Below, piece by piece: positions 1-64,000 of a DNA stretch of 64,000 nt. The notes below the pieces were generated by a model. That model was not told where the DNA came from, did not search any database, and saw nothing but the letters and a program-made list of their open reading frames with translations. The translations under genes and the position numbers were made by a program. Location: positions 1 to 64,000 of the forward strand of contig JAUCBJ010008526.1 of assembly GCA_032718475.1 (NCBI GenBank). Reading direction: 5' to 3'. Origin of the DNA: Nemertoderma westbladi. Its lineage: Eukaryota; Animalia; Xenacoelomorpha. How positions within the stretch are numbered: the first letter of the stretch is position 1; each line of letters begins with the position of its first letter.

Positions 1-2015
1 ACGTAGCGAATGATGAGCCAGGCCAATCAAAGGGCATAAATTATCTTATTGCTCAAATGTGAGGCAGTGGAAAATTCTGTTAGGATTCCATGTCCCAGAT
101 TAGTGTAAGGGCCGGACTGCGTTGAACGATGAGCTGGGCCAATCATAGAGCACGAAGCACTTCATTGCTCAATGGTGAAGCTGTGGAAAATTCTGTTTAG
201 TTTCCATGTGCAATTTCTAGTATAAAAAGGCCGGTTTGCCTTCGGTTATCACCTTATTACGTTATTATCACACCTTATACTTCGTTACCCCTTTTCTCCA
301 CCTTATAGTTTATTCTTGTAAAATTAGTTAATTCGGTTTCTTGTTGAAACTTTATTTGATAAATCCTTTTGTAAAACTGTAAATATACTGCAATTTCCTG
401 ACATGTTTTCTTTTGGTCCGACTTCGGGACAGCCGAACACCAGGGAGATGGCAGCCTAGATCGTTAGGCCGTAAGCAACGCAGGGAAGGGATGTCCACAA
501 CACGCTAGCGCCCACATTGGATTGACCGCGCACCCCCTTTGCCCCTTCGAAATGCTCAACTTGCCATGCAGCGCCCGCTTTGTGAGAAGGTAAGACTTTG
601 TTCGACGCCCTTGCCCGCCGTAAGACCTATAGATCAGGGTAAGCGTGACATCGTACTGGACGCCGCAAATTTAGGATCAAATAATTATATCCAGACACCC
701 CCCCTTTGTCAAGTCCTACGAATCCCTGGGTTAACCTGTACTTCCTACAGGTGCGAACTATTGCCATTCGTCAGTACGCGAGTACACATTAGGTACGGAC
801 AGCATATGTTCCATAATTTAGTGATTCGTAGCACTGACTGTTTGGTACCGGTTCGCTTTGTAGAACGTACATTAGTACCCCCCCCCCCCCCCCCCCCTGT
901 CTGGAGTTAGCTATTTGATCAGGCAAGGAGCATTTCTGCTACCGGCACACTGCTTGGCCTAGGGAGGTTTATTAATATCCTACCGCGCCTTGCCACGTAC
1001 TGATAGGTATTGCTGCTAACTACCGCAGCAACAAAGTTCTAGAATTAAATTAGTATACCAGATCAGCTAACGTACGGTAGCGATTAACCCCTATTCTTAT
1101 CTTACAACCAGAATCTGGTATTAGTGCCGATCACGGGTGTAGTTACTAACACTGTGGTTGCCCATTGGGTTGTGGATAGGAAGGAGAGAGCTTGACGTCA
1201 TTCGTGAGTATAAAGTTCTACAAACGCGACTAGTTTATTTTAGTAGCTAGCGCACGGTATCATTTTAGTCAGAAAATCACTAAAACCTAGTAAAAGGAAT
1301 TACACGAAATTGTTTTATTTGTAACACACCCACACACACACGCCCTAAAACATATCGCCCTTAAAGTTCTACTAACTATAGCGTACTATACATTACGTTA
1401 GGTGGAAATTATCTGTATTTGTAAAATTAGGATCTGATTTAGTTGCGGCAAAATAAGGAGTATTTCACTTTCGTTATTAAACTGTTGTTTGTCTGGACAA
1501 CGGTATTGTTACATTTAGGCTTGACCTTTTAGACTGATTTCGTACAGGGGGATCAGTTATCGTTACATTTAGGTACGACCCCTTTTCGACTGATTTAGGA
1601 CTGTCAGTGTTGTTACGCTAGGTCTGTTAACCCACTAGCTCGTATATAAACCATATAAATCACACCGCGGCAAGTTACTGTATTTAGGACTGTCAGTGAT
1701 AGTTAGGATTCGCTGCGCGGGGATTGTTTTCCCGTGAGTTTGGTCTGTTACTGTAACTGTACATCTGCCTCACCGGTTAGAGGACAGGTATCCTTCTGTC
1801 TAGTACGTAGGCATTCGACCCGCTCACGTACATAGAATAGATACAAGGCTCTGTTCCTCGCCAGTAGTCGTTTGTGTACTATATCTGTTTGTTTAGATAT
1901 CCTGGACTGGGATTTGTTGTCAGATACTGTACAAGCCCGTATACATTACTAGAGTCTCATAGTAAGATACATCGTTACTAGGATCTGGTAAGCGGTATAC
2001 TACTGGACCCTTACA
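1..2015 (+). mobile_element. Probable LTR (3' or solo) of an LTR retrotransposon, left end outside the window
   Basis: Non-coding, with duplicated enhancer-like blocks, CCAAT and TATA boxes near the start and short internal direct repeats (~1505-1700). It ends in ...GGACCCTTACA exactly where the 36-bp satellite begins, matching the TG...CA LTR terminus. No gag/pol ORF is visible, so the class is inferred. Confidence 0.45.
8..227 (+). promoter_or_regulatory. Pol II promoter-like module: two ~116-bp imperfect direct repeats, each with GGCCAATCA and GGAAAATTC, followed by TATAAAA
   Basis: GGCCAATCA at 21-29 and 137-145, TATAAAA at 221-227. The architecture is typical of an LTR U3 region. Confidence 0.45.
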
Positions 2016-5000
2016 CCTAGTGTTAGTAATCTAGGAGAAATATAAGGAACACCTAGTGTTAGTAATCTAGGAGAATTATAAGGAACACCTAGTGTTAGTA
2101 ATCTAGGAGAAATATAAGGGACACCTTGTGTTAGTAATCTAGGATAAATATAAGGAACACCTAGTGTTAGTAATCTAGGAGAAATATAAGGAACACCCAG
2201 TGTTAGTAATCTAGGATAAATATAAGGAACACCTAGTGTTAGTAATCTAGGATAAATATAAGGGACACCTAGTGTTAGTAATCTAGGAGAAATATAAGGG
2301 ACACCTTGTGTTAGTAATCTAGGATAAATATAAGGAACACCTAGTGTTAGTAATCTAGGAGAAATATAAGGAACACCTAGTGTTAGTAATCTAGGAGAAA
2401 TATAAGGAACACCTAGTGTTAGTAATCTAGGAGAAATATAAGGAACACCTAGTGTTAGTAATCTAGGAGAAATATAAGGGACACCTTGTGTTAGTAATCT
2501 AGGATAAATATAAGGAACACCTAGTGTTAGTAATCTAGGAGAAATATAAGGAACACCTAGTGTTAGTAATCTAGGATAAATATAAGGGACACCTAGTGTT
2601 AGTAATCTAGGAGAAATATAAGGGATACCTAGTGTTAGTAATCTAGGAGAAATATAAGGGACACCTTGTGTTAGTAATCTAGGATAAATATAAGGAACAC
2701 CTAGTGTTAGTAATCTAGGAGAAATATAAGGAACACCTAGTGTTAGTAATCTAGGATAAATATAAGGAACACCTAGTGTTAGTAATCTAGGAGAAATATA
2801 AGGAACACCTAGTGTTAGTAATCTAGGATAAATATAAGGAACACCTAGTGTTAGTAATCTAGGAGAAATATAAGGAACACCTAGTGTTAGTAATCTAGGA
2901 GAAATATAAGGAACACCTAGTGTTAGTAATCTAGGAGAAATATATAGAACACTTAATGTTAGTAATCTAGGATAAATATAAGGGACACCTAGTGTTAGTA
3001 ATCTAGGAGAAATATAAGGGATACCTAGTGTTAGTAATCTAGGAGAAATATAAGGAACACCTAGTGTTAGTAATCTAGGATAAATATATTGAACACTTAA
3101 TGTTAGTAATCTAGGATAAATATAAGGGACACCTAGTGTTAGTAATCTAGGAGAAATATAAGGAACACCTAGTGTTAGTAATCTAGGATAAATATATTGA
3201 ACACTTAATGTTAGTAATCTAGGATAAATATAAGGGACACCTCGTGTTAGTAATCTAGGATAAATATAAGGAACACCTAGTGTTAGTAATCTAGGAGAAA
3301 TATAAGGAACACCTAGTGTTAGTAATCTAGGAGAAATATAAGGGATACCTAGTGTTAGTAATCTAGGAGAAATATAAGGAACACCTAGTGTTAGTAATCT
3401 AGGATAAATATATAAAACACTTAATGTTAGTAATCTAGGATAAATATAAGGGACACCTAGTGTTAGTAATCTAGGATAAATATAAGGAATACCTAATGTT
3501 AGTAATCTAGGAGAAATATATAGAACACCTAGTGTTAGTAATCTAGGAGAAATATAAGGGACACCTAGTGTTAATAATCTAGGATAAATATAAGGAACAC
3601 CTAGTGTTAGTAATCTAGGATAAATATAAGGAACACCTAGTGTTAGTAATCTAGGAGAATTATAAGGAACACCTAGTGTTAGTAATCTAGGAGAAATATA
3701 AGGAATACCTAATGTTAGTAATCTAGGAGAAATATAAGGAACACCTAGTGTTAGTAATCTAGGAGAATTATAAGGAACACCTAGTGTTAGTAATCTAGGA
3801 TAAATATAAGGGACACCTAGTGTTAGTAATCTAGGATAAATATATGGAACACTTAGTGTTAGTGATCTAGGATATTATAAGGAACACCTAGTGTTAGTAA
3901 TCTAGGAGAAATATAAGGAATACCTAATGTTAGTAATCTAGGAGAAATATAAGGAACACCTAGTGTTAGTAATCTAGGAGAAATATAAGGGACACCTAGT
4001 GTTAATAATCTAGGATAAATATAAGGAACACCTAGTGTTAGTAATCTAGGATAAATATAAGGAACACCTAGTGTTAGTAATCTAGGAGAATTATAAGGAA
4101 CACCTAGTGTTAGTAATCTAGGAGAAATATAAGGAATACCTAATGTTAGTAATCTAGGAGAAATATAAGGAACACCTAGTGTTAGTAATCTAGGAGAATT
4201 ATAAGGAACACCTAGTGTTAGTAATCTAGGATAAATATAAGGAACACCTAGTGTTAGTAATCTAGGATAAATATAAGGAACACCTAGTGTTAGTAATCTA
4301 GGAGAAATATAAGGAACACCTAGTGTTAGTAATCTAGGAGAAATATAAGGAACACCTAGTGTTAGTAATCTAGGAGAATTATAAGGAACACCTAGTGTTA
4401 GTAATCTAGGATAAATATAAGGAACACCTAGTGTTAGTAATCTAGGAGAATTATAAGGAACACCTAGTGTTAGTAATCTAGGAGAAATATAAGGAATACC
4501 TAATGTTAGTAATCTAGGAGAAATATAAGGAATACCTAATGTTAGTAATCTAGGAGAATTATAAGGAACACCTAGTGTTAGTAATCTAGGAGAAATATAA
4601 GGAATACCTAATGTTAGTAATCTAGGAGAAATATAAGGAACACCTAGTGTTAGTAATCTAGGAGAATTATAAGGAACACCTAGTGTTAGTAATCTAGGAT
4701 AAATATAAGGGACACCTAGTGTTAGTAATCTAGGATAAATATATGGAACACTTAGTGTTAGTGATCTAGGATATTATAAGGAACACCTAGTGTTAGTAAT
4801 CTAGGAGAAATATAAGGAATACCTAATGTTAGTAATCTAGGAGAAATATAAGGAACACCTAGTGTTAGTAATCTAGGAGAAATATAAGGGACACCTAGTG
4901 TTAATAATCTAGGATAAATATAAGGAACACCTAGTGTTAGTAATCTAGGATAAATATAAGGAACACCTAGTGTTAGTAATCTAGGAGAATTATAAGGAAC

Positions 5001-8000
5001 ACCTAGTGTTAGTAATCTAGGAGAAATATAAGGAATACCTAATGTTAGTAATCTAGGAGAAATATAAGGAACACCTAGTGTTAGTAATCTAGGAGAATTA
5101 TAAGGAACACCTAGTGTTAGTAATCTAGGATAAATATAAGGAACACCTAGTGTTAGTAATCTAGGATAAATATAAGGAACACCTAGTGTTAGTAATCTAG
5201 GAGAAATATAAGGAACACCTAGTGTTAGTAATCTAGGAGAAATATAAGGAACACCTAGTGTTAGTAATCTAGGAGAATTATAAGGAACACCTAGTGTTAG
5301 TAATCTAGGATAAATATAAGGAACACCTAGTGTTAGTAATCTAGGAGAATTATAAGGAACACCTAGTGTTAGTAATCTAGGAGAAATATAAGGAATACCT
5401 AATGTTAGTAATCTAGGAGAAATATAAGGAATACCTAATGTTAGTAATCTAGGAGAAATATAAGGAATACCTAATGTTAGTAATCTAGGATAAATATAAG
5501 GAACACCTAGTGTTAGTAATCTAGGAGAATTATAAGGAACACCTAGTGTTAGTAATCTAGGAGAAATATAAGGAATACCTAATGTTAGTAATCTAGGAGA
5601 AATATAAGGAACACCTAGTGTTAGTAATCTAGGAGAATTATAAGGAACACCTAGTGTTAGTAATCTAGGAGAAATATAAGGAATACCTAATGTTAGTAAT
5701 CTAGGAGAAATATAAGGAATACCTAATGTTAGTAATCTAGGAGAAATATAAGGAACACCTAGTGTTAGTAATCTAGGATAAATATAAGGAATACCTAATG
5801 TTAGTAATCTAGGAGAAATATATAGAACACCTAGTGTTAGTAATCTAGGAGAAATATAAGGGACACCTAGTGTTAATAATCTAGGATAAATATATAGAAC
5901 ACTTAATGTTAGTAATCTAGGATAAATATAAGGGACACCTAGTGTTAGTAATCTAGGATAAATATAAGGGACACCTAGTGTTAGTAATCTAGGATAAATA
6001 TAAGGAATACCTAATGTTAGTAATCTAGGAGAAATATATAGAACACCTAGTGTTAGTAATCTAGGAGAAATATAAGGAACACCTAGTGTTAGTAATCTAG
6101 GATAAATATAAGGAACACCTAGTGTTAGTAATCTAGGAGAATTATAAGGAACACCTAGTGTTAGTAATCTAGGAGAAATATAAGGAATACCTAATGTTAG
6201 TAATCTAGGAGAAATATAAGGAACACCTAGTGTTAGTAATCTAGGAGAAATATAAGGAACACCTAGTGTTAGTAATCTAGGAGAATTATATGAACACCTA
6301 GTGTTAGTAATCTAGGATAAATATAAGGAACACCTAGTGTTAGTAATCTAGGAGAATTATAAGGAACACCTAGTGTTAGTAATCTAGGAGAAATATAAGG
6401 AATACCTAATGTTAGTAATCTAGGAGAATTATAAGGAACACCTAGTGTTAGTAATCTAGGATAAATATAAGGAACACCTAGTGTTAGTAATCTAGGAGAA
6501 ATATAAGGAACACCTAGTGTTAGTAATCTAGGAGAAATATAAGGAACACCTAGTGTTAGTAATCTAGGAGAAATATAAGGAACACCTAGTGTTAGTAATC
6601 TAGGATAAATATATTGAACACTTAATGTTAGTAATCTAGGATAAATATAAGGGACACCTTGTGTTAGTAATCTAGGAGAAATATAAGGAACACCTAGTGT
6701 TAGTAATCTAGGATAAATATAAGGGACACCTTGTGTTAGTAATCTAGGAGAAATATAAGGAACACCTAGTGTTAGTAATCTAGGATAAATATATAGAACA
6801 CTTAATGTTAGTAATCTAGGATAAATATAAGGGACACCTAGTGTTAGTAATCTAGGATAAATATAAGGGACACCTTGTGTTAGTAATCTAGGAGAAATAT
6901 AAGGAACACCTAGTGTTAGTAATCTAGGATAAATATATAGAACACTTAATGTTAGTAATCTAGGATAAATATAAGGGACACCTAGTGTTAGTAATCTAGG
7001 ATAAATATAAGGAATACCTAATGTTAGTAATCTAGGAGAAATATATAGAACACCTAGTGTTAGTAATCTAGGAGAAATATAAGGGACACCTAGTGTTAAT
7101 AATCTAGGATAAATATAAGGAACACCTAGTGTTAGTAATCTAGGATAAATATAAGGAACACCTAGTGTTAGTAATCTAGGAGAATTATAAGGAACACCTA
7201 GTGTTAGTAATCTAGGAGAAATATAAGGAATACCTAATGTTAGTAATCTAGGAGAAATATAAGGAACACCTAGTGTTAGTAATCTAGGAGAATTATAAGG
7301 AACACCTAGTGTTAGTAATCTAGGAGAAATATAAGGAACACCTAGTGTTAGTAATCTAGGAGAAATATAAGGGATACCTAGTGTTAGTAATCTAGGAGAA
7401 ATATAAGGAACACCTAGTGTTAGTAATCTAGGATAAATATATAGAACACTTAATGTTAGTAATCTAGGATAAATATAAGGGACACCTCGTGTTAGTAATC
7501 TAGGAGAAATATAAGGAACACCTAGTGTTAGTAATCTAGGATAAATATAAGGAACACCTAGTGTTAGTAATCTAGGATAAATATAAGGAATACCTAATGT
7601 TAGTAATCTAGGAGAAATATATAGAACACCTAGTGTTAGTAATCTAGGATAAATATAAGGAACACCAAGTGTTAGTAATCTAGGATAAATATAAGGAATA
7701 CCTAATGTTAGTAATCTAGGAGAAATATATAGAACACCTAGTGTTAGTAATCTAGGAGAAATATAAGGGATACCTAGTGTTAGTAATCTAGGAGAATTAT
7801 AAGGAACACCTAGTGTTAGTAATCTAGGATAAATATATGGGACACCTAGTGTTAGTAATCTAGGATAAATATAAGGAACACCTAGTGTTAGTAATCTAGG
7901 ATAAATATAAGGAACACCTAGTGTTAGTAATCTAGGATAAATATATTGAACACTTAATGTTAGTAATCTAGGATAAATATAAGGGATACCTAGTGTTAGT

Positions 8001-11000
8001 AATCTAGGAGAAATATAAGGAACACCTAGTGTTAGTAATCTAGGAGAAATATAAGGAACACCTAGTGTTAGTAATCTAGGAGAAATATAAGGAACACCTA
8101 GTGTTAGTAATCTAGGAGAAATATAAGGAACACCTAGTGTTAGTAATCTAGGAGAAATATAAGGAACACCTAGTGTTAGTAATCTAGGATAAATATATAG
8201 AACACTTAATGTTAGTAATCTAGGATAAATATAAGGGACACCTAGTGTTAGTAATCTAGGAGAAATATAAGGAACACCCAGTGTTAGTAATCTAGGATAA
8301 ATATAAGGAACACCTAGTGTTAGTAATCTAGGATAAATATATTGAACACTTAATGTTAGTAATCTAGGATAAATATAAGGGACACCTAGTGTTAGTAATC
8401 TAGGATAAATATAAGGAACACCTAGTGTTAGTAATCTAGGATAAATATAAGGAATACCTAGTGTTAGTAATCTAGGATAAATATATAGAACACTTAATGT
8501 TAGTAATCTAGGATAAATATAAGGGACACCTAGTGTTAGTAATCTAGGAGAAATATAAGGGACACCTAGTGTTAGTAATCTAGGATAAATATAAGGAACA
8601 CCAAGTGTTAGTAATCTAGGAGAAATATAAGGAACACCTAGTGTTAGTAATCTAGGAGAAATATAAGGAACACCTAGTGTTAGTAATCTAGGAGAAATAT
8701 AAGGAATACCTAATGTTAGTAATCTAGGAGAAATATATAGAACACTTAATGTTAGTAATCTAGGATAAATATAAGGGACACCTAGTGTTAGTAATCTAGG
8801 ATAAATATAAGGAACACCTAGTGTTAGTAATCTAGGAGAAATATAAGGAACACCAAGTGTTAGTAATCTAGGAGAAATATAAGGGACACCTAGTGTTAGT
8901 AATCTAGGAGAAATATAAGGGACACCTAGTGTTAATAATCTAGGATAAATATAAGGAACACCTAGTGTTAGTAATCTAGGATAAATATAAGGAACACCTA
9001 GTGTTAGTAATCTAGGAGAAATATAAGGGACACCTAGTGTTAGTAATCTAGGAGAAATATAAGGGACACCTAGTGTTAATAATCTAGGATAAATATAAGG
9101 AACACCTAGTGTTAGTAATCTAGGATAAATATAAGGAACACCTAGTGTTAGTAATCTAGGAGAATTATAAGGAACACCTAGTGTTAGTAATCTAGGAGAA
9201 ATATAAGGAATACCTAATGTTAGTAATCTAGGAGAAATATAAGGAACACCTAGTGTTAGTAATCTAGGAGAATTATAAGGAACACCTAGTGTTAGTAATC
9301 TAGGATAAATATAAGGAACACCTAGTGTTAGTAATCTAGGAGAAATATAAGGAACACCTAGTGTTAGTAATCTAGGAGAAATATATAGAACACTTAATGT
9401 TAGTAATCTAGGAGAAATATAAGTAACACCTAGTGTTAGTAATCTAGGAGAAATATAAGGAACACCTAGTGTTAGTAATCTAGGATAAATATAAGGAACA
9501 CTTAGTGTTAGTAATCTAGGATAAATATAAGGGACACCTAGTGTTAGTAATCTAGGATAAATATAAGGAACACCTAGTGTTAGTAATCTAGGAGAAATAT
9601 AAGGAACACCAAGTGTTAGTAATCTAGGAGAAATATAAGGGGCACCTCTAGGATTAATATAAGGAACACCTAGTGTTAGTAATCTAGGAGAAATATAAGG
9701 GACACCTAGTGTTAGTAATCTAGGAGAAATATAAGGGACACCTAGTGTTAATAATCTAGGATAAATATAAGGAACACCTAGTGTTAGTAATCTAGGATAA
9801 ATATAAGGAACACCTAGTGTTAGTAATCTAGGAGAAATATAAGGGACACCTAGTGTTAGTAATCTAGGAGAAATATAAGGGACACCTAGTGTTAATAATC
9901 TAGGATAAATATAAGGAACACCTAGTGTTAGTAATCTAGGATAAATATAAGGAACACCTAGTGTTAGTAATCTAGGAGAATTATAAGGAACACCTAGTGT
10001 TAGTAATCTAGGAGAAATATAAGGAATACCTAATGTTAGTAATCTAGGAGAAATATAAGGAACACCTAGTGTTAGTAATCTAGGAGAATTATAAGGAACA
10101 CCTAGTGTTAGTAATCTAGGATAAATATAAGGAACACCTAGTGTTAGTAATCTAGGAGAAATATAAGGAACACCTAGTGTTAGTAATCTAGGAGAAATAT
10201 AAGGAACACCTAGTGTTAGTAATCTAGGAGAAATATAAGGGATACCTAGTGTTAGTAATCTAGGAGAAATATAAGGAACACCTAGTGTTAGTAATCTAGG
10301 AGAAATATAAGGAACACCTAGTGTTAGTAATCTAGGATAAATATAAGGAACACTTAGTGTTAGTAATCTAGGATAAATATAAGGGACACCTAGTGTTAGT
10401 AATCTAGGATAAATATAAGGAACACCTAGTGTTAGTAATCTAGGAGAAATATAAGGAACACCAAGTGTTAGTAATCTAGGAGAAATATAAGGGGCACCTC
10501 TAGGATTAATATAAGGAACACCTAGTGTTAGTAATCTAGGAGAAATATAAGGGACACCTAGTGTTAGTAATCTAGGAGAAATATAAGGGACACCTAGTGT
10601 TAATAATCTAGGATAAATATAAGGAACACCTAGTGTTAGTAATCTAGGATAAATATAAGGAACACCTAGTGTTAGTAATCTAGGAGAAATATAAGGGACA
10701 CCTAGTGTTAGTAATCTAGGAGAAATATAAGGGACACCTAGTGTTAATAATCTAGGATAAATATAAGGAACACCTAGTGTTAGTAATCTAGGATAAATAT
10801 AAGGAACACCTAGTGTTAGTAATCTAGGATAAATATAAGGAACACCTAGTGTTAGTAATCTAGGAGAAATATAAGGAACACCTAGTGTTAGTAATCTAGG
10901 AGAAATATAAGGAACACCTAGTGTTAGTAATCTAGGAGAAATATAAGGGATACCTAGTGTTAGTAATCTAGGAGAAATATAAGGAACACCTAGTGTTAGT

Positions 11001-14000
11001 AATCTAGGAGAAATATAAGGAACACCTAGTGTTAGTAATCTAGGATAAATATAAGGAACACTTAGTGTTAGTAATCTAGGATAAATATAAGGGACACCTA
11101 GTGTTAGTAATCTAGGATAAATATAAGGAACACCTAGTGTTAGTAATCTAGGAGAAATATAAGGAACACCAAGTGTTAGTAATCTAGGAGAAATATAAGG
11201 GGCACCTCTAGGATTAATATAAGGAACACCTAGTGTTAGTAATCTAGGAGAAATATAAGGGACACCTAGTGTTAGTAATCTAGGAGAAATATAAGGGACA
11301 CCTAGTGTTAATAATCTAGGATAAATATAAGGAACACCTAGTGTTAGTAATCTAGGATAAATATAAGGAACACCTAGTGTTAGTAATCTAGGAGAAATAT
11401 AAGGGACACCTAGTGTTAGTAATCTAGGAGAAATATAAGGGACACCTAGTGTTAATAATCTAGGATAAATATAAGGAACACCTAGTGTTAGTAATCTAGG
11501 ATAAATATAAGGAACACCTAGTGTTAGTAATCTAGGAGAATTATAAGGAACACCTAGTGTTAGTAATCTAGGAGAAATATAAGGAATACCTAATGTTAGT
11601 AATCTAGGAGAAATATAAGGAACACCTAGTGTTAGTAATCTAGGAGAATTATAAGGAACACCTAGTGTTAGTAATCTAGGATAAATATAAGGAACACCTA
11701 GTGTTAGTAATCTAGGAGAAATATAAGGAACACCTAGTGTTAGTAATCTAGGAGAAATATAAGGAACACCTAGTGTTAGTAATCTAGGAGAAATATAAGG
11801 GATACCTAGTGTTAGTAATCTAGGAGAAATATAAGGAACACCTAGTGTTAGTAATCTAGGATAAATATATAGAACACTTAATGTTAGTAATCTAGGATAA
11901 ATATAAGGGACACCTCGTGTTAGTAATCTAGGAGAAATATAAGGAACACCTAGTGTTAGTAATCTAGGATAAATATATAGAACACTTAATGTTAGTAATC
12001 TAGGATAAATATAAGGGACACCTAGTGTTAGTAATCTAGGAGAAATATAAGGAACACCCAGTGTTAGTAATCTAGGATAAATATATAGAACACCTAGTGT
12101 TAGTAATCTAGGAGAAATATAAGGAACACTTAGTGTTAGTAATCTAGGAGAAATATAAGGAACACCTAGTGTTAGTAATCTAGGAGAAATATATAGAACA
12201 CCTAGTGTTAGTAATCTAGGAGAAATATAAGGAACACTTAGTGTTAGTAATCTAGGAGAAATATAAGGAACACCTAGTGTTAGTAATCTAGGATAAATAT
12301 AAGGAACACCTAGTGTTAGTAATCTAGGAGAAATATAAGGGATACCTAGTGTTAGTAATCTAGGAGAAATATAAGGAACACCTAGTGTTAGTAATCTAGG
12401 ATAAATATATAGAACACTTAATGTTAGTAATCTAGGATAAATATAAGGGACACCTAGTGTTAGTAATCTAGGAGAAATATAAGGAACACCCAGTGTTAGT
12501 AATCTAGGATAAATATAAGGAACACCTAGTGTTAGTAATCTAGGATAAATATATTGAACACTTAATGTTAGTAATCTAGGATAAATATAAGGGACACCTA
12601 GTGTTAGTAATCTAGGAGAAATATAAGGAATACCTAATGTTAGTAATCTAGGAGAAATATAAGGAACACCTAGTGTTAGTAATCTAGGAGAATTATAAGG
12701 AACACCTAGTGTTAGTAATCTAGGATAAATATAAGGAACACCTAGTGTTAGTAATCTAGGAGAAATATAAGGAACACCTAGTGTTAGTAATCTAGGAGAA
12801 ATATAAGGAACACCTGGTGTTAGTAATCTAGGAGAAATATAAGGGATACCTAGTGTTAGTAATCTAGGAGAAATATAAGGAACACCTAGTGTTAGTAATC
12901 TAGGATAAATATATAGAACACTTAATGTTAGTAATCTAGGATAAATATAAGGGACACCTCGTGTTAGTAATCTAGGAGAAATATAAGGAACACCTAGTGT
13001 TAGTAATCTAGGATAAATATATAGAACACTTAATGTTAGTAATCTAGGATAAATATAAGGGACACCTAGTGTTAGTAATCTAGGAGAAATATAAGGAACA
13101 CCCAGTGTTAGTAATCTAGGATAAATATAGAGAACACCTAGTGTTAGTAATCTAGGAGAAATATAAGGAACACTTAGTGTTAGTAATCTAGGAGAAATAT
13201 AAGGAACACCTAGTGTTAGTAATCTAGGAGAAATATATAGAACACCTAGTGTTAGTAATCTAGGAGAAATATAAGGAACACTTAGTGTTAGTAATCTAGG
13301 AGAAATATAAGGAACACCTAGTGTTAGTAATCTAGGATAAATATAAGGAACACCTAGTGTTAGTAATCTAGGAGAAATATAAGGGATACCTAGTGTTAGT
13401 AATCTAGGAGAAATATAAGGAACACCTAGTGTTAGTAATCTAGGATAAATATATAGAACACTTAATGTTAGTAATCTAGGATAAATATAAGGGACACCTA
13501 GTGTTAGTAATCTAGGAGAAATATAAGGAACACCCAGTGTTAGTAATCTAGGATAAATATAAGGAACACCTAGTGTTAGTAATCTAGGATAAATATATTG
13601 AACACTTAATGTTAGTAATCTAGGATAAATATAAGGGACACCTAGTGTTAGTAATCTAGGAGAAATATAAGGGACACCTAGTGTTAGTAATCTAGGAGAA
13701 ATATAAGGGACACCTAGTGTTAGTAATCTAGGATAAATATAAGGAACACCAAGTGTTAGTAATCTAGGAGAATTATAAGGAACACCTAGTGTTAGTAATC
13801 TAGGAGAAATATAAGGGATACCTAGTGTTAGTAATCTAGGAGAAATATAAGGAACACCTAGTGTTAGTAATCTAGGATAAATATATAGAACACTTAATGT
13901 TAGTAATCTAGGATAAATATATAGAACACTTAATGTTAGTAATCTAGGATAAATATAAGGAATGTTAGTAATCTAGGATAAATATAAGGGACACCTAGTG

Positions 14001-17000
14001 TTAGTAATCTAGGAGAATTATAAGGAACACCTAGTGTTAGTAATCTAGGATAAATATAAGGAACACCTAGTGTTAGTAATCTAGGAGAAATATAAGGATC
14101 TAGGAGAAATATAAGGAACACCTAGTGTTAGTAATCTAGGAGAATTATAAGGAACACCTAGTGTTAGTAATCTAGGATAAATATAAGGAACACCTAGTGT
14201 TAGTAATCTAGGAGAAATATAAGGAACACCTAGTGTTAGTAATCTAGGAGAAATATAAGGAACACCTAGTGTTAGTAATCTAGGAGAAATATAAGGGATA
14301 CCTAGTGTTAGTAATCTAGGAGAAATATAAGGAACACCTAGTGTTAGTAATCTAGGATAAATATATAGAACACTTAATGTTAGTAATCTAGGATAAATAT
14401 AAGGGACACCTCGTGTTAGTAATCTAGGAGAAATATAAGGAACACCTAGTGTTAGTAATCTAGGATAAATATATAGAACACTTAATGTTAGTAATCTAGG
14501 ATAAATATAAGGGACACCTAGTGTTAGTAATCTAGGAGAAATATAAGGAACACCCAGTGTTAGTAATCTAGGATAAATATATAGAACACCTAGTGTTAGT
14601 AATCTAGGATAAATATAAGGGACACCTAGTGTTAGTAATCTAGGAGAAATATAAGGGACACCTAGTGTTAGTAATCTAGGAGAAATATAAGGGACACCTA
14701 GTGTTAGTAATCTAGGATAAATATAAGGAACACCAAGTGTTAGTAATCTAGGAGAATTATAAGGAACACCTAGTGTTAGTAATCTAGGAGAAATATAAGG
14801 GATACCTAGTGTTAGTAATCTAGGAGAAATATAAGGAACACCTAGTGTTAGTAATCTAGGATAAATATATAGAACACTTAATGTTAGTAATCTAGGATAA
14901 ATATATAGAACACTTAATGTTAGTAATCTAGGATAAATATAAGGAATGTTAGTAATCTAGGATAAATATAAGGGACACCTAGTGTTAGTAATCTAGGAGA
15001 ATTATAAGGAACACCTAGTGTTAGTAATCTAGGATAAATATAAGGAACACCTAGTGTTAGTAATCTAGGAGAAATATAAGGATCTAGGAGAAATATAAGG
15101 AACACCTAGTGTTAGTAATCTAGGAGAAATATAAGGGATACCTAGTGTTAGTAATCTAGGAGAAATATAAGGAACACCTAGTGTTAGTAATCTAGGAGAA
15201 ATATAAGGAACACCTAGTGTTAGTAATCTAGGATAAATATAAGGAACACTTAGTGTTAGTAATCTAGGATAAATATAAGGGACACCTAGTGTTAGTAATC
15301 TAGGATAAATATAAGGAACACCTAGTGTTAGTAATCTAGGAGAAATATAAGGAACACCAAGTGTTAGTAATCTAGGAGAAATATAAGGGGCACCTCTAGG
15401 ATTAATATAAGGAACACCTAGTGTTAGTAATCTAGGAGAAATATAAGGGACACCTAGTGTTAGTAATCTAGGAGAAATATAAGGGACACCTAGTGTTAAT
15501 AATCTAGGATAAATATAAGGAACACCTAGTGTTAGTAATCTAGGATAAATATAAGGAACACCTAGTGTTAGTAATCTAGGAGAAATATAAGGGACACCTA
15601 GTGTTAGTAATCTAGGAGAAATATAAGGGACACCTAGTGTTAATAATCTAGGATAAATATAAGGAACACCTAGTGTTAGTAATCTAGGATAAATATAAGG
15701 AACACCTAGTGTTAGTAATCTAGGAGAATTATAAGGAACACCTAGTGTTAGTAATCTAGGAGAAATATAAGGAATACCTAATGTTAGTAATCTAGGAGAA
15801 ATATAAGGAACACCTAGTGTTAGTAATCTAGGAGAATTATAAGGAACACCTAGTGTTAGTAATCTAGGATAAATATAAGGAACACCTAGTGTTAGTAATC
15901 TAGGAGAAATATAAGGAACACCTAGTGTTAGTAATCTAGGAGAAATATAAGGAACACCTAGTGTTAGTAATCTAGGAGAAATATAAGGGATACCTAGTGT
16001 TAGTAATCTAGGAGAAATATAAGGAACACCTAGTGTTAGTAATCTAGGATAAATATATAGAACACTTAATGTTAGTAATCTAGGATAAATATAAGGGACA
16101 CCTCGTGTTAGTAATCTAGGAGAAATATAAGGAACACCTAGTGTTAGTAATCTAGGATAAATATATAGAACACTTAATGTTAGTAATCTAGGATAAATAT
16201 AAGGGACACCTAGTGTTAGTAATCTAGGAGAAATATAAGGAACACCCAGTGTTAGTAATCTAGGATAAATATATAGAACACCTAGTGTTAGTAATCTAGG
16301 AGAAATATAAGGAACACTTAGTGTTAGTAATCTAGGAGAAATATAAGGAACACCTAGTGTTAGTAATCTAGGAGAAATATATAGAACACCTAGTGTTAGT
16401 AATCTAGGAGAAATATAAGGAACACTTAGTGTTAGTAATCTAGGAGAAATATAAGGAACACCTAGTGTTAGTAATCTAGGATAAATATAAGGAACACCTA
16501 GTGTTAGTAATCTAGGAGAAATATAAGGGATACCTAGTGTTAGTAATCTAGGAGAAATATAAGGAACACCTAGTGTTAGTAATCTAGGATAAATATATAG
16601 AACACTTAATGTTAGTAATCTAGGATAAATATAAGGGACACCTAGTGTTAGTAATCTAGGAGAAATATAAGGAACACCCAGTGTTAGTAATCTAGGATAA
16701 ATATAAGGAACACCTAGTGTTAGTAATCTAGGATAAATATATTGAACACTTAATGTTAGTAATCTAGGATAAATATAAGGGACACCTAGTGTTAGTAATC
16801 TAGGAGAAATATAAGGGACACCTAGTGTTAGTAATCTAGGAGAAATATAAGGAACACCTAGTGTTAGTAATCTAGGATAAATATATAGAACACTTAATGT
16901 TAGTAATCTAGGATAAATATAAGGGACACCTAGTGTTAGTAATCTAGGAGAAATATAAGGAACACCCAGTGTTAGTAATCTAGGATAAATATAAGGAACA

Positions 17001-20000
17001 CCTAGTGTTAGTAATCTAGGATAAATATATTGAACACTTAATGTTAGTAATCTAGGATAAATATAAGGGACACCTAGTGTTAGTAATCTAGGAGAAATAT
17101 AAGGGACACCTAGTGTTAGTGATCTAGGAGAAATATAAGGAACACTTAGTGTTAGTAATCTAGGAGAAATATAAGGGACACCTAGTGTTAGTAATCTAGG
17201 AGAAATATAAGGGACACCTAGTGTTAGTAATCTAGGATAAATATAAGGAACACCAAGTGTTAGTAATCTAGGAGAATTATAAGGAACACCTAGTGTTAGT
17301 AATCTAGGAGAAATATAAGGGATACCTAGTGTTAGTAATCTAGGAGAAATATAAGGAACACCTAGTGTTAGTAATCTAGGATAAATATATAGAACACTTA
17401 ATGTTAGTAATCTAGGATAAATATAAGGGACACCTAGTGTTAGTAATCTAGGAGAATTATAAGGAACACCTAGTGTTAGTAATCTAGGAGAAATATAAGG
17501 AATACCTAATGTTAGTAATCTAGGAGAAATATAAGGAACACCTAGTGTTAGTAATCTAGGAGAATTATAAGGAACACCTAGTGTTAGTAATCTAGGATAA
17601 ATATAAGGAACACCTAGTGTTAGTAATCTAGGAGAAATATAAGGAACACCTAGTGTTAGTAATCTAGGAGAAATATAAGGAACACCTGGTGTTAGTAATC
17701 TAGGAGAAATATAAGGGATACCTAGTGTTAGTAATCTAGGAGAAATATAAGGAACACCTAGTGTTAGTAATCTAGGATAAATATATAGAACACTTAATGT
17801 TAGTAATCTAGGATAAATATAAGGGACACCTCGTGTTAGTAATCTAGGAGAAATATAAGGAACACCTAGTGTTAGTAATCTAGGATAAATATATAGAACA
17901 CTTAATGTTAGTAATCTAGGATAAATATAAGGGACACCTAGTGTTAGTAATCTAGGAGAAATATAAGGAACACCCAGTGTTAGTAATCTAGGATAAATAT
18001 AGAGAACACCTAGTGTTAGTAATCTAGGAGAAATATAAGGAACACTTAGTGTTAGTAATCTAGGAGAAATATAAGGAACACCTAGTGTTAGTAATCTAGG
18101 AGAAATATATAGAACACCTAGTGTTAGTAATCTAGGAGAAATATAAGGAACACTTAGTGTTAGTAATCTAGGAGAAATATAAGGAACACCTAGTGTTAGT
18201 AATCTAGGATAAATATAAGGAACACCTAGTGTTAGTAATCTAGGAGAAATATAAGGGATACCTAGTGTTAGTAATCTAGGAGAAATATAAGGAACACCTA
18301 GTGTTAGTAATCTAGGATAAATATATAGAACACTTAATGTTAGTAATCTAGGATAAATATAAGGGACACCTAGTGTTAGTAATCTAGGAGAAATATAAGG
18401 AACACCCAGTGTTAGTAATCTAGGATAAATATAAGGAACACCTAGTGTTAGTAATCTAGGATAAATATATTGAACACTTAATGTTAGTAATCTAGGATAA
18501 ATATAAGGGACACCTAGTGTTAGTAATCTAGGAGAAATATAAGGGACACCTAGTGTTAGTAATCTAGGAGAAATATAAGGGACACCTAGTGTTAGTAATC
18601 TAGGATAAATATAAGGAACACCAAGTGTTAGTAATCTAGGAGAATTATAAGGAACACCTAGTGTTAGTAATCTAGGAGAAATATAAGGGATACCTAGTGT
18701 TAGTAATCTAGGAGAAATATAAGGAACACCTAGTGTTAGTAATCTAGGATAAATATATAGAACACTTAATGTTAGTAATCTAGGATAAATATATAGAACA
18801 CTTAATGTTAGTAATCTAGGATAAATATAAGGAATGTTAGTAATCTAGGATAAATATAAGGGACACCTAGTGTTAGTAATCTAGGAGAATTATAAGGAAC
18901 ACCTAGTGTTAGTAATCTAGGATAAATATAAGGAACACCTAGTGTTAGTAATCTAGGAGAAATATAAGGATCTAGGAGAAATATAAGGAACACCTAGTGT
19001 TAGTAATCTAGGAGAATTATAAGGAACACCTAGTGTTAGTAATCTAGGATAAATATAAGGAACACCTAGTGTTAGTAATCTAGGAGAAATATAAGGAACA
19101 CCTAGTGTTAGTAATCTAGGAGAAATATAAGGAACACCTAGTGTTAGTAATCTAGGAGAAATATAAGGGATACCTAGTGTTAGTAATCTAGGAGAAATAT
19201 AAGGAACACCTAGTGTTAGTAATCTAGGATAAATATATAGAACACTTAATGTTAGTAATCTAGGATAAATATAAGGGACACCTCGTGTTAGTAATCTAGG
19301 AGAAATATAAGGAACACCTAGTGTTAGTAATCTAGGATAAATATATAGAACACTTAATGTTAGTAATCTAGGATAAATATAAGGGACACCTAGTGTTAGT
19401 AATCTAGGAGAAATATAAGGAACACCCAGTGTTAGTAATCTAGGATAAATATATAGAACACCTAGTGTTAGTAATCTAGGAGAAATATAAGGAACACTTA
19501 GTGTTAGTAATCTAGGAGAAATATAAGGAACACCTAGTGTTAGTAATCTAGGAGAAATATATAGAACACCTAGTGTTAGTAATCTAGGAGAAATATAAGG
19601 AACACTTAGTGTTAGTAATCTAGGAGAAATATAAGGAACACCTAGTGTTTGTAATCTAGGATAAATATAAGGAACACCTAGTGTTAGTAATCTAGGAGAA
19701 ATATAAGGGATACCTAGTGTTAGTAATCTAGGAGAAATATAAGGAACACCTAGTGTTAGTAATCTAGGATAAATATATAGAACACTTAATGTTAGTAATC
19801 TAGGATAAATATAAGGGACACCTAGTGTTAGTAATCTAGGAGAAATATAAGGAACACCCAGTGTTAGTAATCTAGGATAAATATAAGGAACACCTAGTGT
19901 TAGTAATCTAGGATAAATATATTGAACACTTAATGTTAGTAATCTAGGATAAATATAAGGGACACCTAGTGTTAGTAATCTAGGAGAAATATAAGGGACA

Positions 20001-23000
20001 CCTAGTGTTAGTAATCTAGGAGAAATATAAGGGACACCTAGTGTTAGTAATCTAGGATAAATATAAGGAACACCAAGTGTTAGTAATCTAGGAGAATTAT
20101 AAGGAACACCTAGTGTTAGTAATCTAGGAGAAATATAAGGGATACCTAGTGTTAGTAATCTAGGAGAAATATAAGGAACACCTAGTGTTAGTAATCTAGG
20201 ATAAATATATAGAACACTTAATGTTAGTAATCTAGGATAAATATAAGGGACACCTAGTGTTAGTAATCTAGGAGAATTATAAGGAACACCTAGTGTTAGT
20301 AATCTAGGAGAAATATAAGGAATACCTAATGTTAGTAATCTAGGAGAAATATAAGGAACACCTAGTGTTAGTAATCTAGGAGAATTATAAGGAACACCTA
20401 GTGTTAGTAATCTAGGATAAATATAAGGAACACCTAGTGTTAGTAATCTAGGAGAAATATAAGGAACACCTAGTGTTAGTAATCTAGGAGAAATATAAGG
20501 AACACCTAGTGTTAGTAATCTAGGAGAAATATAAGGGATACCTAGTGTTAGTAATCTAGGAGAAATATAAGGAACACCTAGTGTTAGTAATCTAGGATAA
20601 ATATATAGAACACTTAATGTTAGTAATCTAGGATAAATATAAGGGACACCTCGTGTTAGTAATCTAGGAGAAATATAAGGAACACCTAGTGTTAGTAATC
20701 TAGGATAAATATATAGAACACTTAATGTTAGTAATCTAGGATAAATATAAGGGACACCTAGTGTTAGTAATCTAGGAGAAATATAAGGAACACCCAGTGT
20801 TAGTAATCTAGGATAAATATATAGAACACCTAGTGTTAGTAATCTAGGAGAAATATAAGGAACACTTAGTGTTAGTAATCTAGGAGAAATATAAGGAACA
20901 CCTAGTGTTAGTAATCTAGGAGAAATATATAGAACACCTAGTGTTAGTAATCTAGGAGAAATATAAGGAACACTTAGTGTTAGTAATCTAGGAGAAATAT
21001 AAGGAACACCTAGTGTTAGTAATCTAGGATAAATATAAGGAACACCTAGTGTTAGTAATCTAGGAGAAATATAAGGGATACCTAGTGTTAGTAATCTAGG
21101 AGAAATATAAGGAACACCTAGTGTTAGTAATCTAGGATAAATATATAGAACACTTAATGTTAGTAATCTAGGATAAATATAAGGGACACCTAGTGTTAGT
21201 AATCTAGGAGAAATATAAGGAACACCCAGTGTTAGTAATCTAGGATAAATATAAGGAACACCTAGTGTTAGTAATCTAGGATAAATATATTGAACACTTA
21301 ATGTTAGTAATCTAGGATAAATATAAGGGACACCTAGTGTTAGTAATCTAGGAGAAATATAAGGGACACCTAGTGTTAGTAATCTAGGAGAAATATAAGG
21401 GACACCTAGTGTTAGTAATCTAGGATAAATATAAGGAACACCAAGTGTTAGTAATCTAGGAGAATTATAAGGAACACCTAGTGTTAGTAATCTAGGAGAA
21501 ATATAAGGGATACCTAGTGTTAGTAATCTAGGAGAAATATAAGGAACACCTAGTGTTAGTAATCTAGGATAAATATATAGAACACTTAATGTTAGTAATC
21601 TAGGATAAATATAAGGGACACCTAGTGTTAGTAATCTAGGAGAAATATAAGGAACACCCAGTGTTAGTAATCTAGGATAAATATAAGGAACACCTAGTGT
21701 TAGTAATCTAGGATAAATATATTGAACACTTAATGTTAGTAATCTAGGATAAATATAAGGGACACCTAGTGTTAGTAATCTAGGAGAAATATAAGGGACA
21801 CCTAGTGTTAGTAATCTAGGAGAAATATAAGGGACACCTAGTGTTAGTAATCTAGGATAAATATAAGGAACACCAAGTGTTAGTAATCTAGGAGAATTAT
21901 AAGGAACACCTAGTGTTAGTAATCTAGGAGAATTATAAGGAACACTTAGTGTTAGTAATCTAGGAGAATTATAAGGAACACTTAATGTTAGTAATCTAGG
22001 ATAAATATAAGGGACACCTAGTGTTAGTAATCTAGGAGAATTATAAGGAACACCTAGTGTTAGTAATCTAGGAGAAATATAAGGAACACTTAGTGTTAGT
22101 AATCTAGGATAAATATAAGGAACACCTAGTGTTAGTAATCTAGGATATTATAAGGAACACCTAGTGTTAGTAATCTAGGAGAATTATAAGGAACACTTAA
22201 TGTTAGTAATCTAGGAGAAATATAAGGAACACTTAATGTTAGTAATCTAGGATAAATATAAGGGACACCTAGTGTTAGTAATCTAGGAGAAATATAAGGG
22301 ACACCTAGTGTTAGTAATCTAGGAGAAATATAAGGGACACCTAGTGTTAGTAATCTAGGATAAATATAAGGAACACCAAGTGTTAGTAATCTAGGAGAAT
22401 TATAAGGAACACCTAGTGTTAGTAATCTAGGAGAATTATAAGGAACACCTAGTGTTAGTAATCTAGGATAAATATAAGGAACACCTAGTGTTAGTAATCT
22501 AGGATAAATATAAGGAATACCTAATGTTAGTAATCTAGGAGAAATATATAGAACACTTAATGTTAGTAATCTAGGAGAATTATAAGGAACACCTAGTGTT
22601 AGTAATCTAGGATAAATATAAGGAATACCTAATGTTAGTAATCTAGGAGAAATATATAGAACACTTAATGTTAGTAATCTAGGAGAATTATAAGGAACAC
22701 CTAGTGTTAGTAATCTAGGATAAATATAAGGAACACCTAATGTTAGTAATCTAGGATAAATATAAGGGACACCTAGTGTTAGTAATCTAGGAGAAATATA
22801 AGGGATACCTAGTGTTAGTAATCTAGGAGAAATATAAGGAACACCTAGTGTTAGTAATCTAGGATAAATATATTGAACACTTAATGTTAGTAATCTAGGA
22901 TAAATATAAGGGACACCTAGTGTTAGTAATCTAGGAGAAATATAAGGGACACCTAGTGTTAGTAATCTAGGAGAAATATAAGGGACACCTAGTGTTAGTA

Positions 23001-26000
23001 ATCTAGGATAAATATATTGAACACTTAGTGTTAGTAATCTAGGAGAAATATAAGGAACACCTAGTGTTAGTAATCTAGGATAAATATAAGGAATACCTAG
23101 TGTTAGTAATCTAGGAGAAATATAAGGAACACCTAGTGTTAGTAATCTAGGATAAATATATTGAACACTTAATGTTAGTAATCTAGGATAAATATAAGGG
23201 ACACCTAGTGTTAGTAATCTAGGAGAAATATAAGGGACACCTAGTGTTAGTAATCTAGGAGAAATATAAGGGACACCTAGTGTTAGTAATCTAGGATAAA
23301 TATAAGGAACACCAAGTGTTAGTAATCTAGGAGAAATATAAGGAACACCTAGTGTTAGTAATCTAGGAGAATTATAAGGAACACCTAGTGTTAGTAATCT
23401 AGGATAAATATAAGGAACACCTAGTGTTAGTAATCTAGGAGAAATATAAGGAACACCTAGTGTTAGTAATCTAGGAGAAATATAAGGAACACCTAGTGTT
23501 AGTAATCTAGGAGAAATATAAGGAACACCTAGTGTTAGTAATCTAGGAGAAATATAAGGAACACCTAGTGTTAGTAATCTAGGAGAAATATAAGGGACAC
23601 CTTGTGTTAGTAATCTAGGATAAATATAAGGAACACCTAGTGTTAGTAATCTAGGAGAAATATAAGGAACACCCAGTGTTAGTAATCTAGGATAAATATA
23701 AGGAACACCTCGTGTTAGTAATCTAGGATAAATATAAGGAACACCTAGTGTTAGTAATCTAGGAGAAATATAAGGAACACCTAGTGTTAGTAATCTAGGA
23801 GAAATATAAGGGACACCTTGTGTTAGTAATCTAGGATAAATATAAGGAACACCTAGTGTTAGTAATCTAGGAGAAATATAAGGAACACCTAGTGTTAGTA
23901 ATCTAGGAGAAATATAAGGAACACCTAGTGTTAGTAATCTAGGAGAAATATAAGGGACACCTTGTGTTAGTAATCTAGGATAAATATAAGGAACACCTAG
24001 TGTTAGTAATCTAGGAGAAATATAAGGAACACCCAGTGTTAGTAATCTAGGATAAATATAAGGAACACCTCGTGTTAGTAATCTAGGATAAATATAAGGG
24101 ACACCTAGTGTTAGTAATCTAGGAGAAATATAAGGGATACCTAGTGTTAGTAATCTAGGAGAAATATAAGGAACACCTAGTGTTAGTAATCTAGGATAAA
24201 TATAAGGAACACCTAGTGTTAGTAATCTAGGATAAATATATAGAACACCTAGTGTTAGTAATCTAGGATAAATATAAGGAACACCTAGTGTTAGTAATCT
24301 AGGAGAAATATAAGTAACACCTAGTGTTAGTAATCTAGGATATATATAAGGAACACCTAGTGTTAGTAATCTAGGATAAATATAAGGAACACCTAGTGTT
24401 AGTAATCTAGGAGAAATATATAGAACACCTAGTGTTATTAATCTAGGATAAATATATTGAACACTTAATGTTAGTGATCTAGGAGAAATATAAGGAACAC
24501 CTAGTGTTAGTAATCTAGGATAAATATAAGGAACACCTAGTGTTAGTAATCTAGGATAAATATAAGGAACACCTAGTGTTAGTAATCTAGGAGAAATATA
24601 TAGAACACCTAGTGTTATTAATCTAGGATAAATATAAGGAACACCTAGTGTTAGTAATCTAGGATAAATATATTGAACACTTAATGTTAGTAATCTAGGA
24701 GAAATATAAGGAACACCTAGTGTTAGTAATCTAGGAGAATTATAAGGAACACCTAGTGTTAGTAGTCTAGGAGAAATATAAGGGACACCTAGTGTTAGTA
24801 ATCTAGGAGAAATATAAGGGACACCTAGTGTTAGTAATCTAGGATAAATATAAGGAACACCAAGTGTTAGTAATCTAGGAGAAATATAAGGAACACCTAG
24901 TGTTAGTAATCTAGGAGAATTATAAGGAACACCTAGTGTTAGTAATCTAGGATAAATATAAGGAACACCTAGTGTTAGTAATCTAGGAGAAATATAAGGA
25001 ACACCTAGTGTTAGTAATCTAGGAGAAATATAAGGGACACCTTGTGTTAGTAATCTAGGATAAATATAAGGAACACCTAGTGTTAGTAATCTAGGAGAAA
25101 TATAAGGAACACCCAGTGTTAGTAACCTAGGAGAAATGTGAGGAACACCTAGTGTTAGTAATCTAGGAGAAATATAAGGGACACCTTGTGTTAGTAATCT
25201 AGGATAAATATAAGGAACACCTAGTGTTAGTAATCTAGGAGAAATATAAGGAACACTTAGTGTTAGTAATTTAGGAGAAATATAAGGAACACTTAGTGTT
25301 AGTAATTTAGGAGAATTATAAGGAACACCTAGTGTTAGTAATCTAGGAGAAATATAAGGAACACCTAGTGTTAGTAATCTAGGAGAAATATAAGGAACAC
25401 CTAGTGTTAGTAATCTAGGAGAAATATAAGGGACACCTTGTGTTTGTAATCTAGGATAAATATAAGGAACACCTAGTGTTAGTAATCTAGGAGAAATATA
25501 AGGAACACTTAGTGTTAGTAATTTAGGAGAAATATAAGGAACACCTAGTGTTAGTAATCTAGGATAAATATAAGGAACACCTAGTGTTAGTAATCTAGGA
25601 TAAATATATAGAACACCTAGTGTTAGTAATCTAGGATAAATATATTGAACACTTAATGTTAGTAATCTAGGAGAAATATAAGGAACACCTAGTGTTAGTA
25701 ATCTAGGAGAATTATAAGGAACACCTAGTGTTAGTAGTCTAGGAGAAATATAAGGGACACCTAGTGTTAGTAATCTAGGAGAAATATAAGGGACACCTAG
25801 TGTTAGTAATCTAGGATAAATATAAGGAACACCAAGTGTTAGTAATCTAGGAGAAATATAAGGAACACCTAGTGTTAGTAATCTAGGAGAATTATAAGGA
25901 ACACCTAGTGTTAGTAATCTAGGATAAATATAAGGAACACCTAGTGTTAGTAATCTAGGAGAAATATAAGGAACACCTAGTGTTAGTAATCTAGGAGAAA

Positions 26001-28274
26001 TATAAGGGACACCTTGTGTTAGTAATCTAGGATAAATATAAGGAACACCTAGTGTTAGTAATCTAGGAGAAATATAAGGAACACCCAGTGTTAGTAACCT
26101 AGGAGAAATGTGAGGAACACCTAGTGTTAGTAATCTAGGAGAAATATAAGGGACACCTTGTGTTAGTAATCTAGGATAAATATAAGGAACACCTAGTGTT
26201 AGTAATCTAGGAGAAATATAAGGAACACTTAGTGTTAGTAATTTAGGAGAAATATAAGGAACACTTAGTGTTAGTAATTTAGGAGAATTATAAGGAACAC
26301 CTAGTGTTAGTAATCTAGGAGAAATATAAGGAACACCTAGTGTTAGTAATCTAGGAGAAATATAAGGAACACCTAGTGTTAGTAATCTAGGAGAAATATA
26401 AGGGACACCTTGTGTTAGTAATCTAGGATAAATATAAGGAACACCTAGTGTTAGTAATCTAGGAGAAATATAAGGAACACTTAGTGTTAGTAATTTAGGA
26501 GAAATATAAGGAACACCTAGTGTTAGTAATCTAGGATAAATATAAGGAACACCTAGTGTTAGTAATCTAGGATAAATATATAGAACACCTAGTGTTAGTA
26601 ATCTAGGATAAATATAAGGAACACCTAGTGTTAGTAATCTAGGAGAAATATAAGTAACACCTAGTGTTAGTAATCTAGGATATATATAAGGAACACCTAG
26701 TGTTAGTAATCTAGGATAAATATAAGGAACACCTAGTGTTAGTAATCTAGGAGAAATATATAGAACACCTAGTGTTATTAATCTAGGATAAATATATTGA
26801 ACACTTAATGTTAGTGATCTAGGAGAAATATAAGGAACACCTAGTGTTAGTAATCTAGGATAAATATAAGGAACACCTAGTGTTAGTAATCTAGGATAAA
26901 TATAAGTAACACCTAGTGTTAGTAATCTAGGATATATATAAGGAACACCTAGTGTTAGTAATCTAGGATAAATATAAGGAACACCTAGTGTTAGTAATCT
27001 AGGAGAAATATATAGAACACCTAGTGTTATTAATCTAGGATAAATATATTGAACACTTAATGTTAGTGATCTAGGAGAAATATAAGGGACACCTAGTGTT
27101 AGTAATCTAGGAGAAATATAAGGAACACTTAGTGTTAGTAATCTAGGAGAAATATAAGGAACACCTAGTGTTAGTAGTCTAGGAGAAATATAAGGGACAC
27201 CTAGTGTTAGTAATCTAGGAGAATTATAAGGAACACCTAGTGTTAGTAGTCTAGGAGAAATATAAGGGACACCTAGTGTTAGTAATCTAGGAGAAATATA
27301 AGGGACACCTAGTGTTAGTAATCTAGGATAAATATAAGGAACACCAAGTGTTAGTAATCTAGGAGAAATATAAGGAACACCTAGTGTTAGTAATCTAGGA
27401 GAATTATAAGGAACACCTAGTGTTAGTAATCTAGGATAAATATAAGGAACACCTAGTGTTAGTAATCTAGGAGAAATATAAGGAACACCTAGTGTTAGTA
27501 ATCTAGGAGAAATATAAGGGACACCTTGTGTTAGTAATCTAGGATAAATATAAGGAACACCTAGTGTTAGTAATCTAGGAGAAATATAAGGAACACCCAG
27601 TGTTAGTAACCTAGGAGAAATGTGAGGAACACCTAGTGTTAGTAATCTAGGAGAAATATAAGGGACACCTTGTGTTAGTAATCTAGGATAAATATAAGGA
27701 ACACCTAGTGTTAGTAATCTAGGAGAAATATAAGGAACACTTAGTGTTAGTAATTTAGGAGAATTATAAGGAACACCTAGTGTTAGTAATCTAGGAGAAA
27801 TATAAGGAACACCTAGTGTTAGTAATCTAGGAGAATTATAAGGAACACCTAGTGTTAGTAATCTAGGAGAAATATAAGGAACACCAAGAGTTAGTAATCT
27901 AGGAGAAATATAAGGAACACCTAGTGTTAGTAATCTAGGAGAATTATAAGGAACACCTAGTGTTAGTAATCTAGGATAAATATAAGGAACACCTAGTGTT
28001 AGTAATCTAGGAGAAATATAAGGAACACCTAGTGTTAGTAATCTAGGAGAAATATAAGTAACACCTAGTGTTAGTAATCTAGGATATATATAAGGGACAC
28101 CTAGTGTTAGTAATCTAGGATAAATATAAGGAACACCCAGTGTTAGTAACCTAGGAGAAATGTGAGGACACTTAGTGTTAGTAATTTAGGAGAAATATTT
28201 AGAACACCTAGTGTTAGTAATCTAGGAGAAATATAAGGAACACCTAGTGTTAGTGATCTAGGAGAAATATAAGG
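2013..28274. repeat. 36-bp satellite array, ~730 units, consensus ACACCTAGTGTTAGTAATCTAGGAGAAATATAAGGA
   Basis: Directly visible head-to-tail repeat with recurring variant units and higher-order periods of 899, 852/708, 984, 972 and 4872 bp. Confidence 0.99.
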
Positions 28275-28309
28275 CCCACTTTTACCCCGAGTATAATACC
28301 ACACAGTAC

Positions 28310-28426
28310 CATACATACATACATACATACATACATACATACATACATACATACATACATACATACATACATACATACATACATACATACATACATACAT
28401 ACATACATACATACATTCATACATAC
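28310..28426. repeat. (CATA)n microsatellite in the isomerase-gene intron
   Basis: About 29 near-perfect tetranucleotide units. Confidence 0.98.
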
Positions 28427-28485
28427 CGTTAGATTCATTTATTATTCTAGAATAATTATACAATAATATCGACAGGTTGGTTTAC

Positions 28486-28736
28486 CTTATTTTCAACTCG
28501 TTCAGGTTTTGTAGGAAATCTTCCACCCTTTCTGCTTCTGTCACTTTCATCCAATCCAGATCGAGCCCTTGGCAATAGTGTTTACTCTTCCCTATGGTAA
28601 CCAAGGCAACGCACTCGTCGTTCTCCATAGCTTCGCTCAAGGCTTCTTGAAACCCCGCCACCCATTGGATGTTAATCAAGCATCCATCCATAGTTACTAT
28701 GGCTACACCATTGTCAAACGTAACAGTAAATCCCAT
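28486..28736 (-). CDS. Exon of a crotonase-superfamily enoyl-CoA delta-isomerase/hydratase-like gene (N-terminal part)
   Basis: MGFTVTFDNGVAIVTMD...ALVTIGKSKHYCQGLDLDWM matches the crotonase N-terminus, including the oxyanion-hole xGxDL motif. Ends at a phase-2 donor AG|GTAAAC (28486/28485). A pyrimidine-rich acceptor TTCACTCTTAG lies 11 nt before the ATG (exon start 28747). Confidence 0.85.
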
Positions 28737-29805
28737 ATCCGAAATATCTAAGAGTGAATAACGTTCAGGTATCTCTACATTGTAAATATAATTAAATAAT
28801 ATTACCCCAGGTTTCCTAACCTAATAACGGCGTGTTGCGTCAATAAGTTTTTGCACAACTTAATTATTTAGCATAAAAGTATGAGATGCCTCATTAAGGC
28901 TGAGGATTAAGGCCGAATGAGGCCCATTATTTGAGTAACATTTCTGCTTGAAGCATATCACTATTAGTATGACAACTATATATTTTTTAACAAAGATACG
29001 CCCCCAAGCGGGGCGAATAGTTTAATCAAGGAAACTAATAATAATAATTAATATTTATTCGGCGTCTTTTACGTTCAAAGGCGCAATGCGTTTGTTAAAA
29101 AAGCAATACACACTCCATCACTCAAATATAACAGACCAAATCAAAACAATAAGTTTAACAATACTGGCCGGAAGTAGCAGAACATATAACGTGGGGAAAG
29201 GGAAGATGACTTGGTTAGGGCAGGGCAAGCTAGTAGGTGGACCAATCAGTCCACTTACAGTGAGCCAGGGGCCAACAAAGCCCTAGCGAATGGCCTGGAC
29301 GCATGGCGTGATCTGTAGGACGACCAATGGGGGGTGGGGCATGTATGTATCAACCCATAGGCCGCCATTGGTGCGTTGACCTAATGGAAGCATAATATTG
29401 ATTGAGATTGTCCATACATTAATACATACATTCAATAATCACAGTTTAGTGGTTGGTATCCGTTCTTTTCCATTTATACTGAAGAACACAATTTAAAATT
29501 ACCGGTTTTAAATTAGAAAATACACCTGGGAAATTTAAGGTAAAAAGGTGTTGGTAAAAAATTACTTGCCATACTATATTAAGTAACTTTTGAGGTGACT
29601 TAAAATATTAAACAACTAAAGTATTACAAAATGCTACAGTATGTATGAAAAATATTTAATATAAAACAACATAATTAATCAGTATAATAATTGACCATAA
29701 TTAGGTGTGAAACCCAGTGAGGTAATTTTAACATGTGGAAATAATTATAAACACTCGTTGCCATTGTATACCACTGTAACCAGGTAAATACTGTTTGTGT
29801 TGCAG

Positions 29806-30005
29806 AGGTTTTTCATTGGGTCGGCCAGACAATTGAACCGAATAGAAGCGGTGTCTAGGAGTCCCATTTACAGTCACTTCCAGGAGACCCTTCAAGGGAC
29901 GTCTATTATTCGCGCCTTCAAATCCACAGAAACATTCAGTATGCAGACCCGCAAGTTAATTGATGGCAATATTGATTGTATTTACCCGTATCAGACAATA
30001 AACAG
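29806..30005 (+). CDS. ABCC/MRP1-like ABC transporter, internal exon (TMD2)
   Basis: TTGCAG| acceptor and |GTGAG donor, 200 bp. RFFIGSARQLNRIEAVSRSPIYSHFQETLQG matches the MRP RQLKRLESVSRSPVYSHF motif. Confidence 0.95.
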
Positions 30006-30049
30006 GTGAGTATTCGTAGTCACTCATATCAGACAGCAAACTGGTGAAG

Positions 30050-30368
30050 TAAAGTGAAAAAATATTTTCTTCGGCCGTTATAGGCCAGGGATTAAGCACA
30101 AAGTCTTATGACGGGGGGGGGGGGGGGGTAGTAGGAGTGGGGGTGTTATAACCCCCTTAATAACAGTGCTGACCCCCAGAACAATTAATACTCCCAAGAT
30201 CAAACTGGTACGCATTCAGCTAATATTTATGAAGAAAGGCAGATTGTCCCTTGAAAGCTTTCGTGTCAAAATGAAAACTACCCTGGCCCCTATGCGGGGA
30301 TCGAACCTACGACCTCCGCAAAGTTGTGAATTCAAGGCGATGGATTTAAGCACTACGCCAAGGAGGGC
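30050..30368 (-). mobile_element. tRNA-derived SINE
   Basis: Minus-strand head (30368-30284) GCCCTCCTTGGCGTAGTG...GGTTCGATCCCCGCATAGGGGCCA has A and B boxes but mismatched stems, followed by a non-tRNA body. The 3' boundary is approximate. Confidence 0.65.
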
Positions 30369-31382
30369 TGTCCAAGATTTGGAAGTCACACAGAATACGT
30401 CGGAAACTTAAGGTCCGATTATTTAGAGCAGCAGTTGTTTATGTTATCCTCTATGCGAGTCCATGCTTGGCTCTAACTGCTGAGGACACCAAATCTCTAG
30501 ATTATAACTTCAGGGATAATGACTGTAGAAAGGGTCTAATGCCACGGTTAACAAAAACAGTTTCTACATATTTATATGGCCATTTCATCCTCGCCTCACG
30601 GACGTCTTCAGTAAATAAATTAAAATAACATTAAAACACAATTTATAAACCTAAACCATCATATTAAATTGAACGTACGGTACAACCAATTATTATGCCA
30701 CCAAATTCCGATATAGACAGTATGATAGGATGTATTAGATTAACATATTTAGATACTGTATAATACTGTATGTAGGCCTAGAGATAGAATTGTAGGCTAC
30801 ATGTGTTGTTAAGGTATTAGTCGTTCAACTGTTAAAAATTTAAAAATAAAAAATAAAAATAAAAATAAAAAGGGTGCTAAATGAAGAGGTGTAAAAAGGG
30901 TGGGTAACGTTAAAACCATTAAATGATTAAAAATTGTTAAAAAATTTTGGTTCCAATATTAAGTCGTTGAATTAGAAATTTATAAATAAAAGTGAGGCTG
31001 GTAAAAGGGTAAAAAAATTCTAAAAAAATGTTGGTTCTGAAATAAAAAATCATTAAAAAATATATTTAAAAGAAGGGAAAGAATACCTAAGCCATGAGCT
31101 GCATAAAATTGAGGGGGATAAAAGGACACATATTACTGTTACTAAATAAAAGGAATCCCTACAAGATTACATGTTACAATTTTTAAAAAAGTAGCTGTAA
31201 TAATTACGAAGCAACATGCGTCCAGCAATTTCGTAACCACCAGCGTCGTATTCATACTGAAGCATTACTCATTAATTGCCACCGCCCACCCCTCAATAAA
31301 CTGGTACCACTTCTATAGAATGAAACTTCGACCCGATGGCTCGCCCCCACCTAACATTTGGATGTAACAAACTCACACCACC

Positions 31383-31436
31383 CATGGAATACTAAATATA
31401 CATGTATATATATATATGTATATTTAGTATTCCATG
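31383..31436. mobile_element. 54-bp palindromic mini-element (CATGGAATACTAAATATACAT...ATGTATATTTAGTATTCCATG) with a 7-bp TSD
   Basis: 21-bp perfect TIRs around a short TA run. CACCACC is duplicated at 31376-31382 and 31437-31443. Confidence 0.7.
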
Positions 31437-31989
31437 CACCACCTCTAATAATTAATTAACTGTGCAGTACGCTCTACTTGCTGTAATATACATTGTGTCA
31501 GCTAACTGTAATGTACGTACTATAGCCGAACCGAACATATTAGTATTCCGCAATAATTTTTATTGTCCGTTTAAATCCTTTTTTTGTCCTTTTTTTTTTA
31601 TTTTTTATGTCCTCCAAAAGTCTAATGTTAGGTTCCATGCTACCGGTTTCTCTACTGCTGTTCTCTCAGGCTATCAGTACCGGTATTAGTATATATAGCA
31701 CTATTTTGCTGTATTGTATGTACAGATGTAGGTATAAAGCAGGTATTTCTGTATTTTAGTACCGGTACCTGCACCGGTACTGCTATAGGCCTACTATGTA
31801 GCCTACCATTTAAATACGGTAATGGTAGGCCTACCGGTTGTGCTAATAAATTTTAAATGATTGATAGGCCAAACTGGATTGCAGGATTGTGGAAAATGTG
31901 GATATACCTTTCACATAATTTAGGCCTATTACTGTATTAGTTTTATAATCAATAATGGATCATGACTACTGTCTGAGTAGTGTTACGGA

Positions 31990-33170
31990 TAACCTGCTCC
32001 TTTCCCTGATTTGGTAAAGTGACTGTTTATTGTTTTGGTTAGAAAATCCGGACTTAACCTGCTCCTTTCCCTCAATTAGTTAAGTGATCGTTTATTGTTT
32101 TTGTTAGAAAATCCCGCCTCTGTAACCTGCTCCTTTCCCTCAATTGGTAATGTTATCGTTTATTGTTTTGGTTAGAAAATCCCGCCTCTGTAACCTGCCC
32201 CTTTCCCTCAATTAGTTAAATGATCGTTTATTGTTTTGGTTAGAAAATCCCGCCTCTGTAACCTGCTCCTTTCCCTCAATTAGTTAAGTGATCGTTTATT
32301 GTTTTGGTTAGAAAATTCCGCCTCTGTAACCTGTCCCTTTCCCTCAATTAGTTAAATGATCGTTTATTGTTTTGGTTAGAAAATCCCGCCTCTGTAACCT
32401 GCTCCTTTCCCTCAATAAGTTAAGTGATCGTGTATTGTTTTGGTTAGAAAATCCCGCCTCTGTAACCTGCTCCTTTCCCTCAATTAGTTAAGTGATCGTT
32501 TATTGTTTTGGTTAGAAAATCCGGACTTAACCTGCTCCTTTCCCTCAATTAGTTAAGTGATCGTTTATTGTTTTGGTTAGAAAATCCCGCCTCTGTAACC
32601 TGCTCCTTTCCCTCAATTGGTAATGTTATCGTTTATTGTTTTGGTTAGAAAATCCCGTCTCTGTAACCTGCTCCTTTCCCTCAATTAGTTAAATGATCGT
32701 TTATTGTTTTGGTTAGAAAATCCCGCCTCTGTAACCTGCCCCTTTCCCTCAATTAATTAAATGATCGTTTATTGTTTTGGTTAGAAAATCCCGCCTCTGT
32801 AACCTGCTCCTTTCCCTCAATTAGTTAAGTGATCGTTTATTGTTTTGGTTAGAAAATTCCGCCTCTGTAACCTGTCCCTTTCCCTCAATTAGTTAAATGA
32901 TCGTTTATTGTTTTGGTTAGAAAATCCCGCCTCTGTAACCTGCTCCTTTCCCTCAATAAGTTAAGTGATCGTGTATTGTTTTGGTTAGAAAATCCCGCCT
33001 CTGTAACCTGCTCCTTTCCCTCAATTAGTTAAGTGATCGTTTATTGTTTTGGTTAGAAAATCCCGTCTCTGTAACCTGCTCCTTTCCCTGATTTGGTAAA
33101 GTGACTGTTTATTGTTTTGGTTAGAAAACTTGGCCTTAACCTGCTCCTTTCCATCAATTGGTAATTGTTT
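31990..33170. repeat. 68-bp tandem repeat, ~17 units, inside the foldback element
   Basis: Unit TAACCTGCTCCTTTCCCTCAATTAGTTAAGTGATCGTTTATTGTTTTGGTTAGAAAATCCCGCCTCTG. A 65-bp variant recurs at 473-bp spacing (7-mer duplication). Confidence 0.97.
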
Positions 33171-34300
33171 TTGGCTATAAAATGAGTGTTTTGCTACGTC
33201 ATGTGGTAATCAATTATCGACAACAACCACAAAATATTAAATATAGAGTCTTTTTACCACAGGCGCATATGGAAATCTATCTCATAGTCTATAAATCATG
33301 GAATCATGGAATGTTTTGGCACAGGCATAGTGAAATCAACTGTCTGACAGTCCAGAAATCAGCAGTCTGACAGTTTGAAGAAATACATACATAAAAAGTC
33401 ATTAAAAGGACAATAAAAGTCATTAAAAGGACAACAAAAATCACTGCCTTAGTATTCAATAGGAAATACCAAAACAAAAACTTTTTTAAAAATTGTAACA
33501 TGTAATCTTATAGGGATTCCTTTTATTTAGTAACAGTAATATGTGTCCTTTTATCCCCCTCAATTTTATGCAGCTCATGGCTTAGGTATTCTTTCCCTTC
33601 TTTTAAATATATTTTTTAATGATTTTTTATTTCAGAACCAACATTTTTTATAATTTTTTTACCCTTTTACCAGCCTCACTTTTATTTATAAATTTCTAAT
33701 TCAACGACTTAATATTGGAACCAAAATTTTTTAACAATTTTTAATCATTTAATGGTTTTAACGTTACCCACCCTTTTTACACCTCTTCATTTAGCACCCT
33801 TTTTATTTTTATTTTTATTTTTTATTTTTAAATTTTTAACAGTTGAACGACTAATACCTTAACAACACATGTAGCCTACAATTCTATCTCTAGGCCTACA
33901 TACAGTATTATACAGTATCTAAATATGTTAATCTAATACATCCTATCATACTGTCTATATCGGAATTTGGTGGCATAATAATTGGTTGTACCGTACGTTC
34001 AATTTAATATGATGGTTTAGGTTTATAAATTGTGTTTTAATGTTATTTTAATTTATTTACTGAAGACGTCCGTGAGGCGAGGATGAAATGGCCATATAAA
34101 TATGTAGAAACTGTTTTTGTTAACCGTGGCATTAGACCCTTTCTACAGTCATTATCCCTGAAGTTATAATTATGGATACGCCACGAACGGCATCATTTCG
34201 ACTACTTTCCCATTTAATTATAAATCTCTAGATGGCACATTCACAAGAATGCTACGTCGGGTTCATTGTGTCAAGTACAATGCACACATCTCCAATCAGA

Positions 34301-35126
34301 ATCTGTATGATGTCGTTATTCAATAATGCCGATGTAAATTTGAGAGGATTGTGGATCTCAACAATACTAGTCACCGGATATTGGATTAGGGAGTGATGGA
34401 TAATGCATTCGATAAGGAAAAAGAACAAGTTGGGTTGAATCATAACATTTTTAATTCTAACTGATCGAGTTCTCTTGCGCTGATACACACTGATTCCAAA
34501 TATGGGACTCCCCAATACGCCAATATAAATAGAATATACACAATAATAATAAATGGGTTTTTTATAATAAGCCTATTATAGTACAAAATTATTTAGTCAG
34601 TCAGAATTTATTTAGATTTTAACCCACCAGAACTACGTTTGATACCCATCTGTCTGGTCAGTCTGTGTCCGTCATAAGTCGGTCATTAGGCCGTCGAAAA
34701 TCCATCAGTAGTCCGTCGGGTCTATCCCTCGTTTTGCCTAGTGTCACCCTAGGTCGAATCCTTTTCAAGCTCACCCTAGGCTCGGCTTGGGGTCCCCGCG
34801 TCTTTGTGACGCCTAGTGTCACCCTAGCCCGAATCCTTTTCAGGCTCGTGCTAGGCTGGCCGGCGCCACTCAGGCATTTGTCCCTTGGCAACCAGGAACT
34901 CTATCTGGAGTCAGATTGTACTTGAATTCTGGGAATTTGGGCCCCATTAAAAGCACTGAGTGGCGATTTTGTGTTTAGTCGTTATTAAAAATCGTCGTAA
35001 CTTTGTTAATTTTAACGGTTTTTTAACCGGTTTTTTGCACGCGGTGTCCTGGCCTTTTCGGAATATTCGATTATTGGAGTTTATAATTTTTATATATGCC
35101 CGGCACCGTAATTAAAAATAACGTGA
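34301..35126. other. Unclassified ~825-bp insertion interrupting the RTE fragment
   Basis: RTE homology stops at 34300 and resumes at 35127. The GC-richer core has GCCTAGTGTCACCCTAG twice and an inverted GCCACTCAG/CTGAGTGGC pair. No clear TSD or TIR. Confidence 0.6.
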
Positions 35127-35577
35127 ACACTATACAACATTGGAGGTGTTCCATTAGACTCCCCTAGCTTGACATTCTTGAACAGAACCGTCTCCGCTTT
35201 GTAGGACATTGCTTTCGCCATGAGGACTAGCCAGTGCATAATCTTGTGCTTTGGCGGCCTCATGGAGTGAATAAGCATGGTGGACAGCCCATGTCTTTCT
35301 TGCACCTTAAAGGTCACAGGCCTTGTTATGTAAATAAGCTGGCATGCATTCTTAATGTCCCGCTGTGGATTGCATGGTGGTGGCAAAATTATGGACGACC
35401 CCCTATTGCGTTGGTATTTATTTTAGTATTACAACTAATTTTAAAAATCGTAAATTGTATATAATATATATATTATATATATTATATTATGTATAATTTT
35501 GACATTATTTGCATTATATTTACAATTTTTGACATTTTTACATGATTTCACACTAAATCATTCTTTCCTATCCGTAG

Positions 35578-35704
35578 ATGGCTGTCATACCGTATTGAAT
35601 TCATTGGGAATCTCATCATTGTTGCTTCTGCCTTATTCGCTGTGGCTTCCAAAGAATCTCTGGGTCCTGCATTAGTTGGTCTATCCGTTCAGTTCGCAAT
35701 GAGT
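35578..35704 (+). CDS. ABCC/MRP1-like transporter exon (last TM helices); not in the ORF track
   Basis: CCGTAG| ... |GTGAGT, 127 bp, phase matches the previous exon. Translates (R)WLSYRIEFIGNLIIVASALFAVASKESLGPALVGLSVQFAMS. Confidence 0.95.
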
Positions 35705-35847
35705 GTGAGTGTCTGTATTACTCTGAGTCCAGCATTAATACAAACATAAAAACAAACAATTATTAGTAACAAAGTGACAACCACGATTATCAATCGGTGA
35801 CCTCCGGGTTGTAAGTTATTTAATTAATTTAGTTAATTTATTTTTAG

Positions 35848-36102
35848 ATCACTCAATCATTGGGTTTCATGGTTCGAATGTTCTCAGAAATGGAGGCGAA
35901 TATCGTAGCCGTAGAGCGAATCAAAGAGTACGGGGAGTTGGAGGCGGAAGCTGATTGGTCCTCCCCCGGGACGGATTCCCAGCTGGCAGCTGATTGGCCG
36001 AACTATGGACGTATTGAAATGAAAGATTTGTGTGTCCGTTACAGGGACGGGATGGAATTAGCGTTGAAAAACATTACCCTAACGGTTGAACCGGGAGAGA
36101 AG
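35848..36102 (+). CDS. ABCC/MRP1-like transporter exon (TMD2-NBD2 linker)
   Basis: TTTTAG| ... AAG|GTTAGT, 255 bp. ITQSLGFMVRMFSEMEANIVAVERIKEY...WPNYGRIEMKDLCVRYRDGMELALKNITLTVEPGEK. Confidence 0.96.
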
Positions 36103-39053
36103 GTTAGTTAATCTAATGGTTGAACTGGGAGAGAAGGTTAGTTAATCTAACGGTTGAACCGGGAGAGAAGGTTTTGTTAATCTAATGGTTGAACCGGGAG
36201 AGAAGGTTAGTTAATCTAATGGTTGAACTGGGAGAGAAGGTTAGTTAATCTAACGGTTGAACGGGAGAGAAGGTTAGTTAATCTAACGGTTGAACGGGAG
36301 AGAAGGTTAGTTAATCTAATGGTTGAACTGAGAGAGAAGGTTAGTTAATCTAACGGTTGAACGGGAGAGAAGGTTAGTTAATCTAACGGTTGAACCGGGA
36401 GAGAAGGTTAGTTAATCTAACGGTTGAACCGGGAGAGAAGGTTAGTTAATCTAATGGTTGAACTGGGAGAGAAGGATAGTTAATCTAACGGTTGAACTGG
36501 GGGAGAAGGTTAGTTAATCTAACGGTTGAACTGGGAGAGAAGGTTAGTTAATCTAACGGTTGAACGGGAGAGAAGGTTAGTTAATCTAACGGTTGAACGG
36601 GAGAGAAGGTTAGTTAATCTAACGGTTGAACTGGGAGAGAAGGTTAGTTAATCTAACGGTTGAATGGGAGAGAAGGTTAGTTAATCTAACGGTTGAACGG
36701 GAGAGAAGGTTAGTTAATCTAACGGTTGAACTGGGAGAGAAGGTTAGTTAATCTAACGGTTGAACTGGGGGAGAAGGTTAGTTAATCTAACGGTTGAACG
36801 GGAGAGAAGGTTAGTTAATCTAACGGTTGAACCGGGAGAGAAGGTTAGTTAATCTAATGGTTGAACTGGGAGAGAAGGATAGTTAATCTAACGGTTGAAC
36901 TGGGGGAGAAGGTTAGTTAATCTAACGGTTGAACTGGGAGATAAGGTTAGTTAATCTAACGGTTGAACGGGAGAGAAGGTTAGTTAATCTAACGGTTGAA
37001 CCGGGAGAGAAGGTTAGTTAATCTAATGGTTGAACTGGGAGAGAAGGATAGTTAATCTAACGGTTGAACTGGGGGAGAAGGTTAGTTAATCTAACGGTTG
37101 AACTGGGAGATAAGGTTAGTTAATCTAACGGTTGAACGGGAGAGAAGGTTAGTTAATCTAACGGTTAAACCGGGAGAGAAGGTTAGTTAATCTAATGGTT
37201 GAACCGGGAGAGAAGGTTAGTTAATCTAATGGTTGAACTGGGAGAGAAGGATAGTTAATCTAACGGTTGAACTGGGGGAGAAGGTTAGTTAATCTAACGG
37301 TTGAACCGAGAGAGAAGGTTAGTTAATCTAACGGTTGAACGGGAGAGAAGGTTAGTTAATCTAACGGTTGAACCGGGAGAGAAGGTTAGTTAATCTAACG
37401 GTTGAACCGGGAGAGAAGGTTAGTTAATCTAATGGTTGAACTGGGAGAGAAGGATAGTTAATCTAACGGTTGAACTGGGGGAGAAGGTTAGTTAATCTAA
37501 CGGTTGAACCGAGAGAGAAGGTTAGTTAATCTAACGGTTGAACGGGAGAGAAGGTTAGTTAATCTAACGGTTGAACCGGGAGAGAAGGTTAGTTAATCTA
37601 ACGGTTGAACCGGGAGAGAAGGTTAGTTAATCTAATGGTTGAACTGGGAGAGAAGGATAGTTAATCTAACGGTTGAACTGGGGGAGAAGGTTAGTTAATC
37701 TAACGGTTGAACCGAGAGAGAAGGTTAGTTAATCTAACGGTTGAACGGGAGAGAAGGTTAGTTAATCTAACGGTTGAACCGGGAGAGAAGGTTAGTTAAT
37801 TTAACGGTTGAACTGGGAGAGAAGGTTAGTTAATCTAATGGTTGAACTGGGAGAGAAGGTTAGTTAATCTAACGGTTGAACCGAGAGAGAAGGTTAGTTA
37901 ATCTAACGGTTGAACGGGAGAGAAGGTTAGTTAATCTAACGGTTGAACCGGGAGAGAAGGTTAGTTAATCTAACGGTTGAACTGGGAGAGAAGGTTAGTT
38001 AATCTAACGGTTGAACCGAGAGAGAAGGTTAGTTAATCTAACGGTTGAACGGGAGAGAAGGTTAGTTAATCTAACGGTTGAACCGGGAGAGAAGGTTAGT
38101 TAATCTAACGGTTGAACTGGGAGAGAAGGTTAGTTAATCTAACGGTTGAACCGAGAGAGAAGGTTAGTTAATCTAACGGTTGAACGGGAGAGAAGGTTAG
38201 TTAATCTAACGGTTGAACCGGGAGAGAAGGTTAGTTAATCTAATGGTTGAACTGGGAGATAAGGTTAGTTAATCTAACGGTTGAACTGGGAGAGAAGGTT
38301 AGTTAATCTAATGGTTGAACTGGGGGAGAAGGTTAGTTAATCTAACGGTTGAACCGAGAGAGAAGGTTAGTTAATCTAACGGTTGAACGGGAGAGAAGGT
38401 TAGTTAATCTAACGGTTGAACCGGGAGAGAAGGTTAGTTAATCTAACGGTTGAACTGGGAGAGAAGGTTAGTTAATCTAACGGTTGAACCGAGAGAGAAG
38501 GTTAGTTAATCTAACGGTTGAACGGGAGAGAAGGTTAGTTAATCTAACGGTTGAACCGGGAGAGAAGGTTAGTTAATCTAATGGTTGAACTGGGAGAGAA
38601 GGATAGTTAATCTTATGGTTGAACTGGGAGAGAAGGTTAGTTAATCTAACGGTTGAACTGGGGGAGAAGGTTAGTTAATCTAACGGTTGAACTGGGAGAG
38701 AAGGTTAGTTAATCTAACGGTTGAACTGGGAGAGAAGGATAGTTAATCTAACGGTTGAACCGGGAGAGAAGGTTAGTTAATCTAACGGTTGAACCGGGAG
38801 AGAAGGTTAGTTAATCTAACGGTTGAACGGGAGAGAAGGTTAGTTAATCTAACGGTTGAACTGGGAGAGAAGGATAGTTAATCTAACGGTTGAACTGGAG
38901 GAGAAGGTTAGTTAATCTAACGGTTGAACTGGGAGAGAAGGATAGTTAATCTAACGGTTGAACCGGGAGAGAAGGTTAGTTAATCTAATGGTTGAACTGA
39001 GAGAGAAGGTTAGTTAATCTAACGGTTGAACCGGGAGAGAAGGTTAGTTAATC
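36079..39053 (+). repeat. 34-bp tandem array, ~88 units, CTAACGGTTGAACCGGGAGAGAAG|GTTAGTTAAT; the first unit overlaps the ABCC exon end and donor
   Basis: Directly visible. Unit 1 is exon nt 36079-36102 plus intron nt 36103-36112. Confidence 0.99.
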
Positions 39054-39410
39054 CCCTTCTACCCCTTCCCTGCCTATTCGATTATTTCCACTCTATATTT
39101 TCCCATACACCTACGTACCTTTCCCCCCATCTACCCCTCTACTTTACCCACTGTCGTTCCCCTCTATCTTCCACCCCATACACCCCCCCCCCCCCCCCCC
39201 CCTCTATAATTCCAGATCTACCCCATACATCCCCCTCTGCCGCCACCCCCCCCCCCCCCCCCATCATGTCTCACGTTCCCCTTTTATTTTTGCACACCAC
39301 ACCAACTTTCCATTCTTTATTTCCCCCATCCCTTCTATATTACCACCCCCCCCCCCCCTTCCTTCTATATTTCCCCGATCCCATCTATATCCCCCCCCCC
39401 CCCACCCCCA
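39054..39410. repeat. C-rich low-complexity block with several poly-C runs before the Walker A exon
   Basis: Four runs of roughly 13-20 C in an otherwise pyrimidine-rich tract. Confidence 0.9.
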
Positions 39411-39413
39411 TAG

Positions 39414-39782
<369 letters not shown>

Positions 39783-40492
39783 TGATACTGTTGTTACGAA
39801 AGCAATGTATAGTTTATACGAAATGACCGCTGATGAAAAACTCAAACTGAAACCTTCGTTGTTGAAAGAGCTGACGTTTTTGGTTGAATTTCCTATTTTA
39901 TACTTTGTATAATTTACAACTATATAATTATAGTAAAGCTTTGGGAATGCTATTTAATTATATAAGGATTTATATGGGGATACTAACCTTAGCTGAGATA
40001 CAAAGCGTTTCATTTATTACTATAAGTATCACAGCGGTTTAAGCTTTACAGGGTGTGGTTTAAATGATTTAATATTTAAAATAAATGAGAAATATCCTTG
40101 AGATTGAGTAACAGGGCCGTTTCACTTTGCTCGATATTGTTGTCACTGCGGGTTGACTTTCCGTTGCGGGGATACCCAAGTCTGCTCATTGTGCTCTTGG
40201 ATCAAACGCGATGTAGTTGGGGAATGTTCCATCGTATATCACTAAGGGTGTGTGAGGGGGTAGGGTGTCTACCAACTCCATACTACCATTGGGGAAGCAA
40301 AAACTATTCTTTGCAACAACCAATGTTGATGCTTCATAGTTCAGTCCGGAATTTTGTTAGATACGACTAATTTTTGAGAAATAATAAGGAAAGAGGAACA
40401 TAATGTACTTCCTAAAATAGGGTGACGTTTGAATTTTATCTTTGAACTACCCAAAATTTGGTCTTATTTCAATCAGTGTTGTGGAAGTTTAG

Positions 40493-40960
<468 letters not shown>

Positions 40961-41187
40961 TAAATATTGAACTTGAACTCAATTCTTGATTTATTTATTT
41001 GGTCTTTATTTCGTAAGTCTTGAGTTTAACTATAGTTCACTGCACCTACTGAATTTCGAATAATAATAATATTATTTAGCGCGATAATATTAGTAATTTT
41101 TATCAGTTGTGGTTACTTACACCCCTCTGGGTCAGTGTCTGCCATAGCCCACCATTACAGTCTACTACTACTAGGTCGAGCGAACTC

Positions 41188-43944
41188 GGACTCGCCCTCG
41201 CGTCAGCAGATGATAGTGGTAATGGTGGAATTGGTCTATTGATGAATCCAACTGCACATGCAGCATTGGACAAAATAGACCAAACTTCTAACCGCATCAT
41301 CTGTTGCCACTTCTCATGTTCTGGAAGACTGGCTAAGAAGTTTCCTAAGGTGGTTCTGATTGTGTGCTACTCTCCAACTAGTGTTGCCCCTGTAGAGGAG
41401 GTGGACAATTTCTACCACAATCCACAAGCAGCTACTCTAAGCAGAGACTTTAATGCAATTCCGCATCAATGACCTACATTACCCTGGGTCTATAGCGATA
41501 GTGTTAACCGAAATTCCGTACATCTTCAGAATATTATATCTGGAAATGGATTGTTTTCGGTTGGAACCCAGTTCAAGAAGCGAACTGGAAAGCTATGGAC
41601 TCATAGTGGAGCCAGTGGTCACAAGTCCCAGATAGACAATATTCTGTTTCGTAGGAAATACAGGAGCTCTATACAAGACTAATGCATTTACACTTCGACC
41701 CTTCTCCAGTGATCATCGCCTTATTGTGGCCAAGGTAAGACTTAGTCTGCGTGCTAGCAGAACGAAATCTGCCTTGCCGCGGCATGACTGGTCCTCTCTG
41801 TTGCAACAGCCAAGCAACTGAGCAACAAGTATGATGTTCTTGCCTCTGATGCGGCAGATCACTGTGAGGGCTATACTGCCTTCGCAGAAGCAGTTAAGTT
41901 AGCAGCTGCAGAAACAGTTCCTGTATACCCTCGAAACAGGAAAAGTGCCCCCTGGACTGACAACAAAATGCAGAAGTGCCGAAATGACCTATATAAGGCG
42001 CAGAAAGAGTCCCGACTCAAACAGACTACAGCGGCCAAGAATGCAGTTAAGGCTGCAGCTAGGCCCCTGAACAGACAGTACTCTGTTAATCTACAGGAGC
42101 TAATAAACCAACAGGTTGATGCCATCAATGATGCTGACGACAGCAGGCAATCATCCCAGGCATGGAAATCGAACAACTTGCTTACTGGGCTGAAAAGCCA
42201 ACCAACCACCAAGGTTAAGGCTGAATCACCAGACGATCGCCTCAATGGTTGGAAGGCCCACTTTGAAAAGCTCCTCAATAATGACAGGGTATTGCCTGAT
42301 AACGTTATAGAAGTAAAAGTGTCTGAGTCTGTACTCCCAGATATTCCCATTGACGATATCTCATTTACAGAAGTGAGGGCTGCTGCAAAGAGCATTAAGA
42401 CGAATCGTGCCAGTGGATTAGATGGTGTTCCCCCTGAGGTCTTTAAAATACCTGAGTGTTTAAAGCTCATCTATCCCATCATAGTAGACATGTACCGAAC
42501 AACAAGAGTCCCACAAGAAATGAAAACAAATAAGTTGGTGCCAGTTCCCAAGAAGGGCAACCTAACACTCTATGGTTCTTTTCGGGGAATCTCATTGATC
42601 TCGATTGCTGCAAAGCTATACAATAGAATTCTATTAAATCGCATCAGGGATCCCATTGAGAGACTACTCCGTGGAAATCAGAATGGGTTCCGTAAAGGTC
42701 GTGGGACCATGGAGCCCATTTTGGCACTTAGAAGGATAATTGAAGAGTTATCAAAAAAGAAAGTCAGGCATCTGGCTGTTATCTTTGTTGACTTCTTCCA
42801 GGCCTTTGATTCAGTCTCTCGCTCACGTATGTTCAGCATACTTTCATTATATGGGATTCCTGATGAAATTATTGCAGCAATCAGATCAGTATACGATGGT
42901 TCGACAACATTTGTGTCTACTGTTGACGGTGACACAGAACCATTTGAAGTGTTATGGGGCGTCCTCCAGGGAGACACACTTGCACCATTCTTGTTCATAA
43001 TTGTTGTTGACTATGTTCTACGCATGTCCTTAGATCATCATAATGATGATGGGGTGATGATAACTCCACCTACTGGCTCCAGAAGTCGAGGAAATCCTGC
43101 TAAGTACCTAACTGATCTAGACTTTGCTGATGACTTAGGAGTACTCTCAGAATCACTAGAGGGAGCCCAACGGCTCCTCAGCTCATTAGAACATGCTGCT
43201 TCTAGTGTTGGTCTTTTTATTAACTCCAGAAAGACCAAAATTTTGACAGTTAACTTTGAAAGTCCTCAGCAAGTCTCTGATCGGATGAGCATAAGCTCAA
43301 AGGATGGTATGCTTGAGCATGTGGACGACTTCTGTTACCTGGGATCATGGATCCGGAAGTCAGGTGAGGACCTTCGAATACGTAAGGGAAAGGCATGGGC
43401 AGCCTTGAATAGGCTTTCCAGGATTTGGAAGTCACCGAGAATTAATCGGAAACTTAAGGTCCGATTATTTAGAGCAGCAGTAGTTCCAGTACTCCTCTAT
43501 GGGAGTCCATGCTGGGCTCTAACTGCTGAGGACACTAGATCTCTGGATGGTACATTCACAAGAATGCTACGCCGGGTTCATTTTGTCAAGAATAATGCAC
43601 ACATCTCCAACCAGACACTATATAACATTGGAGGAGTCTCATTGCTTCCCCCAAGCTTGACACTAGAACAAAATCACCTCCGCTTTGCAGGACATTGATT
43701 TCGCCGTGAGGACCAGCCAGTGCATAATCTTGTACTTTGGCACCCCCCATGGAGTGAATTAGCATGGTGGACAGCTCATGACTTTCTTGAGACGCATCGT
43801 AAAGGACACTGGCCTTGAAGATGCGGATGATCTAGCAAATGTCATGGGTGATAAGGAGTTGTGGCGGCGCAATTTTGTCGACAAGCCGGCACAGCATTCT
43901 TAAAAATGCAGCTGCAATGCAGCATGCCGATCCTAGTAGTAGTA
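41188..43944 (+). mobile_element. 5'-truncated RTE-clade non-LTR retrotransposon
   Basis: Frameshifted APE endonuclease motifs (GGIGLL, VCYSPT, DFNA, SQID, SDHRL), an RT domain, a (TAG)4 tail, and a 13-bp TSD GTCGAGCGAACTC at 41175-41187 and 43945-43957. Confidence 0.93.
41968..43698 (+). pseudogene. RTE reverse transcriptase ORF remnant
   Basis: Motifs PVPKKG, FRGISL, QNGFRKGR, FVDFFQAFDSV, QGDTLAP, FADD and FCYLGS. TGA at 43696 replaces the TGC (GHC) seen in the other copy near 35210, and the upstream endonuclease part is frameshifted. Confidence 0.9.
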
Positions 43945-43968
43945 GTCGAGCGAACTCAAAAATGGATG

Positions 43969-44263
43969 CTACTACTAGGTCGAGCCAACTCTGACAGTGG
44001 AAATGAGATGCTTCCAGGCTTCCTGATTCTCCATAGTTGTCGCAATTTCGTTTCTTTCAAGTTCAGTATTCCTTTCAAGCTGGTCTATATATGTTATAGC
44101 CGTCGTCCACGGGTACGCCGGTTGATGTCCACGACATCAGCTCAAAATTCGACCTTGAGGAAGCAAACAGCTAATTTCTTCGATTTCTGCTCCGAGCAGG
44201 ATTTGAACTCGGGATGTATGCCTTGCAGTATATTAATATAACCCTCTTGACTATTACTGCATC
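43969..44263 (-). mobile_element. tRNA-derived SINE with an RTE-type 3' tail
   Basis: Minus-strand B box GAGTTCAAATCC (44210-44199) followed by TGCTCGGAGCA. The 3' end ...GAGTTGGCTCGACCTAGTAGTAG resembles the RTE tail. Confidence 0.65.
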
Positions 44264-45096
44264 AGAATAAATGTTGTAATTATGTCAAGTTAGTTATCCG
44301 TGCGACAGAACGTTAATTGTAATCCTCTGTATTTTTATTCTATTGTCCTTTCATTAAAATTGAATGGTATTTGCAATATTTATGTCTTATGTCAGGGGCG
44401 AGCCACAATGTGAAAGAAGCCATAGCATATGGGTGCCATTAACGAGTTGTCTGTTGTCGTTGTCGTCTATTCTTTGATCGTAATAACTCGGTTATTCCTT
44501 GATGAAATTAAACGAAACTTGGTACGTATGTAGTTCGTCAAAAGTTTAGAAAGAATCTGAAGTATGGTAAATTGTTATGTTTTTCTTCTATCACCATATG
44601 CAATCTTCCAAAATGTATTCCTCTTCTGCTATCTCCGATTCATATCCACATTCTTCGTCTCCTTCCTCTTCCATGACCACATTCTGCGCCTCATCCATCA
44701 TCTTTAAAAAATTATTCATTCAACTTCGAGTTTCCTTCTTCCTCATCCTCCAAAAAAGGATTATTACGCGCAAAAAATAATCATTAAGGGGGCTACACCA
44801 TTTTTGGACAACTCTTCGATTTATCACTCTCAGCACAGCGTTCAAAATTGTTTGGTTTTGGCTATAATTTGGAATATTGGTGCCTAAGATACTATTCTAC
44901 ATGATAGGTTAGAAAATTTTATTTTTTCGCTATTTAATATTAGTTAATACTAGTTAACAATAAAAACACTTGGTTGCGCTTAAAACCCTAAGGCTTTTAC
45001 AGTTTTGAATCTAATCACATGAAAGTTTTTTTATATGATAGATCAAAGATGGGGCACCATAACTATCAGGCGAAATTTTGTTAAAATAATTCTGCA

Positions 45097-45110
45097 CCAC
45101 TAGGTGGCGC
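45097..45110 (+). promoter_or_regulatory. CTCF-consensus-like motif CCACTAGGTGGCGC
   Basis: Exact match to the CCASYAGRKGGCRS core. A partial opposite-strand copy lies at 45596-45606. Binding cannot be shown from sequence. Confidence 0.35.
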
Positions 45111-46029
45111 TGCAAATTTATGCTAATATTTAAGGTTTGTTATAATCTTATAAATAGTATTAAATTTTATTAACAAAAAATTTAGAAAAGTTGTCTGATA
45201 CTTTTATGCAGGGTGGCTATCTAGACACCCACTGGAAGTTTCAGACTAATTGCTTAAAAATTGTAGAAGTAGGTTTTGAAGTTGACAATTTCATAAAAAA
45301 AATATTTGGAGATAATCGACCTTGCATTATACATACATAGTAATAGTAATTTCAATAGGATTCCCTAAATGGAAATTGTTATAACTTGAAAAATAAAAGA
45401 GCTATTAAATAGCGGTTTTCAGATTTGGAAACACCATTCAATCGTGTATAATTATTGCGCGCAAAAAATAATTATTACACGCGAATTCGATACATGTTAA
45501 TTAAGTGGACATAATTCCAACTTAAATCAGTTTCAATAATTAATGGCCTGTTGTTTCGTATCTATACTTATTGGGGGTTTCGTATAATATACTTTAGCGC
45601 CACCTACCATCAAGTTATGTTACTTTAAATAACAATTGTATATAAGAAGGTTTCGTTTTACTACAATGTCATATTTAAAAAAATTAAATTAATTAAATTT
45701 TAAAATATGAATTATTTGTATATAAATTTAATGTGTCACTCGAAAATAAATTTTCTTAATAAGTAGCCAAAAAATAAATTTTTGTTCAAAAATAGCAAAA
45801 AACCTGTAAATAAAAATATATGAGATCATATCAGATACAATTGGCTTAATTTTATTAGGAAATGTCTACTAAAACAGGTCAATCAGGTCATATTCCTGAT
45901 GAAGGAGGATCATTTCTAGTTCAGTAACCCACTCATGATTGTGCTGTAACTTGCCTGTAACCGAGCTGTAACTCATTTGTTACCGAGCTGTGTAACTCAC
46001 CTGTAAACGAGTTAAAGTTGTTATGTCCC

Positions 46030-46150
46030 TAAGGGGGGGCGTTCATAAAGTATGTCACGCAAATTTTTCCGATTTTTGACACCCCCTCCCCCCTCTGTCA
46101 CAAAGTGTCACACAAGCTCGACCCCCCCCCCCCCCCCCCCTATCACACTA
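46030..46150. mobile_element. Possible single end of a PIF/Harbinger-like MITE
   Basis: TAA followed by GGGGGGGCGTTCATAAAGTATGTCACG and repeated GTCAC motifs. No partner end was found in the window. Confidence 0.3.
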
Positions 46151-46314
46151 GACAATTTGTAATACAAATGTGTTTAATACAATATGTTTATTACTTTCGA
46201 CCTACTGCAGTCCCTCATCCCATATGACTTCAGTTAGATTAGATTATAACTAAATACTTCGAAGGTTCTAATCTATGAGTTATGTAAAATGCTGAACTTC
46301 TACTACTATTGTTC

Positions 46315-46413
46315 TGAAAGAGTAGGTCAATTAAAAGTCAGTTATAAAAGGTGTGAAAGAGTAGGTCAATTAAAAGTCAGTTATAAAAGGTGTGAAAGAG
46401 TAGGTCAATTAAA
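46315..46413. repeat. 39-bp tandem repeat, ~2.5 units
   Basis: TGAAAGAGTAGGTCAATTAAAAGTCAGTTATAAAAGGTG repeated. Confidence 0.9.
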
Positions 46414-46766
46414 TGTAATTAAAATGCTTGACAAAATCGTTGTAACAAAAATATTGTAAAAGGTGTGAAAAATCGATATATAAACAATAACAATGTCGGC
46501 CATAGTGTGTGGATGTGGTAAATCAGTCGAGGTCAATAACCGGAAATGGAATGTGAGGTCCTACGTCATCGTAATGCTGCGTTCCTATTGGTTAAACGCT
46601 TATTTTTCTTGATTGACTGTAATGGTGGGCAATAAGAGAGTTGTTCGGTTATTGATTGTATTGATTGTAATGGTGGGCTATGGCAGACACTGACCCAAAG
46701 GAGTGTAAGTAACCACAACTTTTATCTTTATAAGAACCAATAATAATGATCCTTATTGACTTGCAG

Positions 46767-46917
46767 GATTATCGTGCTAGACTTCGGGGAGGTGGTGCAG
46801 ATGGGAACCCCTTCTGAACTTCTCGCTGAGGATGGGGGCCACTTCTGGGGAATGGCTGAGGCTGCCGGATTAGTTTCATTGGCTGGTCCATCCGAGACTC
46901 GAGGTCGGGTAGACTAG
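46767..46917 (+). CDS. ABCC/MRP1-like transporter terminal coding exon; not in the ORF track
   Basis: TTGCAG| acceptor, phase matches. (R)IIVLDFGEVVQMGTPSELLAEDGGHFWGMAEAAGLVSLAGPSETRGRVD then TAG. Confidence 0.93.
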
Positions 46918-47150
46918 GTCACTCACCTCTACGTAAACCTCTATGGATACAAGAAACTCAACCATCACAACAACTATTAGACATCTATTACCACCTGTTA
47001 TATCTACTAAGATATTAAAGATTTACTTTTAAGGGAATTCTACTTTCTACTCATGTAAAAATATTGTGCCATTATTGAGACGGGGGTGGGGGGCTATTGA
47101 CGCATATCTCATGTCGACGAATTAACAATGTTAGTTATTGATTTATTAAA

Positions 47151-47202
47151 GGAAAGGAGCAGGTTACAGTGGCACATTAATCTAACCAAAACAATAAACG
47201 AA
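47151..47202 (-). repeat. Solitary diverged monomer of the 68-bp repeat, inverted, in the probable ABCC 3' UTR
   Basis: GGAAAGGAGCAGGTTACAG...TCTAACCAAAACAATAAACGA is the reverse complement of the 68-bp unit and contains AATAAA at 47193-47198. Confidence 0.85.
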
Positions 47203-47825
47203 AGTTAAAACCGCAGTTTGGATCAACTGTTATCTTCGTCGGTTTACCCCTGGAGAAGGATGAAAATTAATTGCGTCGAAAGCCCCCCCCCCCCCTACCT
47301 GAAAATTAAATACGTTCAACCAGCCAGACCGGTGACAATGACATTACCAATGTCAATGTATGACTTGAGTAATATAGTGCAAGCGGAATTTAAATTTATT
47401 TAAAAAAAATTATAAAAATTATTTAAAATTTATTTTAATTGTTGGAATCGATTTGACCAATTTAGTACTTATTTTGTTAAATTTTCATATTTTTACTTTT
47501 GGCAAATAGATTTGTACTTATTATTTTTTGGAGACGTTCTTATTACCTCGGACTGGCTGACAGGTGTTTATTTTAGCTCACAGTTTTTATTTGTTTATTA
47601 AGTTAATTATTATAACTCAATTAATATTACCGATACTGAATATCTCCTAGTTTATGATCTATCCCTTTATAGATAGACCATGCTATAGTAGACCTACTAT
47701 GAATTCTCCCAATGCAAAACTATGAATCGTCTAGATACATCCCACATGTACTTTTTACTATCCCATCTTAAAGTAGGTAATTAAAACTTTCAATGTTATT
47801 TGGTATTATTTGATTTGTATCATTG

Positions 47826-50800
47826 CGTGGTAGAATGATGTAGACGTGGTAGAATGATGGAGACGTGGTAGAATCATGGAGACGTGGTAGAATGATGGAG
47901 ACGTGGTAGAATCATGGAGACGTGGTAGAATGATGGAGACGTGGTAGAATGATGGAGACGTGGTAGAATGATGGAGACGTGGTAGAATGATGGAGACGTG
48001 GTAGAATCATGGAGACGTGGTAGAATGATGGAGACGTGGTAGAATGATGGAGACGTGGTAGAATGATGTAGACGTGGTAGAATGATGTAGACGTGGTAGA
48101 ATGATGGAGACGTGGTAGAATCATGGAGACGTGGTAGAATCATGGAGACGTGGTAGAATGATGGAGACGTGGTAGAATCATGGAGACGTGGTAGAATGAT
48201 GGAGACGTGGTAGAATGATGGAGACGTGGTAGAATGATGGAGACGTGGTAGAATGATGGAGACGTGGTAGAATCATGGAGACGTGGTAGAATGATGGAGA
48301 CGTGGTAGAATCATGGAGACGTGGTAGAATGATGGAGACGTGGTAGAATGATGGAGACGTGGTAGAATGATGGAGACGTGGTAGAATCATGGAGACGTGG
48401 TAGAATGATGGAGACGTGGTAGAATGATGGAGACGTGGTAGAATGATGTAGACGTGGTAGAATGATGTAGACGTGGTGGAATGATGGAGACGTGGTAGAA
48501 TCATGGAGACGTGGTAGAATCATGGAGACGTGGTAGAATGATGGAGACGTGGTAGAATCATGGAGACGTGGTAGAATGATGGAGACGTGGTAGAATGATG
48601 GAGACGTGGTAGAATGATGGAGACGTGGTAGAATGATGGAGACGTGGTAGAATCATGGAGACGTGGTAGAATGATGGAGACGTGGTAGAATGATGGAGAC
48701 GTGGTAGAATCATGGAGACGTGGTAGAATCATGGAGACGTGGTAGAATGATGGAGACGTGGTAGAATGATGGAGACGTGGTAGAATGATGGAGACGTGGT
48801 AGAATGATGGAGACGTGGTAGAATGATGGAGACGTGGTAGAATCATGGAGACGTGGTAGAATGATGGAGACGTGGTAGAATGATGGAGACGTGGTAGAAT
48901 GATGGAGACGTGGTAGAATGATGGAGACGTGGTAGAATCATGGAGACGTGGTAGAATGATGGAGACGTGGTAGAATGATGAAGACGTGGTAGAATGATGG
49001 AGACGTGGTAGAATGATGGAGACGTGGTAGAATGATGGAGACGTGGTAGAATGATGGAGACGTGGTAGAATGATGGAGACGTGGTAGAATGATGGAGACG
49101 TGGTAGAATGATGGAGCGTGGTAGAATGATGTAGACGTGGTAGAATGATGGAGACGTGGTAGAATGATGGAGACGTGGTAGAATCATGGAAACGTGGTAG
49201 AATCATGGAGGCGTGGTAGAATGATGGAGACGTGGTAGAATGATGTAGACGTGGTAGAATGATGGAGACGTGGTAGAATGATGTAGACGTGGTAGAATGA
49301 TGGAGACGTGGTAGAATGATGGAGACGTGGTAGAATGATGTAGACGTGGTAGAATGATGGAGACGTGGTAGAATGATGGAGACGTGGTAGAATCATGGAA
49401 ACGTGGTAGAATCATGGAGGCGTGGTAGAATGATGGAGACGTGGTAGAATGATGGAGACGTGGTAGAATGATGGAGACGTGGTAGAATGATGGAGACGTG
49501 GTAGAATCATGGAGACGTGGTAGAATCATGGAGACGTGGTAGAATCATGGAGGCGTGGTAGAATGATGTAGACGTGGTAGAATGATGGAGACGTGGTAGA
49601 ATGATGTAGACGTGGTAGAATGATGGAGACGTGGTAGAATGATGGAGACGTGGTAGAATCATGGAGGCGTGGTAGAATGATGGAGACGTGGTAGAATGAT
49701 GAAGACGTGGTAGAATGATGGAGACGTGGTAGAATGATGAAGACGTGGTAGAATGATGTAGACGTGGTAGAATGATGGAGACGTGGTAGAATGATGGCGA
49801 CGTGGTAGAATGATGGAGACGTGGTAGAATGATGGAGACGTGGTAGAATCATGGAGACGTGGTAGAATCATGGAGACGTGGTAGAATGATGGAGACGTGG
49901 TAGAATGATGGAGACGTGGTAGAATGATGGAGACGTGGTAGAATGATGGAGACGTGGTAGAATGATGGAGACGTGGTAGAATCATGGAGACGTGGTAGAA
50001 TGATGGAGACGTGGTAGAATGATGGAGACGTGGTAGAATGATGGAGACGTGGTAGAATGATGGAGACGTGGTAGAATCATGGAGACGTGGTAGAATGATG
50101 GAGACGTGGTAGAATGATGGAGACGTGGTAGAATGATGGAGACGTGGTAGAATGATGGAGACGTGGTAGAATGATGGAGACGTGGTAGAATGATGGAGAC
50201 GTGGTAGAATGATGGAGACGTGGTAGAATGATGGAGACGTGGTAGAATGATGGAGCGTGGTAGAATGATGTAGACGTGGTAGAATGATGGAGACGTGGTA
50301 GAATGATGGAGACGTGGTAGAATCATGGAAACGTGGTAGAATCATGGAGGCGTGGTAGAATGATGGAGACGTGGTAGAATGATGTAGACGTGGTAGAATG
50401 ATGGAGACGTGGTAGAATGATGTAGACGTGGTAGAATGATGGAGACGTGGTAGAATGATGGAGACGTGGTAGAATGATGTAGACGTGGTAGAATGATGGA
50501 GACGTGGTAGAATGATGGAGACGTGGTAGAATCATGGAAACGTGGTAGAATCATGGAGGCGTGGTAGAATGATGGAGACGTGGTAGAATGATGGAGACGT
50601 GGTAGAATGATGGAGACGTGGTAGAATGATGGAGACGTGGTAGAATCATGGAGACGTGGTAGAATCATGGAGACGTGGTAGAATCATGGAGGCGTGGTAG
50701 AATGATGTAGACGTGGTAGAATGATGGAGACGTGGTAGAATGATGTAGACGTGGTAGAATGATGGAGACGTGGTAGAATGATGGAGACGTGGTAGAATCA

Positions 50801-53800
50801 TGGAGGCGTGGTAGAATGATGGAGACGTGGTAGAATGATGAAGACGTGGTAGAATGATGGAGACGTGGTAGAATGATGAAGACGTGGTAGAATGATGTAG
50901 ACGTGGTAGAATGATGGAGACGTGGTAGAATGATGGCGACGTGGTAGAATGATGGAGACGTGGTAGAATGATGAAAACGTGGTAGAATCATGGAGGCGTG
51001 GTAGAATGATGGAGACGTGGTAGAATGATGGAGACGTGGTAGAATGATAGAGACGTGGTAGAATGATGGAGACGTGGTAGAACATGGAGACGTGGTAGAA
51101 TCATGGAGGCGTGGTAGAATCATGGAGACGTGGTAGAATCATGGAGGCGTGGTAGAATCATGGAGGCGTGGTAGAATCATGGAGACGTGGTAGAATCATG
51201 GAGGCGTGGTAGAATGATGGAGACGTGGTAGAATGATGGAGACGTGGTAGAATGATGGAGACGTGGTAGAATGATGTAGACGTGGTAGAATGATGGAGAC
51301 GTGGTAGAATCATGGAGGCGTGGTAGAATGATGGAGACGTGGTAGAATCATGGAGACGTGGTAGAATGATGGAGACGTGGTAGAATCATGGAGACGTGGT
51401 AGAATGATGGAGACGTGGTAGAATGATGGAGACGTGGTAGAATGATGGAGACGTGGTAGAATGATGGAGACGTGGTAGAATGATGGAGACGTGGTAGAAT
51501 GATGTAGACGTGGTAAAATGATGGAGACGTGGTAGAATCATGGAGGCGTGGTAGAATGATGGAGACGTGGTAGAATCATGGAGACGTGGTAGAATCATGG
51601 AGACGTGGTAGAATGATGGAGACGTGGTAGAATCATGGAGACGTGGTAGAATGATGGAGACGTGGTAGAATCATGGAGACGTGGTAGAATGATGGAGACG
51701 TGGTAGAATGATGGAGACGTGGTAGAATCATGGAGACGTGGTAGTATCATGGAGACGTGGTAGAATGATGGAGACGTGGTAGAATCATGGAGACGTGGTA
51801 GAATGATGGAGACGTGGTAGAATGATGGAGACGTGGTAGAATGATGGAGACGTGGTAGAATCATGGAGACGTGGTAGAATCATGGAGACGTGGTAGAATC
51901 ATGGAGGCGTGGTAGAATGATGGAGACGTGGTAGAATGATGGAGACGTGGTAGAATGATGTAGACGTGGTAGAATGATGGAGACGTGGTAGAATGATGGA
52001 GACGTGGTAGAATGATGTAGACGTGGTAGAATGATGGAGACGTGGTAGAATGATGGAGACGTGGTAGAATCATGGAAACGTGGTAGAATCATGGAGGCGT
52101 GGTAGAATGATGGAGACGTGGTAGAATGATGGAGACGTGGTAGAATGATGGAGACGTGGTAGAATGATGGAGACGTGGTAGAATCATGGAAACGTGGTAG
52201 AATCATGGAGGCGTGGTAGAATGATGGAGACGTGGTAGAATGATGTAGACGTGGTAGAATGATGGAGACGTGGTAGAATGATGTAGACGTGGTAGAATGA
52301 TGGAGACGTGGTAGAATGATGGAGACGTGGTAGAATGATGTAGACGTGGTAGAATGATGGAGACGTGGTAGAATGATGGAGACGTGGTAGAATCATGGAA
52401 ACGTGGTAGAATCATGGAGGCGTGGTAGAATGATGGAGACGTGGTAGAATGATGGAGACGTGGTAGAATGATGGAGACGTGGTAGAATGATGGAGACGTG
52501 GTAGAATCATGGAGACGTGGTAGAATCATGGAGACGTGGTAGAATCATGGAGGCGTGGTAGAATGATGTAGACGTGGTAGAATGATGGAGACGTGGTAGA
52601 ATGATGTAGACGTGGTAGAATGATGGAGACGTGGTAGAATGATGGAGACGTGGTAGAATCATGGAGGCGTGGTAGAATGATGGAGACGTGGTAGAATGAT
52701 GAAGACGTGGTAGAATGATGGAGACGTGGTAGAATGATGAAGACGTGGTAGAATGATGTAGACGTGGTAGAATGATGGAGACGTGGTAGAATGATGGCGA
52801 CGTGGTAGAATGATGGAGACGTGGTAGAATGATGAAAACGTGGTAGAATCATGGAGGCGTGGTAGAATGATGGAGACGTGGTAGAATGATGGAGACGTGG
52901 TAGAATGATAGAGACGTGGTAGAATGATGGAGACGTGGTAGAACATGGAGACGTGGTAGAATCATGGAGGCGTGGTAGAATCATGGAGACGTGGTAGAAT
53001 CATGGAGGCGTGGTAGAATCATGGAGGCGTGGTAGAATCATGGAGACGTGGTAGAATCATGGAGGCGTGGTAGAATGATGGAGACGTGGTAGAATGATGG
53101 AGACGTGGTAGAATGATGGAGACGTGGTAGAATGATGTAGACGTGGTAGAATGATGGAGACGTGGTAGAATCATGGAGGCGTGGTAGAATGATGGAGACG
53201 TGGTAGAATCATGGAGACGTGGTAGAATGATGGAGACGTGGTAGAATCATGGAGACGTGGTAGAATGATGGAGACGTGGTAGAATGATGGAGACGTGGTA
53301 GAATGATGGAGACGTGGTAGAATGATGGAGACGTGGTAGAATGATGGAGACGTGGTAGAATGATGTAGACGTGGTAAAATGATGGAGACGTGGTAGAATC
53401 ATGGAGGCGTGGTAGAATGATGGAGACGTGGTAGAATCATGGAGACGTGGTAGAATCATGGAGACGTGGTAGAATGATGGAGACGTGGTAGAATCATGGA
53501 GACGTGGTAGAATGATGGAGACGTGGTAGAATCATGGAGACGTGGTAGAATGATGGAGACGTGGTAGAATGATGGAGACGTGGTAGAATCATGGAGACGT
53601 GGTAGTATCATGGAGACGTGGTAGAATGATGGAGACGTGGTAGAATCATGGAGACGTGGTAGAATGATGGAGACGTGGTAGATTGATGGAGACGTGGTAG
53701 AATGATGGAGACGTGGTAGAATCATGGAGACGTGGTAGAATCATGGAGACGTGGTAGAATCATGGAGGCGTGGTAGAATGATGGAGACGTGGTAGAATGA

Positions 53801-56191
53801 TGGAGACGTGGTAGAATGATGGAGACGTGGTAGAATCATGGAGACGTGGTAGAATCATGGAGACGTGGTAGAATCATGGAGACGTGGTAGAATGATGGAG
53901 ACGTGGTAGAATGATGGAGACGTGGTAGAATGATGGAGACGTGGTAGAATCATGGAGACGTGGTAGTATCATGGAGACGTGGTAGAATGATGGAGACGTG
54001 GTAGAATCATGGAGACGTGGTAGAATGATGGAGACGTGGTAGAATGATGGAGACGTGGTAGAATCATGGAGACGTGGTAGAATGATGGAGACGTGGTAGA
54101 ATGATGGAGACGTGGTAGAATCATGGAGACGTGGTAGTATCATGGAGACGTGGTAGAATGATGGAGACGTGGTAGAATCATGGAGACGTGGTAGAATGAT
54201 GTAGACGTGGTAGAATGATGGAGACGTGGTAGAATGATGTAGACGTGGTAGAATGATGGAGACGTGGTAGAATGATGGAGACGTGGTAGAATGATGGAGA
54301 CGTGGTAGAATCATGGAGGCGTGGTAGAATGATGGAGACGTGGTAGAATCATGGAGACGTGGTAGAATGATGGAGACGTGGTAGAATCATGGAGACGTGG
54401 TAGAATGATGGAGACGTGGTAGAATCATGGATACGTGGTAGAATGATGGAGACGTGGTAGAATGATGGAGACGTGGTAGAATGATGGAGACGTGGTAGAA
54501 TGATGGAGACGTGGTAGAATGATGGAGACGTGGTAGAATGATGGAGACGTGGTAGAATGATGGAGACGTGGTAGAATGATGGAGACGTGGTAGAATGATG
54601 GAGACGTGGTAGAATGATGTAGACGTGGTAGAATGATGGAGACGTGGTAGAATGATGGAGACGTGGTAGAATGATGGAGACGTGGTAGAATGATGTAGAC
54701 GTGGTAGAATGATGGAGACGTGGTAGAATGATGTAGACGTGGTAGAATGATGGAGACGTGGTAGAATGATGGAGACGTGGTAGAATGATGGAGACGTGGT
54801 AGAATGATGGAGACGTGGTAGAATGATGTAGACGTGGTAGAATGATGGAGACGTGTAGAATGATGGAGACGTGTAGAATGATGGAGACGTGGTAGAATCA
54901 TGGAGACGTGGTAGAATGATGGAGACGTGGTAGAATGATGGAGACGTGGTAGAATCATGGAGACGTGGTAGAATCATGGAGACGTGGTAGAATGATGGAG
55001 ACGTGGTAGAATCATGGAGACGTGGTAGAATGATGGAGACGTGGTAGAATCATGGAGACGTGGTAGAATGATGGAGACGTGGTAGAATGATGGAGACGTG
55101 GTAGAATGATGGAGACGTGGTAGAATGATGGAGACGTGGTAGAATGATGGAGACGTGGTAGAATGATGGAGACGTGGTAGAATCATGGAGACGTGGTAGA
55201 ATCATGGAGACGTGGTAGAATGATGGAGACGTGGTAGAATCATGGAGACGTGGTAGAATGATGGAGACGTGGTAGAATCATGGAGACGTGGTAGAATCAT
55301 GGAGACGTGGTAGTATCATGGAGACGTGTAGAATGATGGAGACGTGTAGAATGATGGAGACGTGGTAGAATCATGGAGACGTGGTAGAATGATGGAGACG
55401 TGGTAGAATGATGGAGACGTGGTAGAATCATGGAGACGTGGTAGAATCATGGAGACGTGGTAGAATGATGGAGACGTGGTAGAATCATGGAGACGTGGTA
55501 GAATGATGGAGACGTGGTAGAATCATGGAGACGTGGTAGAATGATGGAGACGTGGTAGAATCATGGAGACGTGGTAGAATGATGGAGACGTGGTAGAATC
55601 ATGGAGACGTGGTAGAATCATGGAGACGTGGTAGAATGATGGAGACGTGGTAGAATGATGGAGACGTGGTAGAATGATGGAGACGTGGTAGAATGATGGA
55701 GACGTGGTAGAATGATGGAGACGTGGTAGAATGATGGAGACGTGGTAGAATCATGGAGACGTGGTAGAATGATGGAGACGTGGTAGAATGATGTAGACGT
55801 GGTAGAATGATGGAGACGTGGTAGAATGATGGAGACGTGGTAGAATGATGTAGACGTGGTAGAATGATGGAGACGTGTAGAATGATGGAGACGTGGTAGA
55901 ATCATGGAGACGTGGTAGAATGATGGAGACGTGGTAGAATGATGGAGACGTGGTAGAATCATGGAGACGTGGTAGAATGATGGAGACGTGGTAGAATGAT
56001 GGAGACGTGGTAGAATGATGGAGACGTGTAGAATGATGGAGACGTGGTAGAATCATGGAGACGTGGTAGAATGATGGAGACGTGGTAGAATGATGGAGAC
56101 GTGGTAGAATGATGGAGACGTGGTAGAATGATGGAGACGTGGTAGAATGATGGAGCGTGGTAGAATGATGTAGACGTGGTAGAGTGATGGA
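47826..56191. repeat. 19-bp satellite, ~440 units, GACGTGGTAGAATGATGGA
   Basis: Directly visible, with higher-order periods of 1139 and 1861 bp. Confidence 0.99.
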
Positions 56192-56663
56192 TGATCATTA
56201 GAATGCAATAATTTTTTAATATAAGCAGTTCTGGACTTTCAATTTTTTTAAATTGGTGTTTCTATTTCTACATCAGTAATAATATGTTTTTATAAGAACG
56301 GGGTAATTTTAAGGGAAATATTGTATTTTATTCCAAAATGATGACATTGTTATTATTGGCAGCTCGTTCTAACATTGTGTTCGCCTTTTATACCTATAAA
56401 ATTATAGAATTTACGGAAAATTTGGTCTTCAAAAGTATCATATAAATTGATTTGGTTTTAGTAACGTGGATATTTATAGCTTTGGAATAAAACTACAATG
56501 ATACTTGCTGTAAAGAGATTTATACAGTGAACTGAACCACATGGATCCATTTACACTCACTCATTACGCTCATTCTTATAATTAACCACTCGGATCAACA
56601 GACTGACTGTAAGTACTATTTTACACACAAGTATGTAAATAGTTAATACAATGTAGTACTTGT

Positions 56664-59600
56664 ATGGCATACATTTAGTATCAATATTCAATAATTTAAT
56701 TAATACGAGTCCGATATTATTGATCGTTTTAAATGATTTTTGCAATGCTGAATTATTTCGATTGATATTATTGATCGATTTAAATAACAGTTGACTTATT
56801 TCAACCGATAATTATAGGTCGTATTAAATGTAGCTATTATTTCAGCTGATCTCGTGATGATTAACTTATCTGATTCTATCATAGCTATGGATTCTATACA
56901 TGCTTCACTACCGTACTGGTACCACTGTGCACTGTACAGCTGTACAGCTATACAGCTGTACCAGTACTTAATTCAGTATCTGAGTCAGCTGATCACTTTA
57001 AATCGATCTATAATTTTAGGTGGAAATAATTCACTGTCAGCTGATCACATTTAATACGATCTATAATTTTAGGTGAAAATAATTCACTGTCAGCTGATCA
57101 TATTTAATACGACCTATAATTTTAGGTGGAAATAATTCACTGTCAGCTGATCACTTTTAATACGACCTATAATTTTAGGTGGAAATAATTCACTGTCAGT
57201 TGATCACATTTAATACGACCTATAATTTTAGGTGGAAATAATTCACTGTCAGTTGATCACATTTAATACGACCTATAATTTTAGGTGGAAATAATTCACT
57301 GTCAGCTGATCACATTTAATACGACCTATAATTTTAGGTGAAATAATTCACTGTCAGCTGATCACATTTAATACGACCTATAATTTTAGGTGGAAATAAT
57401 TCACTGTCAGCTGATCACATTTAATACGACCTATAATTTTAGGTGGAAATAATTCACTGTCAGCTGATCACATTTAATACGACCTATAATTTTAGGTGGA
57501 AATAATTCACTGTCAGCTGATCACATTTAATACGACCTATAATTTTAGGTGGAAATAATTCACTGTCAGCTGATCACATTTAATACGACCTATAATTTTA
57601 GGTGGAAATAATTCACTGTCAGCTGATCAAATTTAATACGACCTATAATTTTAGGTGGAAATAATTCACTGTCAGCTGATCACTTTTAATACGACCTATA
57701 ATTTTAGGTGGAATTAATTCACTGTCAGCTGATCACATTTAATACGACCTATAATTTTAGGTGGAAATAATTCACTGTCAGCTGATCACATTTAATACGA
57801 CATATAATTTTAGGTGGAAATAATTCACTGTCAGCTGATCACATTTAATACGACCTATAATTTTAGGTGGAAATAATTCACTGTCAGCTGATCAAATTTA
57901 ATACGACCTATAATTATAGGTGGAAATAATTCACTGTCAGCTGATCACATTTAATACGACCTATAATTTTAGGTGGAAATAATTCACTGTCAGCTGATCA
58001 CATTTAATACGACCTATAATTTTAGGTGGAAATAATTCACTGTCAGCTGATCACATTTAATACGACCTATAATTTTAGGTGGAAATAATTCACTGTCAGC
58101 TGATCACTTTTAATACGACCTATAATTTTAGGTGGAAATAATTCACTGTCAGCTGATCAAATTTAATACGACCTATAATTTTAGGTGGAAATAATTCACT
58201 GTCAGCTGATCACATTTAATACGACCTATAATTTTAGGTGGAAATAATTCACTGTCAGCTGATCACTTTTAATACGACCTATAATTTTAGGTGGAAATAA
58301 TTCACTGTCAGTTGATCACATTTAATACGACCTATAATTTTAGGTGGAAATAATTCACTGTCAGCTGATCACATTTAATACGACCTATAATTTTAGGTGG
58401 AAATAATTCACTGTCAGCTGATCACATTTAATACGACCTATAATTTTAGGTGGAAATAATTAACTGTCAGCTGATCACTTTTAATACGACCTATAATTTT
58501 AGGTGGAAATAATTCACTGTCAGTTGATCACATTTAATACGATCTATAATTTTAGGTGGAAATAATTCACTGTCAGCTGATCACTTTTAATACGACCTAT
58601 AATTTTAGGTGGAAATAATTCACTGTCAGCTGATCACATTTAATACGACCTATAATTTTAGGTGGAAATAATTAACTGTCAGCTGATCACTTTTAATACG
58701 ACCTATAATTTTAGGTGGAAATAATTCACTGTCAGCTGATCACATTTAATACGACCTATAATTTTAGGTGGAAATAATTAACTGTCAGCTGATCACATTT
58801 AATACGACCAATAATTATAGGTGGAAATAATTCACTGTCAGCTGATCAAATTTAATACGACCTATAATTTTAGGTGGAAATAATTCACTGTCAGCTGATC
58901 AAATTTAATACGACCTATAATTTTAGGTGGAAATAATTCACTGTCAGCTGATCACATTTAATACGACCTATAATTTTAGGTGGAAATAATTCACTGTCAG
59001 CTGATCACATTTAATACGACCTATAATTTTAGGTGGAAATAATTCACTGTCAGCTGATCAAATTTAATACGACCTATAATTTTAGGTGGAAATAATTCAC
59101 TGTCAGCTGATCACATTTAATACGACCTATAATTTTAGGTGGAAATAATTCACTGTCAGCTGATCACATTTAATACGACCTATAATTTTAGGTGGAAATA
59201 ATTCACTGTCAGCTGATCACATTTAATACGACCTATAATTTTAGGTGGAAATAATTCACTGTCAGCTGATCAAATTTAATACGACCTATAATTTTAGGTG
59301 GAAATAATTCACTGTCAGCTGATCACTTTTAATACGACCTATAATTTTAGGTGGAATTAATTCACTGTCAGCTGATCACATTTAATACGACCTATAATTT
59401 TAGGTGGAAATAATTCACTGTCAGCTGATCACATTTAATACGACCTATAATTTTAGGTGGAAATAATTCACTGTCAGCTGATCACATTTAATACGACCAA
59501 TAATTTTAGGTGGAAATAATTCACTGTCAGCTGATCACATTTAATACGACCTATAATTTTAGGTGGAAATAATTCACTGTCAGCTGATCACATTTAATAC

Positions 59601-62600
59601 GACCTATAATTTTAGGTGGAAATAATTCACTGTCAGCTGATCACATTTAATACGACCTATAATTTTAGGTGGAAATAATTCACTGTCAGCTGATCAAATT
59701 TAATACGACCTATAATTTTAGGTGGAAATAATTCACTGTCAGCTGATCACATTTAATACGACCTATAATTTTAGGTGGAAATAATTCACTGTCAGCTGAT
59801 CACATTTAATACGACCTATAATTTTAGGTGGAAATAATTCACTGTCAGCTGATCACATTTAATACGACCTATAATTTTAGGTGGAAATAATTCACTGTCA
59901 GCTGATCACATTTAATACGACCTATAATTTTAGGTGGAAATAATTCACTGTCAGCTGATCACATTTAATACGACCTATAATTTTAGGTGGAAATAATTCA
60001 CTGTCAGCTGATCACATTTAATACGACCAATAATTTTAGGTGGAAATAATTCACTGTCAGCTGATCACATTTAATACGACCTATAATTTTAGGTGGAAAT
60101 AATTCACTGTCAGCTGATCACATTTAATACGACCTATAATTTTAGGTGGAAATAATTCACTGTCAGCTGATCACATTTAATACGACCTATAATTTTAGGT
60201 GGAAATAATTCACTGTCAGCTGATCACATTTAATACGACCTATAATTTTAGGTGGAAATAATTCACTGTCAGCTGATCACATTTAATACGACCTATAATT
60301 TTAGGTGGAAATAATTCACTGTCAGCTGATCACATTTAATACGACCTATACTTTTAGGTGGAAATAATTCACTGTCAGCTGATCACATTTAATACGACCT
60401 ATAATTTTAGGTGGAAATAATTCACTGTCAGCTGATCACATTTAATACGACCTATAATTTTAGGTGGAAATAATTCACTGTCAGCTGATCACATTTAATA
60501 CGACCAATAATTTTAGGTGGAAATAATTCACTGTCAGCTGATCACATTTAATACGACCTATAATTTTAGGTGGAAATAATTCACTGTCAGCTGATCACAT
60601 TTAATACGACCTATAATTTTAGGTGGAAATAATTCACTGTCAGCTGATCACATTTAATACGACCAATAATTTTAGGTGGAAATAATTCACTGTCAGCTGA
60701 TCACATTTAATACGACCTATAATTTTAGGTGGAAATAATTCACTGTCAGCTGATCACTTTTAATACGACCTATAATTTTAGGTGGAAATAATTAACTGTC
60801 AGCTGATCACATTTAATACGACCTATAATTTTAGGTGGAAATAATTCACTGTCAGCTGATCACATTTAATACGACCTATAATTTTAGGTGGAAATAATTC
60901 ACTGTCAGCTGATCACATTTAATACGACCTATAATTTTAGGTGGAAATAATTCACTGTCAGCTGATCACATTTAATACGACCTATAATTTTAGGTGGAAA
61001 TAATTCACTGTCAGCTGATCACTTTTAATACGACCTATAATTTTAGGTGGAAATAATTAACTGTCAGCTGATCACATTTAATACGACCTATAATTTTAGG
61101 TGGAAATAATTCACTGTCAGCTGATCACATTTAATACGACCTATAATTTTAGGTGGAAATAATTCACTGTCAGCTGATCACATTTAATACGACCTATAAT
61201 TTTAGGTGGAAATAATTCACTGTCAGCTGATCACATTTAATACGACCTATAATTTTAGGTGGAAATAATTCACTGTCAGCTGATCACATTTAATACGACC
61301 TATAATTTTAGGTGGAAATAATTCACTGTCAGCTGATCACATTTAATACGACCAATAATTTTAGGTGGAAATAATTCACTGTCAGCTGATCACATTTAAT
61401 ACGACCTATAATTTTAGGTGGAAATAATTAACTGTCAGCTGATCACATTTAATACGACCAATAATTTTAGGTGGAAATAATTCACTGTCAGCTGATCACA
61501 TTTAATACGACCTATAATTTTAGGTGGAAATAATTCACTGTCAGCTGATCACATTTAATACGACCTATAATTTTAGGTGGAAATAATTCACTGTCAGCTG
61601 ATCACATTTAATACGACCAATAATTTTAGGTGGAAATAATTCACTGTCAGCTGATCACATTTAATACGACCTATAATTTTAGGTGGAAATAATTAACTGT
61701 CAGCTGATCACATTTAATACGACCAATAATTTTAGGTGGAAATAATTCACTGTCAGCTGATCACATTTAATACGACCTATAATTTTAGGTGGAAATAATT
61801 CACTGTCAGCTGATCACATTTAATACGACCTATAATTTTAGGTGGAAATAATTCACTGTCAGCTGATCACATTTAATACGACCTATAATTTTAGGTGGAA
61901 ATAATTCACTGTCAGCTGATCACATTTAATACGACCTATAATTTTAGGTGGAAATAATTCACTGTCAGCTGATCACATTTAATACGACCTATAATTTTAG
62001 GTGGAAATAATTAACTGTCAGCTGATCACATTTAATACGACCTATAATTTTAGGTGGAAATAATTCACTGTCAGCTGATCACATTTAATACGACCTATAA
62101 TTTTAGGTGGAAATAATTCACTGTCAGCTGATCACATTTAATACGACCTATAATTTTAGGTGGAAATAATTCACTGTCAGCTGATCACATTTAATACGAC
62201 CAATAATTTTAGGTGGAAATAATTCACTGTCAGCTGATCACATTTAATACGACCTATAATTTTAGGTGGAAATAATTCACTGTCAGCTGATCACATTTAA
62301 TACGACCTATAATTTTAGGTGGAAATAATTCACTGTCAGCTGATCACATTTAATACGACCTATAATTTTAGGTGGAAATAATTCACTGTCAGCTGATCAC
62401 ATTTAATACGACCTATAATTTTAGGTGGAAATAATTCACTGTCAGCTGATCACATTTAATACGACCTATAATTTTAGGTGGAAATAATTCACTGTCAGCT
62501 GATCACATTTAATACGACCTATAATTTTAGGTGGAAATAATTCACTGTCAGCTGATCACATTTAATACGACCAATAATTTTGGGTGGAAATAATTCACTG

Positions 62601-63505
62601 TCAGCTGATCACATTTAATACGACCTATAATTTTAGGTGGAAATAATTCACTGTCAGCTGATCACATTTAATACGACCTATAATTTTAGGTGGAAATAAT
62701 TCACTGTCAGCTGATCACATTTAATACGACCTATAATTTTAGGTGGAAATAATTCACTGTCAGCTGATCACATTTAATACGACCTATAATTTTAGGTGGA
62801 AATAATTCACTGTCAGCTGATCACATTTAATACGACCTATAATTTTAGGTGGAAATAATTCACTGTCAGCTGATCACATTTAATACGACCAATAATTTTA
62901 GGTGGAAATAATTCACTGTCAGCTGATCACATTTAATACGACCTATAATTTTAGGTGGAAATAATTCACTGTCAGCTGATCAAATTTAATACGACCTATA
63001 ATTTTAGGTGGAAGTAATTCACTGTCAGCTGATCACTTTTAATACGACCTATAATTTTAGGTGGAAATAATTAACTGTCAGCTGATCACATTTAATACGA
63101 CCTATAATTTTAGGTGGAAATAATTAACTGTCAGCTGATCACATTTAATACGACCAATAATTTTAGGTGGAAATAATTAACTGTCAGCTGATCACATTTA
63201 ATACGACCTATAATTTTAGGTGGAAATAATTAACTGTCAGCTGATCACATTTAATACGACCAATAATTTTAGGTGGAAATAATTAACTGTCAGCTGATCA
63301 CATTTAATACGACCTATAATTTTAGGTGGAAATAATTAACTGTCAGCTGATCACATTTAATACGACCAATAATTTTAGGTGGAAATAATTCACTGTCTCA
63401 TTTAAAACTACCTTATCGGTTGAAATAATTAAACTGTTATTTAAATCGATCAATAATATCGGACTCGTATTATATTATTGAATATTGATACTAAATGTAT
63501 GCCAT
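56664..63505. mobile_element. Non-autonomous foldback (MULE/FB-like) element enclosing the 53-bp satellite
   Basis: The left end ATGGCATACATTTAGTATCAATATTCAATAAT... (56664-~56812) is inverted relative to 63413-63505. 9-bp TSD AGTACTTGT at 56655-56663 and 63506-63514. Confidence 0.88.
56984..63397. repeat. 53-bp satellite, ~121 units, TTTAATACGACCTATAATTTTAGGTGGAAATAATTCACTGTCAGCTGATCACA
   Basis: Directly visible and highly homogeneous; contains the palindrome TCAGCTGA. Confidence 0.99.
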
Positions 63506-63939
63506 AGTACTTGTGGGAAACATTATACTGCGAGTTTAATGATTATTTTATATATTATTTTCTATTAATTAGTATAATAATCCTACTTACTGTAGTCAAT
63601 GTCTGTCTAACTATTTAAATGTTTATTCCTATACATTTCCACTTATTAGGATGACTTATAATATCAATAATTTGCCGATATGCAAAATGTTTTAGATTAT
63701 ATTTATTATTTATAATAAATTAATCCAAAGATTGTTCACTACTTTGTTTATATCCATTTATAATAGTCAATGTACCAACCAACCATCTTGCTGACGTTAC
63801 TTGCATCATATCACCGCCCAAAACCGCTAAAACGTGAGTGGATGTATGAGAAAGTTACTTATAAGGAAGTATGAGTGCGTATAAAATGGGTACGAGGTGA
63901 TGTGTGGTACTGTGGGTGATATGAAAGTGACGAAAACTG

Positions 63940-64000
63940 GCGTGTTTTCCGTAAAGTGAACTCAGCATGTTTTCCGTAAAGTGAGCTTCGGTGCGTTTTC
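63940..64000. repeat. Start of a ~25-bp tandem repeat running off the window edge
   Basis: GTTTTCCGTAAAGTGA occurs twice and a third GTTTTC begins at the edge. Confidence 0.6.

Follow-up and report, generated by a model that had tools for sequence, protein, structure and literature searches.

The 36-nt tandem array that fills 26 kb of the window (the whole 64-kb stretch of DNA analysed) is almost certainly an amplified junction of an enoyl-CoA delta isomerase-like gene, made up of the end of an intron and the beginning of the exon that follows it. This junction origin is well supported because the register of homologous proteins and a shuffle test agree, both of which are evidence of protein homology, not of mRNA. 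The array likely belongs to the mirage minisatellites, a known class of repeats, of which it would be an unusually large member, and it indicates that the splice junction of a gene can itself seed an array of satellite scale. The features on which this description is based are listed in Table 1.

Table 1. Positions of the isomerase-like exon, its repeat-filled intron and the neighbouring gene in the window.
Feature	Position	Strand	Basis or description
Acceptor-side mirage array (likely)	2013..28274	-	36-nt unit; Tandem Repeats Finder and minus-strand parse
Last, truncated array unit	2013..2030	-	Exon-like start at 2030; match stops after 18 nt
Non-coding left flank	1..2015		GC 0.435; direct repeats within the flank; inverted 8-nt ends (104 and 2015)
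Enoyl-CoA delta isomerase-like (crotonase family) coding exon	28486..28736	-	Profile of 125 homologues; named homologues
Unique 5' part of isomerase intron	28275..28485	-	Donor GT at 28485-28484; 4-nt microsatellite 28310-28426
ABCC/MRP transporter gene, 3' part	29806..46917	+	Homologue residues 1103-1474 in order; likely last exon ending at 46917
Donor-side ABCC mirage	36079..39053	+	Last 24 nt of exon plus first 10 nt of intron; 34 nt x ~88

Structure and turnover of the 36-nt array

Tandem Repeats Finder recovered a single array with a period of 36 nt, 730 copies and 91% matches, and a parse of the minus strand found 726 unit starts, with 725 of the units complete and 61 variants among them; the ~730 units over 26 kb given in the preliminary description are therefore real. 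Exact 36-nt length was found in 710 of the 725 complete units. Each unit is laid out as a pyrimidine tract, TAG and an exon-like start containing TACTAAC, with the branch-like A at -29, i.e., 29 nt ahead of the next exon-like start, and with an extra AG at unit positions 13-14, a few bases past this A. The AG signal is widely kept, since units ended in TAG in 717 cases and in TAA in 8. TACTAAC was present in 697 of the 725 units, and the position of -29 that had been claimed for the branch-like A was right. Both TACTAAC and AG were intact in 689 units (of 725); that hundreds of such copies would compete as 3' splice sites, as the preliminary description had it, is an interpretation of this pattern. 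A 25-nt junction pattern matched 723 times in the window, compared with 0 matches in 100 shuffles. No other copy of the unit was found in the window after masking of the array, and a 24-nt pattern taken from the unit gave 0 matches in metagenome contigs. The unit also corresponds to 12 codons that are free of stops in the spliced frame, and the run before a stop had a median of 628 and a maximum of 2,558 codons. Each unit also contains two GT sites, which are poor donors next to the real donors of the window.

Analysis of the order of variants along the array revealed higher-order block duplications of up to 134 units: the order recurred with periods between 19 and 241 units, and in one example 55 identical units came back in the same order 134 units further on. 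The edge nearest the donor was degenerate. Its first copy is mutated and reads RSLTLGVP, the first five units are all unique and form the rarest stretch of the array (rank 1 of 721), and every one of the 8 units that lack AG falls within the first 83. The left edge was composed of common variants, and its last five units were ordinary (rank 479 of 721) and not degenerate. The block duplications and the degenerate first five units fit concerted evolution with divergent boundary units. The signal positions, which make up 10 of the 36 positions of the unit, held 5 of the 29 variant alleles (p 0.14), with no clear depletion.

The array unit as a splice junction of the isomerase-like gene

The coding exon comprises the N-terminal 83 codons and two of the three bases of the Arg codon that the intron splits, in a frame that is open back to 28820, and it ends in AG followed by GTAAAC. 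Individual searches with this fragment gave faint signals: Pfam ECH_1 (PF00378) reached an E value of 0.052 and 13.3 bits for this fragment (below the cut-off of 27 bits), the PDB match to EchA3 was weak (E 0.0085), and a word-indexed search with the exon alone returned no homologue at E <= 0.001 among 29 candidates. A full search of representative proteins yielded 13 matches, nine of which were used; the four left out were long multi-stretch matches of 1060-2201 aa. The profile of 125 homologues was composed of eight representative matches and 117 new proteins, with a 115-aa fragment (P0004) left out, and it matched the exon at E 1.2e-19 over profile positions 12-99. The N-terminal crotonase motifs, including G-L-D-L, are present. 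The named homologues were animal proteins (molluscs, a placozoan and a nemertean), either enoyl-CoA delta isomerase-like or uncharacterised, and the highest identity of the exon to any homologue was 41%. Several animals contain multiple paralogues, and the matches at the 80 related loci kept of 572 were all near full-length and without interruption, and so showed no intron position.

The distance from the donor to the first acceptor AG, which ends at 28258, is 228 nt, and the unique intron passes into the array through a CCT shared with the end of the unit. The exon end at 28486, the first acceptor and the entry through CCT are all as the preliminary description had placed them. The proposed division of the unit into 14 nt of intron and 22 nt of exon stood as a junction split, but not as an exact one, because the ambiguity of CCT leaves 14-17 nt to the intron and 19-22 nt to the exon.

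We compared the spliced reading of the unit with the corresponding stretch of the homologues. The split codon at the end of the coding exon encodes Arg, which is invariant in the family (125/125). From this residue, the unit reads R-L-L-T-L-G-V-P, as claimed earlier, in register with the 125 homologues, where the commonest family residues are R-L-L-T-F-P-M-P-T; four of the seven residues after Arg (L, L, T and P) are the commonest ones, and one homologue reads RIMHLGIPT at this point. After P, the unit gives Y where T is invariant (125/125), which marks the return to intron sequence. The eight-residue reading scored 15.25 bits on a position matrix, a value reached by 47 of 200,000 shuffled units when any AG and match lengths of 4 to 12 were allowed. 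The best score among 2,027 other AG sites outside the arrays was 11.5 bits, and the junction score of the four other arrays in the window was at most 7.7. Addition of 22 nt of the unit to the exon raised the profile score from 64.9 to 75.0 bits. The G of the unit, which sits where 118 of the 125 homologues have P, scored negatively, and the eight-residue score was lower than in 119 of the 125 homologues. The identification of the unit as a 3' acceptor/exon junction of the isomerase gene, as first proposed, thus agrees with both the homologue register and the shuffles.

The broken left end of the array

The array breaks off abruptly at about 2015. Its last unit reads LLTLGVRVQ followed by a stop, and carries a donor-like GTAAGG 16 nt past its acceptor. 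A final unit running on into TVAAINGH-like coding sequence, which had been anticipated, does not occur inside the window. A search of six frames of the 64 kb for the rest of the isomerase (profile positions 100-248) gave a best E value of 3.1, and five short-motif scans of the window for the missing exons all remained far below homologue scores. The C-terminal crotonase half, with its NGH-AxAGG motif and invariant Glu, is absent within the window and may lie to its left. Because the left edge consists of common variants while the donor-proximal edge is degenerate, the data suggest that the array was cut at about 2015 rather than naturally ended.

The GC content of the left flank exceeds the 0.34-0.36 of the other unique stretches of the window. 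At its border with the array, the flank starts with TG when read on the minus strand, for which an inverted 8-nt match exists at 104 and a 5-nt alternative at 1320; we estimate the random expectation for an 8-nt inverted match in 2 kb at roughly 3%. TG...CA termini are typical of LTR ends. The flank is likely transposon-derived, but was not assigned to LTR retrotransposons because no target-site duplication was found; paired LTRs and gag/pol were likewise not detected within 1-2015, and the element may extend past the window. None of 11 ORFs in the flank had a Pfam match, and the flank had no Rfam match; no tRNA genes were found in the 64-kb window. The flank further contains direct repeats of 86 nt with CCAAT-like boxes (8 and 124), as well as inverted 23-nt arms at 675-697 and 898-920.

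Origin, growth and fate of the array

The account that we favour, with moderate confidence, takes these observations together. The entry point of the array suggests that seeding was a 36-nt duplication of the junction at 3-nt microhomology, namely the shared CCT. Growth would have followed by unequal exchange, with block duplication shown by the repeated variant order. Judging from published mirages, the copies would be skipped in splicing; they would be ignored because none is followed by a good donor, and exon definition would be confined to a copy that continues into a complete exon. An insertion of transposon-like DNA probably cut the array at ~2015, judging from its left edge, which is abrupt and not degenerate, and from the LTR-like end of the flank, and the true exon would then lie to the left of the window, beyond this insertion. 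On this account, the array would have no function of its own and would be clutter that is tolerated in its intron, antisense to the ABCC gene whose intron surrounds it. That the gene is alive is a further step, which we judge less likely than not: in a live gene, the spliceosome would pass at least 689 consecutive consensus units of branch point, pyrimidine tract and AG, over at least 26 kb, to one true exon.

The principal competing explanation accepts the same junction origin but supposes that this gene copy is dead, either because the unit at 2030 was the true exon start and an insertion or deletion broke it, or because the remainder of the gene disappeared; in both versions, the array would have expanded without selection. 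We regard these two versions, taken jointly, as rather unlikely but as a serious contender. The gene may be dead because its exon is unusually divergent: it deviates at 10 of 23 well-conserved columns, compared with at most 8 in any of the 125 homologues, a comparison biased in favour of the homologues, which themselves define the consensus, and in two motifs it lacks an Asn found in 124/125. The lack of a downstream isomerase exon within the window, the existence of multiple isomerase paralogues in several animals and an array size far exceeding that of other mirages are also consistent with a dead copy. However, the ATG, the 83-codon frame and the GT donor are all intact, the left edge resembles the interior of the array, and the window ends just 2 kb beyond it, all of which speak against a dead copy. 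The GTAAGG in the last unit raises the highly unlikely option that this unit is a real 16-nt micro-exon, with 1-2014 as the next intron. As a donor, GTAAGG matches better than either GT site of the unit, and with an exit in phase 0 the frame would be preserved into a next exon that started with V-P-T; but no V-P-T-like exon was found in 1-2014, the V-P codons beyond that point in every unit argue that the original exon ran on, and the same bases can also be read as an LTR-like start.

The remaining alternatives concern the array itself. Use of the copies as alternative acceptors, which would lower expression or add in-frame 12-residue repeats as a regulatory or protein-repeat device, could account for the retention of both signals in 689 of the 725 units and for the stop-free 12-codon frame. 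We consider it very improbable, as conservation is not enriched at the signal positions, AG is lost in 8 of the first 83 units, nearest the donor, every such reading inside the window hits a stop before the catalytic half, and published mirages are silent in splicing in the account given by the excerpted amphioxus study (PMC3087553). An assembly artefact, with either too many copies assembled or a chimeric join at ~2015, would match the abrupt left edge and the long blocks that are repeated exactly (55 identical units with a 134-unit period), but seems to us hardly probable either: the 61 variants are nested and locally clustered and the edge is degenerate, which has the look of real repeat turnover, the window contains zero N bases, and the junction origin would stand regardless. 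We give the least credence, close to none, to an unrelated satellite that came to lie in the intron and whose similarity to the protein is fortuitous. The match covers only seven residues, and three other large arrays (68, 19 and 53 nt) showed no junction link; against this, few of the shuffled units (47 of 200,000) reached the score, the phase, the strand and the 228-nt distance from the donor are all correct, and the masked window holds no copy elsewhere.

Comparison with known junction repeats

Tandem copies of intron/exon borders, termed mirages, were described in amphioxus globin genes (BflGb6 and BflGb9) and in Adh3 (PMC3087553, in the excerpts considered here). BflGb6 carries an acceptor-side mirage, in which the 3' end of the intron and part of the 5' end of the exon occur in 3-6 copies of 150-160 bp; RT-PCR suggested normal splicing across it, and copies with intact AG/GT were reported to be harmless (PMC3087553). 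As in the case of amphioxus, AG/GT is kept in the arrays of the present window, boundary units escape homogenisation, and both 5' and 3' borders have been copied. In contrast to BflGb6, there are ~730 copies over 26 kb. Two further features differ from the amphioxus mirages as presented in those excerpts: the array, as far as it is visible, does not lead into the authentic exon, and the 36-nt unit forms an open 12-codon frame whose exonic part spells a consensus branch site. In lancelet, 60-bp and 108-bp repeats of PGBD5 and mirages of troponin C overlap splice sites and were found to be real, with splicing undisturbed, but these repeats are imperfect and number 2-7 copies, according to the portion of the report consulted (PMC3902484).

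Compared with these published copy numbers (3-6 in BflGb6 and 2-7 in PGBD5), the new aspect is size, which is ~100 times larger. A mirage with hundreds of copies was not found within a limited collection of papers. The satellites in the giant introns of Drosophila Y-linked genes are simple and are not known to derive from the splice junction of the gene. The isomerase-like gene would resemble these Drosophila genes in being spliced across a long satellite-filled intron, although the Drosophila introns are far larger (PMC6508621). In the part of the work on earthworm metallothionein considered here, the repeats are intronic minisatellites, not junction repeats. If the isomerase-like gene is expressed, the array would set an extreme upper bound on the number of near-perfect decoy acceptors that splicing can ignore, and if the gene is alive, the array would exceed any other natural stack of decoy 3' splice sites that we found and offer a ready-made test of exon definition versus first-AG scanning. 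Because the unit is open over 12 codons, any slip of splicing in a live gene would insert 12-residue repeats in frame, which could run to thousands of residues, and inside the window such a reading would never reach the catalytic half. In a dead gene, the array would be no more than an oddity of repeat turnover.

A second junction array in the neighbouring ABCC/MRP gene

The window also contains the 3' part of an ABCC/MRP transporter gene, for which one homologue match had 43% identity. The earlier exons of this gene do not lie in the window, where homologue residues 1-1102 gave only weak cross-matches on later exons. If this gene is whole, the isomerase exon and its array are probably nested antisense in a single ABCC intron of >29 kb; the nearest exons of the two genes are ~1 kb apart.

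An array of 34-nt units occupies most of a 3.3-kb ABCC intron. The real exon end (36102) itself forms the first copy, so that the array adjoins the authentic border, and AAG/GT was kept in 75 of 84 parsed segments. It resembles, as a minisatellite at an exon/intron border, the human CBS 31-bp VNTR, which is annotated at exon 13-intron 13 and is reported to be associated with enzyme activity (PMC1395315, in the excerpt considered). Arrays that straddle a splice junction thus account for two of the five large arrays in the window; no link to a splice junction was found for the 68-, 19- and 53-nt arrays. The junction array in the neighbouring gene indicates that this genome makes such repeats, and the occurrence of two in adjacent genes suggests that exon borders often seed repeats in it.

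Other repeats are abundant in this region, the five large tandem arrays together making up ~45 kb of the 64 kb. An ABCC intron contains a 636-codon reverse-transcriptase ORF on the plus strand at 41788-43698 (PF00078, E 3.8e-28), probably of a LINE, and fragments related to it lie near 30366-30502, 34221-34308 and 35127-35325. A 692-nt inverted repeat with 99.6% identity (30501-31192 and 33480-34170), perhaps a foldback-type element, encloses the 68-nt array (31990-33159). The 19-nt array (47826-56191; 441 copies) is strongly G-skewed and starts ~0.9 kb past the likely ABCC stop codon. The 53-nt array (56984-63397; 121 copies) is flanked by inverted arms at 56663-56830 and 63399-63506, and its unit resembles these arms, which suggests growth inside a foldback or MITE-like element.

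What the first reader, a model, noticed from the sequence alone, without database searches (positions are those of the whole stretch)
2013..39053. Two neighbouring genes both have splice-junction-derived arrays that share a motif: a possible general junction-amplification process
Seen: two independent arrays of similar unit size (36 and 34 bp) each straddle an exon boundary (22 exon + 14 intron nt; 24 exon + 10 intron nt), one at an acceptor and one at a donor. In gene sense both contain an exon-derived CTAAC and an AG|GT. On the + strand they share GTTAGT(T)AATCTA, although they come from unrelated genes on opposite strands. Inference: two cases within 40 kb suggest either a mechanism that seeds tandem amplification at splice junctions or at this motif, or a survivorship effect in which junction-straddling duplications are tolerated because one intact exon edge remains. 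I do not know of this being described as a genome-wide system, but I could not search the literature.
Basis: partly seen in the sequence, partly recalled or inferred. Interest (0 to 1): 0.8.

Follow-up and report, generated by a model that had tools for sequence, protein, structure and literature searches.

The report
Two large splice-site "mirage" minisatellites
In an animal genome, a short stretch spanning an exon edge has been copied head-to-tail 88 times in one gene and about 730 times in an overlapping gene; this kind of repeat is already known from lancelets and humans, is likely harmless to splicing, and the motif the two share is likely chance.

Summary
Both arrays are real and both units are copies of splice junctions. 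The 34-bp array (36079-39053, 88 units) repeats a donor of an ABCC/MRP transporter gene (24 exon + 10 intron nt). The 36-bp array (2013-28274, about 732 units) repeats an acceptor plus 22 nt of the next exon of an enoyl-CoA hydratase/isomerase gene. A spliced contig from a public run matches that exon part at 19 of 22 letters, once only. The real exon is not in the window: the array ends against unrelated sequence. The shared motif is weak: P 0.01-0.03 for this pair, 0.22 for any of 10 pairs. It is absent from the pre-duplication donor locus, and CTAAC also occurs in a non-junction array. Such repeats are known as lancelet 'mirages' and human F7/CBS-type VNTRs, and this scan noted them before in five other genomes. 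Two of 14 junctions carry arrays (chance P 0.01-0.03, in a window picked for this). Genome-wide enrichment could not be tested because no genome is held. What stands out is size: 26 kb with about 680 complete decoy acceptors.

The parts
2013..28274 (-). 36-bp minisatellite, about 732 units. Unit = last 14 nt of an intron (ending TAG) + first 22 nt of the next exon of an ECH/ECI-family gene (R-L-L-T-L-G-V-P). 3-nt microhomology (CCT) at the unit joint.
   Evidence: exon identity
28486..28774 (-). Exon of an enoyl-CoA hydratase/isomerase-family gene; donor at 28486/28485 (phase 2)
   Evidence: run X4 contig lies on exactly 28486-28774; homologues carry Pfam ECH_1; PDB EchA3 E=0.006
28275..28485 (-). 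Unique 5' part of the ECH intron (211 nt, holds a (CATA)29 microsatellite) between the donor and the first decoy acceptor at 28257
1..2015 (.). Unrelated sequence abutting the exon-side end of the 36-bp array. LTR-like by recalled hallmarks only (ends ACA, TATA box at 221, CCAAT at 23 and 139 in an 86-bp direct repeat, TGG-start tract at 414); not verified as an element.
   Evidence: no copy found
36079..39053 (+). 34-bp minisatellite, 88 units. Unit = last 24 nt of an ABCC exon + first 10 nt of the intron. 77 of 88 keep GTTAGT, 1 has GTTTTG, 10 have lost the GT.
35848..36102 (+). ABCC/MRP exon whose donor (36102) is the first unit of the 34-bp array
39414..39739 (+). Next ABCC exon (Walker A, I-G-I-V-G-R-T-G), in frame with the first donor
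29806..46917 (+). 3' part of the ABCC1/2-like gene: exons 29806-30005, 35578-35704, 35848-36102, 39414-39739, 40738-40932, 46767-46917
   Evidence: splice 30005 to 35578 seen in run X4

Best explanation
These are two independent splice-junction minisatellites ('mirages'): each unit is a copy of an exon edge, likely started by an ordinary short tandem duplication, likely enlarged by unequal exchange, and likely tolerated because splicing uses only the site next to the real exon. Shown: unit anatomy at both junctions; 3-nt and 1-nt microhomology at the unit joints; long repeated blocks of unit variants in the 36-bp array; one spliced contig that carries the exon start once; a stop 6 nt past the real ABCC donor, so any later donor would truncate the protein. 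Inferred: the duplication and expansion mechanisms; use of the first ABCC donor in mRNA; that the real ECH exon lies left of the window beyond an inserted element; that the region is simply prone to minisatellites (70.6% of the window is in five arrays, three not at junctions). The shared motif is likely chance plus splice-site consensus.
For: Units and flanks. ABCC frame and homology. Run X4 contig stops at the ECH donor and continues with one copy of the exon start, then P-T-V-A; family pattern. Block structure (56 consecutive units identical at lag 137, 48 at lag 118, a 25-unit block in perfect tandem). Variants in the exon-derived part include 12 amino-acid-changing and 10 silent alleles, so the array is not held as coding sequence. 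Motif nulls P=0.014 (mononucleotide), 0.033 (dinucleotide), 0.020 (splice signals fixed), 0.22 (any of 10 pairs); 0.025 with random real segments. Precedents: PMC3087553, PMC3902484, PMC1557585.
Against: Two of 14 junctions carry arrays where about 0.15 are expected (P 0.008-0.03), so pure chance is not comfortable. Given that one array prompted the look, a second has P 0.13-0.23. The pairwise motif P of 0.01-0.03 is nominally below 0.05. The 36-bp array is not contiguous with its real exon in the window. It differs from the expressed exon at 3 letters, all silent (chance about 0.04), which neutral drift of the array does not predict well. X4 is another sample and may lack the array. No RNA was laid on the ABCC donor.
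Confidence: 0.75

Rival explanations
1. Junction-biased seeding: something about splice junctions (composition step, R-loops, recombination or repair sites, or a splicing-linked event) makes tandem duplications start there more often than elsewhere in this genome, without any shared motif.
For: 2 of 14 junctions against 1.1-1.9% of collapsed sequence, P 0.010-0.030. Lancelets show several such loci and the authors call the mechanism unclear. Survivorship alone explains tolerance but cannot raise junction arrays above the intronic rate (my inference).
Against: The window was chosen for this pattern; at P 0.008 about 2000 of 250,000 windows of like make-up would show it. Three of five large arrays and 12 of 14 junctions do not fit. 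No genome was available.
Confidence: 0.25
2. Motif-seeded amplification: GTTAGT(T)AATCTA or CTAAC is a target of an enzyme or element that amplifies it.
For: 12-letter gapped match, pairwise P 0.014-0.033; both copies face the same way on the ABCC pre-mRNA strand.
Against: The motif is absent from the reconstructed single-copy donor locus and from 18.8 kb of unique window sequence. The expressed ECH exon differs inside it. P is 0.22 over 10 array pairs. One shared 5-mer in gene sense is below the null mean of 1.5. CTAAC is also in the non-junction 68-bp array.
Confidence: 0.05
3. The ECH gene is broken on this haplotype: the last unit at 2013 was the real exon start, and the LTR-like sequence inserted 15-18 nt into it, so the array belongs to a null allele or a detached copy.
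For: The array ends in mid-exon against unrelated sequence with no unit decay at that end, while the first five units at the other end are singletons. Three silent differences from the transcript suggest the unit descends from a sequence that was under coding constraint.
Against: An insertion into one of more than 730 units would rarely hit the last. The upstream exon matches the transcript at 288 of 289 letters, so three differences in 22 nt are not allelic-level and the real exon likely lies elsewhere. Lack of end decay is also seen at both natural ends of the 34-bp array.
Confidence: 0.15
4. The 36-bp array is translated or spliced in as a 12-residue repeat, since it is in frame and free of stops.
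For: 0 of 717 full-length units have an in-frame stop; 681 of 717 carry TACTAAC 29 nt before a terminal TAG; a 2017-codon open frame exists.
Against: The X4 contig shows a single exon start. 15 of 732 units are not 36 nt long, 11 of them (35, 19 or 29 nt) of lengths that shift the frame, and amino-acid-changing variants are common. An open frame follows from a 36-nt unit without stops.
Confidence: 0.05

Closest known systems
Amphioxus 'mirage' minisatellites (globins BflGb6/BflGb9, Adh3, troponin C, PGBD5). PMC3087553: passages and section 16 read. PMC3902484: one passage read. The original Adh3 paper (PMC117041) is not held and is known to me only through these.
   Same: Head-to-tail copies of an intron/exon boundary, at acceptors and at donors, several loci in one genome, units of 10-160 bp, normal splicing apparently kept, end units excluded from homogenisation.
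   Different: Far more units (88 and about 732 against 3-6 for BflGb6). The 36-bp array is separated from its real exon in the window and differs from it at 3 letters. The organism is not identified.
Human donor-reiterating VNTRs: F7 IVS7 (37 bp, 5-9 units), 6-16 intron 2 (25 pseudo-sites), CBS IVS13 (15-20), lamin B2, PDGF. PMC1557585: abstract and nine passages read.
   Same: The first unit spans the exon-intron boundary and the donor is reiterated in the intron; the most upstream donor is used, in some genes also the next one or two. The 34-bp ABCC array has this anatomy.
   Different: More exon than intron in the unit (24+10 against 4+33 in F7), 88 units, and donor use not measured here.
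Internal tandem repeats at exon-intron boundaries in human segmental duplications. PMC2812944: twelve passages read.
   Same: Minisatellites of about 30 bp at exon-intron boundaries counted as a class (162 alignments before curation, 27 intron modifications).
   Different: Those average 4 units and concern new introns; the passages read give no test of enrichment at junctions.
ABCA7 intron 18 VNTR. PMC6660495 (review): twelve passages read.
   Same: Intronic VNTR of up to more than 10 kb in an ABC-transporter gene whose length affects splicing of flanking exons.
   Different: The passages read do not say that its unit copies a splice site; its size is below the 26 kb here.

Membership tests
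Mirage / junction-spanning VNTR | Head-to-tail tandem array with a minisatellite-size unit | tested here: met
   36 bp x 730 and 34 bp x 88
Mirage / junction-spanning VNTR | Unit holds both exonic and intronic sequence of a real junction | tested here: met
   34-bp. 36-bp: exon part matches a spliced contig at 19 of 22 letters and the family pattern; its intronic 14 nt end in TAG and continue into the unique intron.
Mirage / junction-spanning VNTR | Terminal unit is the authentic splice site, contiguous with the real exon (34-bp array) | tested here: met
   First unit ends the exon in frame with the next exon
Mirage / junction-spanning VNTR | Terminal unit is the authentic splice site, contiguous with the real exon (36-bp array) | tested here: inconclusive
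   Array ends at 2013 against unrelated sequence; real exon not in the window; no genome held
Mirage / junction-spanning VNTR | Normal mRNA is made despite the pseudo-sites | tested here: inconclusive
   One contig of another sample shows the normal ECH join; contigs drop rare forms and that sample's array is unknown; ABCC donor not covered
Mirage / junction-spanning VNTR | Length polymorphism or somatic instability | not testable with these tools
   Only short-read contigs were available; they break in arrays
Genome-wide junction-biased amplification | Array seeds overlap exon boundaries more than shuffled positions across the genome | not testable with these tools
   No genome held; window-level P 0.01-0.03 is post hoc
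LTR retrotransposon (left flank) | Paired LTRs, target-site duplication, gag/pol frames, other copies | tested here: inconclusive
   Only recalled hallmarks seen; no second copy, long frame or Rfam hit

The most novel reading that the evidence does not exclude
This animal seeds tandem amplification at splice junctions well above the intronic rate and lets such arrays grow to tens of kilobases. It then splices accurately past about 680 complete branch-point-plus-AG decoys that begin 228 nt after the donor, which would make it a natural large-scale test of exon definition against scanning in 3' splice-site choice and point to a link between splicing and DNA duplication.
Probability: 0.2. Interest if true: 0.65.

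Novelty: new member of a known kind. Interest (0 to 1): 0.3.

Why it matters
The kind is known and likely neutral. These two cases extend it in scale: 88 and about 732 units against 3-25 in the papers read. The 36-bp array presents hundreds of full decoy acceptors with a TACTAAC branch-point match (name of the motif recalled), so it is a strong natural test of how the spliceosome picks a 3' splice site. If a genome-wide count showed enrichment at junctions, it would bear on the open question of how mirages arise and on intron gain by tandem duplication. Such arrays can also break assemblies and gene models.

Tried and rejected
Whole-genome test: no genome is held. The motif as a seed: rejected. 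A 14-16 nt micro-exon reading of the array's left end (GT follows the last unit): rejected, because the spliced contig continues as P-T-V-A and the unit joint then has a clean 3-nt microhomology. First homologue search with the ECH exon found nothing, and Pfam gave no hit on that exon alone; the full-library search found 13 proteins, of which 11 were read: 10 look like ECH proteins and P0121 is a repetitive artefact; P0125 and P0132 were not read. No RNA holder was listed, but X4 covers exons only and joins them, so I treat it as spliced RNA. Metagenome scan for the left-flank terminus: 0. Rfam: 0. The bacterial promoter scan does not apply to an animal. Papers PMC117041 and PMC1783408 are not held. 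Seven literature searches showed no genome-wide test of junction enrichment in their listings; subscription papers and supplements were not seen, so this is not proof of absence. PMC6905558 (passages) was not relevant. The organism could not be placed beyond 'animal': ABCC hits were 54-78% identical across molluscs, arthropods and vertebrates.

Full report
Setting. The window is animal DNA. Five large minisatellites fill 70.6% of it: 36 bp x 730 (2013-28274), 68 bp x 17 (31990-33159), 34 bp x 88 (36079-39053), 19 bp x 441 (47826-56191) and 53 bp x 121 (56984-63397).

The 34-bp array. The + strand carries the 3' part of an ABCC/MRP transporter gene. Six exons with AG/GT at every intron give one open frame of 418 codons, colinear with four MRP1/2 homologues. 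The exon 35848-36102 ends in E-P-G-E-K and the next begins I-G-I-V-G-R-T-G; 98 of 120 homologues matched a Walker-A pattern at this place, and the 25 commonest contexts shown have a single I or V between K (or R) and G. The unit is the last 24 nt of that exon plus 10 nt of intron. Of 88 units, 77 keep GTTAGT, 1 has GTTTTG and 10 have lost the GT. First and last units are the same variant. A stop lies 6 nt past the real donor, so any later donor would truncate the protein. Use of the first donor is inferred; no RNA was laid here.

The 36-bp array. The minus strand has an exon of an enoyl-CoA hydratase/isomerase-family gene. A 1128-nt contig of run X4 lies on exactly 28486-28774 with one difference and leaves at the donor. 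X4 is listed as 'DNA?', but it covers exons only and joins ABCC 30005 to 35578, so I treat it as spliced RNA. Its next 30 letters match the exon part of the unit at 19 of 22 places and then read P-T-V-A, which fits the family pattern in 8 of 8 aligned homologues. The three differences are all silent third positions (chance about 0.04). The array has 732 complete units of 62 types; 709 of 717 full-length units end in AG, 681 also carry TACTAAC 29 nt upstream, and none has an in-frame stop. Long blocks of variants recur (56 units at lag 137, 48 at lag 118), as unequal exchange would give. The real exon is not in the window. The last unit stops 15-18 nt into the exon part and abuts unrelated sequence with LTR-like hallmarks that I know from recall and could not verify.

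Gene arrangement. Neither the ABCC exon before 29806 nor the ECH exon before 28774 is in the window. If the assembly is right, the two genes are interleaved on opposite strands: the 36-bp array lies in an ABCC intron of at least 29.8 kb, and the six ABCC exons lie in an ECH intron of at least 35 kb.

The motif. The + strand match is 12 letters with one gap. Shuffled units reach it with P 0.014 (mononucleotide), 0.033 (dinucleotide) and 0.020 (splice signals fixed); over the 10 pairs of the five arrays P is 0.22. Random real segments give 0.025. In the 34-bp array the motif spans the unit joint and is absent from the single-copy locus. In the ECH transcript one of its letters differs. Three of five ABCC donors begin GTTA. 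In gene sense the units share one 5-mer, CTAAC, against a null mean of 1.5, and CTAAC/GTTAG is also in the 68-bp array. The two units lie in opposite senses relative to their genes. I reject the motif as a seed.

Enrichment at junctions. Of 14 junctions, 2 are amplified and 12 are single-copy. With arrays collapsed to one unit (19.0 kb), 0.15 are expected and P(2 or more) is 0.008-0.010, or 0.03 with small arrays in the background. Given that one array prompted the look, a second has P 0.13-0.23. The 68-bp and 53-bp arrays sit inside inverted-repeat elements, and the 19-bp array is at no junction I could find. This is a hint, not a result. Survivorship explains why such arrays are tolerated but cannot by itself enrich them over introns (my inference).

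What is known. Tandem copies of exon-intron boundaries are described in lancelets as 'mirages', at both boundary types and several loci, without disturbing splicing and with unclear origin (PMC3087553, section 16 and passages; PMC3902484, one passage). Human F7, 6-16, CBS, lamin B2 and PDGF have donor-reiterating VNTRs, and in F7 only the most upstream donor is used (PMC1557585, abstract and passages). Boundary repeats are counted as a class in PMC2812944 (passages). The original Adh3 paper could not be read. Seven searches listed no genome-wide enrichment test; subscription papers and supplements were not seen. Earlier notes of this scan report the same kind in five other genomes. They are unchecked and came after I had reached this reading.

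Verdict. Two new members of a known kind. The 34-bp array meets the structural tests. The 36-bp array works like an acceptor mirage, but its contact with the real exon is unresolved. Its size and its roughly 680 decoy acceptors are the unusual part. Interest 0.3.

Noticed in passing
window 1-46917: ABCC (+) and ECH/ECI (-) genes appear interleaved antisense: each gene's neighbouring exon lies outside the window, beyond the other gene's exons.
   Followed up: partly
window 1-2015: LTR-like stretch that cuts the 36-bp array: ends ACA, TATA box at 221, two CCAAT boxes in an 86-bp direct repeat, TGG-start tract at 414, poly-C at 878; no copy found.
   Followed up: partly
window 30501-34170: Foldback-like element with 692-bp arms 99.6% identical, enclosing the 68-bp array and high-copy sequence; it appears to interrupt a LINE fragment (30366-30502 and 34221-34308 match consecutive parts of the LINE at 43412-43623).
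   Followed up: partly
window 41788-43698: 636-codon open frame with a reverse transcriptase domain (PF00078, E=4e-28) in the last ABCC intron; a LINE-type element with further fragments at 35127-35325.
   Followed up: no
window 56663-63506: The 53-bp array (121 units, 98% matches) lies between inverted arms of about 170 bp, 78% alike.
   Followed up: no
window 47826-56191: 19-bp array of 441 units with strong G skew (about 0.7), no source identified.
   Followed up: no
window 47145-47199: Solitary reverse copy (80%) of the 68-bp unit 230 bp past the ABCC stop, so that unit comes from a dispersed repeat.
   Followed up: no
window 39054-39413: C-rich 360-bp end of the intron after the 34-bp array, with a two-copy 50-bp repeat ending 4 nt before the acceptor; it does not include the junction.
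   Followed up: partly
window 41105-41162 and 46663-46720: 58-bp inverted pair, 95% complementary, near the two ends of the last ABCC intron.
   Followed up: no
window 28741: All three covering runs (X1, X2, X4) read A where the window has G: a private allele or a base error in the window.
   Followed up: no
window 2013-28274: The array consensus has TACTAAC where the expressed exon differs by one letter, so the amplified unit carries a better branch-point match than the real exon start.
   Followed up: partly

Follow-up and report, generated by a model that had tools for sequence, protein, structure and literature searches.

A minisatellite of 88 units built from the exon end and splice donor of an ABCC-like transporter gene

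An intron of an ABCC gene carries an array of 88 head-to-tail units (36079..39052, plus strand), in which each unit repeats 24 nt of the end of the preceding exon, encoding LTVEPGEK, and 10 nt of intron including the 5' splice donor. The array was found in the window, the whole stretch of 64,000 nucleotides that was analysed. By analogy with published systems, it is best explained, with a probability of roughly 0.78, as a neutral minisatellite that started by chance on a donor and is tolerated, with the first donor being used.

Anatomy of the array and of the gene around it

The repeat was reported by TRF at 36079-39053 (period 34, 88.0 copies, 94% matches), and unit-by-unit parsing of 36079-39052 returned 88 units of 33-35 bp, as anticipated by the sequence-only reading, which had described an ABCC exon end and donor amplified about 88-fold. 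Unit 88 stops at 39052 (exact match at 39019-39052), and base 39053 belongs to the flank. Units of 34 bp were counted 68 times, units of 33 bp 19 times and a unit of 35 bp once; 19 of the 88 are identical to unit 1, counting the first and the last. With up to three mismatches allowed, 68 matches were obtained in the real sequence and 0 in 100 shuffles; the remaining 20 units are those of 33 and 35 bp, which are missed by an ungapped search.

Unit 1 (36079..36112, plus strand) comprises the 24 exon and 10 intron nucleotides, with the donor AAG/GTTAGT (the slash marking the exon-intron boundary) at 36102/36103 and an in-frame TAA at 36109-36111. The same donor is present in 77/88 units, including unit 2, the first competitor of donor 1. 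Unit 3 has AAG/GTTTTG, and in 10/88 units (12, 24, 29, 35, 41, 47, 75, 79, 83 and 85) the donor is AAG/GATAGT, with GT changed to GA; the earlier description of a majority with intact donors and a minority with GA thus agrees with the counts. GT, and with it the AG/GT junction, is kept in 78/88 units. The bases 5' of the 24-nt unit core are unique to the exon at donor 1 and are GTTAGTTAAT at later donors. Compared with the commonly given donor consensus, the array donor matches at 7/11 positions and the other donors of the gene at 6-10, and GTTA also begins two of these others; because of this shared range and shared start, the array donor is, judged by its sequence, an ordinary donor for the gene.

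Unit 88 (39019..39052, plus strand), identical to unit 1, abuts a unique intron tail of 361 nt (39053..39413, plus strand; 80% pyrimidine, 52% C, two AG dinucleotides), which ends in the acceptor TAG at 39411-39413. A 154-nt contig from sequencing run X1 runs from unit 88 into the tail. With one unit the intron would measure 371 nt, and with the array it measures 3311 nt. The tail contains long C runs. In the folding prediction its first part pairs with the purine-rich unit 88, the donor of which was the least accessible among those reported.

Six ABCC exons were located on the plus strand between 29806 and 46917, all with AG and GT ends, and when joined they give 417 codons without an internal stop, in line with the earlier remark that the flanking exons look intact. 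The first exon found in the window (29806..30005) belongs to TMD2 (Pfam ABC_membrane, E 1.9e-05, below the curated cut-off; open frame), as does the exon at 35578..35704, placed by tblastn and the joined frame. The exon ending in LTVEPGEK (35848..36102) has 255 nt and phase 0 at both ends, and the exon part of the unit corresponds to its last 24 nt. Downstream of the array, the exon at 39414..39739 (326 nt) encodes the Walker A motif (GRTGAGKS) and Q-loop of NBD2 (Pfam ABC_tran, E 2e-11; PDB ABCC2, E 5e-49; MRP1, E 1e-43), and its best structure matches are ABCC2, ABCC1 and ABCC3. The exon at 40738..40932 contributes the last part of the signature motif together with Walker B and the H-loop (Pfam search and joined frame), and the last coding exon at 46767..46917 closes with the stop TAG at 46915-46917.

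Among 120 homologues fetched, the best shared 61% identity over 404 aa with the joined product. Named matches among the best 120 listed were mostly animal MRP1/ABCC2 proteins, at identities of 78% or less. All NBD2 motifs are present (Walker A, Q-loop, signature, Walker B and H-loop), and on this sequence evidence the gene is provisionally classed as ABCC1/2/3-like (long MRP), a type that also has TMD0, TMD1 and NBD1. The window covers only the 3' quarter of the gene, which is putatively functional on that part; searches with five homologues located no exon 5' of homologue residue ~1100-1150 within the window. In these searches positions 1-29805 yielded no ABCC exon, so that the gene either has a preceding intron of more than 29.8 kb or is a 3' fragment.

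The acceptor at 39413/39414 is correct. Joining 36102 to 39414 keeps the reading frame, and in the two alignments inspected the joined product is collinear with homologues and the EK/IGIV junction is free of gaps. On the strength of this homology unit 1 is taken to span an authentic exon-intron boundary; both the parsing and the joined frame bear out the proposal that it is the real exon end plus donor from which the array derives. Read-through past donor 1 encodes V-S-stop (GTT AGT TAA), and the TAA at 36109-36111 truncates the protein four residues before the start of Walker A, as had been claimed. Use of any later donor likewise brings an in-frame TAA ahead of the NBD2 Walker A and leaves three junctions 3' of that stop. 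By the usual junction rule, such transcripts would be subject to NMD. From the sequence, donor 1 would thus be the only productive donor, and here too the earlier claim stood.

The array in sequencing reads and its turnover

Contigs were compared with units 87-88 plus the intron tail, the 3' edge of the array, in 4 of 8 runs, and 23 of 52 records were inspected. Five of the 8 runs listed contain the stretch and none is on record as RNA, which has no bearing on expression or donor use. Runs X1, X2 and X4 represent two samples, either of which is possibly the assembly source, and their support is read-level and does not come from independent individuals. Among the records inspected, the depth of unit contigs reached 106 in X1 (unique tail, 11.9), 75 in X2 and 235 in X4, with unit contigs at depth 48-235 over the three runs. 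The 33-bp unit variant was present in all three, and unit-to-unit joins were seen in contigs. The array is real in the DNA, because short-read contigs show its units at high depth; the length of 88 units is the assembled figure. Contig depth is no copy number, and with that proviso the depth in X4 was even when set against assembly k-mer multiplicities (~5-6 per assembled copy, four contigs), and two contigs in X1 stood at 8.9x and 6.7x tail depth, against ~18x and ~17x expected from the assembly. This shortfall may reflect unequal alleles, another individual or coverage bias. For run X3, which belongs to a different sample and study, 0 contigs matched units 87-88 plus the intron tail, a zero that can be false. 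Its word share of 0.63 is close to the fraction of query 31-mers that lie inside an exon (322/503 = 0.64), and X3 may be a spliced-RNA run filed as DNA.

The string of unit types is organized in higher-order blocks of four to six units (FCEBAA twice plus FCEBA, FCKBA/FCKBN, and DEBA four times), and periods of 169 and 203 were also reported by TRF in the array. Blocks of this kind would be the usual mark of unequal exchange and, with the variants shared between units, are signs of repeat turnover. The 14 variant rows were reduced to 12 distinct changes, one row being a boundary artefact and two a single event in unit 3. Two of the 12 fall in the donor 9-mer, against 3.2 expected (9 of 34 positions), and one of them in GT. 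The GA variant occurs in 10 units, and the common variants outside the donor in 10, 10, 17, 19 and 39. C>T changes at CpG sites account for the two most frequent substitutions (17 and 39 units); this pattern suggests free mutation of methylated DNA and is a hint of gene-body methylation. The changes look neutral, the donor being neither protected nor preferentially destroyed, with the little power that 12 changes give. Selection against donor copies was rejected, no signal being seen among these changes.

Donor choice, known systems and competing explanations

Exon-intron-boundary minisatellites are an already published class, of which the ABCC array is one further, fairly long example, and as it stands it matters little beyond that. 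By its sequence it has the donor-minisatellite or 'mirage' anatomy (head-to-tail units, a first unit across the boundary, a reiterated donor and turnover). The 37-bp VNTR in intron 7 (IVS7) of human F7 is an exon-intron-boundary repeat for which the same anatomy is described, and 6-16/IFI6, CBS intron 13, LMNB2 and PDGF intron 4 are placed alongside it (PMC1557585, sections consulted). As in the ABCC array, the first unit of this class lies across the boundary, an identical donor is reiterated and the unit is of similar size. The ABCC array differs, as far as those sections go, in copy number (88, against 5-9 in F7 and 10-26 in other members) and in the exon nucleotides of its unit (24, against 4 in F7). 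Its host is non-mammalian-looking, and its donor use is a prediction, whereas that of F7 was measured. In the same sections, F7, LMNB2 and PDGF are described as splicing from the first donor only, and 6-16 and CBS as adding two proximal donors to it; F7 minigenes with 1-12 monomers kept an unchanged donor choice, always the first, and inactivation of F7 donors shifted splicing to the next donor or led to skipping (PMC1557585). With its 77 identical donors, far above the 12 copies tested in F7 minigenes, the ABCC array could serve as a natural test of whether the first donor is selected.

A 25-bp VNTR of 12-427 units in intron 18 of human ABCA7 starts with the donor GT; use of the second donor, with retention of one unit, amounts to ~2% and is unaffected by VNTR size, and under cycloheximide the rise of stop-carrying transcripts is unrelated to length. 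Between the longest and shortest alleles, skipping of the next exon is up 3.2-fold and expression down 33%, and these length effects were observed at 200-400 units (PMC5954066, sections consulted). On the same partial account, ABCA7 resembles the ABCC array in being an ABC transporter with a repeat that holds a donor, adjoins a nucleotide-binding-domain exon and reaches a large copy number, and its second-donor use leads to a stop and NMD, the outcome that would be expected of the ABCC array from its sequence. The ABCA7 unit begins at GT and has no copy of the exon end, whereas the ABCC unit copies 24 nt of it; for ABCA7 there are measurements of how length varies and how this affects splicing and expression, whereas both would be putative in the ABCC array. 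With ABCA7 reaching 427 units, the ABCC array is not the longest known.

The amphioxus 'mirages' of Adh3, the globins BflGb6 and BflGb9, troponin C and PGBD5 are reported, in the sections consulted, not to disturb splicing (PMC3087553, PMC3902484). They too consist of an invertebrate exon-intron boundary copied in tandem in the manner of a minisatellite, with many splice signals kept and signs of turnover; copies number 3-6 in the globin mirages, against 88 in the ABCC array, and length instability is demonstrated in the mirages and hinted at in the ABCC array. Narrow literature searches of incomplete coverage, from which absence is not implied, returned no length-tuned NMD case and no U1-decoy minisatellite. 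The sections consulted of PMC10078293 contained no case of this exon-end/donor repeat anatomy.

The neutral minisatellite would likely have arisen from a single chance 34-bp duplication across the exon end and donor of an ABCC1/2-like gene, and its growth would likely have been by ordinary repeat turnover, as in neighbouring arrays. Four other minisatellites were reported by TRF in the window, with units of 36 bp x 730 (2013-28274), 68 bp x 17 (31990-33159), 19 bp x 441 (47826-56191) and 53 bp x 121 (56984-63397). Large tandem arrays, including the ABCC array and a CATA run, make up 71% of the window, and these four touch no ABCC exon; expansion is therefore a property of the region. The array is likely harmless, as the donor furthest upstream would be the one chosen by the spliceosome, and a choice of donor 1 by position is what human F7, ABCA7, CBS and 6-16 and the amphioxus genes would lead one to expect. 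At most a few percent of transcripts would leak to donor 2 or 4, carrying a stop with three junctions downstream, so that NMD would remove them; since competition would be confined to the nearest donors, the size of this leak would be independent of copy number. Both donor choice and NMD are inferred here from mammals and amphioxus, and the models themselves call for caution: in the sections consulted, F7 was tested to 12 copies only, 6-16 and CBS use two extra donors, and ABCA7 length is not neutral for expression and next-exon skipping.

Splicing mechanisms were also examined in silico. Folding predictions at three window sizes placed donor 1 at ranks 64, 23 and 27 among 78 donors in accessibility. 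Hairpin masking, by pairing of GTTAG with CTAAC of the next unit, was rejected as a donor discriminator; donor 1 is predicted to be no more accessible than the copies, and structure would therefore not select it. Masking of the C-rich acceptor by the purine-rich units was rejected as well, the predicted accessibility of the acceptor being unchanged with 1, 3, 10 or 18 units upstream. Recursive splicing by an AG/GT ratchet was rejected on the ground that the array AG is without a pyrimidine tract: the pyrimidine fraction before it (unit 2) is 0.26, against 0.53-0.89 at six real acceptors, of which the acceptor after the array is the most pyrimidine-rich (0.89). According to these models, donor 1 would be singled out by position alone.

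A live, if unlikely, alternative by analogy with ABCA7 is that donor 1 is used and that a long array indirectly lowers transporter dose through skipping of the Walker A exon or lower expression, as an unselected effect in cis that depends on length. The donor-containing VNTR beside a nucleotide-binding-domain exon in ABCA7 would be a precedent (PMC5954066, sections consulted), skipping of 39414-39739 shifts the frame and creates a stop that lies 147 nt 5' of the last junction, the intron grows from 371 nt with one unit to 3311 nt with the array, and the X1 depths, at about half of the expectation for a homozygous 88-unit array, are a weak hint of unequal alleles. However, that hint may be coverage bias, given that depth is no copy number, the effects in ABCA7 belong to the 200-400 units stated, and the acceptor is both the most pyrimidine-rich of the six and predicted to be equally open at every unit number modelled. 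Selected control of the efflux pump, in which downstream donors compete by number and array length sets the NMD-bound share, is very unlikely. Pseudo-donors of F7 do become functional once upstream donors are removed, and 6-16, CBS and ABCA7 make use of additional donors close to the first, but the use of downstream donors was independent of length in both tested cases, F7 and ABCA7 (PMC1557585, PMC5954066, sections consulted); nor is there a selection signal on the donor motif, and the region builds large arrays from non-exonic sequence as well. The tuning of productive against NMD-destined transcripts by array length, proposed in the sequence-only reading, is thus unsupported, given the constant first-donor choice in F7 at 1-12 units, the length-independent ~2% in ABCA7 and the neutral-looking changes. 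By analogy, a weaker form of the proposal survives, in that long ABCA7 alleles lowered expression and raised next-exon skipping in the sections consulted.

The suggestion that the array serves as a U1 snRNP decoy also found no support. This idea, or a ladder of recursive splicing at AG/GT sites that removes the intron stepwise, is highly improbable. It would draw on the 78 GT-type donors in 3 kb, to which U1 could bind, and on CTAAC or CTAAT at the unit start in 86/88 units, a motif resembling the branch consensus and lying ~20 nt upstream of the AAG/G inside the units. Against it, the array donor matches the consensus at just 7/11 positions, like the other donors of the gene, and the array AG is preceded by 26% pyrimidine, against the 53-89% of real acceptors. 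Beside the nuclear U1 pool, 78 sites of one transcript are negligible. That the array, or most of its length, is an assembly artefact absent from the DNA is scarcely credible: the X1 depths suggest fewer copies on average than assembled, but the high-depth unit contigs of three runs, set against the X1 tail, the 33-bp variant common to these runs and the unit-to-unit joins argue otherwise, and the ordered variant blocks would be unlike collapse errors.

Set against the neutral, tolerated minisatellite, a broader reading has the array as a length-variable dial on a xenobiotic efflux pump, in which a measurable part of the transcripts of many-copy alleles ends in NMD, through donor leak or Walker A exon skipping, and ABCC dose in a wild animal follows from natural variation in repeat length. 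This reading is quite unlikely. If it were true, first-donor selection would fail at 88 copies, beyond the 12 tested in F7, and a transporter dose set by length would be a counterpart of the ABCA7 case in a non-human detoxification gene and provide a fast-mutating source of variation in efflux capacity.

Other features of the window

On the minus strand, an 84-codon ORF at 28485-28736 has an ATG start and ends at a GTAAA donor-like site. Its similarity to enoyl-CoA hydratase/crotonase is weak (Pfam ECH_1, E 0.05, below the cut-off; PDB EchA3, E 0.006); if real, the ORF would be the first exon of an antisense gene, with an intron running into the 26-kb array and possibly nested in a long ABCC intron.

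Inverted repeats at 30501-31192 and 33480-34170 flank the 68-bp array, with 527 nt complementary at 100% and 189 nt at 96%, and look like a young foldback-type element in an ABCC intron. By eye, this element apparently adjoins fragments of the LINE at 41-44 kb. The latter is represented on the plus strand by a 636-codon ORF (41788-43698) with a reverse transcriptase domain (RVT_1, E 4e-28), a LINE-like retroelement in the last ABCC intron, of which the upstream part lies outside the same open frame.
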